IMG/VR virus record: IMGVR_UViG_3300033463_000003 | Reading direction: 5' to 3' (one strand) | Source of the DNA: a virus | Lineage: Duplodnaviria; Heunggongvirae; Uroviricota; Caudoviricetes | Length of the DNA: 64,000 nucleotides | Shown here: positions 1 to 64,000 of the stretch, in pieces | Numbering within the stretch: the stretch's first letter is position 1 | Layout: each line of letters opens with the position of its first letter | Notes under the pieces: model-generated | What the model was told of the DNA's origin: nothing | Databases searched by the model: none | The model's input: only the letters and a program-made list of their open reading frames with translations | Translations under genes and position numbers: made by a program

Positions 1-1
1 A

Positions 2-1585
2 TTAATTAGTATTATTGCAGAAGATTTTTATATTCCAGATGCATTATTTGTAAAAGAACATCCAGAATCAAAAGCTATTATTGAACGCTATATGGCAGAA
101 ACAGGCACAATTAAAAAAGCTATTGTTGCCCTTATTTTTGCTCTTTGTTTAAAACACCCACAAGAAGTTATTGATGAATTAAAAACATTTATTACTGTTA
201 ACTGTGGTATTTCTAAAAATGAATTAAAAGCAATTATTTCAAGTTGCTTATCCGACCCAGAAATCTTAAAACGTATTGAACTTTGCGTTCGTGGTGCTTT
301 AAGTTATCATGAAGATTTAGAAGAAGGAAAGAAAAAGAAAAAACCATATTCTTCAATGTCAATTACAACTGGTGATATTGCTTATAATATTGCACAATTT
401 AATAAACGCATGGGCACTAATTTCCCAGGTAATGATAATAATAACCCAAGTACTGCTGAAGCACAAGCTGCTGCTGCAAAAGCTAATAATGCAGTTAGCG
501 ATGGTGCAGGTGATGCTTCATCAAGTAGCTCTGCTGGCGAGGGCTCTGGTATAGCCTCTGGTGGTGATGCTGGAGCATCAGCTGGTGAAGGTGCTGGAAT
601 GGGTGAAAGCCTAAAAGAAGGTAAGAAAAAATTTGCAGATGTTTTAATTAAAGTTGCTAAAGAAGCTGCTAAAAAATATAATGAACTTGACCAAGCAGAA
701 AGAGACTGGCTAGAACAAGCTGGAACCTCTATGATTTTTGAAGATCAACCAGAATATTCAGAAATTCTTGACCCATTAAATCATTTTGATATTGAAGATT
801 TAAAAGCTAATGGCATTAATACTGAAGATGAAGATTCAGCTTCTGATGATGCCTTCTGAGCTTTAGATAATAATTTCTGGGAATTTACTAAATCAGCAAC
901 TGAAAGCTTAGAAGCAACTGTTGACCAAGATTTAAATGATAATAGACAACCAGAAAATGAGTTTGATTTAGAATTTGATAAACCACTTGATGCGAATGAA
1001 GTTAGAAAACATGAGGCTGGAATTGAAGAAGATTTGGACCCAATGAAAGCTTGGTATGATGCTGCTCTTGCTATTGCTAAACAAAATAATAAACCTGTTA
1101 TTTATGGTTATTTTTCAAAAGGTAAATATAATCAAGTAGACCCAATTATTTGTGATGATATGATTGCTTGTAATAGAGAATTTATGAAAAAATATCATCC
1201 AAGTGGAAGTATTTTAATTGCATACCCAGATAAACCATTTGTTGAAGAAGTTAATGAAGGCTTAAAAGAAGAGCTTAAAAAAGTTACTACTGAAGAAGAT
1301 TTATTTGACTTATACTATAATAACTGGCTTGACTGCGATGTAGACATTGATGATTTGCATGGTAGTTTTGAAGATGGTTTAAGTGGTAATGAATTTGATG
1401 AAGATGCAGCTTTAGAAATTTATGGCTGGAGTGATGCTTATGATTATCTTGAATCTATGTATGATTTAGGTAAAGATATTCATGATAGAGGTTTACAAGC
1501 AGTAGTTGCAGATGAAATTGCAAATAGAGACCCAAATGATCCAGATGATAAAGAATTACTTGAAGATACAGATATTATAAAATAA
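2..1585 (+). CDS. Acidic multi-domain putative head/internal protein (5' truncated; joins ORFs 92-859 and 1034-1585 through one TGA)
   Basis: Frame is open from base 2. The single TGA at 857-859 reads DAF[W]ALDNNFW in frame with the 1034 ORF, and the gene ends in TAA. Contains an A/G/S linker and ESLKE/ESLE motifs. Confidence 0.75.
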
Positions 1586-1605
1586 AGTATAGAGGAGCAT
1601 ATAAG

Positions 1606-4600
1606 ATGAAAAAAGAATTACATACTTATTACTATATTACAGACCCACATAAATTAGAAGGTACTGTTGTAGCAGCTAATCAAGAAGAGGCATATGTATT
1701 AGCTGAATTAGATTGTGCTGAAAACGGCATTTATGTAGCTGATGAAATTATTACTCTTGAATTATTAGAAAATAAGCAAGAAGAATTAAAAGAAGAAGCA
1801 CATGAAGAAATGCCTAATACTCTTTCAGCTATTTTAGACTATTTAAATAGCGATGAAGATGAAGCTATTGATGGCTATGAAAAAGCTATTGAAAAAATTG
1901 AAAATAAAACAGCAGAACTTAACAATGAACTTGATGCTTTAGAAGAATTAACAGACATTGATAATCCTAAAGATGAAGATTTAGATAGACTCGAAAATGT
2001 TGAAGCTGCTATTGATACACTTGAAAATATTGCTTCAGAGTTAGACCATATTGAAGTTGAAGAAGAAGAGCATAAAGCTGAATTAGAAGATGCTAAAGAT
2101 GATGCTAGACTTGCTAGTATTGATGATTTGAAACTTGAAGAAGCATTAACAGAAGCTATGGCTGATTTAGTTGATGAGGAAATTGAATTTGACCTTGAAG
2201 GTGAAGCTCTTGAAGAAGCAAAACGTAATGTCAAACGTTATTATATTAGACCACAAAATATCTACTGCTCCAATAAAACAGAAATTATTAAAAACTTAAT
2301 TAAACTTGCTGACCAAAACTGCTCTATTTATACTTTAAAAAATTTACCAGATAATAAAGATTTACACTTATTAACTAATAAAGATATTATTTATTACTAT
2401 GATGATGGTATTCTTTATGATAAAAACCACGTTAAAGTAATGGATTATGATTTATATATTAAGCATGAAGAAGAACGTAAAAAATTCCCAGGTGAAAATG
2501 GTGAAGGTGTTTCCGATACTACTTTTGCTGATGAATATGATGATAGAATTACTGATGCTGATTTAGATATGGAAGAAGCATTAGAATTAGATGAAGATAA
2601 AATTTATGTTGGTAAAATTAAGCAAGAAATGGAATTACCATCAGAAATTCACTTACTTTCACAAGATGAAGTTGAACAATTAATTGATTTACTTGAACCT
2701 GAAGAAGAATTTGAAGTCGGCTATGTTAGCCCATTATACTTCTATAAAGAATTATGGGATATCTTGCCAATTTTCAAATGTACTGAAATGTCTGGTTATA
2801 CTGGTGTTGACTTTTCACAAAGTGAAGATAGCGTCCATACTGATGCAGCACAAAGAGTAAAAGATGCACAAGATCAAATTGCTTTGGCTAAAGAAACAGG
2901 CAAACAAGTGTATGTTGGAGCAGATGTTAATTACTCAAATCAAAATAAATTAGTTCATCAATTTAAGAGAACTGATGCTATAGGTAGCAATGTAGTACAA
3001 AGTACAATTTTATTCTACCCAACATCAGAAGCTAAAGTTTGTTATTTCACAAAGCTTCCTGGCCAATCACAGTATCTTAAACTTACAGCTGAACAACTTG
3101 AAAAACATATCTATGATAATTTAGATAAGATTACAAGAAAATTCGATCTAGCAAAAGCTAAAACAAAAGTTTATGATACACTTTATGGTAAATCAGTACA
3201 AGATATTGATAGAGATACCCGTGGTGCTGCAGCATTAGACCCAAAATATATTTATAAATATGAAAGAGATAAACATTCAGTTAGAGCTCTTTATACAACA
3301 CAACTCTATATGTTAAATATTTCAGGAGCTTCTAGACGTGGCCATTCACTTGTTGAGTGTTTAAAAGAAGATTTAGACTTAAATGAAAATACAACTACAG
3401 GCCTCCCAGATTGGACTGAACTTTCTGATAAAGAAGAAGAAAAAGCATTAAATCTTAAATGGGCTGCTAATTTAAACGGTGAAGTTAATGGTATTTCTGG
3501 CGTTAAAGGTGCTCATGTTGATGTTATGTTTAAGTCCGGAAGAAGCTATGTAAAACGTTTTGGTGGTGAGCTTGTTAGAGTTGTCTATAATGATAAGTCT
3601 GAAAGATTAAATGCTAAAATTGCAAAAGATGGCGACTTAAGTAATATTAAAACATATAAATTTGCTGGTTTCTTTGAGCCACAAAAATTCGAAAGCAAAA
3701 CTAGTGGCGAAATAATTACCTACTATTTAGCTACAAAAGATCCAACATTAACATCAAGGCTTGAAACTTATATTGAAGATAAAAAAGATAAAAAAGCAAA
3801 AGCTAAAACTGCTGCTTATAAAGGCGCAAGAGCTGTTAGTAGCTTAACCCCTGAAGAAAAAGCTGAGGCACTTGACTGGTTTGCTAAAAATATAAAGAGT
3901 ATGGATATCACATGCCCAATCGGAAGCCCAACTTATACTGAAGAAGAGGGTGTTGTTGATAGCAGTAACCCAAAAGTCAAGAAAATTACAGATAAATTTA
4001 TTAAAATTAGTAAAGCTTTCCACAATGATTTTGATATTCCAGAAAGTGAACAAGAAGGCTACTTAGATGCAGCTCATAAGGTTCATTTTGGTGTTCGTGA
4101 TGCTGAAAAAGTACATGAAAAAACATTAGAATATTATACTTTCTGGGGATTAACATGTGAAATTGAATTTGCAACAAGCTTAAAAGATGCTAATGGTGTT
4201 GTTTTAGGCTTAATTGAACAAGCCAAGATTGATAGTATCAGAGCAAAGAATTCTGTCACTCCTTGGAAAGAAACAGATACAAGCATTAGTAGTATCTTCT
4301 TATGCTACTCCATTAAAGAATTAGTAAATGATGACTGGAATTTACTTTCAAAGCCTGGACAAGATCCAATTGCCCCAGAAGCAGCAAAAGTCATAGATAA
4401 TACAGAAGAAAACCCATTTGACCAAGAATTTGAGGAAGTTAATGCTTATGGTGAGGCTTTAACTGAAGGCAAGGTTAAAGGTGGAGTTTGCTGCATTTGT
4501 GGTGAAGAAATTGAAGGCTATGGAAATAACCCAGAACCAATTAAGCATGATGGCAGATGCTGTGATGCTTGTAACTTAAAATTTGTTATTCCTGCAAGAT

Positions 4601-4638
4601 TAGAAGGTATTGAAGGCGAACAAGAAGAAGAAGAATAA
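1606..4638 (+). CDS. 1010-aa acidic multi-domain putative head-cargo protein with a ferritin-like helix pair and a C-terminal Zn-binding module
   Basis: GAGGAG RBS. Motifs DEDEAIDGY...HIEVEEEEH and C-terminal CCIC...YGNNP...CCDAC. Many L-X-E linkers. Confidence 0.7.
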   Translation: MKKELHTYYYITDPHKLEGTVVAANQEEAYVLAELDCAENGIYVADEIITLELLENKQEELKEEAHEEMPNTLSAILDYLNSDEDEAIDGYEKAIEKIENKTAELNNELDALEELTDIDNPKDEDLDRLENVEAAIDTLENIASELDHIEVEEEEHKAELEDAKDDARLASIDDLKLEEALTEAMADLVDEEIEFDLEGEALEEAKRNVKRYYIRPQNIYCSNKTEIIKNLIKLADQNCSIYTLKNLPDNKDLHLLTNKDIIYYYDDGILYDKNHVKVMDYDLYIKHEEERKKFPGENGEGVSDTTFADEYDDRITDADLDMEEALELDEDKIYVGKIKQEMELPSEIHLLSQDEVEQLIDLLEPEEEFEVGYVSPLYFYKELWDILPIFKCTEMSGYTGVDFSQSEDSVHTDAAQRVKDAQDQIALAKETGKQVYVGADVNYSNQNKLVHQFKRTDAIGSNVVQSTILFYPTSEAKVCYFTKLPGQSQYLKLTAEQLEKHIYDNLDKITRKFDLAKAKTKVYDTLYGKSVQDIDRDTRGAAALDPKYIYKYERDKHSVRALYTTQLYMLNISGASRRGHSLVECLKEDLDLNENTTTGLPDWTELSDKEEEKALNLKWAANLNGEVNGISGVKGAHVDVMFKSGRSYVKRFGGELVRVVYNDKSERLNAKIAKDGDLSNIKTYKFAGFFEPQKFESKTSGEIITYYLATKDPTLTSRLETYIEDKKDKKAKAKTAAYKGARAVSSLTPEEKAEALDWFAKNIKSMDITCPIGSPTYTEEEGVVDSSNPKVKKITDKFIKISKAFHNDFDIPESEQEGYLDAAHKVHFGVRDAEKVHEKTLEYYTFWGLTCEIEFATSLKDANGVVLGLIEQAKIDSIRAKNSVTPWKETDTSISSIFLCYSIKELVNDDWNLLSKPGQDPIAPEAAKVIDNTEENPFDQEFEEVNAYGEALTEGKVKGGVCCICGEEIEGYGNNPEPIKHDGRCCDACNLKFVIPARLEGIEGEQEEEE

Positions 4639-4658
4639 AAGTAAAGGAAGTAAGTAAA

Positions 4659-6182
4659 ATGCATTATACTGATGAATTACTCGAATCAATTTTAGATGCT
4701 GAACCTACTACTTCAATAGTTACTGCATTAGATAAAACTACTCCATATATGTTAAGATCTGATGGGGCTTTACTTGAATGTAGCACCATCCATCCATATA
4801 TTAAAATGTTTTATAAAGATGACTTTGAAGTAAATTATAATAATCTTTTAGAGCATCCACAATTTTTAGTATGGTTTTATAATAATACTTTACTTCCAGA
4901 AACTAAAGAAGCTATTGCTGAGTTAATTTATTTATCACCTGAGTTAAAAGATTTAATTTCTGAATTAAATATATCAAATCCTAAGCATTTTGATGAAATT
5001 ATAGCTGTTTTTGATAGATTAAATTACCTAACAAATCAAGAATTCTGTCGTGTAAGAACATCAAACTTTAAATATGCTTATGGTGGTGATAATGGTGAAA
5101 TCTACTTTAGAATAAGCTCAACAGGATTTAATTGGTTTGATTTAATCTGAAAAATAGTGTTAAAATTTAAGTCAGCTATTAAATATGTTACTATAATGAG
5201 TGATTATGCAACATTTGGAAAACAATTTGACTATTATAGATATAAAAATATAGTATTCAATAAACTTCCAATTGATGAATTCTTAACACTTCCTGGAAAC
5301 CCAATACTTGAATGTATGTCAAAAGATACTATTGTTGAAACTATTATCAATGAAGCACCTGAAAAACATGATACATTAAATCCTAAATTATTTGGTGAAG
5401 ATGAAAAATTAAAACCAGAAGTCCACGCAAAATTATTAGAAATTGCTGATGATTTTATGGACGGACTAACTGAAGATGATATTAAATTTGACTTAGAAGA
5501 TATTGTTATTGTTGGCTCTAATTGCTCTTATAATTATAACTCTAAATCTGACCTTGATATGCATCTTAGATTTAATACAGAAAGTTTAACATGCCCAGAT
5601 AATTTATACCCACTTATCTATAGTGCTTATAGAAGTATCTGGAATAAAAATCATGACCTTTCAATCTATGGCATCCCTGTTGAAATCTTTGTTGAAACAG
5701 ACCAAGATGTTGATCAACAAGAGCTTATTGCTGCTGACGCTGAAAATGACTTACTAACAGACAATGAAACGCCTCTTACTGAAGCTGCACCTGTTGGTAA
5801 ATTGGTTTCAAATGGTATCTATTCAGTACTTCATAATGATTGAGTAAAGCATCCAGTAAAAGAAGATATCCCAGATATTGATATCGATATGTTTAATAGG
5901 ATATATGATAAATGGGATGCTGCTTATGCTGAAATTGCAGAAAACCCAACCATTGAAGATATTGATGATTTCTTAACAGATTTATATGATTTAAGAAAAC
6001 AAAGTATTGCCCGCGAAGGTGAATATGGTATTGGAAACTTAGTATTTAAAGAATTAAGAAACCGTGAATACCTTGATAATCTAAGAAATATTAAACGTGA
6101 ACTTCGTGATAAAGAGCTATCCCTTGAAAGCTTAGACAAAAAAGAAATTACTGAAGATTACGAAATTTGATTTCAGGACTAA
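4659..6182 (+). CDS. 507-aa protein: unknown N-terminal domain plus Pol-beta-fold nucleotidyltransferase-like domain
   Basis: Joins 3 ORFs via TGA at 5148, 5841 and 6168, ending TAA at 6180-6182 before a terminator. Motif GSNCSYNYNSKSDLDMH (GS..DxD) followed by GIPVEIFVE. Confidence 0.7.
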
Positions 6183-6193
6183 AAATTAATTAT

Positions 6194-6228
6194 AAAAAGA
6201 AGGCAAAAACTAACTGCTTTCTTTTTTA
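6194..6228 (+). terminator. Rho-independent terminator
   Basis: aaaaagaaggca-N9-tgctttcttttt followed by a T-rich tail. Confidence 0.65.
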
Positions 6229-6243
6229 TTTTACTTCTGCATT

Positions 6244-6253
6244 TGCTAAATTA
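6244..6253 (+). promoter_or_regulatory. Putative late promoter TGCTAAATTA
   Basis: One of 12 copies at gene boundaries; lies after a terminator and before an RBS. Confidence 0.7.
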
Positions 6254-6275
6254 TATGATTATTGAGGCGAATGTA

Positions 6276-8108
6276 ATGACTAATGAATTAATGGAAAAAA
6301 TAGTTAAAATTGGTTCAAAATGGCAAGTTCAGTCAGAAAATGGTAGAAATATGGGAACATATGATACTAAGGCTGAAGCTGAAAAAAGGCTCCAACAAGT
6401 CCATTATTTTAAATATGCTAATGAAGAACTAAATGAAGCAGGTAAAAATATTAGGTCAACCTATAGTGATATTAAAAATATTACTAATAAATTTGATAGC
6501 ACACACATTTCTAAAAATGATATTGTAATAAATCTACCTGATCCAGTTAAAGAACAGTATGTAGCTGAAATAAATGCTTTAATTGATAGTCAAGGCAGGC
6601 TATTAAATTATTTAGATGATACCACTGGTAAACAAATACATCATATTAATTTAAAATCACTAGGTGGTGCAGTTAATGACCTTAATAACTTTATAGTAGT
6701 TTACCCAAAAGATCATCTAAATATACATCGTAATCTTAGTAAAAATTTACATGATTATTTAGAAGCTCATCCGAAAGAAATAGCTAAATATAAAGATGCT
6801 GTAAGAGAAACAAGCAATGCTACATCAGTTTTAGCATTAAATGCAGAGGTACCACAAGAAGAATTTATTCGAGAATTTTATAATATGAGTAAATCTCAAA
6901 GTCAAAATAGGCTTCAAATACAACAAAGTTATTCAGAACGTAGATTAAATGCAAATAATACTATTATTAATGATGCTAATGCTAGAGTATTAATTAATTT
7001 TATAAAAGATCAGGCTGGAAATATTTTACCAGATTATGATCATCCAGTAATTAAGTCTACTCGTCAAGCTGCTGCATTTTTATTAACAGATGAGCCAATT
7101 ACAAAAAATATGGCACCAGAGTTAGTTAAAAAAATAGACAATAAAAGAGTAGATATTAGAGACACTGCAAATAAAAATACTAGTTGAATACAATGAGGTT
7201 TTGCTCCTTTTAATGGGGCAGATGATTTTGAAGGCCAGGCATGACTAATTTTAAATAAAAAAGATTTTGATAATCTTGCTATAACAACAGAATCCCTTTT
7301 AGAAGATACTCGTACTCAATTAATTAGTAAATCAAGAAGTGCAGGTCAATATAAAGATCAAAGTCGTGGTAAAAATAGATTTGAAAGAAAGAAACATTCA
7401 CATATAGCTAATCAAGTAAAAAGCTATAATCAAATTGATATGAATGACTTCTTCAAAAAAGATTTATTAGAAGTTAAAATTCCTGTTACTGGCGAAACAA
7501 ATCAATATATTGTTACTATTAAATTAGATGGCATTTGTACAGAAATTCAAAAAAATATTAAAAATAATAAGAATAAATTAGAATATAGAACAATTATACA
7601 AGCAATTACGAAAGTGTTTAACACAAGTGATGTTTATGTCAAATGCACTTGTGCTGATTTCCAATATCGCTTTAATCACTGGTCAATTGTAAATAATTAT
7701 GGTGTTGATGATAGTGCTCATGACCCAGGACCAGGAAAAGGAATTGCTAATCCAAATAATGATAAAGGTATTGGCTGTAAACATATCCTATTAGTATTAG
7801 CTAACTGCGATTGGATTATGAAAGTTGCGTCGGTCATTAACAACTATATTCACTATGCTGAAGAGCATATGCAAAAACCATTCTTAAAAGTTATATTCCC
7901 GAAACTTTATGGAATTCAAGCTGAAGAAATGGTTGAACAAGATTTAATTGATGATGATAAATACTTGGATTCTTCTGTTGGCCTAATTGATGCTATTAAT
8001 GAGTATGGAAAAACTCGTGGTAGATATAAAGCTGGCACAAATAAAAACCCAGTTACTGGAACAGGCGGTAGGACTAAAAAAGCTGCTGAAGAACCAGAAG
8101 AAGAATAA
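6276..8108 (+). CDS. 610-aa multi-domain protein: small N-terminal module, HNH-like motif, SWIM-like Zn finger domain
   Basis: GAGG RBS before ATG 6276. Three TGAs between 7185 and about 7245 join ORFs 6243-7187 and 7440-8108. Motifs IHHINLKSLGG..N..NFIVV..DHLNIH and CTCADF...GCKH. Confidence 0.7.
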
Positions 8109-8151
8109 TTTATAAATTATTGTATAATATAAAAGGAGAGTGGACGAATAG

Positions 8152-10206
8152 ATGATATCTAACGTTGAAAATATATCTCAAGCATTAAATAACTTATCTG
8201 AAGAAGAAAAGCAGGCTGCTCTTGAAATTTTAAAAGAAATGGCTGCTCAAGGTAAATCAGATCTTTTAGATAGTTTAAAATATAGCGATTTTGCTGAAAT
8301 ACCTGTTGGTATTGAAGAGTTTTTAGATAACGATTTATACTTAGGTAAGGGTATTTGAGAACGTGATGAAGTTACGGGTGAACGTAGATGCACCCTTTTT
8401 CCATATTGACGTGATACACTTAAAAAAGTATTTCCAGATAATTTAACAACCGCCTACAATACATTGATATTGACAGGCTCAATTGGTTTAGGTAAAACTT
8501 TGTGTGCTGTTTTATGCATGCTTTATTTATTATACAGAATGTTATGCTTAAAAGATCCATATTCTTATTATAGAATGATGCCTTCTGATAAGATTTCATT
8601 TTCAATGTTAAATATTACCTTAGATACAGCTCAAGGTGTTGGTTGGGATAAGCTACAGCAGCTAGTTCAAAATTCACCATGATTTTTAGAGCATGGTGCT
8701 ATGAATGCTAGCAGAACAAATCCTATGTGGCAACCAGATAAACATATTGAGCTTATTTTTGGTTCTAGTAATAACCACGTCGTAGGCCGTGCACTATTCT
8801 GCAATTTTACAGATGAAGTTAACTTTGGTATCGGCGGCGATGTTGAAAAGAAAAAAGCAAAGCAAAAGAAACTTATTGCCCAAATCGATGCTCGTATGAA
8901 ATCACGTTTTGGTAAAGGAACATATCTACCAACTCTAAATATTATTGCATCATCTAAAGATACAGAGCAAGCATTCTTAGATTCATATATTAATACTAAG
9001 AGGCAAAATGAAAGTAAAACGACTCTTATTATTGATGAACCACAATGGGTTGTTAGAAATGATAAAGGAACACCAAATGACCCTGGTTCATTCTGGGTTG
9101 CTGTTGGTGGTAAATTCTTAGCTCATGAGCTTCTTCCAGTTGGTGCTGATGAAGCAATGGTTGATAGCTTCCGCGATAAGGGCTATCAAATGCTCAAAGT
9201 CCCACCTATATTCCGTGAAGATTTTGAAACAAACCTAGAACAAGCCTTAATGGATATTGCTGGTTTATCAAGTGCTTCAAGTACAAAATATATTTCTGGT
9301 ATAAGATTAAATCAGGCAAAAGTTGATACATATGTAAATCCATTTACAAAAGATATAATTGAAGTTGGTAATAATCCTGATGATCACTATCAATATGCTA
9401 ACTTCTTCGATTTATCTGCAGTAAGTGGTGATGACTTAGCAAAACCACTATTTATTCATCTTGATATGTCGTTATCAGGGGACAAAACTGGTATTGCTGG
9501 AGTCTGAATTACTGGAAAGCGACCAACACGTGAAGGTGAAGAAGCATCCAGGGAATTACAATATAAACTAGCATTTTCTGTATCAGTTAAAGCACCTAAG
9601 GGTTTCCAAGTTAGCTTTGAAAAAAATAGAAACTTTATTAGATGATTACGTGATAGAGGATTTACTATTAAGGGTATTTCATCTGATACCTTCCAATCAG
9701 CACAAATTCAACAAGATTTAAAAAGTGATGGATTTGATACACAAATTATATCTGTTGACCGTGTTGACACTCAAAGTAAGATTTGTATACCATACCATTA
9801 TTTACAGTCAGCTATTTATGAACGACGTATACAAATATATAAAAAATGTGATTTATTAACAGATGAATTAATTGGCCTTGAGCGACTATCAAATGGTAAA
9901 ATTGACCACACACCTGATGGAATTAACTCAAAGGACCAAGCTGACGCAGTGTGTGGTGCCCTATATCTGGCTAGTAAGTTTGCTGAAGAATACGCCTATG
10001 ATTATGGTGAAAGCTTAGAAGCAACAGTAGATGCAAATACTGAACTTACTGAAGAAGATAGAAGAAAACAGATGATTGCAGATTGACAGACTGAATTGGC
10101 TAAAATATATATGGCCGAACAGAAAGCAATTGATGCAGAAACGGCTAAGAAAAAAGCCGATTATGAGTATTATAAGGACCTAAGTGATGGTATTATAATT
10201 ATATAA
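8152..10206 (+). CDS. terL: Terminase large subunit (684 aa)
   Basis: Six in-frame TGAs (8356, 8407, 8680, 9505, 9643, 10084). Walker A GSIGLGKT, Walker B FTDE, nuclease motifs IHLDMS..GD and KDQADAVCGA. Directly upstream of the portal. Confidence 0.92.
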
Positions 10207-10222
10207 AGAATAGGAGAATACT

Positions 10223-12163
10223 ATGGCAAATACAAAACCAAAAAATACCAAAAGTAAAAGCCCATTAGTTGGAAATCAAGCAAAACCAACAGTATTAGAC
10301 TCTACAACAAAATTAGATATTGATACCAACAAAGTATTTATTGATAATATTATTGATGCTGGTATTAATGGCGGTTTGAATTTAGGAGCATTAGAAAACT
10401 TTACCTCTATTTCAAATAACAGAGACCAAATTTATACGTTGATTGACACTATGGCAGCCGACTCTTCTGTTTCAGCTATTGTTAGAACTTATGCTGAAGA
10501 AGTTTGTGAAACCAGTGATAATGGCCATGTTGTCTGGTGTGAATCTCAAGATCCAAAAGTTAGTAAGTTTATTAATTACTTATTAAATGTTATGAATGTT
10601 GATAAAAATATTTATAACTGGACCTATAACTTAATTAAATATGGTGATGTTTATCTAAGATTATACCGTGAATCTGACTATGAAGATAAGCTTTTCAAAA
10701 AAGATAATATTGGTAAAGCTGATATGGGTAGAAAATTACATGAAGGTGCTGAAGATGTAAATGAAAGTGTTACATTAAATATGCATACAGCAAATGACCC
10801 ATATTCATACTATGTTGAAATGGTTCCAGATCCAAGCACAATGTTTGAATTAACTAAATATGGTAAAACATATGGCTACATTGAAACACCAAATGCAGAC
10901 ATTCAACAAAATTATCTTCAAACAATGCAAACAGAAACTCAAAACTATTTAAGTTATAGAATGAAATCGTCTGATGTTAATGTTTATCAAGCTGATGATT
11001 TTGTACATGCTTGCTTAGAAGATAATGTTTCAAGATATCCAGAAACTGTAGAAATATTTACAAACCAAGATGATTACACTAATTCTAAAAATGCATTAAC
11101 ATATAAAGTTAGACGTGGTAAATCACTTCTTTATGACTCATATAAAATCTGGCGTGAAAAACAATTACTTGAAAATGCTGCACTATTAAATAGAATTACA
11201 AGATCAAGTATTGTTAGAAATATTCAAGTTGAAGTTGGAAACATGCCAAAAGAGCAAGTCCAACTAACATTAAGAAGAATTAAAGAATTATTTGAACAAA
11301 AATCAAGTGTCAATGTTGGAAATGGCATGACAGAATATACTAACCCAGGTGCCATTGAAAATAATATCTTTACTGCTACACACAATGGTCAAGGTGCTAT
11401 TACAGTAAATAGTGTCGGTGGTGATGTTGATGTTAAAAACCTTGCTGACTTAGACTGGTGGAATAATAAATTCTATTCATCTTATGGCATTCCAAAACAA
11501 TACTTTGGCTGGACAGATGATAGCACAGGTTTCAATGGTGGCTCTTCATTAACAATTTTATCAAGTGTATTTGCTAAAGGCGTTAAAAGAGTACAAAATG
11601 CTATTCTTCAAGCAATTACCGATAGTATTAATTTAATTTTAGTTAATAAAGGACTTAAAGCATACCTTAATAACTTTGTTCTTAAAATGCGTGCCCCATT
11701 AACTCAAGAAGAAGTTGACTATCGTTCAAATCTTACTGATAGAATTAATGCAATTAGTAACTTACAAAGCTTATTCACTGATGTTGAAGATAAAGTTAGA
11801 AGATTAGAAATCTTAAAATCTTTAGTTGCTACATTAAACTATGGTGATGATATTATTGAAGAAATAGAAAAAGAAATTGAAGCTGCAAAGCAAGCTAAGA
11901 AAGAAAAAGCTGAAAAAGAGGCAGAAGAAGCTAAAGCTGCTGAAGCTGAAGCTGCTAGCGGTGAAGCAACAGAAACAACTGAAGAAGCACCTGCTGAAGA
12001 AAGCGATGAAGAGCTTGACTTAGGCATGGCTGAAATTGCTACAGAAGGCATTAAAGAAAAAACAGGTGAAATCTTATTAGAAGATACAATTGTTGAAAGT
12101 GATGATGACCTTCCAACTCCAGAAGAAGTTAATGAAAAAATTGACTTTTCTAAAAATAAATAG
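10223..12163 (+). CDS. Portal protein (T4 gp20-like)
   Basis: Motifs W..NLIKYGDVYL, GKSLL...KIWREKQLLE.A.LL.RITRS, VEVGNMPK, DLDWWNNKFYSSYGIPK. Sits between terL and the protease. Confidence 0.9.
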   Translation: MANTKPKNTKSKSPLVGNQAKPTVLDSTTKLDIDTNKVFIDNIIDAGINGGLNLGALENFTSISNNRDQIYTLIDTMAADSSVSAIVRTYAEEVCETSDNGHVVWCESQDPKVSKFINYLLNVMNVDKNIYNWTYNLIKYGDVYLRLYRESDYEDKLFKKDNIGKADMGRKLHEGAEDVNESVTLNMHTANDPYSYYVEMVPDPSTMFELTKYGKTYGYIETPNADIQQNYLQTMQTETQNYLSYRMKSSDVNVYQADDFVHACLEDNVSRYPETVEIFTNQDDYTNSKNALTYKVRRGKSLLYDSYKIWREKQLLENAALLNRITRSSIVRNIQVEVGNMPKEQVQLTLRRIKELFEQKSSVNVGNGMTEYTNPGAIENNIFTATHNGQGAITVNSVGGDVDVKNLADLDWWNNKFYSSYGIPKQYFGWTDDSTGFNGGSSLTILSSVFAKGVKRVQNAILQAITDSINLILVNKGLKAYLNNFVLKMRAPLTQEEVDYRSNLTDRINAISNLQSLFTDVEDKVRRLEILKSLVATLNYGDDIIEEIEKEIEAAKQAKKEKAEKEAEEAKAAEAEAASGEATETTEEAPAEESDEELDLGMAEIATEGIKEKTGEILLEDTIVESDDDLPTPEEVNEKIDFSKNK

Positions 12164-12190
12164 TAGATAATTTGAAAGGAAATACTAATT

Positions 12191-12661
12191 ATGATTACAA
12201 AAAATGATTGTTTATCAATTTTAGTTAAATTAGAAGATCAAGGTGTTAATATTGATTTGCCTATGCGTAAATTAGTTGTTAGCAAAGAAGTACCAATTGA
12301 AGTTTTAAAATTTATTTCAGAACATCGTGGTATTGAAGTAAGTAATTTCTATGAAATGCTTAGAAAAAGGCATAATCAAAAGAAATCACCATTATATACT
12401 AATATTTTAAAAGAAATTTCAGATATGGATGACGTTATTACTACATTATCTTGCTTCTTAACTCAAATTATTCTATATAGTTCAAAACTTCAAGCACGTG
12501 ATAGCTTCATTAAAGAGGTTAGAGCTGAAGAAGTTACAAGAGTTTTAAATACTTATTTTAAAACTGGTGATGGCTCTGCCTGTATTGCACTTTTAAAACT
12601 AATTAAATCTGATTTATTGGTTTTAGAATATATAAGTGGTAGACGTGAACTAGCTGCTTAA
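12191..12661 (+). CDS. Hypothetical protein in the head module
   Basis: Clean ORF with AAGGA RBS, followed by a terminator. Confidence 0.75.
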   Translation: MITKNDCLSILVKLEDQGVNIDLPMRKLVVSKEVPIEVLKFISEHRGIEVSNFYEMLRKRHNQKKSPLYTNILKEISDMDDVITTLSCFLTQIILYSSKLQARDSFIKEVRAEEVTRVLNTYFKTGDGSACIALLKLIKSDLLVLEYISGRRELAA

Positions 12662-12684
12662 TATATAAAAACATTTAGAACATT

Positions 12685-12717
12685 AAAAGCCCAAAGTTAA
12701 TTGGGCTTTTTATTTTT
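12685..12717 (+). terminator. Rho-independent terminator
   Basis: aaaagcccaa-N6-ttgggctttt plus T tract. Confidence 0.8.
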
Positions 12718-12737
12718 ATACTACTTTTATTTTTATA

Positions 12738-12747
12738 TGCTAAATTA
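12738..12747 (+). promoter_or_regulatory. Putative late promoter TGCTAAATTA
   Basis: Motif copy upstream of the protease-capsid operon. Confidence 0.7.
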
Positions 12748-12834
12748 ATTGGTTTTTTGCAGTATATTGATTACTTGCAAATACTATTTATAAGCATTTT
12801 TAATAAATTATTAAATTATTAACGATGTTTATTC

Positions 12835-12843
12835 GCTAAATTA
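12835..12843 (+). promoter_or_regulatory. Putative late promoter GCTAAATTA (second, tandem copy)
   Basis: Second copy in the same intergenic region. Confidence 0.6.
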
Positions 12844-12950
12844 AAATGATTGGAGCATTCCTCTAATCTAATTTATGATAACTTGCCTGGTAATGGTCGA
12901 CCTGCTAGTTATCAGGTAAGTTTGTAAATTTGGAGATTGGAAAGATACGC

Positions 12951-14879
12951 ATGATGAAAAACAAAAAAGTTATTAAAGAAATGCTTAACTTTCAAGACTT
13001 AACTGAAGAAGAAAAAAAGTCTAGAGGTATATTGGGACGTTTATACGGACCATGTGCTTCTATCATCGCCCCGACAAGAAACGGACGTAAGTATTCTGAT
13101 GAAGTCTGGGAAAAAGTATTTAATGAAAATGAAATTGTAAAGGAAATGTTTGCAAATGGTGGAATTCCTATGGAACTTGACCATCCAGCAGACAGGGAAG
13201 AAACTTGTAGTGAAAAAATTGCTGCTATGCTTCCTGAGCCACCAAAGAAAGATAATGATGGCCACTTAATTTGTTATGTTGACCTCATTGATACTCCTTG
13301 TGGTAGAATTGCTTATCAATTAGCAAAGTACGGTTTCAAGCTCGGAATTAGTTCTAGAGGCACTGGTGATTTATATACTGATGCTGATGGAAATGAATCC
13401 GTTGACCCAGATACCTATGACTTTACAACATTTGACCTTGTTCTTCTACCAGCAGTTAAAGATGCTAGATTAACAATGACTGAATCATATAAGCCTTCTA
13501 ATGAAGCTGGATTCAAAAAAGCCCTTGTTGAATCTCTTGAAGTTGCATCTGATGCTGATAAAAGAGTTATGGAAGAAACTTTAAAGGACTTAAATATCAG
13601 TTTAACTGAAGAAGTCTGCGTTGAAGATGTTCCATATGAAGATCCAGAAGAACCTATTACTGATTTATTAATTGAAGAAACCAGTGAAGAGACTCCTGTG
13701 ATTGAAGAAACCGAATCTACTGAGGAGGCCAATGAACCTTCTGAGGAAACTAGCACTGAAGCTCCTGTTGAAGAAGTGTCAGAAGAACCATCTGAAGAAG
13801 AAAACATTGAGCCTGAAGTAGAAGCTGGTGAAGAAGCAGTTGTAGAAGCTCCAAAAGCAGAAACAATTGGCGACTTAGTTAAAGAATTAACTGAATATAA
13901 TGACGATTTAAGTGTAGAATTTAAACCATTAGTCATTGAAGATAAAGAATACGAAATTGCTGGATTAGAGTTTGATAATTCTGAAGAAGGTAAAGTCGTA
14001 ATTACAATTGGTTATAACTCTGAAAAGGGTGATAATATAGATAGTAGCGAAGAAAAGGTTGAAGGTGAAGAACCTGCAGAACCTGCTACAATTGCTGATG
14101 ATGAAACTTCCACAAGTGAAGAAGTTGCCTCTGAAGAAGCTGTCGATGACGGGAACGAAGAAGTAATTGAAAGCCTTAAAGAAATGATTCGTCAGAAGAA
14201 TTTACTTGAGCAAACAGTTAGTGATCTTAAAGCTGCTAAAACAGTTGGCGATGCCGAGGTCGAACATCTGAAAGAGGAACTTAACAAATACAAAACATCA
14301 TTTGCAAGAGTAAGCGAGTTGGCCGCAGATTCTAAACGCTTTGAAAAAGAAGTTCAATCCTTAACTGAACAATTATCTAAGAAAGATTCCGAAATAGCGG
14401 AATTAAAACAAGCACATAAAGTTAGCTTGACAGAAAGTGCAAAAGCTAAAGCAGATGAAGTTAAAGTGCTTACTGAAAAACTTGCCACTAAGGCACAAGA
14501 AGTTGAAGATGTTAAAGTACAAGCAACTGAAAATGCTACCGCACTCAGAAAAACTATTAATGAACGCACAGAAATTGCTAAGAAATATAAAGCAAAATAT
14601 GAAAGCGTTGTTAGACGTTATATTGAGTCAAAAGCTTCTATGCTCGGTGTCAGACCAACTGAAATTACCAGCAGATTAAATGAACATTATTCTTTAGATG
14701 ATGTTGATAAAGTCTGTGAAGAATTATTAGATATTAATTTCAATACATTACCATTTAATACTGGTCGTGGTGCGAAAGTAAATATCAAAGAGTCTAATGA
14801 ACGTAAGGTTCAAGCCTCTGATCCTGATAATGGTTATGAAATCGATGATGATTTATTAATCTTAGCTGGATTGAAATAA
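12951..14879 (+). CDS. Prohead protease (T4 gp21-like) fused to an acidic/coiled-coil scaffold region
   Basis: NGRKYS, ELDHP, LGISSRGTG and FDLVLLPAV motifs in the N-terminal 190 aa, then a long acidic and coiled-coil C-terminus. Directly precedes the capsid gene. Start at 12951 or 12954 is uncertain. Confidence 0.88.
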   Translation: MMKNKKVIKEMLNFQDLTEEEKKSRGILGRLYGPCASIIAPTRNGRKYSDEVWEKVFNENEIVKEMFANGGIPMELDHPADREETCSEKIAAMLPEPPKKDNDGHLICYVDLIDTPCGRIAYQLAKYGFKLGISSRGTGDLYTDADGNESVDPDTYDFTTFDLVLLPAVKDARLTMTESYKPSNEAGFKKALVESLEVASDADKRVMEETLKDLNISLTEEVCVEDVPYEDPEEPITDLLIEETSEETPVIEETESTEEANEPSEETSTEAPVEEVSEEPSEEENIEPEVEAGEEAVVEAPKAETIGDLVKELTEYNDDLSVEFKPLVIEDKEYEIAGLEFDNSEEGKVVITIGYNSEKGDNIDSSEEKVEGEEPAEPATIADDETSTSEEVASEEAVDDGNEEVIESLKEMIRQKNLLEQTVSDLKAAKTVGDAEVEHLKEELNKYKTSFARVSELAADSKRFEKEVQSLTEQLSKKDSEIAELKQAHKVSLTESAKAKADEVKVLTEKLATKAQEVEDVKVQATENATALRKTINERTEIAKKYKAKYESVVRRYIESKASMLGVRPTEITSRLNEHYSLDDVDKVCEELLDINFNTLPFNTGRGAKVNIKESNERKVQASDPDNGYEIDDDLLILAGLK

Positions 14880-14899
14880 AAATTTAATTTATAAAGGAA

Positions 14900-16273
14900 A
14901 TGATTATGAGACAAAATTTACTTGAAACTTATTCTCGTCAATTAAAAGTCGCAGAAGCTTATGTCGCAAAGAATTTCGATAAAACAGTCTCTGCTAATAC
15001 AAAATTGACAACTGCTGTCTTATTAGACAACACAAACAGATGGATGACAGAAGCTTTCAGTACAACCGCAACTGCTAGAGCAGATATGGGCGATTGGAAG
15101 AAATTCTGCTTAAACCTCACAAACATCGCTGTTCCATCATTAATCGCTAATGATTTAGTCATCGTTCACCCAATGACTTCTTACAGCGGATCTGTTGCAT
15201 ACTTAAAGTATGTCAGCAAAACTGATAAGGGTGGAGTCGTTAAAGGACAAGAATTCAACTCTGTTTTCGGTCTTGGTGAAATGAGCCCAGCTCGTGAAAA
15301 ATTCACAAGCCAAGTCATCGTTGAAGAAGTCGGTTCTAACGGCGAATTACTTTTACACCCAGTTAAGAACGGTCGCTTCGTTAACCCAGAAGATGAATCA
15401 AAACATGACGCTAAAGTCAAACGTGATGGTAAAGATGTTTACCTTGATGTCATCGGTGAAGGCGAAGAAGCTCACCTTGATGTTGCAGCTGGTGAAAAAG
15501 TTGCTTACATTGCTGCTGAATTCCAAATGGAACAAGTTCCAGCAATCGACATCCCAACAATTGGTCCAAAACTCGAACACATCGCTTTAGTTGCAGAACC
15601 AAGACGTATTGCTGTCCGTTATGACCAAATCACTGCTTTCCAAGCAAAAACTGACTACGGCTTCTCACTCGATAAACAAATCGCTGAACAAGCTTGTGGT
15701 GAATTAGCATACGAAATCGATACAGAAATCGTTGCAATGTTAGCTGAAGGTGCTGGTAAAGCTCTTCCAGAATTAACATGGTCCAAAGTTCTTCCTGTTG
15801 GCGTTAGCAAATTCGAACACTACAATGGCTTCTTAGAAGTTATTGAAAAAGCTCGTGCTATCATCTACAAGAGAACACAAAAATTCCATCCTAACTATAT
15901 GGTCATCTCTTCTGACGTTCTTCCAGTTTTAAGATTCGTTAATGGATTTACAGCTGTCAAGAATGCTAAGATGAATGGTCCTTATAAAGTTGGTGAATTA
16001 GATGGTTTATCAATCTATGTTTCCCCAATCCTTAAAGATGGCGAATTCTTCTTTGGATTAAACGGCTCTGACATGATGTCATCTGCTGGTGTCTATGCTC
16101 CATATATGGCTATCGTTCCAACACAATTACTTGGAACACCAGATGGTGGTTTAGCACAAGGCTTCTCAACTTGGTATGCCAAAGCCTTACTCAACACTAA
16201 TTTATTAGTTGCTGGTAAGATCATTGGTGGCGAACCATTCGAAGGCACCACTTACGGTGTCATCAATGGCTAA
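14900..16273 (+). CDS. Major capsid protein (T4 gp23-like)
   Basis: Motifs LIANDLVIVHPMT, ELAYEIDTEI, YAPY..I. Highly biased codons, strong terminator, probable maturation site WMTE/A. Confidence 0.93.
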   Translation: MIMRQNLLETYSRQLKVAEAYVAKNFDKTVSANTKLTTAVLLDNTNRWMTEAFSTTATARADMGDWKKFCLNLTNIAVPSLIANDLVIVHPMTSYSGSVAYLKYVSKTDKGGVVKGQEFNSVFGLGEMSPAREKFTSQVIVEEVGSNGELLLHPVKNGRFVNPEDESKHDAKVKRDGKDVYLDVIGEGEEAHLDVAAGEKVAYIAAEFQMEQVPAIDIPTIGPKLEHIALVAEPRRIAVRYDQITAFQAKTDYGFSLDKQIAEQACGELAYEIDTEIVAMLAEGAGKALPELTWSKVLPVGVSKFEHYNGFLEVIEKARAIIYKRTQKFHPNYMVISSDVLPVLRFVNGFTAVKNAKMNGPYKVGELDGLSIYVSPILKDGEFFFGLNGSDMMSSAGVYAPYMAIVPTQLLGTPDGGLAQGFSTWYAKALLNTNLLVAGKIIGGEPFEGTTYGVING

Positions 16274-16307
16274 TTAAACGCCAAGTCGATAAAGCAATAA
16301 AAAAATT

Positions 16308-16334
16308 AGAGGTTCCTTCGGGAGCCTCTTTTTT
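16308..16334 (+). terminator. Rho-independent terminator with UUCG tetraloop
   Basis: agaggttcc-ttcg-ggagcctct-ttttt. Confidence 0.9.
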
Positions 16335-16355
16335 ATATTAAATCTTAGCTGAATT

Positions 16356-16365
16356 TGCTAAATTA
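16356..16365 (+). promoter_or_regulatory. Putative late promoter TGCTAAATTA
   Basis: Lies between the capsid terminator and the glycan-enzyme gene. Confidence 0.7.
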
Positions 16366-16394
16366 TACAAAGAGTAAAGGAAAATTATTTTAAT

Positions 16395-19223
16395 ATGACT
16401 ACTTATGCAGCATATAATTTAAATGAAGATATTAGAAAAAAGAGTTCCTCAGGGGGAGTTTTTTACGAATTAGCTAAATATACTATTGAACATGACGGCT
16501 ATGTTTTTGGAGCAGCTTGAAATAAAGATTGATTTGTTGATATATGTTATATTAAGAAGCTAGAAGACTTACCAAAATTAATGGGGTCTAAATATGTAAA
16601 AGCTGATAATAAAAATACTTTTAAAGAATGTAAAGAATTTTTAGATTCTGGAAAACAAGTTTTATATTCTGGTACTCCTTGTCAAATATATGCATTAAAA
16701 TTTTTCCTTAAAAAAGATTATGATAATTTATTAACTGTTAGTGTTGCTTGTTTTGGGACTACTCCGCTTGTTGTTTGAAAAGACTACTTAGAAACAATTA
16801 AAAGACCAGATGCTGAAATAACAGAAATAAACTTAAGAGATAAATCTGATACTAATTGAAATAATTATAAATATACTATTAAATATTCTGATGGAAAAAT
16901 AATCTCAGAAAACCATTTAAATAATAAATATTCAAAAGCATATATAAGTGCTGGTTATTTTAATAAACCATGTTATAATTGTATAGCCAAAAAAGAGTTA
17001 AAATCTGATATTTCTATTGGTGATTTTTGAGGAGTTCAAGAAGCTTTGCCAAAAATTGATGCAAAGCTTGGAGTTAGTTTTATTATCTGTAACTCAAACA
17101 AAGGTGAAAAGATTATTAAAGCTCTTAATAATCTAAAGCTTGAAGAAATTAAAGATATAAATAAAGTTAAAAAATTTAACCGTGGAATTCAAGAGACTCC
17201 AGGAACTAAAGAGACTACTTATAATAAAAATATTTTTAGGAAAAAAGTAGCAATAGTTACAATGAATTTACATTTTAATATTGGAACAGCTTTACAAGCT
17301 TATGCCTTACAAAAAGTTATTTTAGATAATGGTTATGATTGTGATGTAATTACATGAGCTCGTAAAGATAGACTTCATTTTTGTGATACCTATATTAAAA
17401 TGAGAATTTTACCTACTGCACAAGATTATGATAAAATAAAAGAATCTGACTATGATATATTTGTAGTTGGTAGTGACCAAATTTGGAGAAAAAACACTAG
17501 TTTAAAAGACTATAAAGAAAACTATATTAATTACCCATTTTTAGGATTTACTGCCAACTGAAGCAAAGTTAGATTTTCATATGCAGCTTCATTTGGAACT
17601 TCTTGACAATATGATAAAGCAGAAGACGAAAAAATAACAAATATTTTAAAGCAATTTAATGCACTATCTACCAGAGAATTAAGCTCAATTATAGACTGCG
17701 AAGATAAGCTTGGCCTAAATTTTGAGCAACATATTGACCCAACTATGTTGCTAAACAAAGAAGACTACCTAAAGCTTTGTTCAAATATTACTGCAAATCA
17801 TAATAAAAATATTTTTAAATATATTTTACATGAGACAACAGATAAAACTAATTTTATTAATGAAAAAGCAAAAAAATTAGGATTACCAATAACTACACAT
17901 AATAAACTATATGTGGTAGACTGGCTTGCTAAGATGCGTGATACTAGTTTAGTAATTACAGATTCTTTCCATGGTGTGATTTTTTCTATTATTTTTAATA
18001 AACCATTTATTTACTGAAATACTAGAGACAGTGGTAAAGCTCGTTTTGAAACTATTGAAAAATTATTTAATATCCAGAATAGACAAATTAAAGATAATTT
18101 TACTATTACTGATGAATTGCTTAAACCGGCTAATATTAATTTAAATAATAACAGACAAAAAAGTTTGGATTATATATTAAAAAATTTGGCCGCTGTACCA
18201 CAACAATTAACTATTAACCTTTCACAAAATAAATTAAACTGGCAAAAAAATAATAAACAAGCCTGAATGTTATTTTTAAGCTCAGATAACTATATTTATT
18301 ATGTATTAAATGTTTATAAAAATTTATTAGATCACAATACTAAATATGCAGTATGCTGTGGTTATACAGAAGATGTTAGTCAAACAACTGTTAATATATT
18401 AAATAAATGTGGGATTATTACCTTTAAACTTGATACTAAAGCTATTTTGCATGAAAATATTAAACTTAGGGGCATATCTAATTGAATTAAAGCTTTTACA
18501 AAACTTGGCTTATTGAAGAACCAGCTTAATTTAGATAAAATGATCTATCTAGATTCTGACTTAGGAATTTATGATAATATTGATGAATTATTTAATAAGC
18601 CACATATGAGTGCAGTGCTAGATGGTGCGCCACTTCCAAATAGAAAACCTGGACCATATCAAATTGGAGATTCTATTTTTTGTTCTGGTCTGTTTGTTTG
18701 AGATTTTAAGAATAATAATAATGATGCTAATAAATTATTACAATTATTACCAAAGCTTCCAAAAGATGTAGAATGACATGACCAAAATGTTTTAAACTAC
18801 TACTATAAAGACTGACAAAATCAAAAAAATTTACATTTAGATTATACATATGGTCTTATGACTACTATTCCTAAATTTAAATTTGTTAACCCAGTTAGAG
18901 GTAAAAACTGACCTAAAGTTATACACTATATAGCTGGCCAAGGTGAGAAAACAAAAATACCATTTATAAATCAAAAATTTAATCTTCAAAGTTGATGTGA
19001 TATGCTATTAATAGATGATTACTATACTGAAATAAATAATAGCATTATTGCATTAAAACAATTATATGATTTTGATTTGCCTCTTATTAGTACTCAAAAT
19101 ATTGTACATAAAAAAGCAGATAAAATTGCAGCCAAAGAAGAAACTATAAAGTGAGCAGAAATAGAACAAAAGAAAAAAGATATACGTGCAGATGGCAGAC
19201 CAAATACTTACCTATATTTTTAA
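16395..19223 (+). CDS. 942-aa triple fusion: FrhB/FdhB-C-like (F420 hydrogenase beta) domain, polysaccharide pyruvyl transferase-like domain, GT8 glycosyltransferase
   Basis: One frame with 17 TGA and no TAA/TAG until 19221. Domain 1: SSSGGVF, GSKYV, GTPCQI, SDISIGDF[W]G. Domain 2: NIGTALQAYAL, VGSDQIW, SYAASFG, DPTMLL, TDSFHG. Domain 3: FTKL, IYLDSD, [W]HDQNVLN, VIHY. Confidence 0.88.
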
Positions 19224-19232
19224 GGAGATTAT

Positions 19233-20021
19233 ATGATAAAAAAATACTTCGGAATTATTTCTTGGTTCCCAGATGATGAACCGCATAGGGGCCAAAGACT
19301 CAGTAGACTAAATCAAACATTTAAACATTTAACTGATTTATTTGGAACAGAAATAGAATTTTTAATTATTGCTCAAAACTGGAAAGATTATAAGGTTCCT
19401 GAATTTGTTAAGCACACTATAATTCATAAATTTGATAAGCTTGGTATTCTTGGAGCCAGAAAAATGCTACGTGAAAAATTCTTAGAAAGTGACTATGATT
19501 ATCTAATTATGTGTGATGATGATATTGTATTAAAACCAGAGATTGAAAATGCACCACAAAAATATATGGAAGAATTAGACAAATATCCACAAGGTTTTTC
19601 ATTTGTTAGATATGGCTGGTCGCTAACTTTTTGTGCAATTTCTAAATATATTTATGAAAAAGAGCCTATGGTTGATGTAGACCCAGAAAAGAATGAAGGA
19701 TATGAAGATATGGTATTTCCTTTACTTCTTCATTATAAATACCCACAAAATGAATTCAAAACAAGTAATTTATTTAGTTTCCACCAACATGAGGCAAAAT
19801 TCAAAAAAGATCACAAGTCTACATGGATGGTAAGAGGTATTGATTATAATGAAATACAAATAAATACTGATACCTATACTAAAAATTTTAAAGAGGGTAA
19901 TTTTAATATCGAAAAAATCAAAGAGGATATTAATAAATACTGGGCAGAAAGAAAAGCACAAAACAGTTATAACCCAAAACATGTTGCTGATGGACAAGAT
20001 AATTGTTTCTTATATTTCTAA
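19233..20021 (+). CDS. GT-A fold glycosyltransferase-like protein
   Basis: AAGGAG RBS. Motifs LGILGAR..L, YDYLIMCDDD (DxD) and GYED. Confidence 0.7.
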   Translation: MIKKYFGIISWFPDDEPHRGQRLSRLNQTFKHLTDLFGTEIEFLIIAQNWKDYKVPEFVKHTIIHKFDKLGILGARKMLREKFLESDYDYLIMCDDDIVLKPEIENAPQKYMEELDKYPQGFSFVRYGWSLTFCAISKYIYEKEPMVDVDPEKNEGYEDMVFPLLLHYKYPQNEFKTSNLFSFHQHEAKFKKDHKSTWMVRGIDYNEIQINTDTYTKNFKEGNFNIEKIKEDINKYWAERKAQNSYNPKHVADGQDNCFLYF

Positions 20022-20061
20022 CCTAAATATGCTATAATACATAGTATTATTTACTTTTATT

Positions 20062-20071
20062 TGCTAAATTA
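20062..20071 (+). promoter_or_regulatory. Putative late promoter TGCTAAATTA
   Basis: Motif copy upstream of the neck gene. Confidence 0.7.
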
Positions 20072-20108
20072 ATTGATATGAACGCCAATAGGAGGAGTTT
20101 TATAGAAG

Positions 20109-20834
20109 ATGACTAAAAAAGATGTTGCCGATGAAATAAAACTTGAACTTACTGGCCAAATCTTAGAACTTGAAATCGATGACTCAACAATTGACCTTAT
20201 AATTAGTAAGGGATTACGTGAGCTTCAAAGATTCTGGGATGAGTCATCAATGATAAGCGTTCCATATGCTTCTTGTATTGATTACTCAGGAACACCATTA
20301 GAAGATTCAAGCTCAATTGTTAAGGTATATAGAACGCAAGGCTTAGGTGTTGCAGGTGGTACAACTGATATATCTGTAAACTCTGACCCACTATATATGC
20401 AACAATGAATGATCTTCAGTAATGGTGGAACAATGTATAATTTAAATGATTATGTAATGAATTATGCAGCTTGGAGTACCTTATCCCAAATCAAAAATAC
20501 AATTTCTACAGATATGGCATTCAGAGAGGACAAGCACAATCACAAGCTCTATATTAATTGTGCTATGGGAGCTCCTAGCGGAATTACAATAGAGTATATA
20601 CCAAAATTACAAAAAGTTGAAGATATTAAAAGTGATTATTGAATTGATATACTAATTAAATTATGCTTAGCGTTAACAAAAATAACACTTGGCAGAATTA
20701 GAACCAGATTTACCCAATCAAATACACTTTGGGCACAAGATGGTGAAACAATGCTAAGTGAAGGAACCACTGAGCTTAAAGAATTACGTGATATGCTCAC
20801 ATCGAATTCTAATTTAATTTATCCAATTGATTAA
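20109..20834 (+). CDS. Neck/head-completion protein (T4 gp13-like)
   Basis: AGGAGG RBS. TGA at 20406 and 20640. C-terminus [W]I....LALTKITLGRIR..F......DGETMLSEG..E resembles gp13-type neck proteins. Confidence 0.7.
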
Positions 20835-20853
20835 TAAGGAGAGTTGAATACCT

Positions 20854-23367
20854 ATGGAAAAACAACCAATTACAAAATTTGACCTTGAGGCTGCATTCAA
20901 AGCTTTAGACGAAATTGAAGTGCCTGCTGTTGAAGGTGGAATTATCGCTAATAAACCAGCTGTTTTATTTGAAGATATTAAAAGAGCTGATAAAACTTCA
21001 TTATTACTTGAAGATTACTATGATTTAGGCAGTAATGAAGATTTAGAACAAGCTAAAGAAGATCGCGAAGCAGAAGTTGCAAAAGCTAAACTTGCTAAGA
21101 TTGAAAAAATCGTTGACCTTGATGCTGAAACAGAAGATGACATACAACCTTCATATGTTGGCAAAGTTATTATTCAATGCCCACAATGTATGACACTCTT
21201 CTACAAAAACCCAGAAGATATTGAATATTCTGAAGAAAACCCAGATGTTGTTAATATTAATGAAACATGCCAACACTGTGGAAATAACTCAGGCTATACA
21301 TTAATCGGTAAGGTTGATAATGTTTCTGAAGAAGAAGCTGATAAGTATGAAGGTGGCGAAGAAGCTGCTGAAGAAGATGACCTTGACCTTGACTTTGGTG
21401 AACCAACTGAAGAAGTTGATGCTGAAGGAACTGGCGAGGCTGAAGTTGACGAAGAAGATGCTTTTGATTTAGATATTGAAGAAGAACCAGAAGAAGAGGC
21501 TGAAGAAGAAGTTAAAGAATCACTTAATGAAGATGCTGAAAGTGATGCTGAAGAAGAAGTTGAAGAAACTGCTGAAGCTGAAACCCTTGGTGAATTAGTA
21601 GATGAATTAACAGTTGCCGAAGAAGAAACACCTGTTGAATTTAAGCCAGTTGAAACACCAGAAGGTGAGGAGCTTGAAGTTAAAGGTTTAGAAATTGAAA
21701 CAGAAGAAGATCCAGAAAAGGTTGTTATTTCTGTTGATGTTGAAGCTAAAGAAGAAGGCTCTGAAGAAGCTAATGAAGAAGCAGCTGAAGAAGAAAAAGA
21801 AGAAGAAGAAGAACCTGTTGAAGAAAGCTTAAATGCTTCTGAAGAACAAAAAGATGCTGAAGAAGGTTCTGAACTTAAAACTGAAAATGAGTCTGAAAAT
21901 TTAACACTTAATGAAGAAACTGTTAATGAAGGTGTTGATAAAGATTTAGATGCAAAATTAAAAGCACATAATGATTATATTGCTTATCTTCAACAAATGA
22001 TTAAGCAAGAAGAAGAAGCTTTAGCAAAAGCAGACAATGAAGAAGTTAAAGCAGCTATTCAAAGAAGATTAGATGCTTTTGAACAAGATTTAAAAGATGC
22101 TTTGCCAGAAGCTGTTAAAGAAGAAGCTGAAGTTGAAGAATTACCAACTCCAGAAGAAGCCGGAGCAGAAGAAGTTAAAGAGGAAGAAAAAGTAGAAGAA
22201 AGCTTAAATGAAAGTTTAAATAATTCAGAAGTCCAAGCAGAAGCTAAAGAAGAAAGTGAATTAGCAACTGAAAATGAATCTGAAGAAAAAACACTCAATG
22301 AAGATGTTTCTGAAATTGAATCAGCTCTTACACAATTCTGCAACAGTTTAGATGAAAGCTGCGAAGGTGAAGAGTGTAAAGAATGCAAAGAAGATCTCAG
22401 CACTGAAATGAAATTAGCTGAATACGAAGCATCATTACCAGAATCATGTGCAGAAGGTAAAGACTGTAAAGAAGAAGTTTGCCCAAAATGTGGTAAAGCT
22501 CCTTGTGAATGTGAAAGCTTAAAAGAAGCTTCTGCTAGTGAATTTGAAGTTTCTGATGCTGATTTTCACAAGATGATTAACAGCCAATCATTTAAAGATT
22601 TTAGTGAAGAATTAGAAGAACATATTAATGAAGAACATCCAGCAATTGAAAGTGAACAAGAATATCAAGGTGTTGATAATCAAGTAGTTCCTTGTGAAAC
22701 AGAATTATTAATGACTCACTCTGAAGATGAAAAACCATTAGATTGCAAAATGGAAAAACCAGCCCTTGAAGAGCCAGTTGCTGGTGAACAAATTGATGTT
22801 AAAATTACTGAGGATACATTAACTGAATCTCCATCTGATATCTGCAATATGGCTGTTTATAAAGATGTTATTAATAGAATTGAACATGCTGGTGAAAGTG
22901 CTGTTGAAGAAGATTTAGAAGATAAGCATGATGAAACAGCTGAAAAAGAAGAAACAGATAGTGCAGAAGAAGTTGATAAAGTTATTAAAACTTGGGAAAG
23001 CTTAGAAGATTTACATGAAGCTTCATTAGATGATCATATTTCTGATTATTTAACTGAAGTATATTCTAATGTTGATAGCTTCCAAACAACAGCTTGCTCC
23101 CAAGAAGATAATAAATTAATTGTTGAAGGAAATATCTTATTCAAATCAGGCAATTCAAGAAAAACAACATTTGAATTTACCGAAAATAAAGAAGCTGAAA
23201 AAGAAAATGCCTCACAAGTTATTTATGAAGGCTTAAATAAAGATTTCGCTGATGCTCCAGCATTTACTTTAAAAGGTATTGCTGAAGAAAACGGAAAAAT
23301 TCTTGTTACAGAAAGCTTTGGCTATAAATATACAATTAACAATACTTTAGTTGAAGGTTTAAAATAA
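20854..23367 (+). CDS. 837-aa very acidic putative prohead core/internal protein with a Zn ribbon
   Basis: AAGGAG RBS. CPQC...CQHC, many ESLNE/ESLKE motifs, and an internal 33-aa duplication. Confidence 0.7.
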   Translation: MEKQPITKFDLEAAFKALDEIEVPAVEGGIIANKPAVLFEDIKRADKTSLLLEDYYDLGSNEDLEQAKEDREAEVAKAKLAKIEKIVDLDAETEDDIQPSYVGKVIIQCPQCMTLFYKNPEDIEYSEENPDVVNINETCQHCGNNSGYTLIGKVDNVSEEEADKYEGGEEAAEEDDLDLDFGEPTEEVDAEGTGEAEVDEEDAFDLDIEEEPEEEAEEEVKESLNEDAESDAEEEVEETAEAETLGELVDELTVAEEETPVEFKPVETPEGEELEVKGLEIETEEDPEKVVISVDVEAKEEGSEEANEEAAEEEKEEEEEPVEESLNASEEQKDAEEGSELKTENESENLTLNEETVNEGVDKDLDAKLKAHNDYIAYLQQMIKQEEEALAKADNEEVKAAIQRRLDAFEQDLKDALPEAVKEEAEVEELPTPEEAGAEEVKEEEKVEESLNESLNNSEVQAEAKEESELATENESEEKTLNEDVSEIESALTQFCNSLDESCEGEECKECKEDLSTEMKLAEYEASLPESCAEGKDCKEEVCPKCGKAPCECESLKEASASEFEVSDADFHKMINSQSFKDFSEELEEHINEEHPAIESEQEYQGVDNQVVPCETELLMTHSEDEKPLDCKMEKPALEEPVAGEQIDVKITEDTLTESPSDICNMAVYKDVINRIEHAGESAVEEDLEDKHDETAEKEETDSAEEVDKVIKTWESLEDLHEASLDDHISDYLTEVYSNVDSFQTTACSQEDNKLIVEGNILFKSGNSRKTTFEFTENKEAEKENASQVIYEGLNKDFADAPAFTLKGIAEENGKILVTESFGYKYTINNTLVEGLK

Positions 23368-23437
23368 AAAGATACTTATATAGGACCGATACACAGTATT
23401 AGGCCCTATTTTATTAAGAAGCAATGGGAGGCTATGT

Positions 23438-23947
23438 ATGTCTGATACACCAAATAACTATGGCATATTATTAAATAAAAATATTAAATTGCATAGAAAC
23501 TGGTTTAAGCAAATGACAAAGCTTATCGGTATCAACTGCATTTATAAAGCTCCACTACCTGGAAAACATTTTGACACACATGGTGATTTAGATGCTGACT
23601 ACTTCCCAGGAAAATTAGTTGGCTGCATTTTTCAAGATCATCCAGACCAAAAAACATTAAAGAAAATGGGATGGGTCGCTGAATTACAAGAAGGCTCATC
23701 TGTTATCCATGTTCCATATGATTTACCAGATTTACAAGTAGGCGCGCTTTTTATCGTACCTAGCGGAATAGACAATGCACAAGGCCGTGTTTTCCGTGTA
23801 ATTAGTATGCAAAATATTATGGTTTATCCTGCTTCTATTGCCTGTGAAATTGCTCCTGAATATATTGATGATGTTGAACCAGTACTAACAAGAGACTTTG
23901 AAGATACTAATTTTACAATGCTTGTAGACCATGAGGAGGATGACTAA
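23438..23947 (+). CDS. Putative head-closure/neck protein
   Basis: GGGAGG RBS. Size and position between neck and tail-completion genes; function inferred from synteny only. Confidence 0.5.
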   Translation: MSDTPNNYGILLNKNIKLHRNWFKQMTKLIGINCIYKAPLPGKHFDTHGDLDADYFPGKLVGCIFQDHPDQKTLKKMGWVAELQEGSSVIHVPYDLPDLQVGALFIVPSGIDNAQGRVFRVISMQNIMVYPASIACEIAPEYIDDVEPVLTRDFEDTNFTMLVDHEEDD

Positions 23948-23948
23948 T

Positions 23949-25733
23949 ATGAATAAATTTATATTAAGTGAATTAGCCTCAAAGTTTATTTTAGCTGAAA
24001 AGTATATTTTAACTGAAGCGACTGCTGAAGAAAAAAATAAAGCTAAAGAAGCATATTTAAAAGCTAAGGATGCCTTTAATAAAATATATCCAAATGCAAA
24101 AACTTTCCTAGAAGAAGCAAACGGCTCTAAAGAATTAACTACTGATGAAAAGTTTATTAATGAAATTAAACCATTAGAAAAAGAAATTGCTGCTGGAACT
24201 ATTACTGATGTTCTTGATTTAAAGAATAAAGGCAAAGAATATATTGATAAAGTATCAGCCAAACTAGATAAAATCCCAAACTTTGAAGAAAAATACCCAC
24301 AAATTGACCAACTAGTTTTTGATATTAAAAACCTTATTGAAAAAGGTAAAGATGAAGATATTAAAGGTAGACTTGGTAGTGAGGTTGAAAAACTTGGTGC
24401 AACTGTTGATGAAGTTTTTGGTAGCAGTGAAAAAGCTGATGCTGATAAAACAGTTAGCGAAAATGCATTAAAAAATCTTAATAATATAAATGATTTTGAC
24501 ATTTCTGCAGCATTAGAAGCTATGGATAATGGTGATGAAAAAGATGAATTAGCCAATGCTGTATATGGTGAATTAGGAAATATTACTACTATATTAACTG
24601 ATATTACTAAAACTATTACTGATGCTGTTGGTAAAAAAGATACATCTGATGCTGCTTTAGCAGCTTTAAATGATGCACTTACTGACGCATATGATAAATT
24701 AAAAGAAAATAAAAAAGCCGCATCATTAGCAGATTTAAGTAATAAAAATAAGAGTGCTGAGGAAAGTGAAGATGCTGCACACCTTATAGACCTATTAAAA
24801 GCTGCAAAGAATGATCCAAAAGCATTTGAAGCTGCACTTATGTCAATATTAAAATTAGCTTTTGGTTCTAATGATGACCTAATTAACGCTATTTTAAAAT
24901 TAAATGTTGATGGTGCTATTGCTGATGAAATTATACATTATGGCCCAGATGCTAAACAAAATCCATTTTTATATTTCTTAGATAAAAACCAAGATTTATT
25001 AAAAAATGGTAGTATAACGCCTGAAAAATATAAGATAATTCATAATGCTTTTGTTAAAGGTAATGCTTCTGGAGTATTTGGTGATGCTGATTTAAGAGGT
25101 ACTGGTAGATTTGGAAACTCTGATATTATTTTTAGCGGTTCACTTTATGACTATGGCCCAGATGATATTACTAAGTACTTTAATTTAAGGGAACAAGTAA
25201 TTAACCTATTTAATGGCTCAACAAAATTTAGTAATGATTTATTAGCTGAAAAATATCAAAATAATATTAAAAACTTCTTTGCTGATTTAATGTATGAAGG
25301 CGGCGATTTATTTAACCCAAAAGGTAGTGCTGCTGGACCTTCTGCAAATAGACAACTTAAAGGACTTAAAGCAATTGAAGATGAATTAAAAAATTGTTTT
25401 GATGAAGAAGCACTTAAAAATAGCAAACCAAAAGGAACAACAGCTGTTAATGAAAAAGTTGTTAAAAGCTGGATTGAATCTCTTGGTGGTGATAAGAGAA
25501 AAGTTGGTCAACTTATCATCTACTTAGCAACAAGATTTGTTTCTGCTTCAAGTGCAAAAGCTGTTCAAGAACTTTTGGATAAATATGCCGAAACAAGAAA
25601 AGTCCCGCTTGATGCTGCTAATATTGTACCACTTAGTACAACAATTGGGAAACCTGATATTACAGATAAAAATCTTGCTGATGTAATTAAACAGATTGCA
25701 GAAGCAGCAGGACTAGAAGGTGCTGGAGCTTAG
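23949..25733 (+). CDS. 594-aa helical putative internal (ejected) head protein
   Basis: GAGGAGG RBS before ATG 23949. N-terminus MNKFILSE-LASKFILAE-KYILTE/A. Confidence 0.65.
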   Translation: MNKFILSELASKFILAEKYILTEATAEEKNKAKEAYLKAKDAFNKIYPNAKTFLEEANGSKELTTDEKFINEIKPLEKEIAAGTITDVLDLKNKGKEYIDKVSAKLDKIPNFEEKYPQIDQLVFDIKNLIEKGKDEDIKGRLGSEVEKLGATVDEVFGSSEKADADKTVSENALKNLNNINDFDISAALEAMDNGDEKDELANAVYGELGNITTILTDITKTITDAVGKKDTSDAALAALNDALTDAYDKLKENKKAASLADLSNKNKSAEESEDAAHLIDLLKAAKNDPKAFEAALMSILKLAFGSNDDLINAILKLNVDGAIADEIIHYGPDAKQNPFLYFLDKNQDLLKNGSITPEKYKIIHNAFVKGNASGVFGDADLRGTGRFGNSDIIFSGSLYDYGPDDITKYFNLREQVINLFNGSTKFSNDLLAEKYQNNIKNFFADLMYEGGDLFNPKGSAAGPSANRQLKGLKAIEDELKNCFDEEALKNSKPKGTTAVNEKVVKSWIESLGGDKRKVGQLIIYLATRFVSASSAKAVQELLDKYAETRKVPLDAANIVPLSTTIGKPDITDKNLADVIKQIAEAAGLEGAGA

Positions 25734-25736
25734 TTT

Positions 25737-26066
25737 ATGTTATTTATTGCACAAAGCCATAAATATACACCAAAAGGACTTGTTAAAATAAAGATAAAAA
25801 GAATTGCTAAATATCATGTCTACCATTGAAAATTATCTGGAAATGATATAGCAGTTGATAATTATTGTAAACAAAAATATAATAAATCATTAAAAGAAGT
25901 TTGTTGATATATTATTGATAAAATAAAAGTATTTATAAGCAATGATGAAAATCAATATATTATAATACTTGAAGATAAAAATTTAGATAAGCTTGCCCAT
26001 ATAATCACTTATGGTAATGGTGAAATTGGTGGAAGTCAAATATTACAAAAAGCATTTATATTCTAA
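25737..26066 (+). CDS. Hypothetical protein (109 aa; absent from the ORF track)
   Basis: Fills the gap exactly. Two in-frame TGAs, ends TAA. Confidence 0.65.
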
Positions 26067-26084
26067 GAAAGGGAGTAATCAAAT

Positions 26085-26762
26085 ATGGCAATAAGATATT
26101 ATGATGATGCTATTATAAAAAAATTACTACGCTGGGTACCAGAAAACCAGGGCCTACGTGTTTTAAAGCCAGATGAAACAAAAAGATTATTTGAAATAAT
26201 TGCTGATGATACTAATGACAAACCAATTAGACTTCCATTCATTGCCCTTTCAAGAAATACAGATATTGAACTATTATCAAACATTAAACAAAACAAATCT
26301 TTTGATGGTTTATGATTAAATAACAACAAACTTGACCTCAATAATAGAGTAATTGAAGAAAGTTCAAGCACAACAATATTCAATGTTATTCCAATTCTTC
26401 CACAATATCAACTAGATATTTATACTAAAACTTATGAAGAAGCGGATGAATTATTAAGAAATATACTATTTAAATTAATTAATAATCCTGCAATTTATAT
26501 TTCAATTCCTTATAATGGACAAAATATAACGCACATTGCAAATATCAGAGTTTTAAGTGGTTTAGCTGATAATAGTGGTATTAATGAGCGTATATTTTCT
26601 GGCCAATTTACTAGATGAACAATACAGCTTGAAATTCATGACGCCTTCCTATTCAGCATACCATATAGAAATAACTGAAGAATTGGTGAAAGTGCCCTCG
26701 AAGTGTCTGAAAAAATGGACTTAGATGGCGAAATTGAAGTTGCATATAGCAATAAAAATTAA
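26085..26762 (+). CDS. Tail completion/terminator protein (T4 gp15-like)
   Basis: TGA at 26313, 26616 and 26676. Motifs LPFIALSR and YQLDIYTKTYEEADELLRNIL. Immediately precedes the sheath. Confidence 0.7.
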
Positions 26763-26783
26763 TTAAAAGCAATTTAATAAATA

Positions 26784-26793
26784 TGCTAAATTA
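26784..26793 (+). promoter_or_regulatory. Putative late promoter TGCTAAATTA
   Basis: Motif copy upstream of sheath-tube. Confidence 0.7.
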
Positions 26794-26855
26794 ATTGAGT
26801 TATGAAAATATTATAACTTTTTAGAGACAGAAGTTAACAATAAGGAGAAATACAC

Positions 26856-28511
26856 ATGCCACAAATTGTTATTAGAGAACATGATAAAACAAAAGCCGGC
26901 CTTGGTACCTACTCAAATTTTTCTGTTTTAATTCCAGGATTTATCAGTTCAACTGCAGTTGCTACTGATTTATGGGATGATAACGATATTCTTGAGTTAA
27001 ATAACCAAGCTGATTTTGAAAAATATATTGGCAAAGTTGCTGCTGATGTAAATCCACAAACTGCTGAAGCACCTGTATTCACATATCCAGAAGCATGGAG
27101 GGTGGAAGAAAAAGATGGTGACGTCGTTACCGCAGTTACATATAACATTACAGGAAAATTAACTGCTGATGAATTTTATGGAACATTCGGTGGAAGAGTT
27201 TATGAAAAAGTAGCTTGGGAAGCTGGTATAACACCATATGATGGTGAATTAGCTGTTGCAGCCACTGCTGAAGATGAAGTTGAAACTGATCCAGAAACAG
27301 GCGTTGTAACTACACATAAAGGAGCTGAACAAGGCCGTTATGTTAAAAGAACACAAGGTTGGAATGCAAATACAAACTATTGTATTATTGAGCCAGAAAA
27401 TATTGGCCGTGATGCAAGAAGCGTTACACCACAAATTGGTAACCAAATTGCTTATGAATTATTAGGATTAGGTTATACTGTATTATATAAGAAAATTATT
27501 GCTGAAAATATTGCATTTAGTAATAATGATGAAGAGTCAAGTGGCATTCAAATGTCAGAATATGATTTCTGGAGACCATTTGAAGATAAAGCAACCTATG
27601 ATTTCAGATATGTAGTTACTGGATTCTGCGGTGAAGATGATACTCAACCATATAAAGATGTTAATAGCAGAATTAGTGAATTAGCAAATGCTCGTGGCGA
27701 TTGTATTGCTCTTGTTGATATTCCAAAAGAAGTTTATAAAACATACAGTAGCTGGAAATCCGATGTTATTGCTTATGCTAATGCATTAAGTAATGCTAAT
27801 AAGTATACAGCTTTATTTATGCCAGTTGTTACATATGACATGAATAGTGATGCAACATATCAAAATGATACATTCCCAGCATACTTCCATTATTTACTTT
27901 GTGCAAGTGATGCATTTGTTAACTATCCAGAATGGTTTGCTGTTGCTGGATATACTCGTGGTATTTCTTCTGTCTATAATATTAAGAGCACACAAATTAA
28001 ACTTGGTGATGCTGCAATTAATGCACTTGAACCAAGAAGCACAAGTGGTACTGGCAGATTAACAAAGGCTATCAATGTTGTTGCAAATATTAAAGGTACT
28101 TACTATTTATGGGGCAATAGAACTGCTCACTTACTTGGTACAACTGGTGATCCTGTTAATGGTGATCTTGTTGCAAGCCACTTCTTAAATATTAGACAAC
28201 TTTGTACTACATTAAAGAAACAACTTTATGTTGCATGCCGTAAGTTCACATTTGATCCAAATAGTGATACATTATGGGCAAACTTCTGTAATGCAATTAC
28301 ACCAACCCTTGATAAAATGAAAGCAAATCAAGGTATTGATGATTATAAAATTATCAAAGTTCCAACAGATACTAAAGCATTATTACAAGCTAAGATTAGA
28401 ATTGTTCCAATTGAAGCTGTTGAAGATTTTGAAATTGACTTATACTTAGAAGATTCAATTTCTGGTGCTGATGTTGAAATTGATGAAGGAACTGTTGGTA
28501 CAAATAACTAA
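26856..28511 (+). CDS. Tail sheath protein
   Basis: Motifs RGDCIALVD, WFAVAGYTRG, LWGNRT, LNIRQL, FTFDPN..TLW, I.IVPIEAVEDF. Confidence 0.93.
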   Translation: MPQIVIREHDKTKAGLGTYSNFSVLIPGFISSTAVATDLWDDNDILELNNQADFEKYIGKVAADVNPQTAEAPVFTYPEAWRVEEKDGDVVTAVTYNITGKLTADEFYGTFGGRVYEKVAWEAGITPYDGELAVAATAEDEVETDPETGVVTTHKGAEQGRYVKRTQGWNANTNYCIIEPENIGRDARSVTPQIGNQIAYELLGLGYTVLYKKIIAENIAFSNNDEESSGIQMSEYDFWRPFEDKATYDFRYVVTGFCGEDDTQPYKDVNSRISELANARGDCIALVDIPKEVYKTYSSWKSDVIAYANALSNANKYTALFMPVVTYDMNSDATYQNDTFPAYFHYLLCASDAFVNYPEWFAVAGYTRGISSVYNIKSTQIKLGDAAINALEPRSTSGTGRLTKAINVVANIKGTYYLWGNRTAHLLGTTGDPVNGDLVASHFLNIRQLCTTLKKQLYVACRKFTFDPNSDTLWANFCNAITPTLDKMKANQGIDDYKIIKVPTDTKALLQAKIRIVPIEAVEDFEIDLYLEDSISGADVEIDEGTVGTNN

Positions 28512-28531
28512 GGTAAAGGAGAAAATAAATT

Positions 28532-29125
28532 ATGGCAAATTACGAACCAAGTTTATCAGGACAACACATTAGCTCAAATCTTGCTAATTATGAAGCAGCA
28601 AGAACTGGCTTCTTCTCATTCTTAGTAAATGATATCGACAATATTATCAGAGCAACTTATACTGGTGATAGAACAAAAGATATTCCAGCAAGTGATAAAA
28701 TTGCAAATGCTCAACAATATCTTAAATTAAACGTTGTTAAAGCAGATGTCCCACACTTTAGCTTAGAACCATTACAATACAAACGTGGTAATGACACAAT
28801 CAAGTTTGCTGGTACTCCAACATTTGATGCTGGTACAATTACAGTTGATGATGTCGTTGGACTTGATACTAAATCAATCTTAATGGCATGGCAAGCACTT
28901 GCTTATGATGTATACTCACGTCGTGGTGGAAGAATGGTTGACTATAAGAAAGATTGTACTCTTATTGAATACACCCAAGATTTCCAACAAATTAGAAGCT
29001 GGAAGTTATATGGCTGCTGGATTTCTGATTTAAGTGAAGATGCATTTGATAAAGAAAATGATGGCAAACGTCAAATTTCTGCAACTATTCAATATGATAG
29101 AGCTGAAATGATTATGCCTCAATAG
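28532..29125 (+). CDS. Tail tube protein (T4 gp19-like)
   Basis: Follows the sheath. Motifs KFAGTPTF, YKKD..L, RSWKLYGCW, ISATIQYD. Confidence 0.9.
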   Translation: MANYEPSLSGQHISSNLANYEAARTGFFSFLVNDIDNIIRATYTGDRTKDIPASDKIANAQQYLKLNVVKADVPHFSLEPLQYKRGNDTIKFAGTPTFDAGTITVDDVVGLDTKSILMAWQALAYDVYSRRGGRMVDYKKDCTLIEYTQDFQQIRSWKLYGCWISDLSEDAFDKENDGKRQISATIQYDRAEMIMPQ

Positions 29126-29148
29126 TTATCAGCAAAATAACTTAATAT

Positions 29149-29180
29149 AAAAGGTTAAGCAAAGCTTAATCTTTTTATTT
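29149..29180 (+). terminator. Rho-independent terminator
   Basis: aaaaggttaagc-aaa-gcttaatctttt. Confidence 0.75.
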
Positions 29181-29228
29181 TACAAAATAGATTTAATAAA
29201 AATTTAATAAAAATAAAAGCAATAAAAT

Positions 29229-29238
29229 TGCTAAATTA
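29229..29238 (+). promoter_or_regulatory. Putative late promoter TGCTAAATTA
   Basis: Motif copy after the tube terminator. Confidence 0.7.
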
Positions 29239-29269
29239 TATAGAAACTTGAAAGGAATAAAGTTGTAAT

Positions 29270-29431
29270 ATGGGAAGGATTAAATTAGACAGAAGCAACA
29301 AAGTAATGCAATCTTTTGAATCATCTAAACCGCTTAAAGAACGACTTGAAAAAATTGCTCAAAAGAAAAATATTACTGTGTCTGCTTTAATCAGACAAAT
29401 CTTAGAAAACTATATTGAAGAAAGGAATTAA
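29270..29431 (+). CDS. Ribbon-helix-helix (CopG-like) DNA-binding protein, 53 aa
   Basis: MGRIKLDRSNKVMQSFESSKPLKERLEKIAQKKNITVSALIRQILENYIEERN, a typical RHH pattern. Confidence 0.7.
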   Translation: MGRIKLDRSNKVMQSFESSKPLKERLEKIAQKKNITVSALIRQILENYIEERN

Positions 29432-29432
29432 T

Positions 29433-30203
29433 ATGGAAATGGAGAGACAAGAAAATTACACAATTATGGAAGGTTATGAATTACCTTCTAAGGGCCTTAT
29501 TTATGACAAAAAGGTCAATCCACATGTTGAATTAAGAAGCATGACTGCAAGGGATGAAATGAAACGTTTATCCCCATCATCTACACCATTCAAAACACTT
29601 GCTGACATTATTGAAGGCTGCTTAATTGAAAAGCCAGCAGTTCATGTTTATGATATGGCTATTGGTGATTATGAATATTTATTACATAAGTTAAGAATTG
29701 TTACTTATGGTGATGAATATAAAGTTGAATTACAATGTCCATTCTGTGGCGAAACATTTGATGCAATAACTCACTTAGAAGATATTGCTGTTAAAGATTT
29801 CGATCAAGAAAAATTTGAAAAACTTAGAAATTTAAAATTACCTAAGAGTGGTGATGATATTGTATTAAAATTCCAGACACCACATATTCTTGATGAAATT
29901 GATAGCAAAACACGTGAATATAAACGTAAATATAAAGATGCTTCTATCAGTTTTGATCTATTAGCCATATTAATTTGTTCAATCGAGTCTGTTAATGGCG
30001 TTGAATATGCTGAGTATGATTTAGAAAACTATATTAATAAATTACCAGCTATGGATATGACAAAAATTATTAACACACTTGATGAGTTAAATAAATGCGT
30101 CGGTATCGAAAATGAATTACAAGTAACATGTAAACATTGTGGTGGCGACGTAAATACCTTTTTTCGCTTCGGGACCGAATTTTTTAGACCCTCAACTATC
30201 TAG
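29433..30203 (+). CDS. Baseplate hub/tail assembly chaperone (T4 gp26-like)
   Basis: Motifs LPSKG, LRSMTARDE, D.EYLL..LRI.TYG, two CxxC, C-terminal EFFRP. Lies between tube and tape measure. Confidence 0.8.
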   Translation: MEMERQENYTIMEGYELPSKGLIYDKKVNPHVELRSMTARDEMKRLSPSSTPFKTLADIIEGCLIEKPAVHVYDMAIGDYEYLLHKLRIVTYGDEYKVELQCPFCGETFDAITHLEDIAVKDFDQEKFEKLRNLKLPKSGDDIVLKFQTPHILDEIDSKTREYKRKYKDASISFDLLAILICSIESVNGVEYAEYDLENYINKLPAMDMTKIINTLDELNKCVGIENELQVTCKHCGGDVNTFFRFGTEFFRPSTI

Positions 30204-30408
30204 GGATGGTAAACCTTACGGTCCTAAAAGATTTAAGGAAATTATTAGGGAATGCTGGTATATAAGTGATAATTTACATACTAGCTATACAGATGTATTA
30301 GATTTAAGCTTTCAAGAAAGAGTTTATCTAATAGAATGTATTAATGAAAAGCAGGCAGCAACAAAAAAAGCTATTGACGAAATACAAGCAAAAAACAAGA
30401 GTAAATAG
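30154..30408 (+). CDS. Start-less gp51-like ORF, probable frameshift extension of the preceding gene
   Basis: The +1 frame is open from 30154 to TAG 30406-30408 with no ATG/GTG/TTG. Encodes SYTDVLDLSFQERVYLIECINE. Confidence 0.65.
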   Translation: MPFFASGPNFLDPQLSRDGKPYGPKRFKEIIRECWYISDNLHTSYTDVLDLSFQERVYLIECINEKQAATKKAIDEIQAKNKSK

Positions 30409-30416
30409 CTAAATTA
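30408..30416 (+). promoter_or_regulatory. Putative late promoter GCTAAATTA
   Basis: Motif copy just upstream of the tape-measure RBS (GAGG). Confidence 0.6.
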
Positions 30417-30430
30417 TACGAGGTATTTTT

Positions 30431-32530
30431 ATGGATGCAATAACAGAGTATGAGGCAAAGTTAAAAGAATCTAATTCAAAACTTAGCGCTTATGAGTTTG
30501 AAATGGAAGATAAGCTTTATAAGCTACGCCTTTCAAATACAGAAAAACTTGCAGAAGCTAAGGCAAAATATGACACTGCTGGATATGATAAGATAGCCAA
30601 GCTCGGTTTATTAGCAACCAAAAAAGATTTAGAAAATGCTCAGAAAGCTGCCCATGCTGCCGCTGAATTAAAATACCGTGAAGAACGTGGTATAAAAGGC
30701 AAGCTTTCAAAAGAAGATAAGAAAGCATTAGCTGCACAATTTGCTGAGCAAGATGCTAACTTAACTAAAAAATATAAAAAAGAATCTAAATTAGCAGACC
30801 AAATACATAAGCAAGCACAAAAGAATATTGCTGCTGAAAATGCACAAAGAGCTGCTGGTGCCTTAAAAGAAGGTTTATTTGGCAGCGGAAAATCAATGGC
30901 TGAAAGAAAACAAGCCTTATATGATGCTTTCCACCAAAATAAAGATGGCAGTAAAAATACTCTTGCTGGTTTAGCAACATTAACAAATGCTTTATCTGAC
31001 TTAACAAAACAATTAGATAGTAGTATTGAAGAAATTGCCAAACAAAAAGGTGCTATTGATACACGTTTACAAGGCTCTGGTTTAAAAAGGAGACTTGGTT
31101 CATATTGGGATGCTATAAGTAATGACATTATTGGTGTAGCAGGTGTTTCGCCATTAGTTAGACAATCCGATGTTGTTAAAAATGTTGGCACAATGGTTGA
31201 TGCAGGTATTGCATATAACGTTGAACAACGTGCTTTTTTACAAACAATTAAAGATAAAATTGCAACTACATTTGATGCTAATAATGGTACACTTTTAAGA
31301 TTAGTTCGTATTCAACAACAAGATTCCACAGCTGCTCGTTTAGGCATGGAGTCTGCAATGAACTCATTCTTAAATAATATGTATGAAAATACAGAATATT
31401 TAAAAGGTGTTGCAACTGCTGTTAAGAGCAACTTAGAAGAAGCTATGTCATTAATGTCTGCAACTGATGCTGTAAGCTTTGAATATCAAGTCCAAAAATG
31501 GATGGGTTCATTATACTCTGTTGGTATGTCCCAAGGTGCTGTTCAAGGTTTAGCAGGTGTCGTTGGTAAATTAGCTGCTGGTGATATTTCAGGTATTACT
31601 GGTGGTGGACAAGGAAACTTATTAGTTATGGCTGCAAATAAAGCTAATCTTTCACTTGCAGATATGTTAGCTAATGGTTTAAATGATTCTGATACAAATA
31701 GATTATTAGATGCAATGGTTGACTACTTAGCACAAATTGCTAATGACTCTAAAAATAGTAGAGTAGTTCAACAACAAATTGCTAATGTTTATGGATTAAC
31801 TGCATCTGATTTAAAAGCTGCCACAACACTATCTAAATCAAGAAAAGCTGTTGCAGGTGAATATTTAAGCTATAATGGTGCTCTTGCTCAATTAACAAGT
31901 ATGGCAAGCAGTATGTATAGCCGTACAAGTATTGGTGAAATGATGACCAATGTTTGGGATAACTTTAAATATACAATGGCTGGTGGTATTGCTTCTAACC
32001 TTCCACTTTATGCACTATATAAAGGTGCTGGACTACTAGATTCAATTGCTGGTGGTATTAACTTACCAGATATTAAAGTTATGGGTTCAGGCGTCAACTT
32101 ACAAACAACTGTTGCTGACTTAATGAGGGTTACTGCTTTATCTGGTAGTATCTTATCTGGTATTGGCCAAATGATTGCTAATGCAGGTGCTGGAGGCGGC
32201 TTTAATCCTGTTGGCATGCTAAAAGCTATGGGTATTACTACTGTATCACGTGGCGGACGCACAACTGTTAGAGGCGCAAGTACATCTGAATCAGGTACTG
32301 TTGGTAATGCTTCTGGTGATGATGCATATAACCAAACAATGGCTGGCGCTGAAGATACTCAAAAGAGCAAGATGGCTGAAGCAAAAGAAGATGAAGAACA
32401 AGATGTTGCAAATAAAGTAATTAATTCTAATGTTATCTTAATTCTTGAAGAGCTTAGAAAGATTACCGGACAAACTGTAACACTTAGAGTTTCAACTGGT
32501 ACAGATAGAAGAAACGGCTTTATTGATTAA
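30431..32530 (+). CDS. Tape measure protein (putative)
   Basis: Long A/L/G-rich helical protein between the tail chaperone and baseplate genes. Confidence 0.7.
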   Translation: MDAITEYEAKLKESNSKLSAYEFEMEDKLYKLRLSNTEKLAEAKAKYDTAGYDKIAKLGLLATKKDLENAQKAAHAAAELKYREERGIKGKLSKEDKKALAAQFAEQDANLTKKYKKESKLADQIHKQAQKNIAAENAQRAAGALKEGLFGSGKSMAERKQALYDAFHQNKDGSKNTLAGLATLTNALSDLTKQLDSSIEEIAKQKGAIDTRLQGSGLKRRLGSYWDAISNDIIGVAGVSPLVRQSDVVKNVGTMVDAGIAYNVEQRAFLQTIKDKIATTFDANNGTLLRLVRIQQQDSTAARLGMESAMNSFLNNMYENTEYLKGVATAVKSNLEEAMSLMSATDAVSFEYQVQKWMGSLYSVGMSQGAVQGLAGVVGKLAAGDISGITGGGQGNLLVMAANKANLSLADMLANGLNDSDTNRLLDAMVDYLAQIANDSKNSRVVQQQIANVYGLTASDLKAATTLSKSRKAVAGEYLSYNGALAQLTSMASSMYSRTSIGEMMTNVWDNFKYTMAGGIASNLPLYALYKGAGLLDSIAGGINLPDIKVMGSGVNLQTTVADLMRVTALSGSILSGIGQMIANAGAGGGFNPVGMLKAMGITTVSRGGRTTVRGASTSESGTVGNASGDDAYNQTMAGAEDTQKSKMAEAKEDEEQDVANKVINSNVILILEELRKITGQTVTLRVSTGTDRRNGFID

Positions 32531-32543
32531 GGAGGATATAGTA

Positions 32544-34058
32544 ATGATACAATTTAACTCAGACCATATTATTGTTGGACAAATAAAGCAATTACTACAT
32601 TCTTTTAACTTACCAACCTATCGTGTTTATACAAAAGAACAAAGGCAATATTATGAAAAAACTGGCCAAGAATTAAATGTAATTTCTTCTGTCCCAATTA
32701 TAACAGGTTCTACAAATATTCCTGATCATGTAAGATATATTGATTATATTAAAGATAATAAAATTCAACGTTATTATGCTGAAACAACAATCGTAAATGG
32801 CACTGCAGTAGTTAAAGCACCAAGCTGGCATGAAACAGGTAAAACATATTATTATAATAAAAAAGAATTAAATAGAACTAAAAATTTAAAAATTACTAAT
32901 AATATTTATGATACTTATACTCATGAATATTTAGGAAATTACTTAAGATTTCAACGTGATTATAATGGTATCAATTTAATGCCATTCTACAACTGCTTTA
33001 GTAATAATATTGTTTCATCATCTTTAAAATATGAAATACAAACAAGTGGCATTGCTGCTGATGAAGCTGGATATAGCACAAAAATAATTAGTACATTTGA
33101 TACAAGTAATGATAAGTATAAAATTTATATGGTACCTGTAAAGGCATTCCAAACATATACTATCGCTGTTGATAGTGCTGATGGACTTGAGCTTTGTTGT
33201 GGTATCTATGATAAATACAGTGATACTCGTGAAAAATTAGCACATATTCCATCACTTACATACCTTAATGTAAAATCTGCTTCATTTAATCACCCATTTT
33301 TATATGACAAATTATTAGACATTACAAATAGTATGTCTGAGGAAAGTAATGCGGAGTTAGCCACTATTGAAAAAAATCTAAAGCTTTTTATCAAATTACC
33401 TGCTGAAAATAAGTCAACAATTGTAATTTTGGAAGGAAATTATTGTAGTTGAAATGATAAATCTGTGTATGAAGAAATTTCAAGTAGTGGCCAAACAAAA
33501 ATGCAATATACTAATTTTGCTCAAACAAATATTTATAATAATCATATTGTAAATAACTATGAAAAAAATACTAGCTCAATATTTGATACCTATCCAGATT
33601 TTAATGAAAGAAATATGCAATTTATTACTGCACTACAATTACTGTTATTAAACACTGGCCAACAATATCCATTTTCTGATAAGCTAATTGAATTTTTAAC
33701 TGATAATGTAATTAATCCATTAGATACTATTTCTGATAATATTAAACGTGCTCAAACAGTTATAAAAGAAAATAATAATGAAATAGATGTTGATGGTATT
33801 TGGTCTGGAGAAATGCAAGCAATTTTATATGACTTTGTAAATTCAAAAACAAGCTTAAATAATATTACTTCTAGTGATAGAGTAGATTGTATAGGCTATG
33901 GCGACAAAGTTGTTGAAAAAGCTTATAAGAGTACCAAAATTACTACCACACGAGTTGGTGATAAAACAAAAAGAACCAGGGAAGTTATTAATACTCTTAA
34001 TGATATTAATCTTTATGAAAGTACATATAAAAATAATTATAAAGGAGGAAGTAAATAA
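32544..34058 (+). CDS. Tail/baseplate-region protein (504 aa)
   Basis: AAGGAGG RBS. A single TGA at 33450 joins two ORFs. Confidence 0.7.
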
Positions 34059-34060
34059 CT

Positions 34061-34696
34061 ATGCCAACAAATATAATTGATGAGCCATATCCAACCGATA
34101 CTTACCCTTTTCCTGATAACTATATTTATATTTCACACTTAGATGAAGGATTAAAATTCTGGCGTATTCCATGCTGGCCAGATGCAATTTCTGATACTAT
34201 GCAATCTAACTTTGCAACAACAACTGCTTTAGGTCGTTCTGCGCCTGTTTACACATTTAGTAATGCCGGCCCAAGAACTGTCCAAATAACTATTGCTTTG
34301 CATAGGGATATTATGGACGATGTTAATACTGGTGTTAGTAATTCTGAACTTGCTATGGGTGAAGATTATATTGATAATTTAGTAAATGCTTTAAGAGCTA
34401 TTGCTGTTCCAAGATACAATCTTTCAAATAAAGCTGTTGAACCACCCCTTGTTGCACTTAGACTTGGGCGTGAAGTTTTTATTAAAGGTGTTGTTACAAG
34501 TGGCATAGGTATTGATTTTACTAAACCAATTCTAAAAAATGATAGATATGCACAAGTTAATTTATCATTAGCAATTTCTGAAGTTGACCCATATGACGCA
34601 ACATCTGTTTATCAAAATGGTGGATTTAGAGGTGTCGTTCAAACATTTAAAGGAAGTCACCCAACTCAAAATGGTATTGATGGTATGGGCTTATAG
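34061..34696 (+). CDS. Tube-initiator/baseplate tube-fold protein
   Basis: LGRSAPVYTFSNAGPRTV and PPLV.LRLG....KGV motifs, typical of contractile-system tube initiators. Confidence 0.7.
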   Translation: MPTNIIDEPYPTDTYPFPDNYIYISHLDEGLKFWRIPCWPDAISDTMQSNFATTTALGRSAPVYTFSNAGPRTVQITIALHRDIMDDVNTGVSNSELAMGEDYIDNLVNALRAIAVPRYNLSNKAVEPPLVALRLGREVFIKGVVTSGIGIDFTKPILKNDRYAQVNLSLAISEVDPYDATSVYQNGGFRGVVQTFKGSHPTQNGIDGMGL

Positions 34697-34708
34697 GAGG
34701 TATAATTT

Positions 34709-35038
34709 ATGGATACACTAAAAGATAAAAAATATAATAGCTTTGATTATACTTGTCGCTATACAGACGTCCCATATTATTATAATATAAAAGATAAAAA
34801 ATATATTTATGGAATTGGCAGTAACTTAAATAAACAAACTGCTTATATTGCCCATAAAGTAAAAGAAACTGATACTCTTGATTATCTTGCTTTAAAATAC
34901 TATAATAACCCAACTTTCTGGTGGATTATTGCTTATTTTAATGATATTCAAGATGCATTTATTAAATTAAGTGATAAATATAGTGTACTTAATATTCCTA
35001 GTATATCTAGTATTCAATTTGGAGCTGAAAGAGAATAA
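34709..35038 (+). CDS. LysM-like baseplate wedge protein (gp53/tail X-like)
   Basis: HKVKETDTLDYLALKYYNNPTFWWIIAYFN. Confidence 0.8.
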   Translation: MDTLKDKKYNSFDYTCRYTDVPYYYNIKDKKYIYGIGSNLNKQTAYIAHKVKETDTLDYLALKYYNNPTFWWIIAYFNDIQDAFIKLSDKYSVLNIPSISSIQFGAERE

Positions 35039-36360
35039 TGGCAACATTAAAATTTTCTGAACAACGTAGATCATTACTATCAAGCCAGGCAAGAGTACAA
35101 GCACCATGAGTTAAAGTAACTATTGGTACTTTTACTTTTGGTGTTTTTTCAAAGGCAGAAGCTAATAGTAAAAATTCGCAGGGATTTTATACAGCCGGTG
35201 CTTACAGCATTCAGTATCCAAATTATATTCAATCATTAACTATTACAAAAATTAATGGCCAAGTAAACCAATATACATTAAATATTACTTACCCTGTAAA
35301 ACAAACAGATGACCCTAACTTTTTTGAAAAGGTATTTAGCAGTGTAAGCAAAACCCGTGAAATTATATTTAGCTATGGTGATGCAACAATGCCATCATAT
35401 ATCTATAAAGATGAAAAAGCTATTATTACAAGTATTCAACAATCTTTTAATCTACAAAGCTCAAGTATTTCATATGTAGTTAATGCTGTTTCTGGTGCCG
35501 CTCTTGGGACATCAAGTTGCTTTACTTTTATGGCAACAACTAAAAAACCAAGTGATGAAATTAAAAGAATTATAATGGCAAAACAATATGGTTTAAGAGA
35601 CCTTTTTACTGGCATTACAGACAATAATATTAATACATTAATTGCAGGTGATGACCAAGTTGTTTCATTAGCATCTAAAACAAATATTTCAGCTTTAGAT
35701 TATATTAATTATTTAGTTAGTTGCATGATTCCTATCGGCTCAAGTAAAGATAACAGAAGCAAAGATATTTATGTTTTAACTTTACATGATGACACTTCTT
35801 ATGATAGAATTTATGCTGATCGTGAAACTATTGAAGGTCGTGAAATTGTTGGACCATACTGCAAAGTAACTAAAATGTCATATACAACAAAACAAAGTGA
35901 TGCATTTGAGCTTGATATTGGTTATAATACTTCAACTATTGTTACAAATTTCCAAATAAGCCAAAATGAAAACTATGCTTTATACTATGACTACAATAAA
36001 AAATTACTACCAGAAGAATATGTTAGAAGAATTAATGATAATGGTAAATGGGAAGATGTTTTTGCTCCAACAAGTACATCAAGAAATAGCACACATGCAA
36101 CTTGGCCAGATGATATTACTTGATGGACAAAAATTACAAAATATCCAATTAGTGCAACAGTAACAATTCAAGGCTTACTCAGACCAGCCACACTTATGAC
36201 TTATCTTAGACTAAATGTTATTTTTCCTGGTGGCCATAGACATATTAGTTCTGGCTTATACCTAATTACAAAACAAGTTGATACTATTGATGGTAATGGC
36301 TATAGAACACAATTATCACTAACAAAACTTTCAGGTGATGAATCAGACTTAGGAGTATAA
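35038..36360 (+). CDS. Baseplate hub protein (gp27-like)
   Basis: ATG overlaps the previous stop. TGA at 35107 and 36121. C-terminal SGLYLITKQVDTIDGNGYRTQLSL. Confidence 0.7.
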
Positions 36361-36364
36361 TTTA

Positions 36365-37207
36365 ATGCTAACAAAAGGTGAAATTCAAAGTATAGATTTT
36401 ACAGGCAATTCTTGTAGAATAAGAATACCTCTTTTTGAAGTAGCTGGTATTGAAGATAAGGTATATGCTACCGCTTATTTTGCTGTTGAGCCTGGAAAAT
36501 ATAATAGCTATAAACCTGGTGATGTTGTCATTATTGGTTTTGAATCAGACCTCATTGATAAGCCAATTATCTTAGGAAAGCTTTATACAAGTATTAATGA
36601 AGACCAGCTTGATGATAATGGCTACCGTGGAAGTATTGATTGTACTAGCTTAAAAGTTAAAGAAAATGCTTCAATTCCAATTAGTACAAAAATAATTAAA
36701 AATGCATTAAGTGTTAAAGATGATGCTGCAACTACAACTATTAATGATATTATTAATACTATAAATACCAATAAAACGGATATTGAAAACATTAAGAAAA
36801 ATCTTGATATAACTAATGATAATTTAAATTATAATGAACAATTACTTTGGGAAAATCCTGCACCAAATAGTGCTTTTGCTGCACAAGATATTGCACTAAA
36901 TATGGATTATACTAAATTTAAATATATAGTTATTTTTTATAGATTTTACTTTGGCAATTGTGTTGAGCAAAGCCTGAAAATTATTCCACCAAATATTGTA
37001 GATAATATTATGGACAGTCATAATCAAACATTTATAACTGGTGGAAACTATGCAAATGACTGAGCCAGCCGCCAAATTGACTTTATTGACAGAACACATC
37101 TTAAAGTATATACTGGTAAAAGAGTGGATGCAAATAACCCAACTAGTGGTACAAATAGAACTGAATTCTGTATTCCAACTAAAATATATGGTGTAAATAA
37201 CCTATAA
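36365..37207 (+). CDS. Baseplate spike protein (gp5/gpV-like OB-fold N-terminus)
   Basis: Motif CRIRIP...GDVVIIGFE....PIILG. TGA at 37061, ends TAA. No lysozyme domain recognised. Confidence 0.7.
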
Positions 37208-37246
37208 ATTTAATAAATTTTTAATAGATAAAAAGTATATAAAAAT

Positions 37247-37256
37247 TGCTAAATTA
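37247..37256 (+). promoter_or_regulatory. Putative late promoter TGCTAAATTA
   Basis: Motif copy upstream of a GAGGAG RBS. Confidence 0.7.
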
Positions 37257-37273
37257 TACTGAGGAGCCAATGT

Positions 37274-37663
37274 ATGACATCAATAAAATTCCCAAATATG
37301 TTTAATACAAATAGCACAAATGTATGAAAAAGTAGTGAACATAATGAAGCCACTACTCAGAATACAATTATTTTATTACACTGTGAGCGTGGTGAACTTT
37401 TTGATGACCCATACTTCGGGTTAATGTTAAGGCACTATATGTTTGACCAAAATAACTATGTGCTTCGTGATGCAATTGCTGATATGGTTTATACTCAACT
37501 TGCATTATTTATTCCTCAAGTACATGTTAAACGTGAAGATATTAGAATTATTCAAAATAAACAAAAAGGAAAATTATATTGTGTATTTAAAGGTATAAAT
37601 CAAATTGACTATAAAACTAATACATTTAATTTGACTTTATTTGAAAATACAGAAGCATTATAA
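37274..37663 (+). CDS. Baseplate gp25-like sheath initiator
   Basis: TGA at 37325. Motif LL..ERGELFDDPYFG..L..YMFD. Confidence 0.8.
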
Positions 37664-37678
37664 TAAGGAGACAGAAAA

Positions 37679-40600
37679 ATGATTACAGAAAAAGATTTAG
37701 AAGCTCTTGAGCTATCTCCAACTAAAAAAGATTTTTATCAAATTTGAAATGAGCTTTTAGAAACCGCTAAAAAAATATCTGCCAGATGGGATCCAACAAG
37801 TACAAATGAATCAGACCCTGGTATTGTTTTACTTAAAGTTTTAACTGGTATCGCTGATAAATTAAATTATAATATTGATAAAAATATTCTTGAAGCTTTT
37901 ATGCCAAGTGCAACTCAACAAGATTCAATGCGTAAGCTTTGTGAACTTGCTGGTTATAATATTAAATATTATCAATCAGCTGAAATAAAAGTTAGAGTTG
38001 GTTGGGCAGGTTATACAAATAATGGTACTTTTACTATTGAAAAAAATGAATCTGCAGGTATTAAAAGTATTTTTATTCCTCAATTTTCTGTAATCAAAAA
38101 TAATGATGAAGATATTGTCTACACTACTACTGAAGGTGGCACTATTCAATCTAATATACCTGTTATCGAAATTAACTGTATTGAAGGTCAAGTTATTCAA
38201 TGCTCACCTGATACTGATTATGTTATTTCATTAGATAACTTAGATGATAATTTTAGATATTACTTACCAGAAGCTCAAATTGCTGAAAATGGTTTCTTTG
38301 TTTATAATATTAATAATGGAGCATACCAAAAAAATGAGTGGTCAAAAGTTGATAACTTAAATACACAACCAACAAAAGCAAAAGTATATAAATTTGGCTT
38401 TGATTCACATTTAGGACTTCCATATTTACAATTCCCAGAAGATGTTGGAAATATTATTGAAGATGGTTTATATATTTATTATACAAGAACTTTAGGTGTT
38501 AATGGTAATATTGCAGCAAGAACCCTTAGTAAAATTGAACTTGCTGATGGTGCAGATGAATATAATACTGATGCAAATAATTACACAGATTCAACTAATG
38601 ATGTTTCTGCATATTACGAACTATTAAGCATTTCAAATGAAAATGCTGCTATGAATGGTGCCAATATTGAAACCATTACACAAGCATACAATAACTTTAA
38701 GAAAACTGTTGGTACATTTGACACATTAGTTACTTGCCGTGATTATATGAACAAAATTTATCAATTATATGATGATTTAAATGTTCCACTAGTTTCTAAT
38801 GTTATTGTTAGTGATATTCGTGATGACCTTAATAGAGCATTTACACTTTGTACTTTTGACCAATATGGAATTAAATACACTGATACAAAGATGATTGATT
38901 CTACTACTAATAAAGAAAGAATTACAAACTTTGATATTATTTTATACCCATTTAAAACAATATATGGTTTAAATAATGAACAAGAGTTTATTGATTCATT
39001 TAAATTTTCTGCTGCTAACTCTATACTAATTGAAAGTGAATTAGACAGCTTAAAAACTATTTCACATAATATTATTATACCAAATGGAACAAGCACGGAT
39101 ATTTTATGTATTAAAAATTACTTTAAAATTAATGCAAAAATCACAACTACAACAAAAGTTAATGCCATTGAAGAAGCATATATTTTAGATAATATCTATA
39201 AAAATATTTATAAAACATTTAATGCTAGACAACTTGACTTTGGTGAAACTATCCCATTTGACTCTATCTTAGAATGTATTGAAACAGCTGATACAAGAAT
39301 TAAAAACGTTTCTATGGAAGAGCCTATAATTATTACAAAAGTTGCACTTATTGATGGTACTGAAATTGATATATCTGATATTACAAGTCAAGATAGTGGT
39401 AGCAGTGGTGCTGGTATTTATGCTGGCTTAGTTACTAAAAATATTTTAGCTGGAAGAGCACCATTATTTGATTATGATGAAACATTTAAACCAGAGCTTA
39501 GTGAATCAACTTATACAGGATTAGGTCAATATAATAAAATTACAAAAATTGAACCAATATGTGATTATAATCCACAAGCTGGCTCTTTAACTGCTAATGG
39601 TATACTAAAGAAAAATGAAATTATACAATTTAGAGCACCTAGCTTAAAAACAACATTAACATATCCAGCATATGTTAACTATTTTGCAAAACTTAATACG
39701 GGTACTGCTGAAGATGCCCACCCAGCAACTATGAAAACAGTACTTAATTTTATGGATGAAACAGTTAGCGGTACTAATAACTGGGATGATTTATTAACGC
39801 ATACATCAGATGATGTTTATACAAATTTAATTGCTAAAAAGGTTCCTATTACATTTACAACTAGTGATGCTTTTACAGCTAACTTAGCAAATTATGGCTG
39901 TATTTTTAAACTTAATGATAGCAATGTATTAGTTAAAGCAACAGTAGCAGATTGGCATGATGCATCTAGTCAATTCTATGTATTTCCAATTACATCTGAT
40001 ACATTTGTTGGCTGGACAATTTACATTAAAACTACAGGCATTATGGAAAGCGGTGCCTTAAAAGCACGTACTGGTTTATATACAAGCTTAGGAGTTAACT
40101 TAAATAATCCGGCTGGAAAATTAGTTGATAGTGGACATAAAAAATATAGAATATGTAATATCCCAGATTCATTTACACAAGAAAGCTCACTTAAATACTA
40201 TTTTGTACAAGATATGAGTGGCCCAAACCCAAGTGCAAATGATTATGGTATTGGTATAGATGCTACAGTTAGGGGCATACCAAAAAACTGTGAATATACA
40301 CTTGGTGAAGGTGAATATATCTTAATAAACTATACAAAAGCAGGTAGTAGCCAAGAAGATGGCTCTACAAGTGCTGATACAATTATTAATGAGGTACTTA
40401 GTAGTAGTGATGGTACTATTATTAAAACAAACTTTGATCTATATGACTCAAGTGTCTATAATAGTAGTTTATCACATAGTTTTTCAAAAACTACAGGCTT
40501 TGGTCCTTGGAATGGTTATTCAACACCAGCTGGAATGTTTACACTCGGTCCAAATGAACAAATTGAAGTTAGAAAACCGGTTGCTATTACATTAGATTCT

Positions 40601-42340
40601 GGTAATAATAGCAGTAAAAATATTAATATTTATTGGTTATTAAATAATAAAACTCAAAATGAAAGCTTCCCAATTTCTAATGATGGTTATACACTGCAAG
40701 AAAATGAATACTTCTTCTATACTGATGAAAATAAACTTGAAATGTCATATTTTGGAAGTGGAACAAAAATAAAAATACAAGGCTTAATTCCTACTAAAAA
40801 CATAAATACAAGTGATGTTTCAGCAGATGATATTATTGAAAAGGGAATTCTAGCAATACCTTGGGTACAAGTTTCTGTTAATAATACTGGAACGAGAAAA
40901 ATTGATATTATAGAATACCAATATATTACATTAGCTGAAGGTGATGCACTTAGCTCAATTAGCTTAATAGATAATAATACAGATGACCCTATAACAACTA
41001 TTGGAGATCACTGATATGGATGTTCAGCTGCTACATATATTATTGATGGTGAATCAGGTGAATTACCAGCATTTAATAGTGATAGTTTAAGTTGGGAAGT
41101 ACATAGTAAATTATTATTAAACGTTGGACCTGCTTTGACTCAAACATTAGCTGACTCAAGAGATTCTATTAAAATTAGATACACTCCAGATGGACAAACC
41201 ACACCTACTACTAAAACTATTGCATATGAAGCTGGTGATGATGCAATTTCATTCAAAACTAACTATCTTTGCCAAAGTGGTAATGATATAATTTTAATTA
41301 ATAATGATATAGATGATTTCAAACTTAAAGCATTTAAATCAAATACTTTAGAAACAACTTATATTAAAGCTGATACAGAAGAGTCTGTTACTGAAGCATT
41401 AACTACAAATAATTTTGGTAATTATTGGACAAAACTTTCATTTGAAAAATGTGCCATAAATAATGATTCAACTACACAATTATATTGTAATATTAATAGT
41501 AGTGATCAATTTGGCATGCTTATGATTTACCTTGTTAAAAAAGAAATTGACTATGCTAATGATGACTGGCCATATTTAACAATTGATAATGGTAGTTTAG
41601 CTATTTATAACTATCCAAATAGCTCTTCTGAAACATGGTGGACAAATGCTGCAGCCATTTATTCTGCAAGTATTACAGAGGATAGCCCACTTGATTGAGC
41701 AAATAAAACATATTATACACGCAGTGAATCTGCAAATAATATGCCAACTGCTAGTAGTTATGTTGATATTTATGGTTATAAATATACAGAGGCAGCTGAA
41801 GTTGACTATGATTCTAGTACTGTCTATTATGAATTAAGTACAGTTACAACCACTCCTTATTATTTAAGAGCTGGAATTAACTGTATAAAAATACCAGCTA
41901 CTTGTACATCTATAACAATTCATAAAAATATTGGCAATAATACTAACCATAATGTTATTATTTTTGGACAACTTGACGTCATCAATAAAACACAAAATAC
42001 ATCTGGTGTTAACGCTGCTTTACTAGGACTTAGTACAACAGACATTACTAAATTACTTACAAATCTTGTAAATTATGATAAGTATAATGATAATCCAGAT
42101 GGTACTGGCGCTGATTATAGAACTAGTGTTGGACACAGCTTCTATTATAACTGTCCAATTGAAAATGGTAGTGCTATTGATTTAAATACAACTAAAAAAG
42201 ATGGCAAATATATTAATACCCTTAGAGATGCTAATATTTGGTATGACTATAATAATATTAATAATAAATTTGTTATCAGTGAAATTGATGCTCCATACCT
42301 TAAAGATGGTATACAACTAACAAGAACATCAAAATTATAA
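37679..42340 (+). CDS. Baseplate wedge protein (gp6/baseplate J-like) with a long C-terminal extension, 1553 aa
   Basis: Motifs KDFYQI[W]NEL...WDPTSTNESDPGIVLL and LVTCRDY. TGA at 37745, 41012 and 41696. Confidence 0.82.
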
Positions 42341-42358
42341 TTAAGAGGATAAAGCTAT

Positions 42359-43156
42359 ATGATTAAAATACAAGATTTGGTACCAGATATTTATTATAAT
42401 CATTCAAGAGACTTCCAATTTATTGGAAGGCTTTATGATGTAGTTTTAAACTCAATTAAAACCAATAGTGATTTAGTTTATAATGTACCATTAAGTGATA
42501 ATAGTGATTCACGATTAGTTGACTTAATGGCGCTCACTCTTGGCTTTAAATCAAAGCATAGATATAATATTAAGCAACTAACAGCTATGTGTAGTATCTT
42601 TATGTCAATTTTACGTCAAAAAGGTACATTAAATGCTATTGATACTGCTTGTAAAGCATTATTAACAGCTGAAGGCATTACTGAAGATGCTTTTATTGAA
42701 AAAGAAACTGGTGAAAATGGCGAGACAATTGTAACTATCTTTGTCCCACAAGAATTAACAGATTTAAACTTATTAAAAGATTTATTAACATATATTTTAC
42801 CAGCTGGCTGTAGTTGCAATATTATTCGTGAATTACGTGGTAAATTTGAAACAAAAACTGACTTTGCATTTAGTCAAAATGTTTTAGTTTATAGAAGAAA
42901 GAATGATACAACAAGTAATTGGACTACTGAGGAAAGTGGCGAATATACAAACCAAATAAAAGATACATATATATCTATTGTACCACAACCTTATAATAAT
43001 GATGACGCTGACCCAGCGCTAAAAAACCCAGGTGCTATTACAAATCAACGTCCAAAAGCAACACCAGGTATCTTTATTAATAGTACTATTATTCAGCCAG
43101 TAGATACAACAGATAATAGCCAAAATAATGATACTAATCAAGAAGAAAATGACTAA
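42359..43156 (+). CDS. Baseplate wedge protein (P2 gpI/gp7-like)
   Basis: Motifs LMALTLGF, RQKGT..AI, YILPAG. Follows the J-like gene. Confidence 0.7.
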   Translation: MIKIQDLVPDIYYNHSRDFQFIGRLYDVVLNSIKTNSDLVYNVPLSDNSDSRLVDLMALTLGFKSKHRYNIKQLTAMCSIFMSILRQKGTLNAIDTACKALLTAEGITEDAFIEKETGENGETIVTIFVPQELTDLNLLKDLLTYILPAGCSCNIIRELRGKFETKTDFAFSQNVLVYRRKNDTTSNWTTEESGEYTNQIKDTYISIVPQPYNNDDADPALKNPGAITNQRPKATPGIFINSTIIQPVDTTDNSQNNDTNQEEND

Positions 43157-43175
43157 TTAATGGAGGCATATTTAT

Positions 43176-43832
43176 ATGAGCAACAATAATACAGGAAAAT
43201 TAGAAAACTCAACTGCTACTGTCCCAGAAAAAAGTAGCCAAAATTTATCATATACAGGAACAGTTAAAGTTTCTATTAAAGATAGTAATAATAAAACAAT
43301 TTCTACTAGGAAACATCACAACGAAGGCAGCATTGATTTATTTAAATTTTTTGCTCACTGTGTTGCTGCTGAATGAAATGCCGCTCAAGAATTACGCCCA
43401 AATAAAATATGCCTTATTTCAGCAGTTGGTGCAACTTTGGATGATATTAAAGAAACATTTAAAACAGGCTCACAAGTTGGTACTACCCCAATAAGTGTTA
43501 TGAGTGCATTAGTTGCAACATATGATAAAGCTACATTAGAAGTTGCTTCAGATGGTAATGAAAAATTAGAAAGCTATAAAGCAACATTACATTTTAGATT
43601 ACCATACTCATATATTCAACCAGGATGAATTTATGGTATTGTATTATTTTCAGCAAACACTTCAAGTGTAGATACTGATAAGGTCCTATCTGCATGGGAA
43701 GCATATTATCTATTTACTAAAGAAGAAGATAATACTATTGCTTGGGACCCGCTACCAATTTCTGCCCAACAAAGCTATAACTTAATTATTGACTGGGAAT
43801 TATCTGTCGGAAACCCTACAGCTGGAAACTAA
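43176..43832 (+). CDS. Baseplate/tail-fibre attachment region protein
   Basis: GGAGG RBS. TGA at 43374 and 43626. C-terminal LIIDWELSV. Confidence 0.6.
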
Positions 43833-43855
43833 GCACTTATTAGGAGGAAATAATT

Positions 43856-45286
43856 ATGGCAAACTCTAAATTTGAAAGAGCTAATATTATAAATAATTAT
43901 TATGCTATTCAAAGCTCTTATATTAAAATCTATCCAAGTGCTTATAGATCTAATGATTATGATGCCGGTGCTAGATTAAACTTAGAAGAAAACTTTGTAG
44001 CACAATCTAGACAAGGCAATAAAAATTATATTCAAAGCTGGGAAGATGGCCTTTTAATATGCTTTATTGGTGGTTATCTATTTAAGATTAGTGTTACAAC
44101 AGGTGAAATTGACTCAGATACAAGATGGTTAAATATTAGAACTAAAAACTTTCAATTAGTTGGCAGTGGCTCAGTGTCTGGCCAAGTTAATACAACTGTT
44201 CTTCGCAACTGGTATAACAATCCAGGCACATTAACTGACTATTATCTTGATGCAAAATTAGGCGATGGTGAAACAGCCCCATACTACTTTGTTGGTGCAT
44301 GTTTTTCTAGTGCTCCAGCTGTTGTTGAAAATGATAATACAATTATTTCATTAGATTTAAAGGCGCCATCAAGTAGAATGCCATATGATGCTGAAGAAGT
44401 TGCTAGTATATTAAGGAAAGATGCTGACACACGTTCTATCGCTACAAACTTAGTTAATGGTATTGCTGCAAGTAATAATTCTGATAAGAATTATTTTAAT
44501 GATACTTCTATTACAAATATATATTATAATAACAATGATAATAAAAATGCTGCAGCTGCTAATACACTTAATAAAACAAGATATTCATTCCTTTTTGGTA
44601 AAACAGTTTCTATTGAAGGAATAAATAGTAGTACAGCTGACTATGATTTTGTTTTAGGAAGAGAAAACCATATTACTAATGCTGGCAAATATGACACCCT
44701 CTTAGGGCAATATTTAAACTCACAATATAATAATCAATTTATTATTGGTAAATATAATAATAATACATCAGGTAATGTTTTTGAAATTGGCTGAGGAAGT
44801 GGCACTAGTGGTGCAGCAGATGAACGAAAAAATATCTTTGAAGTTAATAATAGTGGTAATGTATCTGCTAAAGGTACACTAGCTATTGGTGCAGATGTAA
44901 ATGAAAGCACATTATTAACGAATGTAGTATTAACTGTAAATAAAGGCTCTATTGATGTTTTTGGTGGTGGTGCTTTTGGTGGTGCTGGAACTTTTGGAGG
45001 TACCCTCGGTGTCACAGGGGCAACAACACTTGGCTCAACACTTGAAGTTACTAGTGTTACTACCCTTCATAATAATCTACTTATAACTAATGGTGATTTA
45101 GCGGTTCAAGATGGTAATGTTGGAATTATGGGAACATTAGCAGTTTCTAGTACTTCTAATTTACAAGGTGAAGTTTCTATTGACCATACAACTTTAAATT
45201 TACATAAAAATACTACTACTAATAACTATGATATAATTTTTAACTATAATATAAACGATAAATGCTTAGAAATTAAAGTAATATAA
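43856..45286 (+). CDS. Tail fibre protein A1 (proximal)
   Basis: TGA at 44792. G-rich beta repeats. N-terminus is paralogous to 49585. Confidence 0.7.
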
Positions 45287-45295
45287 GGTGCGATA

Positions 45296-48200
45296 ATGGG
45301 ACTATTACATTGGTGAACATTAAATAATACGTTAGAAGATAAAGTAGGTGATCTTACTTTAGTAAATTGGCATAATGCCACTTTTAGTAGTGGTAAAGTA
45401 ACAACATATTCTGGCCAAACAACTAGAGGAAGCTCTAATAACACTGAAAAGACTTTTTATCATGCAGTTGATTTTACTTCAGTTAGTACTAGTCTATCAG
45501 TAAGTTTTTGAATAAACATTAATAGCGACCTTACTTCTGGTTATTGTAGCCCATTTTTAATTGGCCCATGAAGCGCTTATGAATGGCCAACTGTTCGTTT
45601 TGGTTTAGTTTATTATTATGCGAGCAATAAATTAGTATTTGCTATTGCAGATGGTACTAACTATGCACTTGCTGATTCTTCTTCTACTAATATTACATTA
45701 AGTAGACATACATGATATCATATTACTGCAGTATATAATTATAGAAATAGCATTAGTTTATATGTTAACGGTCAAAAAGTTGCAGAAACTACTACTACTC
45801 TTGTACCTACTTTAACTGATTATTATTGTATTGGTGGTAATGCCACACAATGCTATGCTTTTAATGGATTAATTAATGATGTTCGTATTTATAATGAAGC
45901 TTTAAGTGAATTTGAAATTAAGGAACTTGCAAAAGGTCTTTGTTTACATTATACTTTTGACAGTGAAGAAAGCAATCTTTTAACCTCAGATATTACATTA
46001 GAAAATGGTGTAACTATCGACAATACAAGCCATCCATTTCCAGGGCATGGCCCAATTTATAAACTAACACAATCAGGTAATTTAAGTAATGTTTATAAAG
46101 GCATATATGAGACTGTTTCTAATGTTAAACCTGGTGATAAAATTACATTATCTTGTTGAATTTATACTGAAAATAAAGCGAGCTGTGATGCTGCACCAGA
46201 ACTAAGATGCTACCAAATTAAGTCTGGTGGGGGATCAACAAACTGGTATGGTCTTAACTGGCTAGACGATCAGATAGATGGCAAATGATGTTATTATTCT
46301 ATACAATATACCCTAGACTCAGATATGGCAACCACTATTTTTAGTGCTAATATTGTTAAAAATGGTACATATTGGATTACAGGAATTAAAGTTGAATATG
46401 GCACGACTGCTACACCATGAACTGGTTTTAAAAATATATCATCAATACCAACAAATCTTGTTTCATCGATTGAATCAAGCTTTAAACAGAATATAGTTAT
46501 AGATGGCATAAATGCTGTACATACTAATGGTAATAATACAGATACATATTTTAAAATAAATTTAAATAAACCATTGATACCAGGAAAAAAGTATTATATT
46601 AAATGTAATGTAAGTGGTTTTAATAATAATAAACAATTTTGAAGATTTGGTATTTGTGCACAAAGCTACTCAAACTTAAACAGTATTACTTTTCAAAATG
46701 GTGAATGTGAAGGTATTTTTGAGTATAAAGATTCACAATGAACTACACCAACACAAATATTATTAGATGATTATACTACATCATCTGGCCTATCAAGAGC
46801 AATATATATTTATATTACTAATATAGAAATATATGAATTACCTTATTTAATTGATGAAACAGGCTATAGAAATAATGCTTTAGTTATTGCTGAACCATTA
46901 AAAATTAAAGCAGACAATGACGTATGTTATTATGCTGCTAAATCAGATGGTGAATCAAAAGTTATAACACATAAACTACCTTTTACGAGTACTGGCTTTA
47001 CAGTTGCTATTTGAGTTAAAGATTCCTATGAAACTGCAAGTGATTGGTGGTGTGGACTTGAGTCAAGCGATAATAATATGTATGTAAACTTTGGCCCTAA
47101 TGGCACAAAAGAAGTTCAATTTGCAGTATTTAAACATACTAATGGCGACTTATATCAAACTATACAAACTCCAGACCAAGCTGACAAAAATAATTGGGTA
47201 CATTGAGTTGGCACTTTTGATGGTAGCAAAGCAAGGCTATATAAGAATGGTATAAAAGTTCAAGAAACAACAACTGTTGGAAGCTATAATGATCTTGCTG
47301 CTATAGATTGTTCATATCTCTTTGGAAGCCCAGGAAAAATGACAACAGAAGAAATTGCTGATTTTAGACTTTATACAACTAAATTTTCTGATGAAGATGT
47401 TAAAAAACTATATCAAAACTCAGCTATTATTGATAATAAATATAATTTGTATTCAAACTGTATTTGTGAAAAACCTGATAATACTTCTGAAATTAAAGTT
47501 AGAAAAAATAGTATTGAATTAAAAAATAATATTAGTGAAAACTTTTTTAGTCATGCTACTATTTTAGAATATATTGAATCAACTGGAACTCAATATATTG
47601 ACACTGGTATTACTGCAAGCTCAACCAATAAATACATATTAAAGATAAGTAAACAAACAGAGGCTGGCGGTATTTTAGGAAGTGATGACCACTGAGGTGG
47701 CTTCTTTATGTATAATCTAGCTCAAAATAGATTTTGTTTCCACCTACCAAATAAACAATTTAATATAACTGGTATAACAGATGAAATTCTTGATATCAAT
47801 TGCTCTCCTAATGGTCTAGTTATCAATGAACAAAGTGGAACAGAGGCCTCTGATAATAATTCATATGCAGGCACTTTAAAACTTTATCCAAAGTATCAAG
47901 GTGGCTATTTAAGAGGTAAGTTTAAACTATATTACTGCAAATTATATGATAATGATACTATAGTAAGAGACTTTGTTCCTTGTTATGACTTTGATTCTGA
48001 ACAAGCTGGCTTATATGATTTTATTAGTGGTGAATTTTATACTAACCAAGGAACTGGTGAATTTATTGCTGGAAATCCAAAAGTACCAGATGAATATCAA
48101 AATGTAGAATATATTGGAACTGGTGATAGCCAATATATAAATACTAATTCTTATGTTACACCAAATACAGCTTGGGAACTTACCTTTAGCTTAAATAATG

Positions 48201-48760
48201 ATGATTTTTATAAACAAATTGCTGGTATGGTAGGATCACCAACATCACAAATTACAATATATTCTACTACTGGTAGCCCTGACGCCCAAAGAGTAATTGC
48301 TGTTCAGCATCAAGATTATGATGGTCCTTTTGCATATATAAATATTGACCAAAATAAACATAGAGTGTATCTATCATCTGGCAAGCAAGCAGTTGATGAT
48401 ATTGTTGTAAATAACACAAATGTAACTGTAGCATCTACTACACCAATATTAATTGGCTGTAGATATCAGAGTGGCCCAAGCGGCGATTGTAATGCTAAAT
48501 TCTATGCCTGTAAAATTTGGGAAGATAATACTCTAATCAAATATCTTGTTCCATGTTATAGAAAGTCAGACACTAAACGTGGAATGTATGATATAATTGA
48601 AAATGTATTTTATACTAATAACAGAGGTGGTAGTAGTGTTCCTGACTTTACTTATGGTGAAGCTACTGACTATGGTGATATTCCAGAAAAAATAACAATA
48701 GATAAATTAAAGATATATAAAGATAAAACACTTAGAGTAAATAAGATAGGAGAATTCTAA
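45296..48760 (+). CDS. Tail adhesin B1, 1154 aa: LamG/concanavalin-like domains, a carbohydrate-binding-like domain, and 2 YIESTGTQYIDTG-type repeats
   Basis: Single frame with many TGAs. Motifs SVSF[W]I, T[W]YHITAVY, LYVNG, INDVRIYNEALS, KVEYGTTATP[W]. Confidence 0.8.
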
Positions 48761-48762
48761 TT

Positions 48763-49446
48763 ATGGCACAACTTAATTCAACAACTGTTCATGGCAAACT
48801 TGTTATTACTGATGATACAAGAATAAGTGGTGATTTAACAGCAAGTGGTACACTAACAGCTAATGATAATTTACAAGTATCTGGTAATAGTACTATTACT
48901 GGCACATTAGCAGCTAATGGTGGAATGGTAGTAAAAGAAGGCACAAGTCTACTTTTACAAGATAGTAATACTCCTGGTAATGAAGCAAAACTCCTAGTTG
49001 GCAATGATGCTTATATTCATGACTGTGATATAGAATTTTGTATTGGTATTAATGGACAAGGCAATGATAATGGTAAAGGTGGTATTATTTTTGGTAATAA
49101 TACAAGCAAGGGGTATCTTAAATTTGATGGGAATTTCTTTAACTTTGGAGCATATATCCAAGCACCATCATTTACTGCCACCTCAGATGTTCGCTTAAAA
49201 GAAAATCTTATTGTGTTTAAACCAGAAAAATCAATCTTAGACTTGCCTATTTATAAATTCGATTTTATTGCTGGAACTAGAAATAATATTGGTTGCTTAG
49301 CACAAGACTTACAAGAAATCTGCCCTGAAATTGTGCATGGAGGAACTGATGGATATTTAAGTATTGAAGAAAGCAAGCTTGTATATTTACTCTTAGATGA
49401 AGTTAAAAAACTAAAGGCTGAAGTTGAAGAGCTAAAAAATAAATAA
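48763..49446 (+). CDS. Tail fibre protein C1 with a peptidase S74-like intramolecular chaperone
   Basis: TSDVRLKENL...GCLAQDLQEICPEIV followed by a coiled coil. Confidence 0.8.
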   Translation: MAQLNSTTVHGKLVITDDTRISGDLTASGTLTANDNLQVSGNSTITGTLAANGGMVVKEGTSLLLQDSNTPGNEAKLLVGNDAYIHDCDIEFCIGINGQGNDNGKGGIIFGNNTSKGYLKFDGNFFNFGAYIQAPSFTATSDVRLKENLIVFKPEKSILDLPIYKFDFIAGTRNNIGCLAQDLQEICPEIVHGGTDGYLSIEESKLVYLLLDEVKKLKAEVEELKNK

Positions 49447-49456
49447 AGATACTATT

Positions 49457-49495
49457 AAAACCGTTTAAAAAATTAGCTAGACGGTTTTTATTTTA
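49457..49495 (+). terminator. Rho-independent terminator
   Basis: aaaaccgttta...tagacggtttt. Confidence 0.7.
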
Positions 49496-49506
49496 CTCTA
49501 CTTATC

Positions 49507-49516
49507 TGCTAAATTA
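49507..49516 (+). promoter_or_regulatory. Putative late promoter TGCTAAATTA
   Basis: Motif copy heading the second fibre cassette. Confidence 0.7.
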
Positions 49517-49584
49517 TATGAGTTTTGAAATTTATTTTTTCTTAACTGGCTACAAAAATATACTAAAAAAGGAGTTTATTATAT

Positions 49585-51762
49585 ATGGCTATTTCCTATG
49601 ATAATATAAAAACTGGCGTCTATGCAATTAATAGTAATAATATTTCTGTTTTTCCATGTGCTTACAGAGGCGCTAATATTAACAACAATAATCCATTTGA
49701 CCCAGAAGCAAAATTAAATACAGAAAGAAACTTAATTAATCTAGCTGCTCCAAAAACAAACTCCAAATATATTGAAAGCTGGAAAGATAATAAACTTCAA
49801 TTTGTTTTAGGTGGCTATCATTTTATTGTTGATTCAGAGGGTGGTTCTTTAGGCCCAAGTGGTACAACAATAAGATATGTTGCTATTAGATTAACTCCTG
49901 TTACTTTAATTGGCACTAAAACTACCCCTATCCTTGCAAATATTAAAAGTTTAGCTACATGTGAAAGTAATACTAATACTGCTTATACATATGTTCTTGA
50001 TGAAGTAAACAATGATATTTACTATTTCTACGGTTTATATTTCTTAACAAATGAGCCAACACAAGAAGATAGATATTATGACTATCTTGAATTACCAGCA
50101 AGTATGAGCTCTTGGGAAAGTCATGCAAGTAGATTTGGAATTAAATATAAAGATGTTCAAAGTAAAAAATCTGTTTGTTCTATTACTGGTGATTTAATCC
50201 AAGGCAGTGAGGCCCATTCTATTGTTAGTATTTATGGTGATACTGATTCAGATATTAACGTAAATACTGCTACTGGAAAAAATTCAGTAGCATTTGGTGT
50301 TAATACTACAGCTGGAGCAACTGGTGCATTTGCAGAGGGTAAAAATACAAATGCTAGTACTGACTATACACATGCTGAGGGTGGTTATACTTTAGTTGGT
50401 TCAGATTGAGGCCATGCTGAAGGTTTTAATACCTCAATTACAAAGCTTTCAACATCAGTTGATTATCCACATGCAGCACATACCGAAGGCCTTAATACTA
50501 AAGCACATGGTATTGGTGCACACGCTGAAGGCGGTACTGATGATGTTCCTGATAATTTACAGCCAGATGAAAATGCAGAGTTTACTATTGCTGAAGGTAA
50601 CTATTCACATGCAGAAGGCACTAAAACATATGCTAGTAATACTGCTGCACATAGTGAAGGTGATTCTACAACTGCTTCTGGCGAAGCTAGCCATGCTGAA
50701 GGTTATAGTACTAATGCTGAGGGCCCAGGATCACATGCAGAAGGCGGAAATACAATTGCCTCAAATTCATATACACATGCCGAAGGAAATAATACAGCTG
50801 CTTCTGGCTTATACTCACACGCTGAAGGTTTTTGTGATAATGCAGCTATTAAAATAGAAGGCCAAGCACAAGGACAAGCATCCCACACAGAAGGATATAA
50901 TAATAGAGCTTATGGTAACTATGCTCATGCTGAAGGTAGCTATAACAAAGCTTATACTTATGCTAGCCATGCTGAAGGTGAATCTACAATAGCCGGTGCA
51001 AGTGCAAATGATAGCAATAGCAGATATGCTCATGCAGAAGGCTTCCATACAAAAGCTATGGGACAAGCAGCTCATGCAGAGGGTGGTGATGCTACTGCTG
51101 GATCTGGACAAACACAAAATTATACAATAGCAGCTGGTGCTTACTCACATGCTGAAGGTAATAATACAAAAGCAGATGGTACTGGTACACATGCTGAAGG
51201 GCAAAATACATTAGCAGAAGGTAATGCAGCTCACAGTGAAGGTTACACAACAATTGCTGGCTATATTAATAATGGTACACATTATGGCAACTATTCACAT
51301 GCTGAAGGCTATTATACTAAGGCTCTTGGTGATGGGGCACATGCTGAAGGCGAAGGTAATGGCACTAATAAAGGAATTGCTTCTGGTAGAGCTTCTCATA
51401 GTGAAGGTTATCAAACTTTAGCATCAGGAGCTTACTCACATGCAGAAGGAAATCAAACTATAGCACAAGGTGTTTCAACCCATGTTTTTGGTGAATTTAA
51501 TATAGCTGATGAAACTGGCGGCCGTCCAAGGGGTAATAATTATAGTAGTTATGTTGAAGTTGTCGGTAATGGAACTGCTAGTAATGCTAAGAAAAATGCT
51601 AGAACTCTTGACTGGGATGGAAATGAAATATTAGCAAATAACTTAATGGTCAAAAATCAAGTAAAATTTCATAATAAAACATTTGATTCTTATAATATGA
51701 CTCCTGAAGCTACTATAGAATATGATGCAACACGACAAGTAATAAAATTTAAATTCAATTAA
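49585..51762 (+). CDS. Tail fibre protein A2 with YadA-head-like (S/A)HAEG repeats, 725 aa
   Basis: A single TGA at 50407 joins the ORFs. About 20 HAEG/HSEG/HTEG repeats with roughly 14-aa period. Confidence 0.8.
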
Positions 51763-51791
51763 TTATATATAAAAAGGAAAGGTAATTTTTA

Positions 51792-54700
51792 ATGAGTCTA
51801 CAAATTTGGCTTCCATTAAATAATGATATAAAAAATTATGGCACAGACCATAATGTTGTTTTTAGCAATAGAGTTGAAGCAACATCTATTTCTGGTGGTA
51901 AAGTAACTAAAAACTGCTACTATTTTACTCCTGAGGGGCATGACCGTGGTACTGACTATGGCCTATATACTACAAACTCTGGTTCTTTAGCCACATATTT
52001 TAATGATCACTCATGGACAATGGCTTTTTGAATTAAAACAGGTGTTAGTATACAAAGTGATGTTTTTTGTATTAGTGGTCCAGACTCAGAAAAAAACTAT
52101 GAAACAAGATGCTATATTGCTGGCGAAGCTGATGTTGGTAGATTTGTTTTTGAAGTTAAAGATGGAAACACATATAGGTACCCTAGCACAGATGATATAG
52201 CAGTTAATGACAGTAATTGGCACCATATTACTATTGCATATGACTATAATAAAAATAAATTTTATTGCTACTGTGATGGAGTTTTAAAAACGGCTCCTCA
52301 ACTTACTAATGGTACATTTAATAAAAATATTACTGGCATAAGCATTGGTAGAAATTATGCTGGTAATATATGGTTTGATGGTTTCATTAATGATTTCAGA
52401 ATTTATGACCATGCTTTGTCATCAGAAGAAGTACTAGAATTATCACAAGGTTTGGTTGCTCATTATTCTTTTAACTGGGAAGAGTTTTATCAACCAATTG
52501 AATATATTGAAAGTACTGGTACTCAATATATTGATACTGATATTAAATTTAATACAGGAAATACTTATGAATTAAGATCAAAAATAGAGTTTGATAATGT
52601 CACTGAACCAAACCAAATTATTGGCTATGATGGTCACGCTGGAAATGGTATTGGAACATCCACTAACACTTGATGGTTAGATAATGCTGCTAGTGTTTCT
52701 TGTAGTACCAATACTATTTATGATATAATTTGGACTCGTAGTGATACTAGCTGAACAAGAACAATAAATGGAACAAGCTATTCTGGAAGTGCTCAAATTG
52801 GCTCACAAACATATAATATCCCAATTTATTTATTTGCAACACGTAAACCAGATGCAACACCAGCATATAGTATTGGCTATTGGTGCTATATGAAAATGTA
52901 TTATTGCAAACTTTATGAAAATAATACTATTGTTCGTGATTTTATTCCTGTAATAAGAAAAATAGACCACAAACCAGGACTTTTTGACTTAGTAGAAAAT
53001 AAATTCTATGGCAATGATGGTACTGGTGAATTTAAATACCCAAATTCTAATGCTGAATATGAATTTTTAGAATATATTGAATCAGGTGACCACCAATATA
53101 TAGATACTGGCTGGATACCTAATTTTGATGTTAGTTGAAAAGTTGAAGCAGTTGTAAGCATTCCAGATAATAGATATAGATATTGTATTGTATCAAATGC
53201 TAATGCACAGACTGCTACTGCTAATGAAAAAGAAGTCAGCCTAGAAATTAATGATGCTAATAATAGTTCTGAACCAAATGTAATTTGTGATGGCCGCCCA
53301 AGATTCTACATAAATGGTGGTGATACTCAAGGATATGGTATTGCTCTGGTTCCACCAGGTGGCTCGTCAACAATAACTAACAATAAAAAAGCTAATGTTG
53401 AGTACTCATATAACGCATCTACACATGATTGCTATGTAAGTTACCGTAATCTTGATGGAAGTGGTGAAAGTTCAAATAGTGTATCTAAAACATTTTCTGG
53501 GCAGTCACAATCTAGCACAATGCTTTTATTCATAGATAGAAAAAAACGTTATGATGTTTTTAATCATTCTCTTAGAATATATAGCTGTAAAATAACAGAA
53601 AACGGTAAAGTAGTTAGAGACTATGTTCCAGCAAGAAGAAAATCAGATGATAAAACTGGAATGTTTGATATGGTACATAGTGAATTTGCTAATTCAACTA
53701 GTGGTTTTACTACGCCTACTGATTACACTACACCGACTGACTATAAGTTTATTGACTATATTGAAACAAGTGGTACACAATATATTGATACCGGTTTTAA
53801 TCCATATAATAAAAACACTACTGTTGAATTAGATGCCCAAGTATTAAATGTTACTAGCTCACAAAATTTATATCAATTTTTTGGTTGTTTTGACCAAATT
53901 GTTCGTTTCCATATTGGCCTTTATAATAATGGAGCTGGTTTCCACCCAGGCATAGGAAGTGCATATGATACTAATGCTTATAACTATGATACTGACAGAC
54001 ATAAATTTAGTCTAATTAGTAACAGTGAAGAAAGAGCATTTTATGTAGATGGCATTTCAAAATGAACAACAACCAATACTGCTACACTACCAAATCTAAA
54101 TGTGTATATTGGCGCTGGTAATTGAAGCGGAACTGCAACAAGTGATACTCACTGAGGCTATACAGGCAGTTCTAGAATTTATGGCTGTAAAATTTGGAAT
54201 GATACTTCATTAGCTCATAATTTTATTCCAGCAATTAGGCTTAATGATAATAAACCTGGATTATATGATTTAGTTAGTAATAGCTTTAAACCAAACCTAG
54301 GTGATGGTGAATTTGATTCACCAGCTTTATATCACCCAGTAGATTATATTGCTTCAACTGGAACACAATATATTGATACTGGATATGCTTATAATAATAG
54401 TAATGATAATGCTAGAATTGTTGTTGATTGGTCTGCTATTGACCTATCAAATGGAAATTACTTTGAATATCGTGTTGGTGGAGCTCAAAGTGACAGTCGT
54501 TCAATGGTTTTATATGGTACACCATCAACATCAACAGAATTAAGATTAGGTGTTGGATCAGATGTTGGTAGTACTTCAGGTGATATTGCACTTAAAGATG
54601 CCAACAACAATGACATTAAAATACTTAAAGGCACAAGATATTTAATTGATGTTACAGCAAAAAATAAAAATATTGGTGGAACATTAAATGGAAGTACAAT

Positions 54701-56915
54701 TAGCGGCACATATCCTGGAACTGTTGGTAGCACAGCAAATTATTATATATTTGCTAATAATGAAAATGGCACTGTTGGATATAATGGTAGAGTAAAAATT
54801 TATAAATATCAATTATATGATAATGGCACTTTAGTAAGAGACTTTATTCCTGTAGTTAGAATATATGATAATAAGCCCGGCCTTTGGGAAAAAGTAGAAG
54901 GTAAATTTTATACTAACCAAGGAACAGGGGAATTTATTTGGAGTAGCTCTATTGATAGTCATGGTACAACTAGTAATGGTACATTATATGTAGATAGACA
55001 AAAGTTAACTGCTAGCTATCTTGGCTATGGAAACTGGCGCTCTGGGCTTGCTTGTAGAAATAAATATAGTAAATGCTCTACTGGTTTTACTGTCTATGAT
55101 ACTGTTAGTCATGTTATGGCCAACTTATGTACATCAAATAATTTTAGTGATAATAATAATGAGCTTTGAAAGTCTGGTTATGGAATTTATGCTGGTGGCA
55201 GCTCTCAGTGGATATATTATGCTGATTTTGGTGAGTGTCAGACAATAAATGATAGCAATAATAACCCAATTTCATATCAAGCTGGTGATAGACTTAAAAT
55301 TATACTAAATAATAACAAAGTCTATTACTACAAAAATGATCAAATAATACGTACAGTAAATAATACACATGGAGATCTTTATCCTGTGCTTTTATGCACC
55401 ACTGATGCTATAAATAATTACTTAGATATTGCTTTAACAACACTTCCAAGCCCAGTAGATGTAATAAAACCAATAAAAGATAATAGTGGCTATAATAATG
55501 ATATATCTGCATTTACCCCAGATTTAACAACAAGTAATGATACAGCTTTAGGAAATCAAAGCTTAGTATTTGATGAAACGAACTACCTTAAAAGTAGCTT
55601 AGATAGCTCATTTATTAAAGATAAGCTTACAACAAATATTTTAGTTTATAAAAATGATTGAAGCAATAATGTTAGTGAACAAATTATAGCTTGCTCAAAA
55701 GATAATACAATTGGAGCAACCTATAATGGTTGAAGCTTTGCTATTGGTTCCAATTCAGCAAGTGAAACAGGAACTGGCACATATTTAAAATTTGTAGTTG
55801 ATGCAGGAGCTGCTCATGCACAAGCAGCAAAACTAGACATATCTAGCTTAACATCAGGCTGGCATATGTTTACAGGAACATATGATTCTTTTATGGGCAC
55901 AGGCAACACAACAGGAAATTCATATGTTAAATTATATATTGATGGAAATCTTGCCGATACCGATATAATATCAAGTGCTCCAGCAATGCCAATTAACTAT
56001 GTTTCATCACATAATGTAACTATTGGTGCTAGATATAATAGAACTAATTATACAGTTACTGATTACTTTAATGGAAAAATTGCAGATGTTAAAATTTGGG
56101 CAACAACTTTATCAGCAGAAGATATTAAAGACCTATATGAAACAAAAGCAAAGATATATAATAACAATATTTTTGCTGCTAATAATATAAAAGCTATTGA
56201 CCAAGAGGCTATTAAAACATTTGTACCTGAACGTATAGCTGGTCATGGTAGTGGTGTAGTACTTAGTAAGCTTGGTGAAAACTGATATGAAGTGCTTAAA
56301 CCTGCTAACCTTAAATTTGGTGGCATTCAAATTCCTTGAAGATACCCTGATAGAGATGACGGAACACCTATTAACTTTACTGCTGGCCATTATTATAAGC
56401 TAAGTTTTGAAACATTACAAAGCTATAGCAGCGATTACTCAGAGATATGTAAATATATTCGTGGACACTCTAATGGTTTTACTACTATTGGAATTTATAT
56501 TGATGGACAAAAAGCTATAAATGATCTTTGGCATGTTACTAATAACTTAAACCCAACAGGTATTAATTTAAAACTTGAACGTTTATATGCAAGATGGAAA
56601 CACTATGATGTATACTTATTATATAATGCTAATTCGCCGGATGGTAATAATGGTCTATATATTCAACCAGAAAGAGGTAATACAGAAGCTCCTGCAAGTA
56701 ATACCCAGTATAGAAATATAGAACTTACTGACTATGGAACTACTGAGCCAATATTTAAAGAGTCAGAAGTAGCAACAATAACTTCTGAGCTTAAAGTAGA
56801 TAATGTTGCTTCACTACAATGAATTCAAACAACTACAGAAGGTTCACCAAATAAAAATTCAGTATATGTTGGTAAGAATAGAACATTAGTAGCCGCAGAT
56901 ATAAAAGAAATATAA
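51792..56915 (+). CDS. Tail adhesin B2, 1707 aa: LamG-like domains and 4 YIESTGTQYIDTG-type repeats
   Basis: All sub-ORFs lie in one frame, and the gaps contain only TGA. Ends TAA 56913-56915. Paralogous to 45296. Confidence 0.8.
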
Positions 56916-56927
56916 ACTAAGCTGACG

Positions 56928-57733
56928 ACTATATATAAAGAAAGCTGGGAACAAAAAAATTCCTGGCTTTTTATTTTATTCACTTTCCTCCCACTAACTA
57001 TATATAAAAAGAAGAGAAAAGTATTTGTTAGTTAATATATATAATGGAGCTATATAAAGGAAAGAGTATATATTAAAAAAAGAAAGAGTAATTAGATATA
57101 TAGTAATTATAAGTAAAGAAAGCATACTATATATAAGAGGGGAAGAGGTGAACTTATATATAGGAAACACAGGGGAAGCTATATATAAGAAGAATAAGGG
57201 AAAAATGACTTACAGAATAGAGCTTAAAATGCTATATAGGAAGAATAGGCAAAAGCAGGAAAAAAGGCCTACTTACTATATATAAGTAAGTAGAGGCTAG
57301 GGTGGCTTTTTTGGCGAAGTTACAGATTTTTTCGTTTTTGTTTTTTGGAATATTAGCTAAAATAAATGAAGGATGTAAAAAGTCAGTGGCGGAGCTATAC
57401 CCTCTTTAAGCCTTCAACACCTAGTATATGCTCGTTAAAGCTGCTGTTCACATATCACCATTACCTTGCTTTAGGGCTGGGTAATTTTTTTTATAAGCTG
57501 AATTTTTTTATAATAAGCCAGGAAGGAAAGCTAAACCCACTAAGCTTTTGTTCACTAGAGCCTGGGCCAGAAAAGTTTTTGTCCTTAGAGTCCCAAGAAA
57601 AATTCTACAAGCTTAGGACAATTAGCTGCTGGCCCACCACTCGCTTCTATATATATATGTATTCTATCTATATGCATTATCCTATATATACTTACTACTA
57701 CTAAAAATATATTCAACTTATTTTTTTATATAG
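56928..57733. repeat. Non-coding region with dispersed CTATATA(TA) repeats and a palindrome
   Basis: About 10 TATATA-core copies in purine-rich context at 56928-57290, a few in pyrimidine-rich context at 57646-57733, and the hairpin ctacttact-atatata-agtaagtag at 57269-57293. Confidence 0.6.
56941..56980 (+). terminator. Rho-independent terminator
   Basis: aaagctgggaa...ttcctggcttt plus T-rich tail. Confidence 0.65.
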
Positions 57734-57764
57734 TCTCGGGAAGAAAAACTATTTGACCTTCTTC

Positions 57765-57774
57765 TGCTAAATTA
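57765..57774 (+). promoter_or_regulatory. Putative late promoter TGCTAAATTA
   Basis: Motif copy (GCTAAATTATACGAGG, identical to the 30408 context). Confidence 0.65.
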
Positions 57775-57872
57775 TACGAGGCCCAGGGATAAAAAGCTAG
57801 ACACAACATCTTACGGCCAGGTCTAGGAGAGATAGCTTTTTTGTCCAGTGAGCTCCAGTGAAAATTTTTGGT

Positions 57873-58256
57873 ATGAAGATGAATTTAACAGAAAAGATCG
57901 AAGGTACTTGTGATAACGGTATGACTTTAACACTAAGCGATTCGGACTTCCACACGGCCGATGCAGCTTTTGTGTATGACCATATGAACGATGCTAAGAC
58001 CATACTGAGTAATACAATGTCAGACCTATCACCGGAAAACATGGTAGAAAAATTTAAACTCATTATTATAACTACACTCTTCTTGGTTTGCTTTAAGGCG
58101 CCGGAAAATACGATCAAAGCTTTCAAGGGCCTTATTGAACTTTTTAGAGTACCAGAAAAAGAATTAAAAGAAATTATCCATGAAGTATTAGAGGACAGGG
58201 AAATTCTTACTAGCTTAAATAGATGTGTCCGCGAAGTACTCAACGTTAAAAAATAG
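57873..58256 (+). CDS. Hypothetical protein, paralog of the N-terminal domain of CDS 2-1585
   Basis: Shared pattern DF...DA.FV..H...K.I....M and C.K.P...I...K..I...ELK.II...L.D.EIL.....CVR..L. Start uncertain. Confidence 0.7.
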   Translation: MKMNLTEKIEGTCDNGMTLTLSDSDFHTADAAFVYDHMNDAKTILSNTMSDLSPENMVEKFKLIIITTLFLVCFKAPENTIKAFKGLIELFRVPEKELKEIIHEVLEDREILTSLNRCVREVLNVKK

Positions 58257-58270
58257 AAAGGGAGTAAACT

Positions 58271-58639
58271 ATGGCAGTATTAAATTCAACATTAGTAAAT
58301 GGTAATCTTAATGTAACAGGAACAGTATCAGCTTCAGGCTATACAACAACCTCTGATAAAAGATTAAAAGAAAACATCAAAGAGTTCAAACCAGAAGCAA
58401 CTATTTTAAACTTACCTATTTACATCTATGACTATAAAGAGGGACTAAAAGCTCAAGTAGGCTGCCTCGCCCAGGATTTACAAGAGTTATTCCCAGAGCT
58501 TGTAGTGGAAAATGAAAATGGATTCCTTAGTATTCAAGAGTCTAAGTTAGTATATCCACTATTATTAGAGCTTAAACGCCAACAAGAGGAAATCGAAGCC
58601 TTAAAAACTGAAATTTCGAGCCTAAAAAGCCAAATTTAG
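58271..58639 (+). CDS. Short tail fibre protein C2 with a peptidase S74-like chaperone
   Basis: MAVLNSTLVNG matches MAQLNSTTVHG of C1. Motif TSDKRLKENI...GCLAQDLQE. Confidence 0.8.
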   Translation: MAVLNSTLVNGNLNVTGTVSASGYTTTSDKRLKENIKEFKPEATILNLPIYIYDYKEGLKAQVGCLAQDLQELFPELVVENENGFLSIQESKLVYPLLLELKRQQEEIEALKTEISSLKSQI

Positions 58640-59125
58640 TGAAAAATAAGCTGAAAATGGCCAAATTAGGAAAATTAGTTTTTTTGCTAGGTCAAATTTG
58701 GAAAGTTTCATTTTCACCTTATGGCTAATTAGGGAAATTTGGAAATTTAGGTTTTTACATAATGTATATGTAGCTTAACACACTATATAGATCTGAAATT
58801 AGTGAAATTTGGAAAATTTAGAATTTCACTAATTTTTTTATTAAAGCTAATTTGGGAAATTTCATTATGCTACATTTACCTAAAAACTTATCAAATGTAG
58901 TTTAATAAAAAAGCAAACCTGGAATCAGCCAAATTTGCCTAATTTTCGGAATTTCGTAAATTTGCTTATTTTGGGGCTTTTTATTCCTGGTAAGATAAAA
59001 TACCTACTATGTGGCTAAAATGCGATGTGGCTTGTTTTTGGAGCTTTATTTCACGTTTTAACAACATATGTATAATTGCATTTTTACCTTGACCACGAAA
59101 CTGTCCAAATTTGCCCAATTTCGTT
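58630..59125. repeat. Non-coding region with degenerate AAATT(T/A)GG / CCAAATTT repeats
   Basis: More than 10 degenerate copies, with orientation tending to switch around 58870-58900. Confidence 0.5.
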
Positions 59126-59139
59126 TCCATCTTACTTAC

Positions 59140-59168
59140 ATTATACTATACAATTTTTTATCTGTAAA
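59140..59168 (-). promoter_or_regulatory. Sigma-A/70-type promoter on the minus strand
   Basis: Reverse complement reads TTTACA-17 nt-TATAAT. Confidence 0.6.
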
Positions 59169-59170
59169 CT

Positions 59171-59210
59171 TTTAATAATTTAATAATTTAATGATTTAAT
59201 AATTTATTAA
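59171..59210. repeat. 8-bp tandem repeat (TTTAATAA x5)
   Basis: tttaataa tttaataa tttaatga tttaataa tttattaa. Confidence 0.75.
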
Positions 59211-59229
59211 AAAATAGCTAAAAAAACTA

Positions 59230-59269
59230 TTTACAACTATTTACTTTTGTGGTATAATAAAGGTATAAT
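59230..59269 (+). promoter_or_regulatory. Tandem sigma-A/70-type promoters
   Basis: TTTACA-17-(TGG)TATAAT at 59230-59258 and TTTACT-18-TATAAT at 59240-59269. Confidence 0.65.
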
Positions 59270-59299
59270 GGGGAGTGTTTTTTTATAAAAAAAACGACT

Positions 59300-59363
59300 T
59301 TAATAAATTAATAATTTAATGTTTTAATAATTTAATAAACTAATAAATTAATAATTCATTAAA
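59300..59363. repeat. 8-bp tandem repeat (TTAATAAW x8)
   Basis: ttaataaa ttaataat ttaatgtt ttaataat ttaataaa ctaataaa ttaataat tcattaaa. Confidence 0.75.
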
Positions 59364-59711
59364 ACTACTAAATACTATATTACCTACCAGAACTAAATAA
59401 TTCAATTTTTTTTAGTAATTATAGTTGAACGGAGTTCAACATGCCGTTAGGCATTATTTAGTTATACTTTTCTTTTTATATAATTTTTCTTTTACAAGAA
59501 AAATAAATGATAAAAGCTTTATATATAAAAGCATAGTAATAATAAAGAAGCTTTATATGTGCGCGCGCGTATATATTTTAATGTTTTTAATGTTTTATTA
59601 GAAAAATAATTCAATAAATCATTAAATTATTAAAAAATTAACAATTTTTTAATAATAAAGGCTGTATAATATTATAGATGAAGTGTTTTAGTTATATTAG
59701 GAGATTTAGAT

Positions 59712-60023
59712 ATGGCGAAAGAATCACAAACAAATCAATGAGTTGCAATTAAATGCCCACATTGCGGTTATGAGTATATTCCAGCAGAGATCTTCTTTCC
59801 AGATCAATTGCTAGGTAATGCAAAAACAGTAATTAAAGATGCATTAGGTAAAATTCTTTATGTGGAATGAAAACCTGATGAAGAACCAGCATTAACAGAA
59901 AAATGGGTTTGCGATAATTGTGGGGAAACATTTAAAGTAACAGCTAGCTTTTCATTTAAAACAGAAAAGGAAGTTGCAGAGTTAGATTTTAAGAACCAAT
60001 CAGTAAGCTTGTTAGATGATTAA
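59712..60023 (+). CDS. Zn-ribbon protein (103 aa; absent from the ORF track)
   Basis: AGGAG RBS, two TGAs, CPHC...CDNC. Confidence 0.75.
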
Positions 60024-60059
60024 CACTTACTTTTTTCTTTTTTAGCGAGGTATTAGCAT

Positions 60060-61766
60060 ATGATTAGGGTTCAGGAAACAATACCATTAAAAGTGTCTGG
60101 GTTATCCAGCTTTTTAGTATACTCCCAATACAATCAAGAGCTAATTAATCTGATTAAGTCATTAGATACTGCATACTTCCACAAGAAACTTACTGCTTGG
60201 GAGATTCCAGTAACATCTTTATGCAAATTCCTCGATGCAGCTACATTCCTGGATAATATTGAACTCACTTTACTAGAAGATAGTGAAGTAGCCCCTGGTG
60301 CGCAGCCAAATTTGGTAAATTCCGAAATTTCAAATTTTAGAGTTAAGCCTTTTGAACACCAGATCGATGGAATTAACTTTTTACTACAACATCCTAAAGC
60401 ACTATTACTTGATAGCATGGGTGTTGGAAAGAGTAATCAGATTATTTGAACTGCTGAAACATTACATAGAAGAGGTCTGATCGATCACTGTTTAATTATT
60501 TGTGGTGTTAATAGTGTAAAGCAGAACTGGAAAAAAGAAATTCAGAAATTTAGTACCGAGTCATGTATTGTGATCGGTGAAAAGATGAAGAAGAATGGGG
60601 AGGTATCTGCTACACCACTTTCTATTAGTGAAAGAGTGGAACAATTATCTAGACCTATAGATGAATTCTTCGTGATCATAAATGTTGAGTCACTCCGCGA
60701 TGATCGGATCATAAATGCACTAACTAAGAGCTCAGTGAATAAATTTGGATTGATAGCTGTAGATGAAATACATAGGGTTGCAACAAAGAGTTCCCAACAA
60801 GGAGCCAACTTACTTAAGCTAACATCTGAATTTAAGATCGCTGCTACTGGAACTTTACTAACAAACTCACCGATCTCATGTTATGTTCCATTAGCCTGGA
60901 CTGAAAATGATCATGCAATACTTACTAACTTCAAATCACAATACTGTACATTTGGTGGATTTAACAACTCTCAAGTGATCGGATACAAGAATTTAGATCT
61001 GTTAAAAGAAGAATTAGATAGTTGTAGTATTAGAAGAACTCTTGCCGATGTACGTGATGATATGCCAAAGAAAACTGTTTACACTGAATTAGTAGAACTT
61101 TCTGAGGAACATAGGAAATTTTACGATGCTATTAAAGAAGGTGTAAAAGAAGAGGCTGATAAGATCCAATTAAATTCTTCTAACTTACTTGCACTAACCA
61201 CTAGACTAAGACAAGCAACAGCCTGCCCAGGGATCCTAACTACACAAGATATTATGTCCAGTAAAATAGAAAGATGTGTGGAACTTGTAGAGGATTTAGT
61301 AGAGCAAGGTGAAAAGGTAGTAGTCATGTCCAATTTCAAAGAGCCTCTCTATAAGTTAGCTACATTATTGGAAAAATATAAACCTTTAGTGAATACAGGT
61401 GACTTCCCTGATGAGACGATCAGCCGTAATGTAGACCAGTTCCAGAATGACACTAACACTAAAGTATTCTTAGGAACTCATGCTAGAGTGGGAACCGGAT
61501 TAACATTAAATGCAGCTGCTTACTTAATCTGCTTAGATACACCTTTCACTTACAGTAGTTTTGCACAAAGCTGTGATCGAATTTACAGGGTCAACAATAC
61601 TAGACCAGCATTTATTACTGTACTTGTCGGCAAAGATACGATTGATGAGCGTGTAGCCGAGATCATTGAAACTAAAAAAGACCTTAGTGATTATGTTGTG
61701 GATAACATCGATAATAGCTTAAGTTCACTTAAAGATGAACTTCTACAAATTATTAAAAATCTTTAA
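60060..61766 (+). CDS. SNF2-family helicase/ATPase (568 aa)
   Basis: TGA at 60447. Motifs DSMGVGKS, DEIH, ATGT, GTGLTLNAA, QSCDRIYR. Confidence 0.92.
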
Positions 61767-61773
61767 ATAGTTG

Positions 61774-61808
61774 TGTACAAAAAATAAAAACTATGGTATA
61801 ATTATAAT
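61774..61808 (+). promoter_or_regulatory. Sigma-A/70-type promoter with doubled TATAAT
   Basis: TGTACA-17-(TGG)TATAATTATAAT followed by AGGAGG. Confidence 0.65.
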
Positions 61809-61824
61809 GTAGGAGGAATAATAC

Positions 61825-62286
61825 ATGAAAAGATTGTATAAAGTAAAAGGCCAAATGATTATTGATGTCGAATGGGAAACATATGCTGAGTCAAAAGATG
61901 ATGCATTATCTAAGTTCTTTGCAGCAGATGCAAGAGATGTTATTGATGATGCACATATTACTGATGTCAATACAGATGAAGAAAGTGCAGAATTAGTTGA
62001 ACCTATCTTCGTTGTCAAAGCATACAATATTGACTATGATGTTACATATGGTGATGTATTTGACCAAGTTGCAGCTAAATATCCAGAAGTCCCAGAAGAT
62101 ACAGATGAATTTGATGATTTAGTTGATGAAGAAATTGCAAAGATTAAAGCATCATTACCACAAGAGCTCACTTTAGAAATTGAATGTGAACGTGATGATT
62201 TAGATGATTATGTTGCTGATACAATTTCTAATGAGACAGACTGGTTAATTAATGGCTGCGATTATGATATCATAGAGGAAAAATAA
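61825..62286 (+). CDS. Acidic hypothetical protein
   Basis: Strong RBS, clean ORF. Confidence 0.75.
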   Translation: MKRLYKVKGQMIIDVEWETYAESKDDALSKFFAADARDVIDDAHITDVNTDEESAELVEPIFVVKAYNIDYDVTYGDVFDQVAAKYPEVPEDTDEFDDLVDEEIAKIKASLPQELTLEIECERDDLDDYVADTISNETDWLINGCDYDIIEEK

Positions 62287-62861
62287 TGGGAAGAGATACA
62301 TTGAAAGTAATGGGAGCTTCCAACCATTGTGATGAAGAGCGAGCTGCTAACGACTACTATGGCACAAACCCTGAATCAACTAAAGCATTACTTAGGGTAG
62401 AAACATTTGATCATAATATTTGGGAACCAGCTGCCGGGCACCATTTAATTGCTAATGTTCTAAAAGATGCCGGCTATAATGTCAAAACAACAGATTTAGT
62501 TAATTATGGCTTTGGTGATGAACAACTAAACTTCCTTGAATGCCAAGATGTGTTTGATGGTGATATAGTTACAAACCCACCGTACGGAATTTCTACCGAA
62601 TTTGCCATTAAAGCACTAGAGCTAGTAAAACCTAGGCATAAAGTTGCGATGTTCCTTAGAACCCTATTCTTAGAGGGAACAAAACGATATGAAACATTAT
62701 TTAAATTAAACCCGCCTAAAGTTGTTTATGTATTCAGCAATAGACAGGTATCAGATAAGAATGATGACTTCAATAAAGGTTCTGCAGTATCATATAGTTG
62801 GGTAGTCTGGGAAAAAGGATATCAAGGCGACCCAATAATTAAGTGGATAAGTTCCAAATAA
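62286..62861 (+). CDS. DNA amino-methyltransferase (N6-adenine likely)
   Basis: SAM-binding IWEPAAG and catalytic VTNPPY motifs. Confidence 0.85.
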   Translation: MGRDTLKVMGASNHCDEERAANDYYGTNPESTKALLRVETFDHNIWEPAAGHHLIANVLKDAGYNVKTTDLVNYGFGDEQLNFLECQDVFDGDIVTNPPYGISTEFAIKALELVKPRHKVAMFLRTLFLEGTKRYETLFKLNPPKVVYVFSNRQVSDKNDDFNKGSAVSYSWVVWEKGYQGDPIIKWISSK

Positions 62862-62895
62862 GGCTAATTTAAAAAGTTAGCTTTTTTTATTTTTT
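62861..62895 (+). terminator. Rho-independent terminator
   Basis: aggctaattt-aa-aaagttagctt plus T tract. Confidence 0.6.
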
Positions 62896-62906
62896 TAATT
62901 TTCCTA

Positions 62907-62941
62907 TTTACATTTACAGTTGTTTGTGTTATAATTATAAT
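62907..62941 (+). promoter_or_regulatory. Tandem sigma-A/70-type promoters
   Basis: TTTACATTTACA and TATAATTATAAT, each pair spaced 17 nt. Confidence 0.7.
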
Positions 62942-63001
62942 GGGGAGTGGTGTGTGTGAAAAAAAAACACACCTTTTATTTTTATTGCTTTGTTTTATTT
63001 T

Positions 63002-63011
63002 TGCTAAATTA
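63002..63011 (+). promoter_or_regulatory. Putative late promoter TGCTAAATTA
   Basis: Motif copy upstream of an AAGGAG RBS. Confidence 0.7.
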
Positions 63012-63046
63012 TTTGATAGTCAGTTCTAAAAAGGAGATTAGAATAA

Positions 63047-64000
63047 ATGGCACAAATTGATAAAAAGAAAATTATTGTAGAAAGTGTCGATCCATTTGAT
63101 GCTTTCGATGAAATTCCTGCAGTTGAATCTGAATCACTAGAAGAAGATTTAGAACCAATCGTAGAGGAATTCGAACAAGATACACTTTGGGAAGATGTTG
63201 ATGATGATGTAGTTGTCGATGTTGAAAACCCATTTGTAGTAGAATTTGAACCAGAATTTTTAGAAGTATCTGCTAGTGATTATGATGATGAATATGGTGA
63301 AGAACCACAAGCATCAGAAATTTCAGCAGAAGAACAAGAACAATCTGAAGAACCAATCGCTATTTCAGTAGAAGAAGTTAAAGAGGTTGCTGAAGCTGTT
63401 GCTGAAGAAGTAGTTGCCGAAATCGCACCTGAAGTTCCTGCTGAAGAAGCTGCTGAAGTTATTGAAGATAAAGTAGAAGAAGTTGTCGAAGATAAACTTG
63501 GTGAAGAAAAGGTTCCTGAAGATGAACAACCAGAAGATGTAGCTGATGCAGCTGCAGAATCTGAAGAATCCACTGAAGATAGTGAAGAAAGTTCTGATCA
63601 TGAAGAAGATGATGAATCTGATGATGAAGAATTGGATGAAGCTTTACTTCTTGAAACAACAAAGGGTGTTATAAATAAAAACTTTGACAAATTTATTGTT
63701 TGCCGCTGGAAAGCTAGTGGTTCATTAGATGGTCAAATGGAATTTAAAACAATTCAAGATGCTATGAAGTATGCCCAACAATGGTCAAAGAAATCTGATG
63801 CTGGTGATAAAGGCGCTTCAATATTTGGTGGTGAAATTGATCCAGAAAATAGATTAGTTAAATTTGTTAAGGGTCATAAAGTTGATAATGATTTAAAAGC
63901 TACTGCAAAACAAATGAAAAAAGATGCTAAGGCTGATGCTGGAATGGAAAAAGCTGCTGCTAAAGCTATTGGCGCACAATCCACTGCAGAAGAAGAAGCT
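63047..64000 (+). CDS. Acidic putative head/internal protein (3' truncated; absent from the ORF track)
   Basis: ATG 63047, frame open to the window end. N-terminal FDAFDEIPAVE resembles FKALDEIEVPAVE of CDS 20854. Contains ESLEE and ALLLET motifs. Confidence 0.75.
   Translation, partial: MAQIDKKKIIVESVDPFDAFDEIPAVESESLEEDLEPIVEEFEQDTLWEDVDDDVVVDVENPFVVEFEPEFLEVSASDYDDEYGEEPQASEISAEEQEQSEEPIAISVEEVKEVAEAVAEEVVAEIAPEVPAEEAAEVIEDKVEEVVEDKLGEEKVPEDEQPEDVADAAAESEESTEDSEESSDHEEDDESDDEELDEALLLETTKGVINKNFDKFIVCRWKASGSLDGQMEFKTIQDAMKYAQQWSKKSDAGDKGASIFGGEIDPENRLVKFVKGHKVDNDLKATAKQMKKDAKADAGMEKAAAKAIGAQSTAEEEA

Follow-up and report, generated by a model that had tools for sequence, protein, structure and literature searches.

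Gene content and reading frames of the window

The stretch of DNA analysed here (64,000 nt, hereafter the window) has a low GC content (31.6%) and carries a co-directional gene array (positions 2-61766, plus strand) that is open only when TGA is read as a sense codon. Under code 4, 46 plus-strand ORFs tile the window with short gaps between them. Together they contain 147 TGG codons and 79 in-frame TGA codons, the latter being spread over 22 ORFs, and Trp accounts for ~1.1% of the residues once TGA is counted as Trp. The share of the window covered by ORFs of 200 aa or longer rises from 66% with code 11 to 88% once TGA is taken as sense, whereas a control in which TAG was treated as sense gave 67%, no comparable gain over code 11. 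This comparison of coding density had been proposed in an earlier note on this DNA, according to which genes are interrupted in frame by TGA only and complete genes end in TAA or TAG. Both statements hold: neither TAA nor TAG ever interrupts a frame, and all 45 complete ORFs are terminated by TAA or TAG, never by TGA.

All genes described below lie on the plus strand. The gene for the large terminase subunit (terL, 8152-10206; six TGA and four TGG codons) was recognised by tblastn to annotated terL genes (30-35% identity, E 9e-61), and relatives mostly have TGG at five of its six TGA sites. The genes for the portal protein (10223-12163; phrog_213, E 1.7e-33; six TGG codons), the prohead protease/scaffold (12930-14879; phrog_207) and the major capsid protein (MCP, 14900-16273; PHROG match and homologues; four TGG codons) all lack TGA. 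The most recoded gene of the window (16395-19223; 17 TGA and three TGG codons) encodes a fusion of an FrhB-like part, a polysaccharide pyruvyl transferase and a C-terminal extension. The neck or head-tail adaptor gene (20109-20834; phrog_211) contains two TGA codons. In the ORF at 20827-23367, the TGA at residue 7 is doubtful, as it may precede the true ATG at position 20854. A possible tail sheath stabiliser/terminator gene (26085-26762) has three TGA codons, two of which are TGG in 20-21 relatives. The tail sheath (26856-28511) and tail tube (28532-29125) genes, both assigned by PHROG, have no TGA among their 12 Trp codons. PHROGs further assigned a baseplate hub protein (29415-30203), which has no Trp codons of either kind, a gp25-like baseplate wedge subunit (34709-35038) without TGA, and a baseplate wedge subunit (37274-37663) with one TGA. 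Two LamG-domain proteins, one fibre-like (45296-48760; 12 TGA and 11 TGG codons) and one large and fibre-like (51792-56915; 13 TGA and 19 TGG codons), precede a DNA helicase (60060-61766; phrog_62, E 4e-93), whose single TGA splits it under code 11 into ORFs of 129 and 398 aa. The window is the structural-gene block, together with the beginning of the replication block, of an uncultured myovirus of ~273 kb.

The earlier note had listed terL, with six TGA codons, and the neck, tail terminator, hub, gp25, wedge and helicase genes as broken by TGA. We found this to be so for terL, neck, wedge and helicase. The three TGA codons of the tail terminator are present, but its identity is weak, as it matches a sheath stabiliser family with E 0.009 (phrog_227). 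The hub and gp25-like genes, as assigned by PHROGs, are not broken by TGA. The label T4-like, also given in that note, fits only at a distance. The window matches PHROG families of gp23-type capsid, gp20-type portal, gp21-type protease, contractile tail and gp25/gp53-type wedge, and its structural genes follow the same order (portal, prohead protease, gp23-type capsid, sheath, tube, baseplate) as those of Bacillus phage SP-15, vB_BceM-HSE3, Listeria phage LIS04 and T4-type phages. The kinship is nevertheless very distant: the MCP is 27-30% identical to that of the nearest cultured relatives, myoviruses of Bacillus, Listeria and Streptococcus, a range that also applies to the SP-15 group, and only 23-24% identical to that of T4-type phages. 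The relatives in culture keep to the standard code. The T4-type matches are a sign of shared architecture, not of membership of Straboviridae in the strict sense.

TGA codons in homologous genes

The TGA sites of the window were compared at the codon level with 67 related IMG/VR loci, giving 484 aligned codons. Opposite TGA we found TGG 225 times, TGA 97 times, Phe 57 times and Tyr 50 times. Gly, which the earlier note had named as one residue to look for in homologues at TGA positions, occurred at none of the 484, and Cys at about one. In addition, the substitution profile of the TGA codons of the window across these loci is that of its TGG codons. A second comparison took the 942-aa enzyme encoded by the most recoded gene (16395-19223) together with 65 distant homologues of 24-40% identity. 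W makes up 250 of the 605 residues in the TGA columns, against a background of 1.3%; W, F and Y dominate these columns, and Gly falls outside the 12 commonest residues. At two of the TGA positions Trp is nearly or fully invariant (residue 212, W in 65 of 65 homologues; residue 155, W in 64 of 65). The motifs in which Trp had been noted as expected do coincide with TGA codons (W in brackets): GDF[W]G at 17028, SF[W]I at 45509, T[W]YH at 45713 and KVEYGTTATP[W] at 46418, while [W]AE, with its TGA at 19152, has a counterpart in the neighbouring gene, where the WAE at 19941 is spelled with TGG. Two independent comparisons agree and support the conclusion that TGA means Trp in the window, as the earlier note had claimed.

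These data bear directly on two other readings. If TGA were decoded as another residue (Gly as in code 25, Cys or selenocysteine) or were merely read through leakily, the label 'SeC' that ARAGORN gives by anticodon to the UCA tRNAs of relatives would be in keeping with it. However, the near absence of Gly and Cys opposite TGA and the predominance of W, F and Y in distant homologues argue against this, and so do the UCA tRNAs themselves, which have Trp-type anticodon arms and G73 and one of which is an ordinary 74-nt cloverleaf instead of having SeC architecture. Moreover, 79 sites across 22 genes are far too many for selenoproteins. We consider such decoding extremely unlikely. Code 25, as in phages of Absconditabacteria/Gracilibacteria, was rejected on the absence of Gly. 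The other reading takes the TGA codons as real stops in a decayed, pseudogenised or mis-assembled phage, which would fit the fragmentation of terL, the helicase and other essential genes under code 11. It has, in our view, hardly any likelihood, as decay does not agree with interruption by TGA alone, with the retention of TGG or TGA at these sites in dozens of relatives that were assembled independently, or with the recurrence of the same pattern in ~20 related contigs. The two homologue comparisons exclude Gly, Cys and plain termination at TGA alike.

Standard-code sisters, decoding machinery and uneven use of TGA

More than 20 related loci contain only 0-1 in-frame TGA per 4,000-5,000 aligned codons. 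Their ORF coverage is equal under both codes, their MCPs are 69-75% identical, and TGA serves as the stop of 0-2 of 16-19 genes. Phages with and without the recoding thus exist side by side in one clade.

In agreement with the earlier note, which reported no suppressor tRNA or release factor in the window, ARAGORN, Rfam and our own scan for split tRNAs found no tRNA genes there, and a search of the window for release factor and tryptophanyl-tRNA synthetase (TrpRS) genes found none. Such genes were found in relatives. A complete recoded relative of 232 kb (G001) carries a tRNA gene that is interrupted by an intron of 290 nt. With the two parts joined, the product folds into a cloverleaf of 74 nt that has the anticodon UCA, G73 and a CCA end written in the gene; in its D and anticodon arms it hardly differs from the tRNA-Trp(CCA) of another relative, G006. 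About 2 kb downstream lie genes for TrpRS (TIGR00233, 324 bits, cut-off 177) and release factor 1 (RF1; 472 bits, cut-off 400; PET and GGQ motifs present), both free of TGA. In a second recoded relative, G005, the tRNA(UCA) is not split, and it combines G73 with an acceptor stem of Trp-like type. The best 120 matches listed for the RF1 of G001 include none on a 273,303-bp contig, so that the phage of the window may lack RF1; the sole named homologue among the matches listed is the RF1 of Intestinibacter (57% identity).

The use of TGA is uneven in two respects. First, TGA makes up 0.35 of all TGA and TGG codons, whereas AAA, GAA, CAA, TTA and AGA make up 0.83-0.94 of their respective A/G pairs. 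Second, TGA is distributed unevenly among the genes of the window (permutation p = 5e-5). The MCP, portal, protease, sheath and tube genes have TGA at none of their 23 Trp codons, as compared with 79 of the 203 in the remaining genes (Fisher p = 3.6e-5), and the MCP genes of 19 recoded relatives have it at none of 61. The window holds mostly late genes, and the early class was assessed in G001 alone, where TGA-poor blocks of small genes are found (for example at 192-200 kb, with one TGA and 38 TGG). A subset of genes is accordingly kept in the standard code, comprising 24 of the 46 ORFs of the window and, in G001, these blocks, TrpRS and RF1. That TGA is kept out of the MCP gene hints at a cost or leakiness of suppression in competition with RF2.

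In addition, GCTAAATTA occurs 12 times in the window, each time on the plus strand and a short way 5' of a gene (span 6245-63011), at positions 6245, 12739, 12835, 16357, 20063, 26785, 29230, 30408, 37248, 49508, 57766 and 63003. Only 2.6 copies are expected, and none of 100 shuffles reached 12. It is a promoter-like box. Because it sits ahead of TGA-free and TGA-rich genes alike, a simple early/late switch fails to account for the pattern within the late block.

Host, related systems and evolutionary meaning

The earlier note had left two options for the host, a code-4 bacterium or a standard-code bacterium in which the phage recodes TGA. The second is the best explanation, with a probability of roughly 0.8 and with the phage having its own suppressor tRNA. 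It is favoured by the under-use of TGA relative to the A-ending bias of the other codon pairs, by the unevenness among genes, by the sister phages on the standard code, and by the tRNA-Trp(UCA), TrpRS and RF1 of recoded relatives. The host would use the standard code and the phage would supply a UGA-reading tRNA-Trp (anticodon UCA), some relatives also supplying TrpRS and RF1. Once expressed, the suppressor tRNA would compete with host RF2 and allow full translation of TGA-containing genes; the genes required before this switch, and the one required in the largest amount (MCP), would be TGA-free.

A code-4 host (Mycoplasma- or Spiroplasma-like, or another bacterium in which UGA is Trp), whose code the phage would simply share, is very unlikely. 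Low GC and the lack of any gene terminated by TGA would agree with it, and one recoded relative was binned with a small 'Bacilli bacterium' MAG (1.6 Mb, 30% GC) in which prfB turned up only as a fragment. Against this option stand TGA as only 35% of Trp codons, the TGA-free MCP genes of recoded relatives, the standard-code sisters, and the relatives' own machinery written without TGA. In addition, four other Firmicutes bins holding related contigs contain a full prfB, and a phage of 230-270 kb would be very large for a host genome of ~1 Mb. Five of the six MAG bins with related contigs are Firmicutes (co-binning being weak host evidence); the five were searched for prfB, which was above cut-off in four and a fragment in the fifth. 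The nearest cultured relatives by MCP and terL are phages of Bacillus, Listeria and Streptococcus. We infer that the host of the recoding phage is a standard-code Firmicute and that the window's own genome carries a suppressor tRNA; recoding may time or throttle expression.

TGA-recoded phages of this kind are already published, and the window adds a clean further case. Borges et al. (10.1101/2021.08.26.457843; later Nat Microbiol 2022) described TGA-recoded Jade phages with predicted Firmicutes hosts, in which the genes for suppressor tRNA, TrpRS and RF1 form a 'code change module' that itself keeps to the standard code; the counterpart of this module is seen here in G001. The Jade phages are alike in size (~200 kb and more), gut/rumen setting, TGA in structural genes, the presence of recoded and standard-code members per clade, and predicted Firmicutes hosts, a descriptive likeness (size, TGA code, module and hosts). 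In contrast to them, the contig here is 273 kb and the suppressor tRNA of G001 is intron-split. TGA avoidance in the MCP gene is absent from the text of Borges et al., in which the word 'capsid' occurs 0 times. Agate (TGA) and crAss-like and Lak (TAG/TGA) phages, covered by the same paper, likewise reassign a stop codon in late genes in standard-code hosts, encode suppressor tRNAs and have the reassigned codon scarce as a stop in standard-code relatives, but they belong to other lineages and differ in genome size, and the hosts of crAss-like and Lak phages are Bacteroidetes. For code 15 there is proteomic proof (Peters et al. 2022, PMC9523058). Phages of Mycoplasma and Spiroplasma share TGA as Trp and genes that never end in TGA; the present phage differs from them in having TGA as a minority Trp codon, in its distribution by gene class, and in the machinery of its relatives.

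As to the direction of the code change, recoding could be ancestral in the clade, with a nested subclade having reverted to the standard code and gained a large tRNA set. Standard-code members of that subclade have 17-33 tRNAs versus 6-8 in the two recoded genomes examined, and an MCP tree rooted on an outgroup places the recoded lineages at the base, as a paraphyletic set surrounding the main clade of standard-code phages. The tree of terL disagrees with this, as its topology is different and it needs only one or two changes. We regard ancestral recoding as unlikely; if true, it would mean that a change of the genetic code had been reversed.

Three details go beyond the published picture. TGA stays in the minority among Trp codons in spite of the extreme preference for A-ending codons, and the MCP gene is wholly TGA-free across all recoded relatives. 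Third, the intron hides the suppressor tRNA of G001 from standard tRNA finders, which may explain why suppressor tRNAs were found in just about one third of code-4 phages in published surveys. Code-11 gene callers fragment 22 genes of the window, including the terminase and helicase genes, and such contigs therefore need annotation under code 4. The window is another clean example of a large gut/rumen phage, probably of an ordinary bacterium, rewriting a stop codon.

Reading frame and gene content of the window

The window has a GC content of 31.6% and its convincing genes are all located on the + strand. When TGA was treated as a sense codon, the part of the window covered by open reading frames (ORFs) of at least 200 aa rose from 66% (code 11) to 88%, in line with the view of the earlier note that this phage uses TGA as a tryptophan codon. 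No comparable gain in ORF coverage of the window was obtained when TAG was treated as sense. Under code 4 the + strand holds 46 ORFs with short gaps or small overlaps between them. In-frame TGA codons number 79, spread over 22 of these ORFs, and TGG codons 147. Trp makes up ~1.1% of all residues if TGA is included, versus 0.74% when it is derived from TGG alone. The complete ORFs, 45 of 45, end in TAA or TAG, as the earlier note had stated.

PHROG, Pfam and tblastn searches identify the window genes as a predicted myovirus structural block. Located on the + strand, the assigned genes encode the portal (10223-12163), the prohead protease/scaffold (12930-14879), the major capsid protein (MCP; 14900-16273), a fusion of an FrhB-like protein and a pyruvyl transferase (16395-19223), the neck adaptor (20109-20834), the tail sheath (26856-28511), the tail tube (28532-29125), the baseplate hub (29415-30203), a gp25-like wedge subunit (34709-35038), another wedge subunit (37274-37663), two large LamG proteins (45296-48760 and 51792-56915), a helicase (60060-61766) and a DNA methyltransferase (62286-62861). 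The large terminase (terL; 8152-10206, + strand) had no matches among PDB sequences, nor in PHROGs or Pfam at the thresholds applied, and its identity was obtained by tblastn. A megablast search with 20 kb of the window against GenBank phages matched nothing. The MCP shares 27-30% identity with those of Bacillus phages SP-15 and vB_BceM-HSE3, Listeria phage LIS04 and a Streptococcus phage. The description of the phage as T4-like applies to its architecture but not beyond it, the MCP being only 23-24% identical to those of T4-type phages.

The residue encoded by TGA

The MCP was used as a query to retrieve 67 related IMG/VR loci (57-87% identity, on contigs of up to 233 kb). All window proteins were aligned to these loci, and for each window codon the codon facing it in the relative was recorded. 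Opposite window TGA codons (n = 484) the 67 loci had TGG in 225 cases, TGA in 97, Phe codons in 57 and Tyr codons in 50, and a Gly codon in none. The profile obtained for window TGG codons was the same (Trp 870, TGA 87, Phe 71 and Tyr 64). In addition, the 942-aa enzyme encoded at 16395-19223, whose gene has 17 TGA codons, was aligned with 65 distant homologues (24-40% identity). Trp accounted for 250 of the 605 residues in its TGA columns, compared with a background of 1.3%; residue 212 (GDF[W]G) is Trp in 65/65 homologues and residue 155 in 64/65. The five motifs quoted in the earlier note all proved to lie on TGA codons. At the level of sequence, the test on close relatives and that on distant homologues thus show that TGA encodes Trp in the window phage.

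The same comparisons exclude decoding of TGA as Gly, Cys or Sec as well as plain termination, and pseudogenisation was considered as an explanation of the in-frame TGA codons and rejected. The possibility that TGA serves as both stop and sense codon was likewise rejected, since relatives have sense codons opposite the TGA codons that come closest to a gene end, at residue 504 of 507 (4659-6182) and residue 920 of 942 (16395-19223). A WAE motif is present near the C-termini of the pyruvyl-transferase fusion (19152-19223, Trp encoded by TGA) and of the neighbouring gene product (19941-20021, encoded by TGG).

Decoding genes in the window and its relatives

Searches of the window for tRNA, release factor (RF) and tryptophan-tRNA ligase (TrpRS) genes found none, bearing out the earlier note on the lack of a suppressor tRNA or release factor in this region. 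G001, a complete 232-kb genome of a recoded relative (one in which in-frame TGA is read as Trp), contains a code-change module at positions 174676-179060 (L114:14676-19060), composed of a split tRNA-Trp(UCA) gene, TrpRS and RF1. A 290-nt intron splits the tRNA gene (174676-175039) after position 34. Once joined, its exons fold into a standard cloverleaf of 74 nt, in which the anticodon is UCA, the discriminator base is G73 and the CCA end is encoded; a terminator hairpin follows. ARAGORN missed this gene without its intron mode and mislabelled it as Ala with it. In its D and anticodon arms the G001 tRNA hardly differs from the tRNA-Trp(CCA) of another relative, G006. TrpRS (TIGR00233, 324 bits versus a cut-off of 177) and RF1 (472 bits versus a cut-off of 400, with PET and GGQ motifs) are located ~2 kb downstream of the tRNA, and both genes are free of TGA. 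The contig of the window phage has a length of 273,303 bp in the protein database; no contig of that size is represented among the best 120 matches listed for the G001 RF1, and the phage may therefore lack RF1.

The G001 intron is preceded by U at its 5′ junction and ends in G, which would fit a group I intron without proving it. With RF00028, the Rfam model of group I introns, no match was obtained in five related records or, even at E values of up to 10, at the G001 tRNA locus. A scan of IMG/VR with the 15-base exon-intron junction returned 20 matches, of which G001 itself was the only tRNA and the rest were due to chance, and BLAST of the locus against partial recoded relatives gave nothing useful. 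Elsewhere in G001, tRNA genes interrupted by ~600-nt introns are present at 129413-130082 and 205621-206269, one of which reads Asn(GUU). In this genome a tRNA-like element of 61 nt (206885-206945) that lacks an anticodon arm adjoins a sub-threshold c-di-GMP-I-like match, and a tmRNA is encoded at 209640-210045.

A second recoded genome, G005, has an unsplit tRNA(UCA) (L105:2900-2995, - strand). Its acceptor stem is Trp-like (A1-U72, G73), and its variable region holds an unusual extra arm, a hairpin of ~22 nt. The differing designs of the G005 and G001 suppressors hint at independent origins. Judged from these predicted genes, the two genomes show that recoded relatives supply the decoder themselves.

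TGA usage, the clade and the host

Two options had been put forward in the earlier note: a host that itself uses code 4, or a phage that recodes in a standard-code host. TGA makes up only 35% of the Trp codons of the window, although AAA, GAA, CAA, TTA and AGA constitute 83-94% of their A/G pairs; this argues against a long-standing code-4 system, which would be expected to prefer TGA strongly. In addition, the distribution of TGA over the window genes is non-random (permutation p = 5e-5). The genes for MCP, portal, protease, sheath and tube together have no TGA among 23 Trp codons, versus 79 of 203 elsewhere (Fisher p = 3.6e-5). None of the 61 Trp codons of the MCP gene in 19 recoded relatives is TGA, as against 45% of those in terL and 67% in the glycan enzyme. 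G001 overall uses TGA and TGG about equally (476 and 506), and its blocks of small genes are poor in TGA (for example, 1 TGA versus 38 TGG at 192-200 kb).

The base that follows the codon also differs: A is commoner after TGA than after TGG (51% versus 30% in the window, 41% versus 27% in G001) and C is rarer (chi-square p = 3e-8 for the next-base difference, window and G001 pooled). Such a difference may reflect dinucleotide bias, or an influence of codon context on suppression.

A box, GCTAAATTA, is present in 12 copies in the window versus 2.6 expected, all on the + strand and just upstream of genes (positions 6245, 12739, 12835, 16357, 20063, 26785, 29230, 30408, 37248, 49508, 57766 and 63003), and is likely a phage promoter element. 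Because it precedes TGA-free genes (scaffold and capsid, sheath) as well as the most TGA-rich gene (16395), a simple switch between promoter classes fails to explain the pattern of TGA use in the window.

Both codes are found among the relatives. In about 20 related loci in-frame TGA codons are numerous, and a switch to code 4 raises ORF coverage by 10-30 points. In more than 20 others the count of in-frame TGA is 0-1 in 4,000-5,000 aligned codons, and coverage does not rise. In these standard-code loci (L027, L032, L036, L062 and others) TGA terminates 0-2 of 16-19 genes, most of which end in TAA; this is the 'stop-codon divestment' that relatives of recoded phages have been reported to show. 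The standard-code genomes G002, G003 and G004 have 17-33 tRNA matches, compared with only 6-8 in the recoded complete genomes G001 and G005. A tRNA-Trp(CCA) is carried by 3/3 standard-code genomes with listed tRNAs, and neither RF1 nor TrpRS was found in the two standard-code genomes searched. G006 (locus L022; 201 kb, 50% GC) is a high-GC member of the clade that has RF1 and tRNA-Trp(CCA) and only 4 in-frame TGA versus 31 TGG; it may represent an intermediate or weakly recoded state. In MCP trees, either midpoint-rooted or with Bacillus and Listeria phages as outgroups, recoded lineages surround a nested standard-code clade and at least three code changes are needed. The terL tree has another topology and needs one or two. 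Given this conflict between the two markers and the great length of the outgroup branches, the trees settle neither how many code changes took place nor in which direction.

With regard to the host, the cultured phages most closely related to this one infect Bacillus, Listeria and Streptococcus, and the G001 RF1 is 57% identical to that of Intestinibacter, the only named homologue among the matches listed. Five of six MAG bins with related contigs belong to Firmicutes, and two of these contigs are recoded; prfB, the RF2 gene, scored above the cut-off in four of the five Firmicutes bins and was a fragment in the fifth. These hints favour a Firmicutes host, co-binning being weak evidence. Together, the codon bias, the uneven use of TGA over genes, the presence of both codes in one clade and the decoding machinery of relatives favour the second option: the TGA observation itself is confirmed, and we consider it likely, with a probability of about 0.8, that the phage recodes inside a standard-code host.

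In such a host, TGA-free genes, among them the early and the code-change genes, would be translated by the unmodified machinery after infection. As tRNA-Trp(UCA), charged by host or phage TrpRS, builds up, TGA-containing genes would be translated to completion, with phage RF1 perhaps reinforcing termination at TAA and TAG. Each suppression event would compete with RF2 at a cost that scales with protein copy number, which would explain why the capsid gene avoids TGA.

Jade (~200 kb) and Agate phages, recoded at TGA, have been described from animal and human guts (Borges et al., bioRxiv 10.1101/2021.08.26.457843). In that study recoded and standard-code members occur in one clade, the reassigned codon is depleted among the stops of standard-code relatives, and just 35% of code-4 genomes had a TGA suppressor tRNA that was detected. 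Compared by description, the clade of the window phage matches this account feature by feature; capsid genes are not mentioned in it. The window phage is an addition to the TGA-recoded phages already described, and intron-split tRNAs like that of G001 would escape the detection method of Borges et al.

Follow-up and report, generated by a model that had tools for sequence, protein, structure and literature searches.

Shared targeting peptides are known from the cargo of encapsulins and from the internal proteins of phage T4. In T4, gp43, gp33, and gp55 bind the sliding clamp through short hydrophobic/acidic C-terminal tails, and the T4 alpha-glucosyltransferase has been reported to interact with the gp45 clamp. 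To our knowledge, no such peptide has been described as the common mark of a viral set of interchangeable enzymes for glycan assembly. In glycogenin, a linker of variable length leads to a C-terminal peptide, GN34, that binds glycogen synthase (PMC9188544). Virion glycosylation by virus-encoded glycosyltransferases is described for the capsid glycans of chloroviruses and giant viruses (PMC9614988), and mycobacteriophages have it also.

Here, we analyzed a 64,000-nucleotide stretch of Caudoviricetes DNA (IMG/VR record IMGVR_UViG_3300033463_000003; the window), in which two adjacent glycan enzymes end in the same short peptide. All sequences compared derive from metagenomes. In these uncultivated giant phages, which read TGA as Trp, nearly every sugar-polymer transferase encoded beside virion genes ends ...YLYF. 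The tag is a portable C-terminal peptide carried by unrelated sugar-modifying enzymes. In the literature, a full-text search on the motif and on tags of phage glycosyltransferases returned nothing relevant.

The first enzyme, P0001 (positions 16395..19223, + strand), is a predicted 942-aa triple fusion, read under code 4, of an FrhB-like domain, a polysaccharide pyruvyl transferase, and a glycogenin-like GT8 domain. Pfam matches to PF04422/PF04432 and PF04230 (103.3, 73.2, and 25.7 bits) were above cut-off, with the FrhB domain preceding the pyruvyl domain in the order usual for polysaccharide pyruvyl transferase, and residues 600–942 match GT8 (PF01501) at 36.2 bits against a Pfam gathering score of 24.3. 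An ortholog at locus L177 is 86% identical. For the GT8 part of P0001, we used an AlphaFold2 model of a homolog, P0128, which is 44% identical and has the same tag. Among solved structures, this model is closest to glycogenin, with an E value of 2e-16 and TM scores of 0.62–0.75, and LgtC and GlyE come next. In L088 and G016, the FrhB-pyruvyl and GT8 parts are separate proteins with a tag on each; the fusion in the window has one tag only, at its terminus.

The second enzyme, P0002 (19233..20021, + strand), is a predicted 262-aa glycosyltransferase of the GT-A fold with no Pfam or PHROG match. Its AlphaFold2 model has a pLDDT of 92, and the best Foldseek matches are AvpGT, TarP, WrtF, TarS, and SpsA, with a probability of 1.0 and TM scores of 0.45–0.5 for TarP, TarS, SpsA, and WrtF. 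Residues D95, D96, and D97, at the Asp-x-Asp metal site of the GT-A fold, are invariant in 45 sequences. We found 125 homologs of P0002, and the family has more than 280 members found in all; GenBank phages contained no relative of either P0002 or the GT8 protein. P0002 thus represents an undescribed GT-A family, one tied to the head modules of T4-like jumbo phages. An earlier note on this DNA had called the catalytic domains of the two enzymes unrelated, which is correct for their sequences, but both have GT-A-type folds.

TGA was taken as Trp because P0001 has 17 in-frame TGA and 3 TGG codons for Trp, because W624, W769, W794, and W807, all encoded by TGA, fall in invariant-Trp columns of the GT8 family, and because a complete relative encodes a tRNA with anticodon UCA. 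The Trp codons of P0002 are TGG only.

Both proteins end ADG-x4-[YF]LYF in exact register with the stop codon. In P0001, a Lys/Glu-rich linker (19107..19187, + strand; approximately residues 905–931) leads from the GT8 domain to ADG-x4-YLYF and the stop (19188..19223, + strand; tag codons 19188–19220, core YLYF 19209–19220). In P0002, a variable linker that is disordered in the model (19968..19985, + strand; approximately residues 246–251) is followed by ADG-x4-FLYF and the stop (19986..20021, + strand; tag codons 19986–20018, core FLYF 20007–20018). The last 11 residues agree at seven positions, and no other ORF among the 219 of at least 60 aa in the window has the tag ending. The pair has an anchored 11-residue BLOSUM score of 41 versus 17 for the next best (z = 6.6), so the shared peptide that the earlier note had pointed out is unique among 903 pairs of called ORFs. 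The tag DNA is identical at 21 of 33 positions, four of the seven conserved residues have different codons in the two genes, and most tag pairs show synonymous differences at conserved residues, which bears out the proposal of selection at the protein level.

The motif as first proposed, WAE...ADGxxNx[YF]LYF, was over-specified: its terminal ADG/[YF]LYF part stands, but the WAE is a chance resemblance and the ADG and N are dispensable. WAE is not kept in the P0001 orthologs of L177 and L226, and in P0002, it falls within the last helix of the GT-A domain and is thus not part of the tag. Tags reduced to ...N/T-x-YLYF exist, so the ADG is frequent yet optional. The placement of the tag after a charged linker was confirmed, and the linker is flexible and variable.

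The core of the tag is [YF]LYF-COOH, in most cases after [AY][DIVM]G and a turn. Enzymes that are 40% identical have G-9, L-3, Y-2, and F-1 without exception and at the same distance from the stop, and in the P0002 family, 30 of 30 members have the L, Y, and F. Top-residue frequency is 0.70 in the enzyme core, 0.34–0.51 in the linker, and 0.92–0.94 in the last four residues; linker columns of P0002 are conserved at 0.34 versus 0.70 in its core, and those of P0001 are poorly conserved. The tag was terminal in 19 unique occurrences and internal in no real ORF. In the AlphaFold2 models, the last ~17 residues of P0002 have a pLDDT of 48–59 and no secondary structure, and in the P0128 equivalent of the P0001 linker, the pLDDT falls and no packing is seen. 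The tail is thus disordered in models of two families, which places the tag outside the normal enzyme fold. We rejected a foldon-like or cell-wall-binding-repeat-like hairpin, as a PDB search with the tag profile gave no match and minimal tags have no first strand. Linkers before the tag are basic, variable, and often Lys-rich. A basic linker with an aromatic end is also how a peripheral membrane anchor looks.

This form of the tag (class A) is found on at least seven architectures, including P0002-type GT-A, GT8, Stealth, GT2+Stealth, TagF-like proteins, pyruvyl-transferase fusions, and a 220-aa family. Further carriers are GT-A+Stealth, PS_pyruv+GT92, and FrhB+PS_pyruv proteins and unknown proteins of 227 aa and 268 aa. 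The class A tag ends 48 of 120 matches of P0002-family GT-A and 15 of 24 matches of GT8, and in both families the same catalytic domain occurs with class A, with class C, or with no tag. Searching related phages under code 4, as the earlier note had suggested, placed the tag on diverse transferases adjoining this capsid type. In G016 (232 kb, CheckV 100%), no more than two real ORFs have the tag ending, and both are glycan enzymes. The ending is confined to glycan enzymes in G001–G005, as is class C in G006, and approximately 28 real tagged ORFs from a metagenome scan all belong to the same enzyme families. The pattern matched 49 times in 185,579 prokaryote species genomes and never ended a real gene, so cellular genes do not end in the tag. 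Island enzymes that merely supply activated precursors (cytidylyltransferases, an Asn-synthase-like protein, NAD-salvage enzymes, and FTHFS) are never tagged. Several island transferases are also untagged, such as the second GT8 in L088, the GT92-like proteins and P0002 paralogs in L021, and the L009 fusion; therefore, the tag is not obligatory for every transferase.

Other phage lineages have other tag classes, such as GLP[DE]EWW... and LPxL[DN]E.... All classes end in W/Y/F-rich stretches, and classes B and C are acidic. Neighboring enzymes share one tag class, and loci of mixed class were not observed. Class A tags form pairs or quartets at more than 13 loci; G006/L003 and L238 have class C pairs, L002 has a class B pair, and L014 and L020 have variant E pairs. 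Variant E tags are degenerate in G007 and G008, where the two enzymes of one genome have unlike tags; this is easier to reconcile with a loose physico-chemical requirement than with a tight pocket. The two tags of G006 are identical at 30 of 36 nt, and the co-variation of classes could partly come from 3'-end recombination between neighboring genes. An apparent "class D" (W..GW..E.Y..F.KKYGL) was rejected, as it is the helical end of one P0002 subfamily and its fusions and is not shared with neighbors.

In the window lineage, the island lies between the genes for a gp23-like major capsid protein (14900..16273, + strand; PF07068, phrog_138) and a gp13-like neck or head-tail adaptor protein (20109..20834, + strand; phrog_211, PF26809). 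The gp13-like gene is immediately 3' in all loci, and the capsid-side synteny is kept in L005, L009, L011, L014, L020, L021, L044, and L088. Directly 3' of the major capsid gene, the sequence has a terminator-like hairpin and T-run (16308..16339, + strand). A promoter-like motif, TTTGCTAAATTA, common to other late structural operons, is found upstream of P0001 (16354..16365, + strand) and again upstream of the gp13-like gene (20060..20071, + strand), where it marks the end of the two-gene cassette. This motif has 13 matches versus 3.6 expected; of the 11 on the + strand, most fall in gaps ahead of structural genes. That the glycan cassette and the structural genes carry the same promoter-like motif may reflect late co-expression. 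Also nearby is the gene of an 837-aa core-like protein, which is hyper-acidic and of opposite charge to the basic linkers. In other lineages, tagged islands adjoin NrdD/SNF2 and fiber-like genes and not the capsid gene; the class C island precedes fiber-like genes.

The tag is modular, terminal, selected, phage-specific, and restricted to transferases, and its class co-varies between neighbors. We read it as a lineage-specific short linear docking or targeting motif for transferases, with a probability of roughly 0.55. In our model, each polypeptide that places sugar, sugar-phosphate, glycerol-phosphate, or pyruvate on a glycan has the tag at the end of a disordered, often Lys-rich linker. The genes lie in a "glycan island," a hypervariable region in the genomes of code-4 T4-like jumbo phages. 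The tag would gather the transferases that each phage has acquired at one common lineage-specific partner or site, where they would work jointly on a shared acceptor; the parts of this model that we infer are the binding in trans, who the partner is, and which acceptor is used. The strict terminal register suggests that a free carboxylate is recognized. The most probable class of partner would be a phage-encoded, virion-associated protein, which we favor because the island is linked to a putative late promoter and lies within virion modules. The class C phage G006 has the tail module in common with the window phage, and its head module has no BLAST match to it; as a single and phylogenetically confounded data point, this contrast may serve as the sole comparative lead on the partner. 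A more specific proposal is that the tag is a "zip code" that docks captured transferases on one head-neck virion protein, building a teichoic-acid-like or pyruvylated coat that could be swapped by gene exchange with the docking code fixed. We regard this only as a tentative and somewhat doubtful extension.

The tag might instead be a peripheral membrane anchor, with the Lys-rich linker and the aromatic cluster keeping the transferases on the cytoplasmic side of the host membrane. Their targets would then be lipid-linked teichoic-acid or capsule precursors, and the host surface would be remodeled rather than the virion glycosylated. TagF-like, Stealth, and TarP-like GT-A enzymes and pyruvyl transferases usually act on membrane-anchored polymers, and Pfam and fold matches assign the phage enzymes to these families. 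The basic linkers, the W/Y/F-rich end of every tag class, and the degenerate variant E tags agree with an anchor, and no phage-encoded partner for the tag was found. We nevertheless consider an anchor unlikely. Four invariant positions (G-9, L-3, Y-2, and F-1) in exact register across 40%-identical enzymes argue for something more exacting, and the sharply distinct lineage-specific classes exceed what a generic anchor needs. Classes B and C, being acidic, would be unfavorable at an anionic membrane, a tag of just 4–11 residues has no predicted amphipathic helix, and the islands showed no gene for a flippase or an exporter. A third protein would be superfluous if tags of the same class bound one another as a small β-hairpin or zipper to give mixed oligomers, comparable in spirit to the T4 fibritin foldon. 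Such co-assembly is improbable, given that minimal tags consist of ...YLYF only, with the first strand gone, that the terminal register points to free-carboxylate recognition, that the examined parts of G011 and G012 have a single tagged enzyme, and that monomer models show no hairpin. It would agree with the class matching within genomes, with complete genomes that have no other tagged protein, with the resemblance of many tags to strand-turn-strand ([TY][IVM]G-x4-YLYF), and with the frequent covalent fusions of these enzyme families, which imply that proximity is selected.

Cargo loading, the analogy drawn by the earlier note, is more doubtful still. Here, the tag would attach to the inside of the HK97-fold shell or to the acidic scaffold, and the enzymes would be packed into the head and delivered with the DNA in the manner of encapsulin cargo or T4 internal proteins. 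The layout of enzyme, flexible linker, and short C-terminal peptide is that of encapsulin cargo, the island adjoins the capsid gene and has the hyper-acidic core-like protein of opposite charge nearby, and G006 combines a different tag class with a head module too diverged for BLAST and a conserved tail module. However, transferases for biosynthesis depend on pools of nucleotide sugars and would have no obvious task within a capsid, and the class B and C islands are not beside head genes. Furthermore, the capsid protein of G007 is at 75% to that of the window, as close as those of class A relatives, yet the tags differ. Non-polar tails at the C-terminus classically serve as degrons and PDZ ligands, and a host or phage protease or adaptor could read the hydrophobic C-terminus to time the removal of the transferases. 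The solely terminal motif and classes that could track host lineages would fit such a degron, but there would be no reason to spare the precursor enzymes of the same island, the genes are late lytic judging by the promoter-like motif, and analysis of the window turned up neither a protease gene nor a PDZ gene; we consider this the least probable of the alternatives.

A sliding-clamp or replisome hub was rejected, as no other tagged ORF was found in G016, G007, or G006, and PF00136 (PolB) and PF02916 (gp45-type clamp) are absent from the five searched records, among which G006–G008 are 93–100% complete. Glycosylation of hydroxymethyl DNA bases was also rejected, as support was not consistent. 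A ThyA-family gene in G007 and G008 (252–258 bits) fits an ordinary thymidylate synthase, G006 has none, and a Mom-like match in one island protein is weak and below threshold.

If the tag is a docking code, it would explain how transferases of unrelated folds are shuffled in one slot with the acceptor unchanged, and the 4–11-residue peptide could be used as bait, giving a direct experimental handle on the acceptor. Finding the acceptor could, in turn, decide between two roles in giant gut phages, a particle coat of teichoic-acid-like or pyruvylated glycans and a remodeling of the host envelope. A docking code would also provide a small portable tag for enzyme co-localization.

Like encapsulin cargo, the tagged enzymes are unrelated proteins with one short, conserved, portable C-terminal peptide after a flexible linker, and the encapsulin shell has the HK97 fold, as do phage capsids. 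However, the motif sequences are unrelated, and the phage tag is limited to glycan transferases of tailed phage and comes in several classes that track lineages. Loading inside a shell is also not particularly plausible for biosynthetic enzymes. The likeness to glycogenin extends to the GT8 domain itself, as the phage GT8 is structurally closest to glycogenin and both proteins combine this domain with a variable linker and a conserved C-terminal peptide, a docking peptide in glycogenin and putatively so here. GN34 differs in being a helix-turn-helix of ~34 residues on a single enzyme, whereas the phage tag has 4–11 residues, is coil in models, and occurs on at least seven architectures, with no glycogen-synthase-like partner known.

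The capsid targeting sequence of T4 (IPI-III, Alt) is likewise a short peptide common to unrelated proteins of a T4-like phage, but it is N-terminal and cut off by the prohead protease, whereas the tag described here is exclusively C-terminal and belongs to the enzymes of one pathway. The clamp-binding tails of T4 are comparable as short C-terminal tails that dock different proteins, a sugar transferase included, on one hub; unlike in that system, no replication or transcription protein is tagged in the complete genomes. Described virion glycosylation systems have cytoplasmic virus-encoded transferases whose genes lie beside structural genes and are presumably late; the window lineage has this gene position and may have this timing, and other lineages have the island elsewhere. 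No common enzyme tag has been described for those systems. The enzyme set of these phages (Stealth, TagF-like, and pyruvyl transferase) is teichoic-acid- or capsule-like.

P0001 (16395-19223, + strand, 942 aa) and P0002 (19233-20021, + strand, 262 aa), both translated with TGA read as Trp, lie between a Gp23-like capsid gene on the left (14900-16273, + strand) and a gp13-like neck gene on the right (20109-20834, + strand), in a T4-like module with portal, protease-scaffold, sheath, tube, baseplate, and fibre genes. P0001 is a three-domain fusion of an FrhB-like domain, a polysaccharide pyruvyl transferase, and a family-8 glycosyltransferase (GT8). P0002 matches no Pfam or PHROG family; its AlphaFold2 model (pLDDT 92) has a GT-A transferase fold with an invariant DDD motif, and the nearest solved structures are TarP, TarS, SpsA, and WrtF. 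Beyond the neck gene, 20854-23367 encodes a hyper-acidic, Glu-rich protein of 837 aa with Cys-rich patches that probably belongs to the scaffold or core. Conserved N- and C-terminal domains flank its hypervariable middle (616-1271 aa in relatives), and a C-terminal ...Y-K-Y-x-I-N-x-x-L-V-E-G-L-K is kept across lineages.

Reading TGA as Trp has support from codon usage, conserved Trp columns, and a tRNA. TGA supplies 17 of the 20 Trp codons of P0001, four of them aligned to Trp columns invariant across the GT8 family, and P0002 uses TGG only. The complete related phage genome G007 (223 kb) has 29 tRNA genes, 27 in one block in L076 (G007:1-20000), including one with anticodon UCA (L076 11081-11155) that ARAGORN labels SeC and that is likely a suppressor decoding TGA. 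No tRNA gene was found in the window. TGA usage is strongly uneven among window genes: the capsid (14900-16273), portal, protease, and P0002 genes have zero TGA codons, and the Laminin_G_3 fibre proteins at 45296-48760 and 51792-56915 have TGA at 12 of 23 and 13 of 32 Trp codons. The split FrhB-pyruvyl gene of G016, a complete related genome of 232 kb, is likewise TGA-rich (10 codons). This unevenness, with the TGA richness of P0001 and the G016 gene, suggests that the accessory genes originated in a full code-4 background or are adapted to one.

Both enzymes end in ADG-x4-[YF]LYF abutting the stop, an end seen on no further ORF of the window. The last 11 residues are identical at 7 positions, with different codons at 4 of those 7, and the pair has the best anchored BLOSUM score of 903 pairs compared (41; runner-up 17). 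The earlier note had described just such a shared peptide, in stop register and with differing codons, and this description holds. Its longer motif, WAE...ADGxxNx[YF]LYF, asks for more than the tag requires; WAE is not part of the tag, as it is missing from the P0001 orthologues L177 (86% identical) and L226 and, in P0002, lies within the domain's final helix. Across 30 aligned tails, G-9, L-3, Y-2, and F-1 are invariant. The top-residue frequency is 0.70 for the core, falls to 0.34 for the linker, and climbs to 0.92-0.94 over the last four residues. Because some tags are reduced to ...N/T-x-YLYF, we take the terminal tetrapeptide as the tag core. The preceding linkers, noted previously as charged, vary and are often Lys-rich. 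In AlphaFold2 models of P0002 and a GT8 homologue, the last ~17 residues are unpacked (pLDDT 48-69).

We found 125 near-length homologues of P0002, all metagenomic and many on contigs of 100-270 kb, and none in GenBank phages. Their catalytic domains align end to end, and their C-termini split into classes: 48 end in ...[YF]LYF (class A), nine in LPxL[DN]E plus a few hydrophobic residues (class B), four in ...GLP[DE]EWWKE-x-[FY] (class C), and a few in Y[IF]G...Y[IF]G[LF] (variant E), while many have no extension. C-termini in the GT8 family vary likewise: 15 proteins are class A, 3 are class C, and 6 are bare, stopping at the domain end. On contigs fetched around P0002- and GT8-type genes, class A was further carried by Stealth proteins, GT2+Stealth and GT-A+Stealth fusions, TagF-like glycerophosphotransferases, pyruvyl-transferase+GT92 fusions, FrhB+pyruvyl-transferase proteins, an unknown 268-aa protein, and a 227-aa member of an unknown ~220-aa family. 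The tag thus sits on diverse sugar-modifying architectures, as the earlier note had anticipated. Where the parts of P0001 are two genes (locus L088 and G016), each product is tagged; the window fusion has the terminal tag only.

The ~220-aa family, without a Pfam or PHROG match and tagged once, is nearly always directly upstream of the P0002-type transferase (L005 7460-8140, L011 7444-8139, L009 8063-8827, L019 2558-3241, L002 7563-8210, L007 9346-9999, L017 843-1547) and sometimes fused to it (L016 8699-10696, L018 9992-11968). Its members probably act as a further enzyme in the pathway.

In real ORFs, the class A motif was terminal in 19 unique cases and internal in none. The core motif ends only two real ORFs of G016, the adjacent glycan enzymes, and likewise ends glycan enzymes only in five partial genomes; class C ends are similarly confined in the related genome G006 (93% complete), and G007 has no additional tagged ORF. 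A metagenome scan returned ~28 real tagged ORFs, all within the same enzyme families. Among prokaryotes (one genome per species, 185,579 species), none of 49 pattern matches lay at a real gene end.

Neighbouring enzymes always share a class. This was seen for class A at more than 13 loci, for class C in Stealth and P0002-type enzymes (G006/L003) and two GT8 paralogues (L238), for class B in a GT2+Stealth and a P0002-type enzyme (L002), and for variant E at L014 and L020. Within a lineage, the enzyme content of the glycan island is highly variable, but its tag class and its place in the genome are constant. The window lineage has the island between the capsid and gp13 genes; in the class C lineage it precedes Kelch, LRR, and weakly fibre-like genes. 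Most pairs show synonymous differences, which disfavours recent copying of tags, and occasional 3'-end exchange between neighbours is possible, as the G006 tags are identical at 30 of 36 nt.

Enzymes that only make precursors are untagged (cytidylyltransferases, an Asn-synthase-like protein, NAD-salvage enzymes, and formate-tetrahydrofolate ligase). In some islands, the capsid gene is immediately followed by genes for NAD salvage (NadE, NAPRTase, nicotinamidase, adenylyltransferase-like) or for a full-length formate-tetrahydrofolate ligase (563 bits), as at L088 4886-7926 and L141 309-1946. An island protein of 435-470 aa (L014 5836-7248; orthologue L005 6096-7403) has a weak, sub-threshold match to the Mom DNA-modification family (E 0.0026).

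The window capsid gene is followed by a terminator-like hairpin, and the 12-mer TTTGCTAAATTA occurs upstream of both P0001 and the gp13 gene, so the cassette, judged from sequence, resembles a separate late transcription unit. With one mismatch allowed, the 12-mer precedes most other + strand structural operons (13 matches in the window against 3.6 expected). The motif (T)TGCTAAATTA, in + strand gaps before structural operons at 6242, 12736, 12832, 16354, 20060, 26782, 29227, 37245, 49505, 57763, and 63000, is probably a late promoter element of this phage, unlike the T4 late TATAAATA box.

The tag is short, strictly terminal, strongly conserved, placed behind a disordered linker, restricted to unrelated enzymes of one pathway, and fixed in class per lineage. 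From these sequence features, we put at slightly better than even (about 0.55) the reading that it is a docking or targeting motif acting in trans, which would be recognised by a lineage-specific protein. The basic linker and aromatic end would also suit a membrane anchor, and co-assembly of the enzymes by tag-to-tag contact, or a degron, are further rivals. A replisome hub was considered and rejected, as no other ORF in G016, G007, or G006 bears the tag and neither a family-B DNA polymerase nor a gp45-type clamp was detectable in G006, G007, and the related G008 (93-100% complete, with T4-like virion modules); the replication module of these phages must be of another type.

If the tag does dock to a partner, a virion-associated one is favoured by the late, structural gene context and by short, tag-less P0002-like transferases inside the head modules of other T4-like lineages. 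In these jumbo lineages, such proteins (212-224 aa) are encoded between a portal-adjacent 150-aa gene and the protease-scaffold gene (L013 7476-8150, L018 9369-10019, L024 7198-7836, L025 5846-6487). G006 also points this way, as a single and confounded data point: it shares the tail module of the window phage, has no BLAST-detectable match to its head module, and carries a different class. The G007 capsid protein is 75% identical to that of the window, as close as those of class A relatives, yet the G007 tags differ. Loading into the head in the manner of encapsulins is another rival reading of the tag.

Literature searches found no description of this tag. By architecture, the nearest analogues are encapsulin cargo-loading peptides and glycogenin, which recruits glycogen synthase through a conserved C-terminal peptide attached to its GT8 domain by a variable linker (PMC9188544). 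Glycogenin is also the closest structure to the GT8 fold of these phages, and in both a conserved C-terminal peptide follows a variable linker. The phage tag differs from both the encapsulin and the glycogenin peptides in sequence and length, and it is common to a whole set of transferases.
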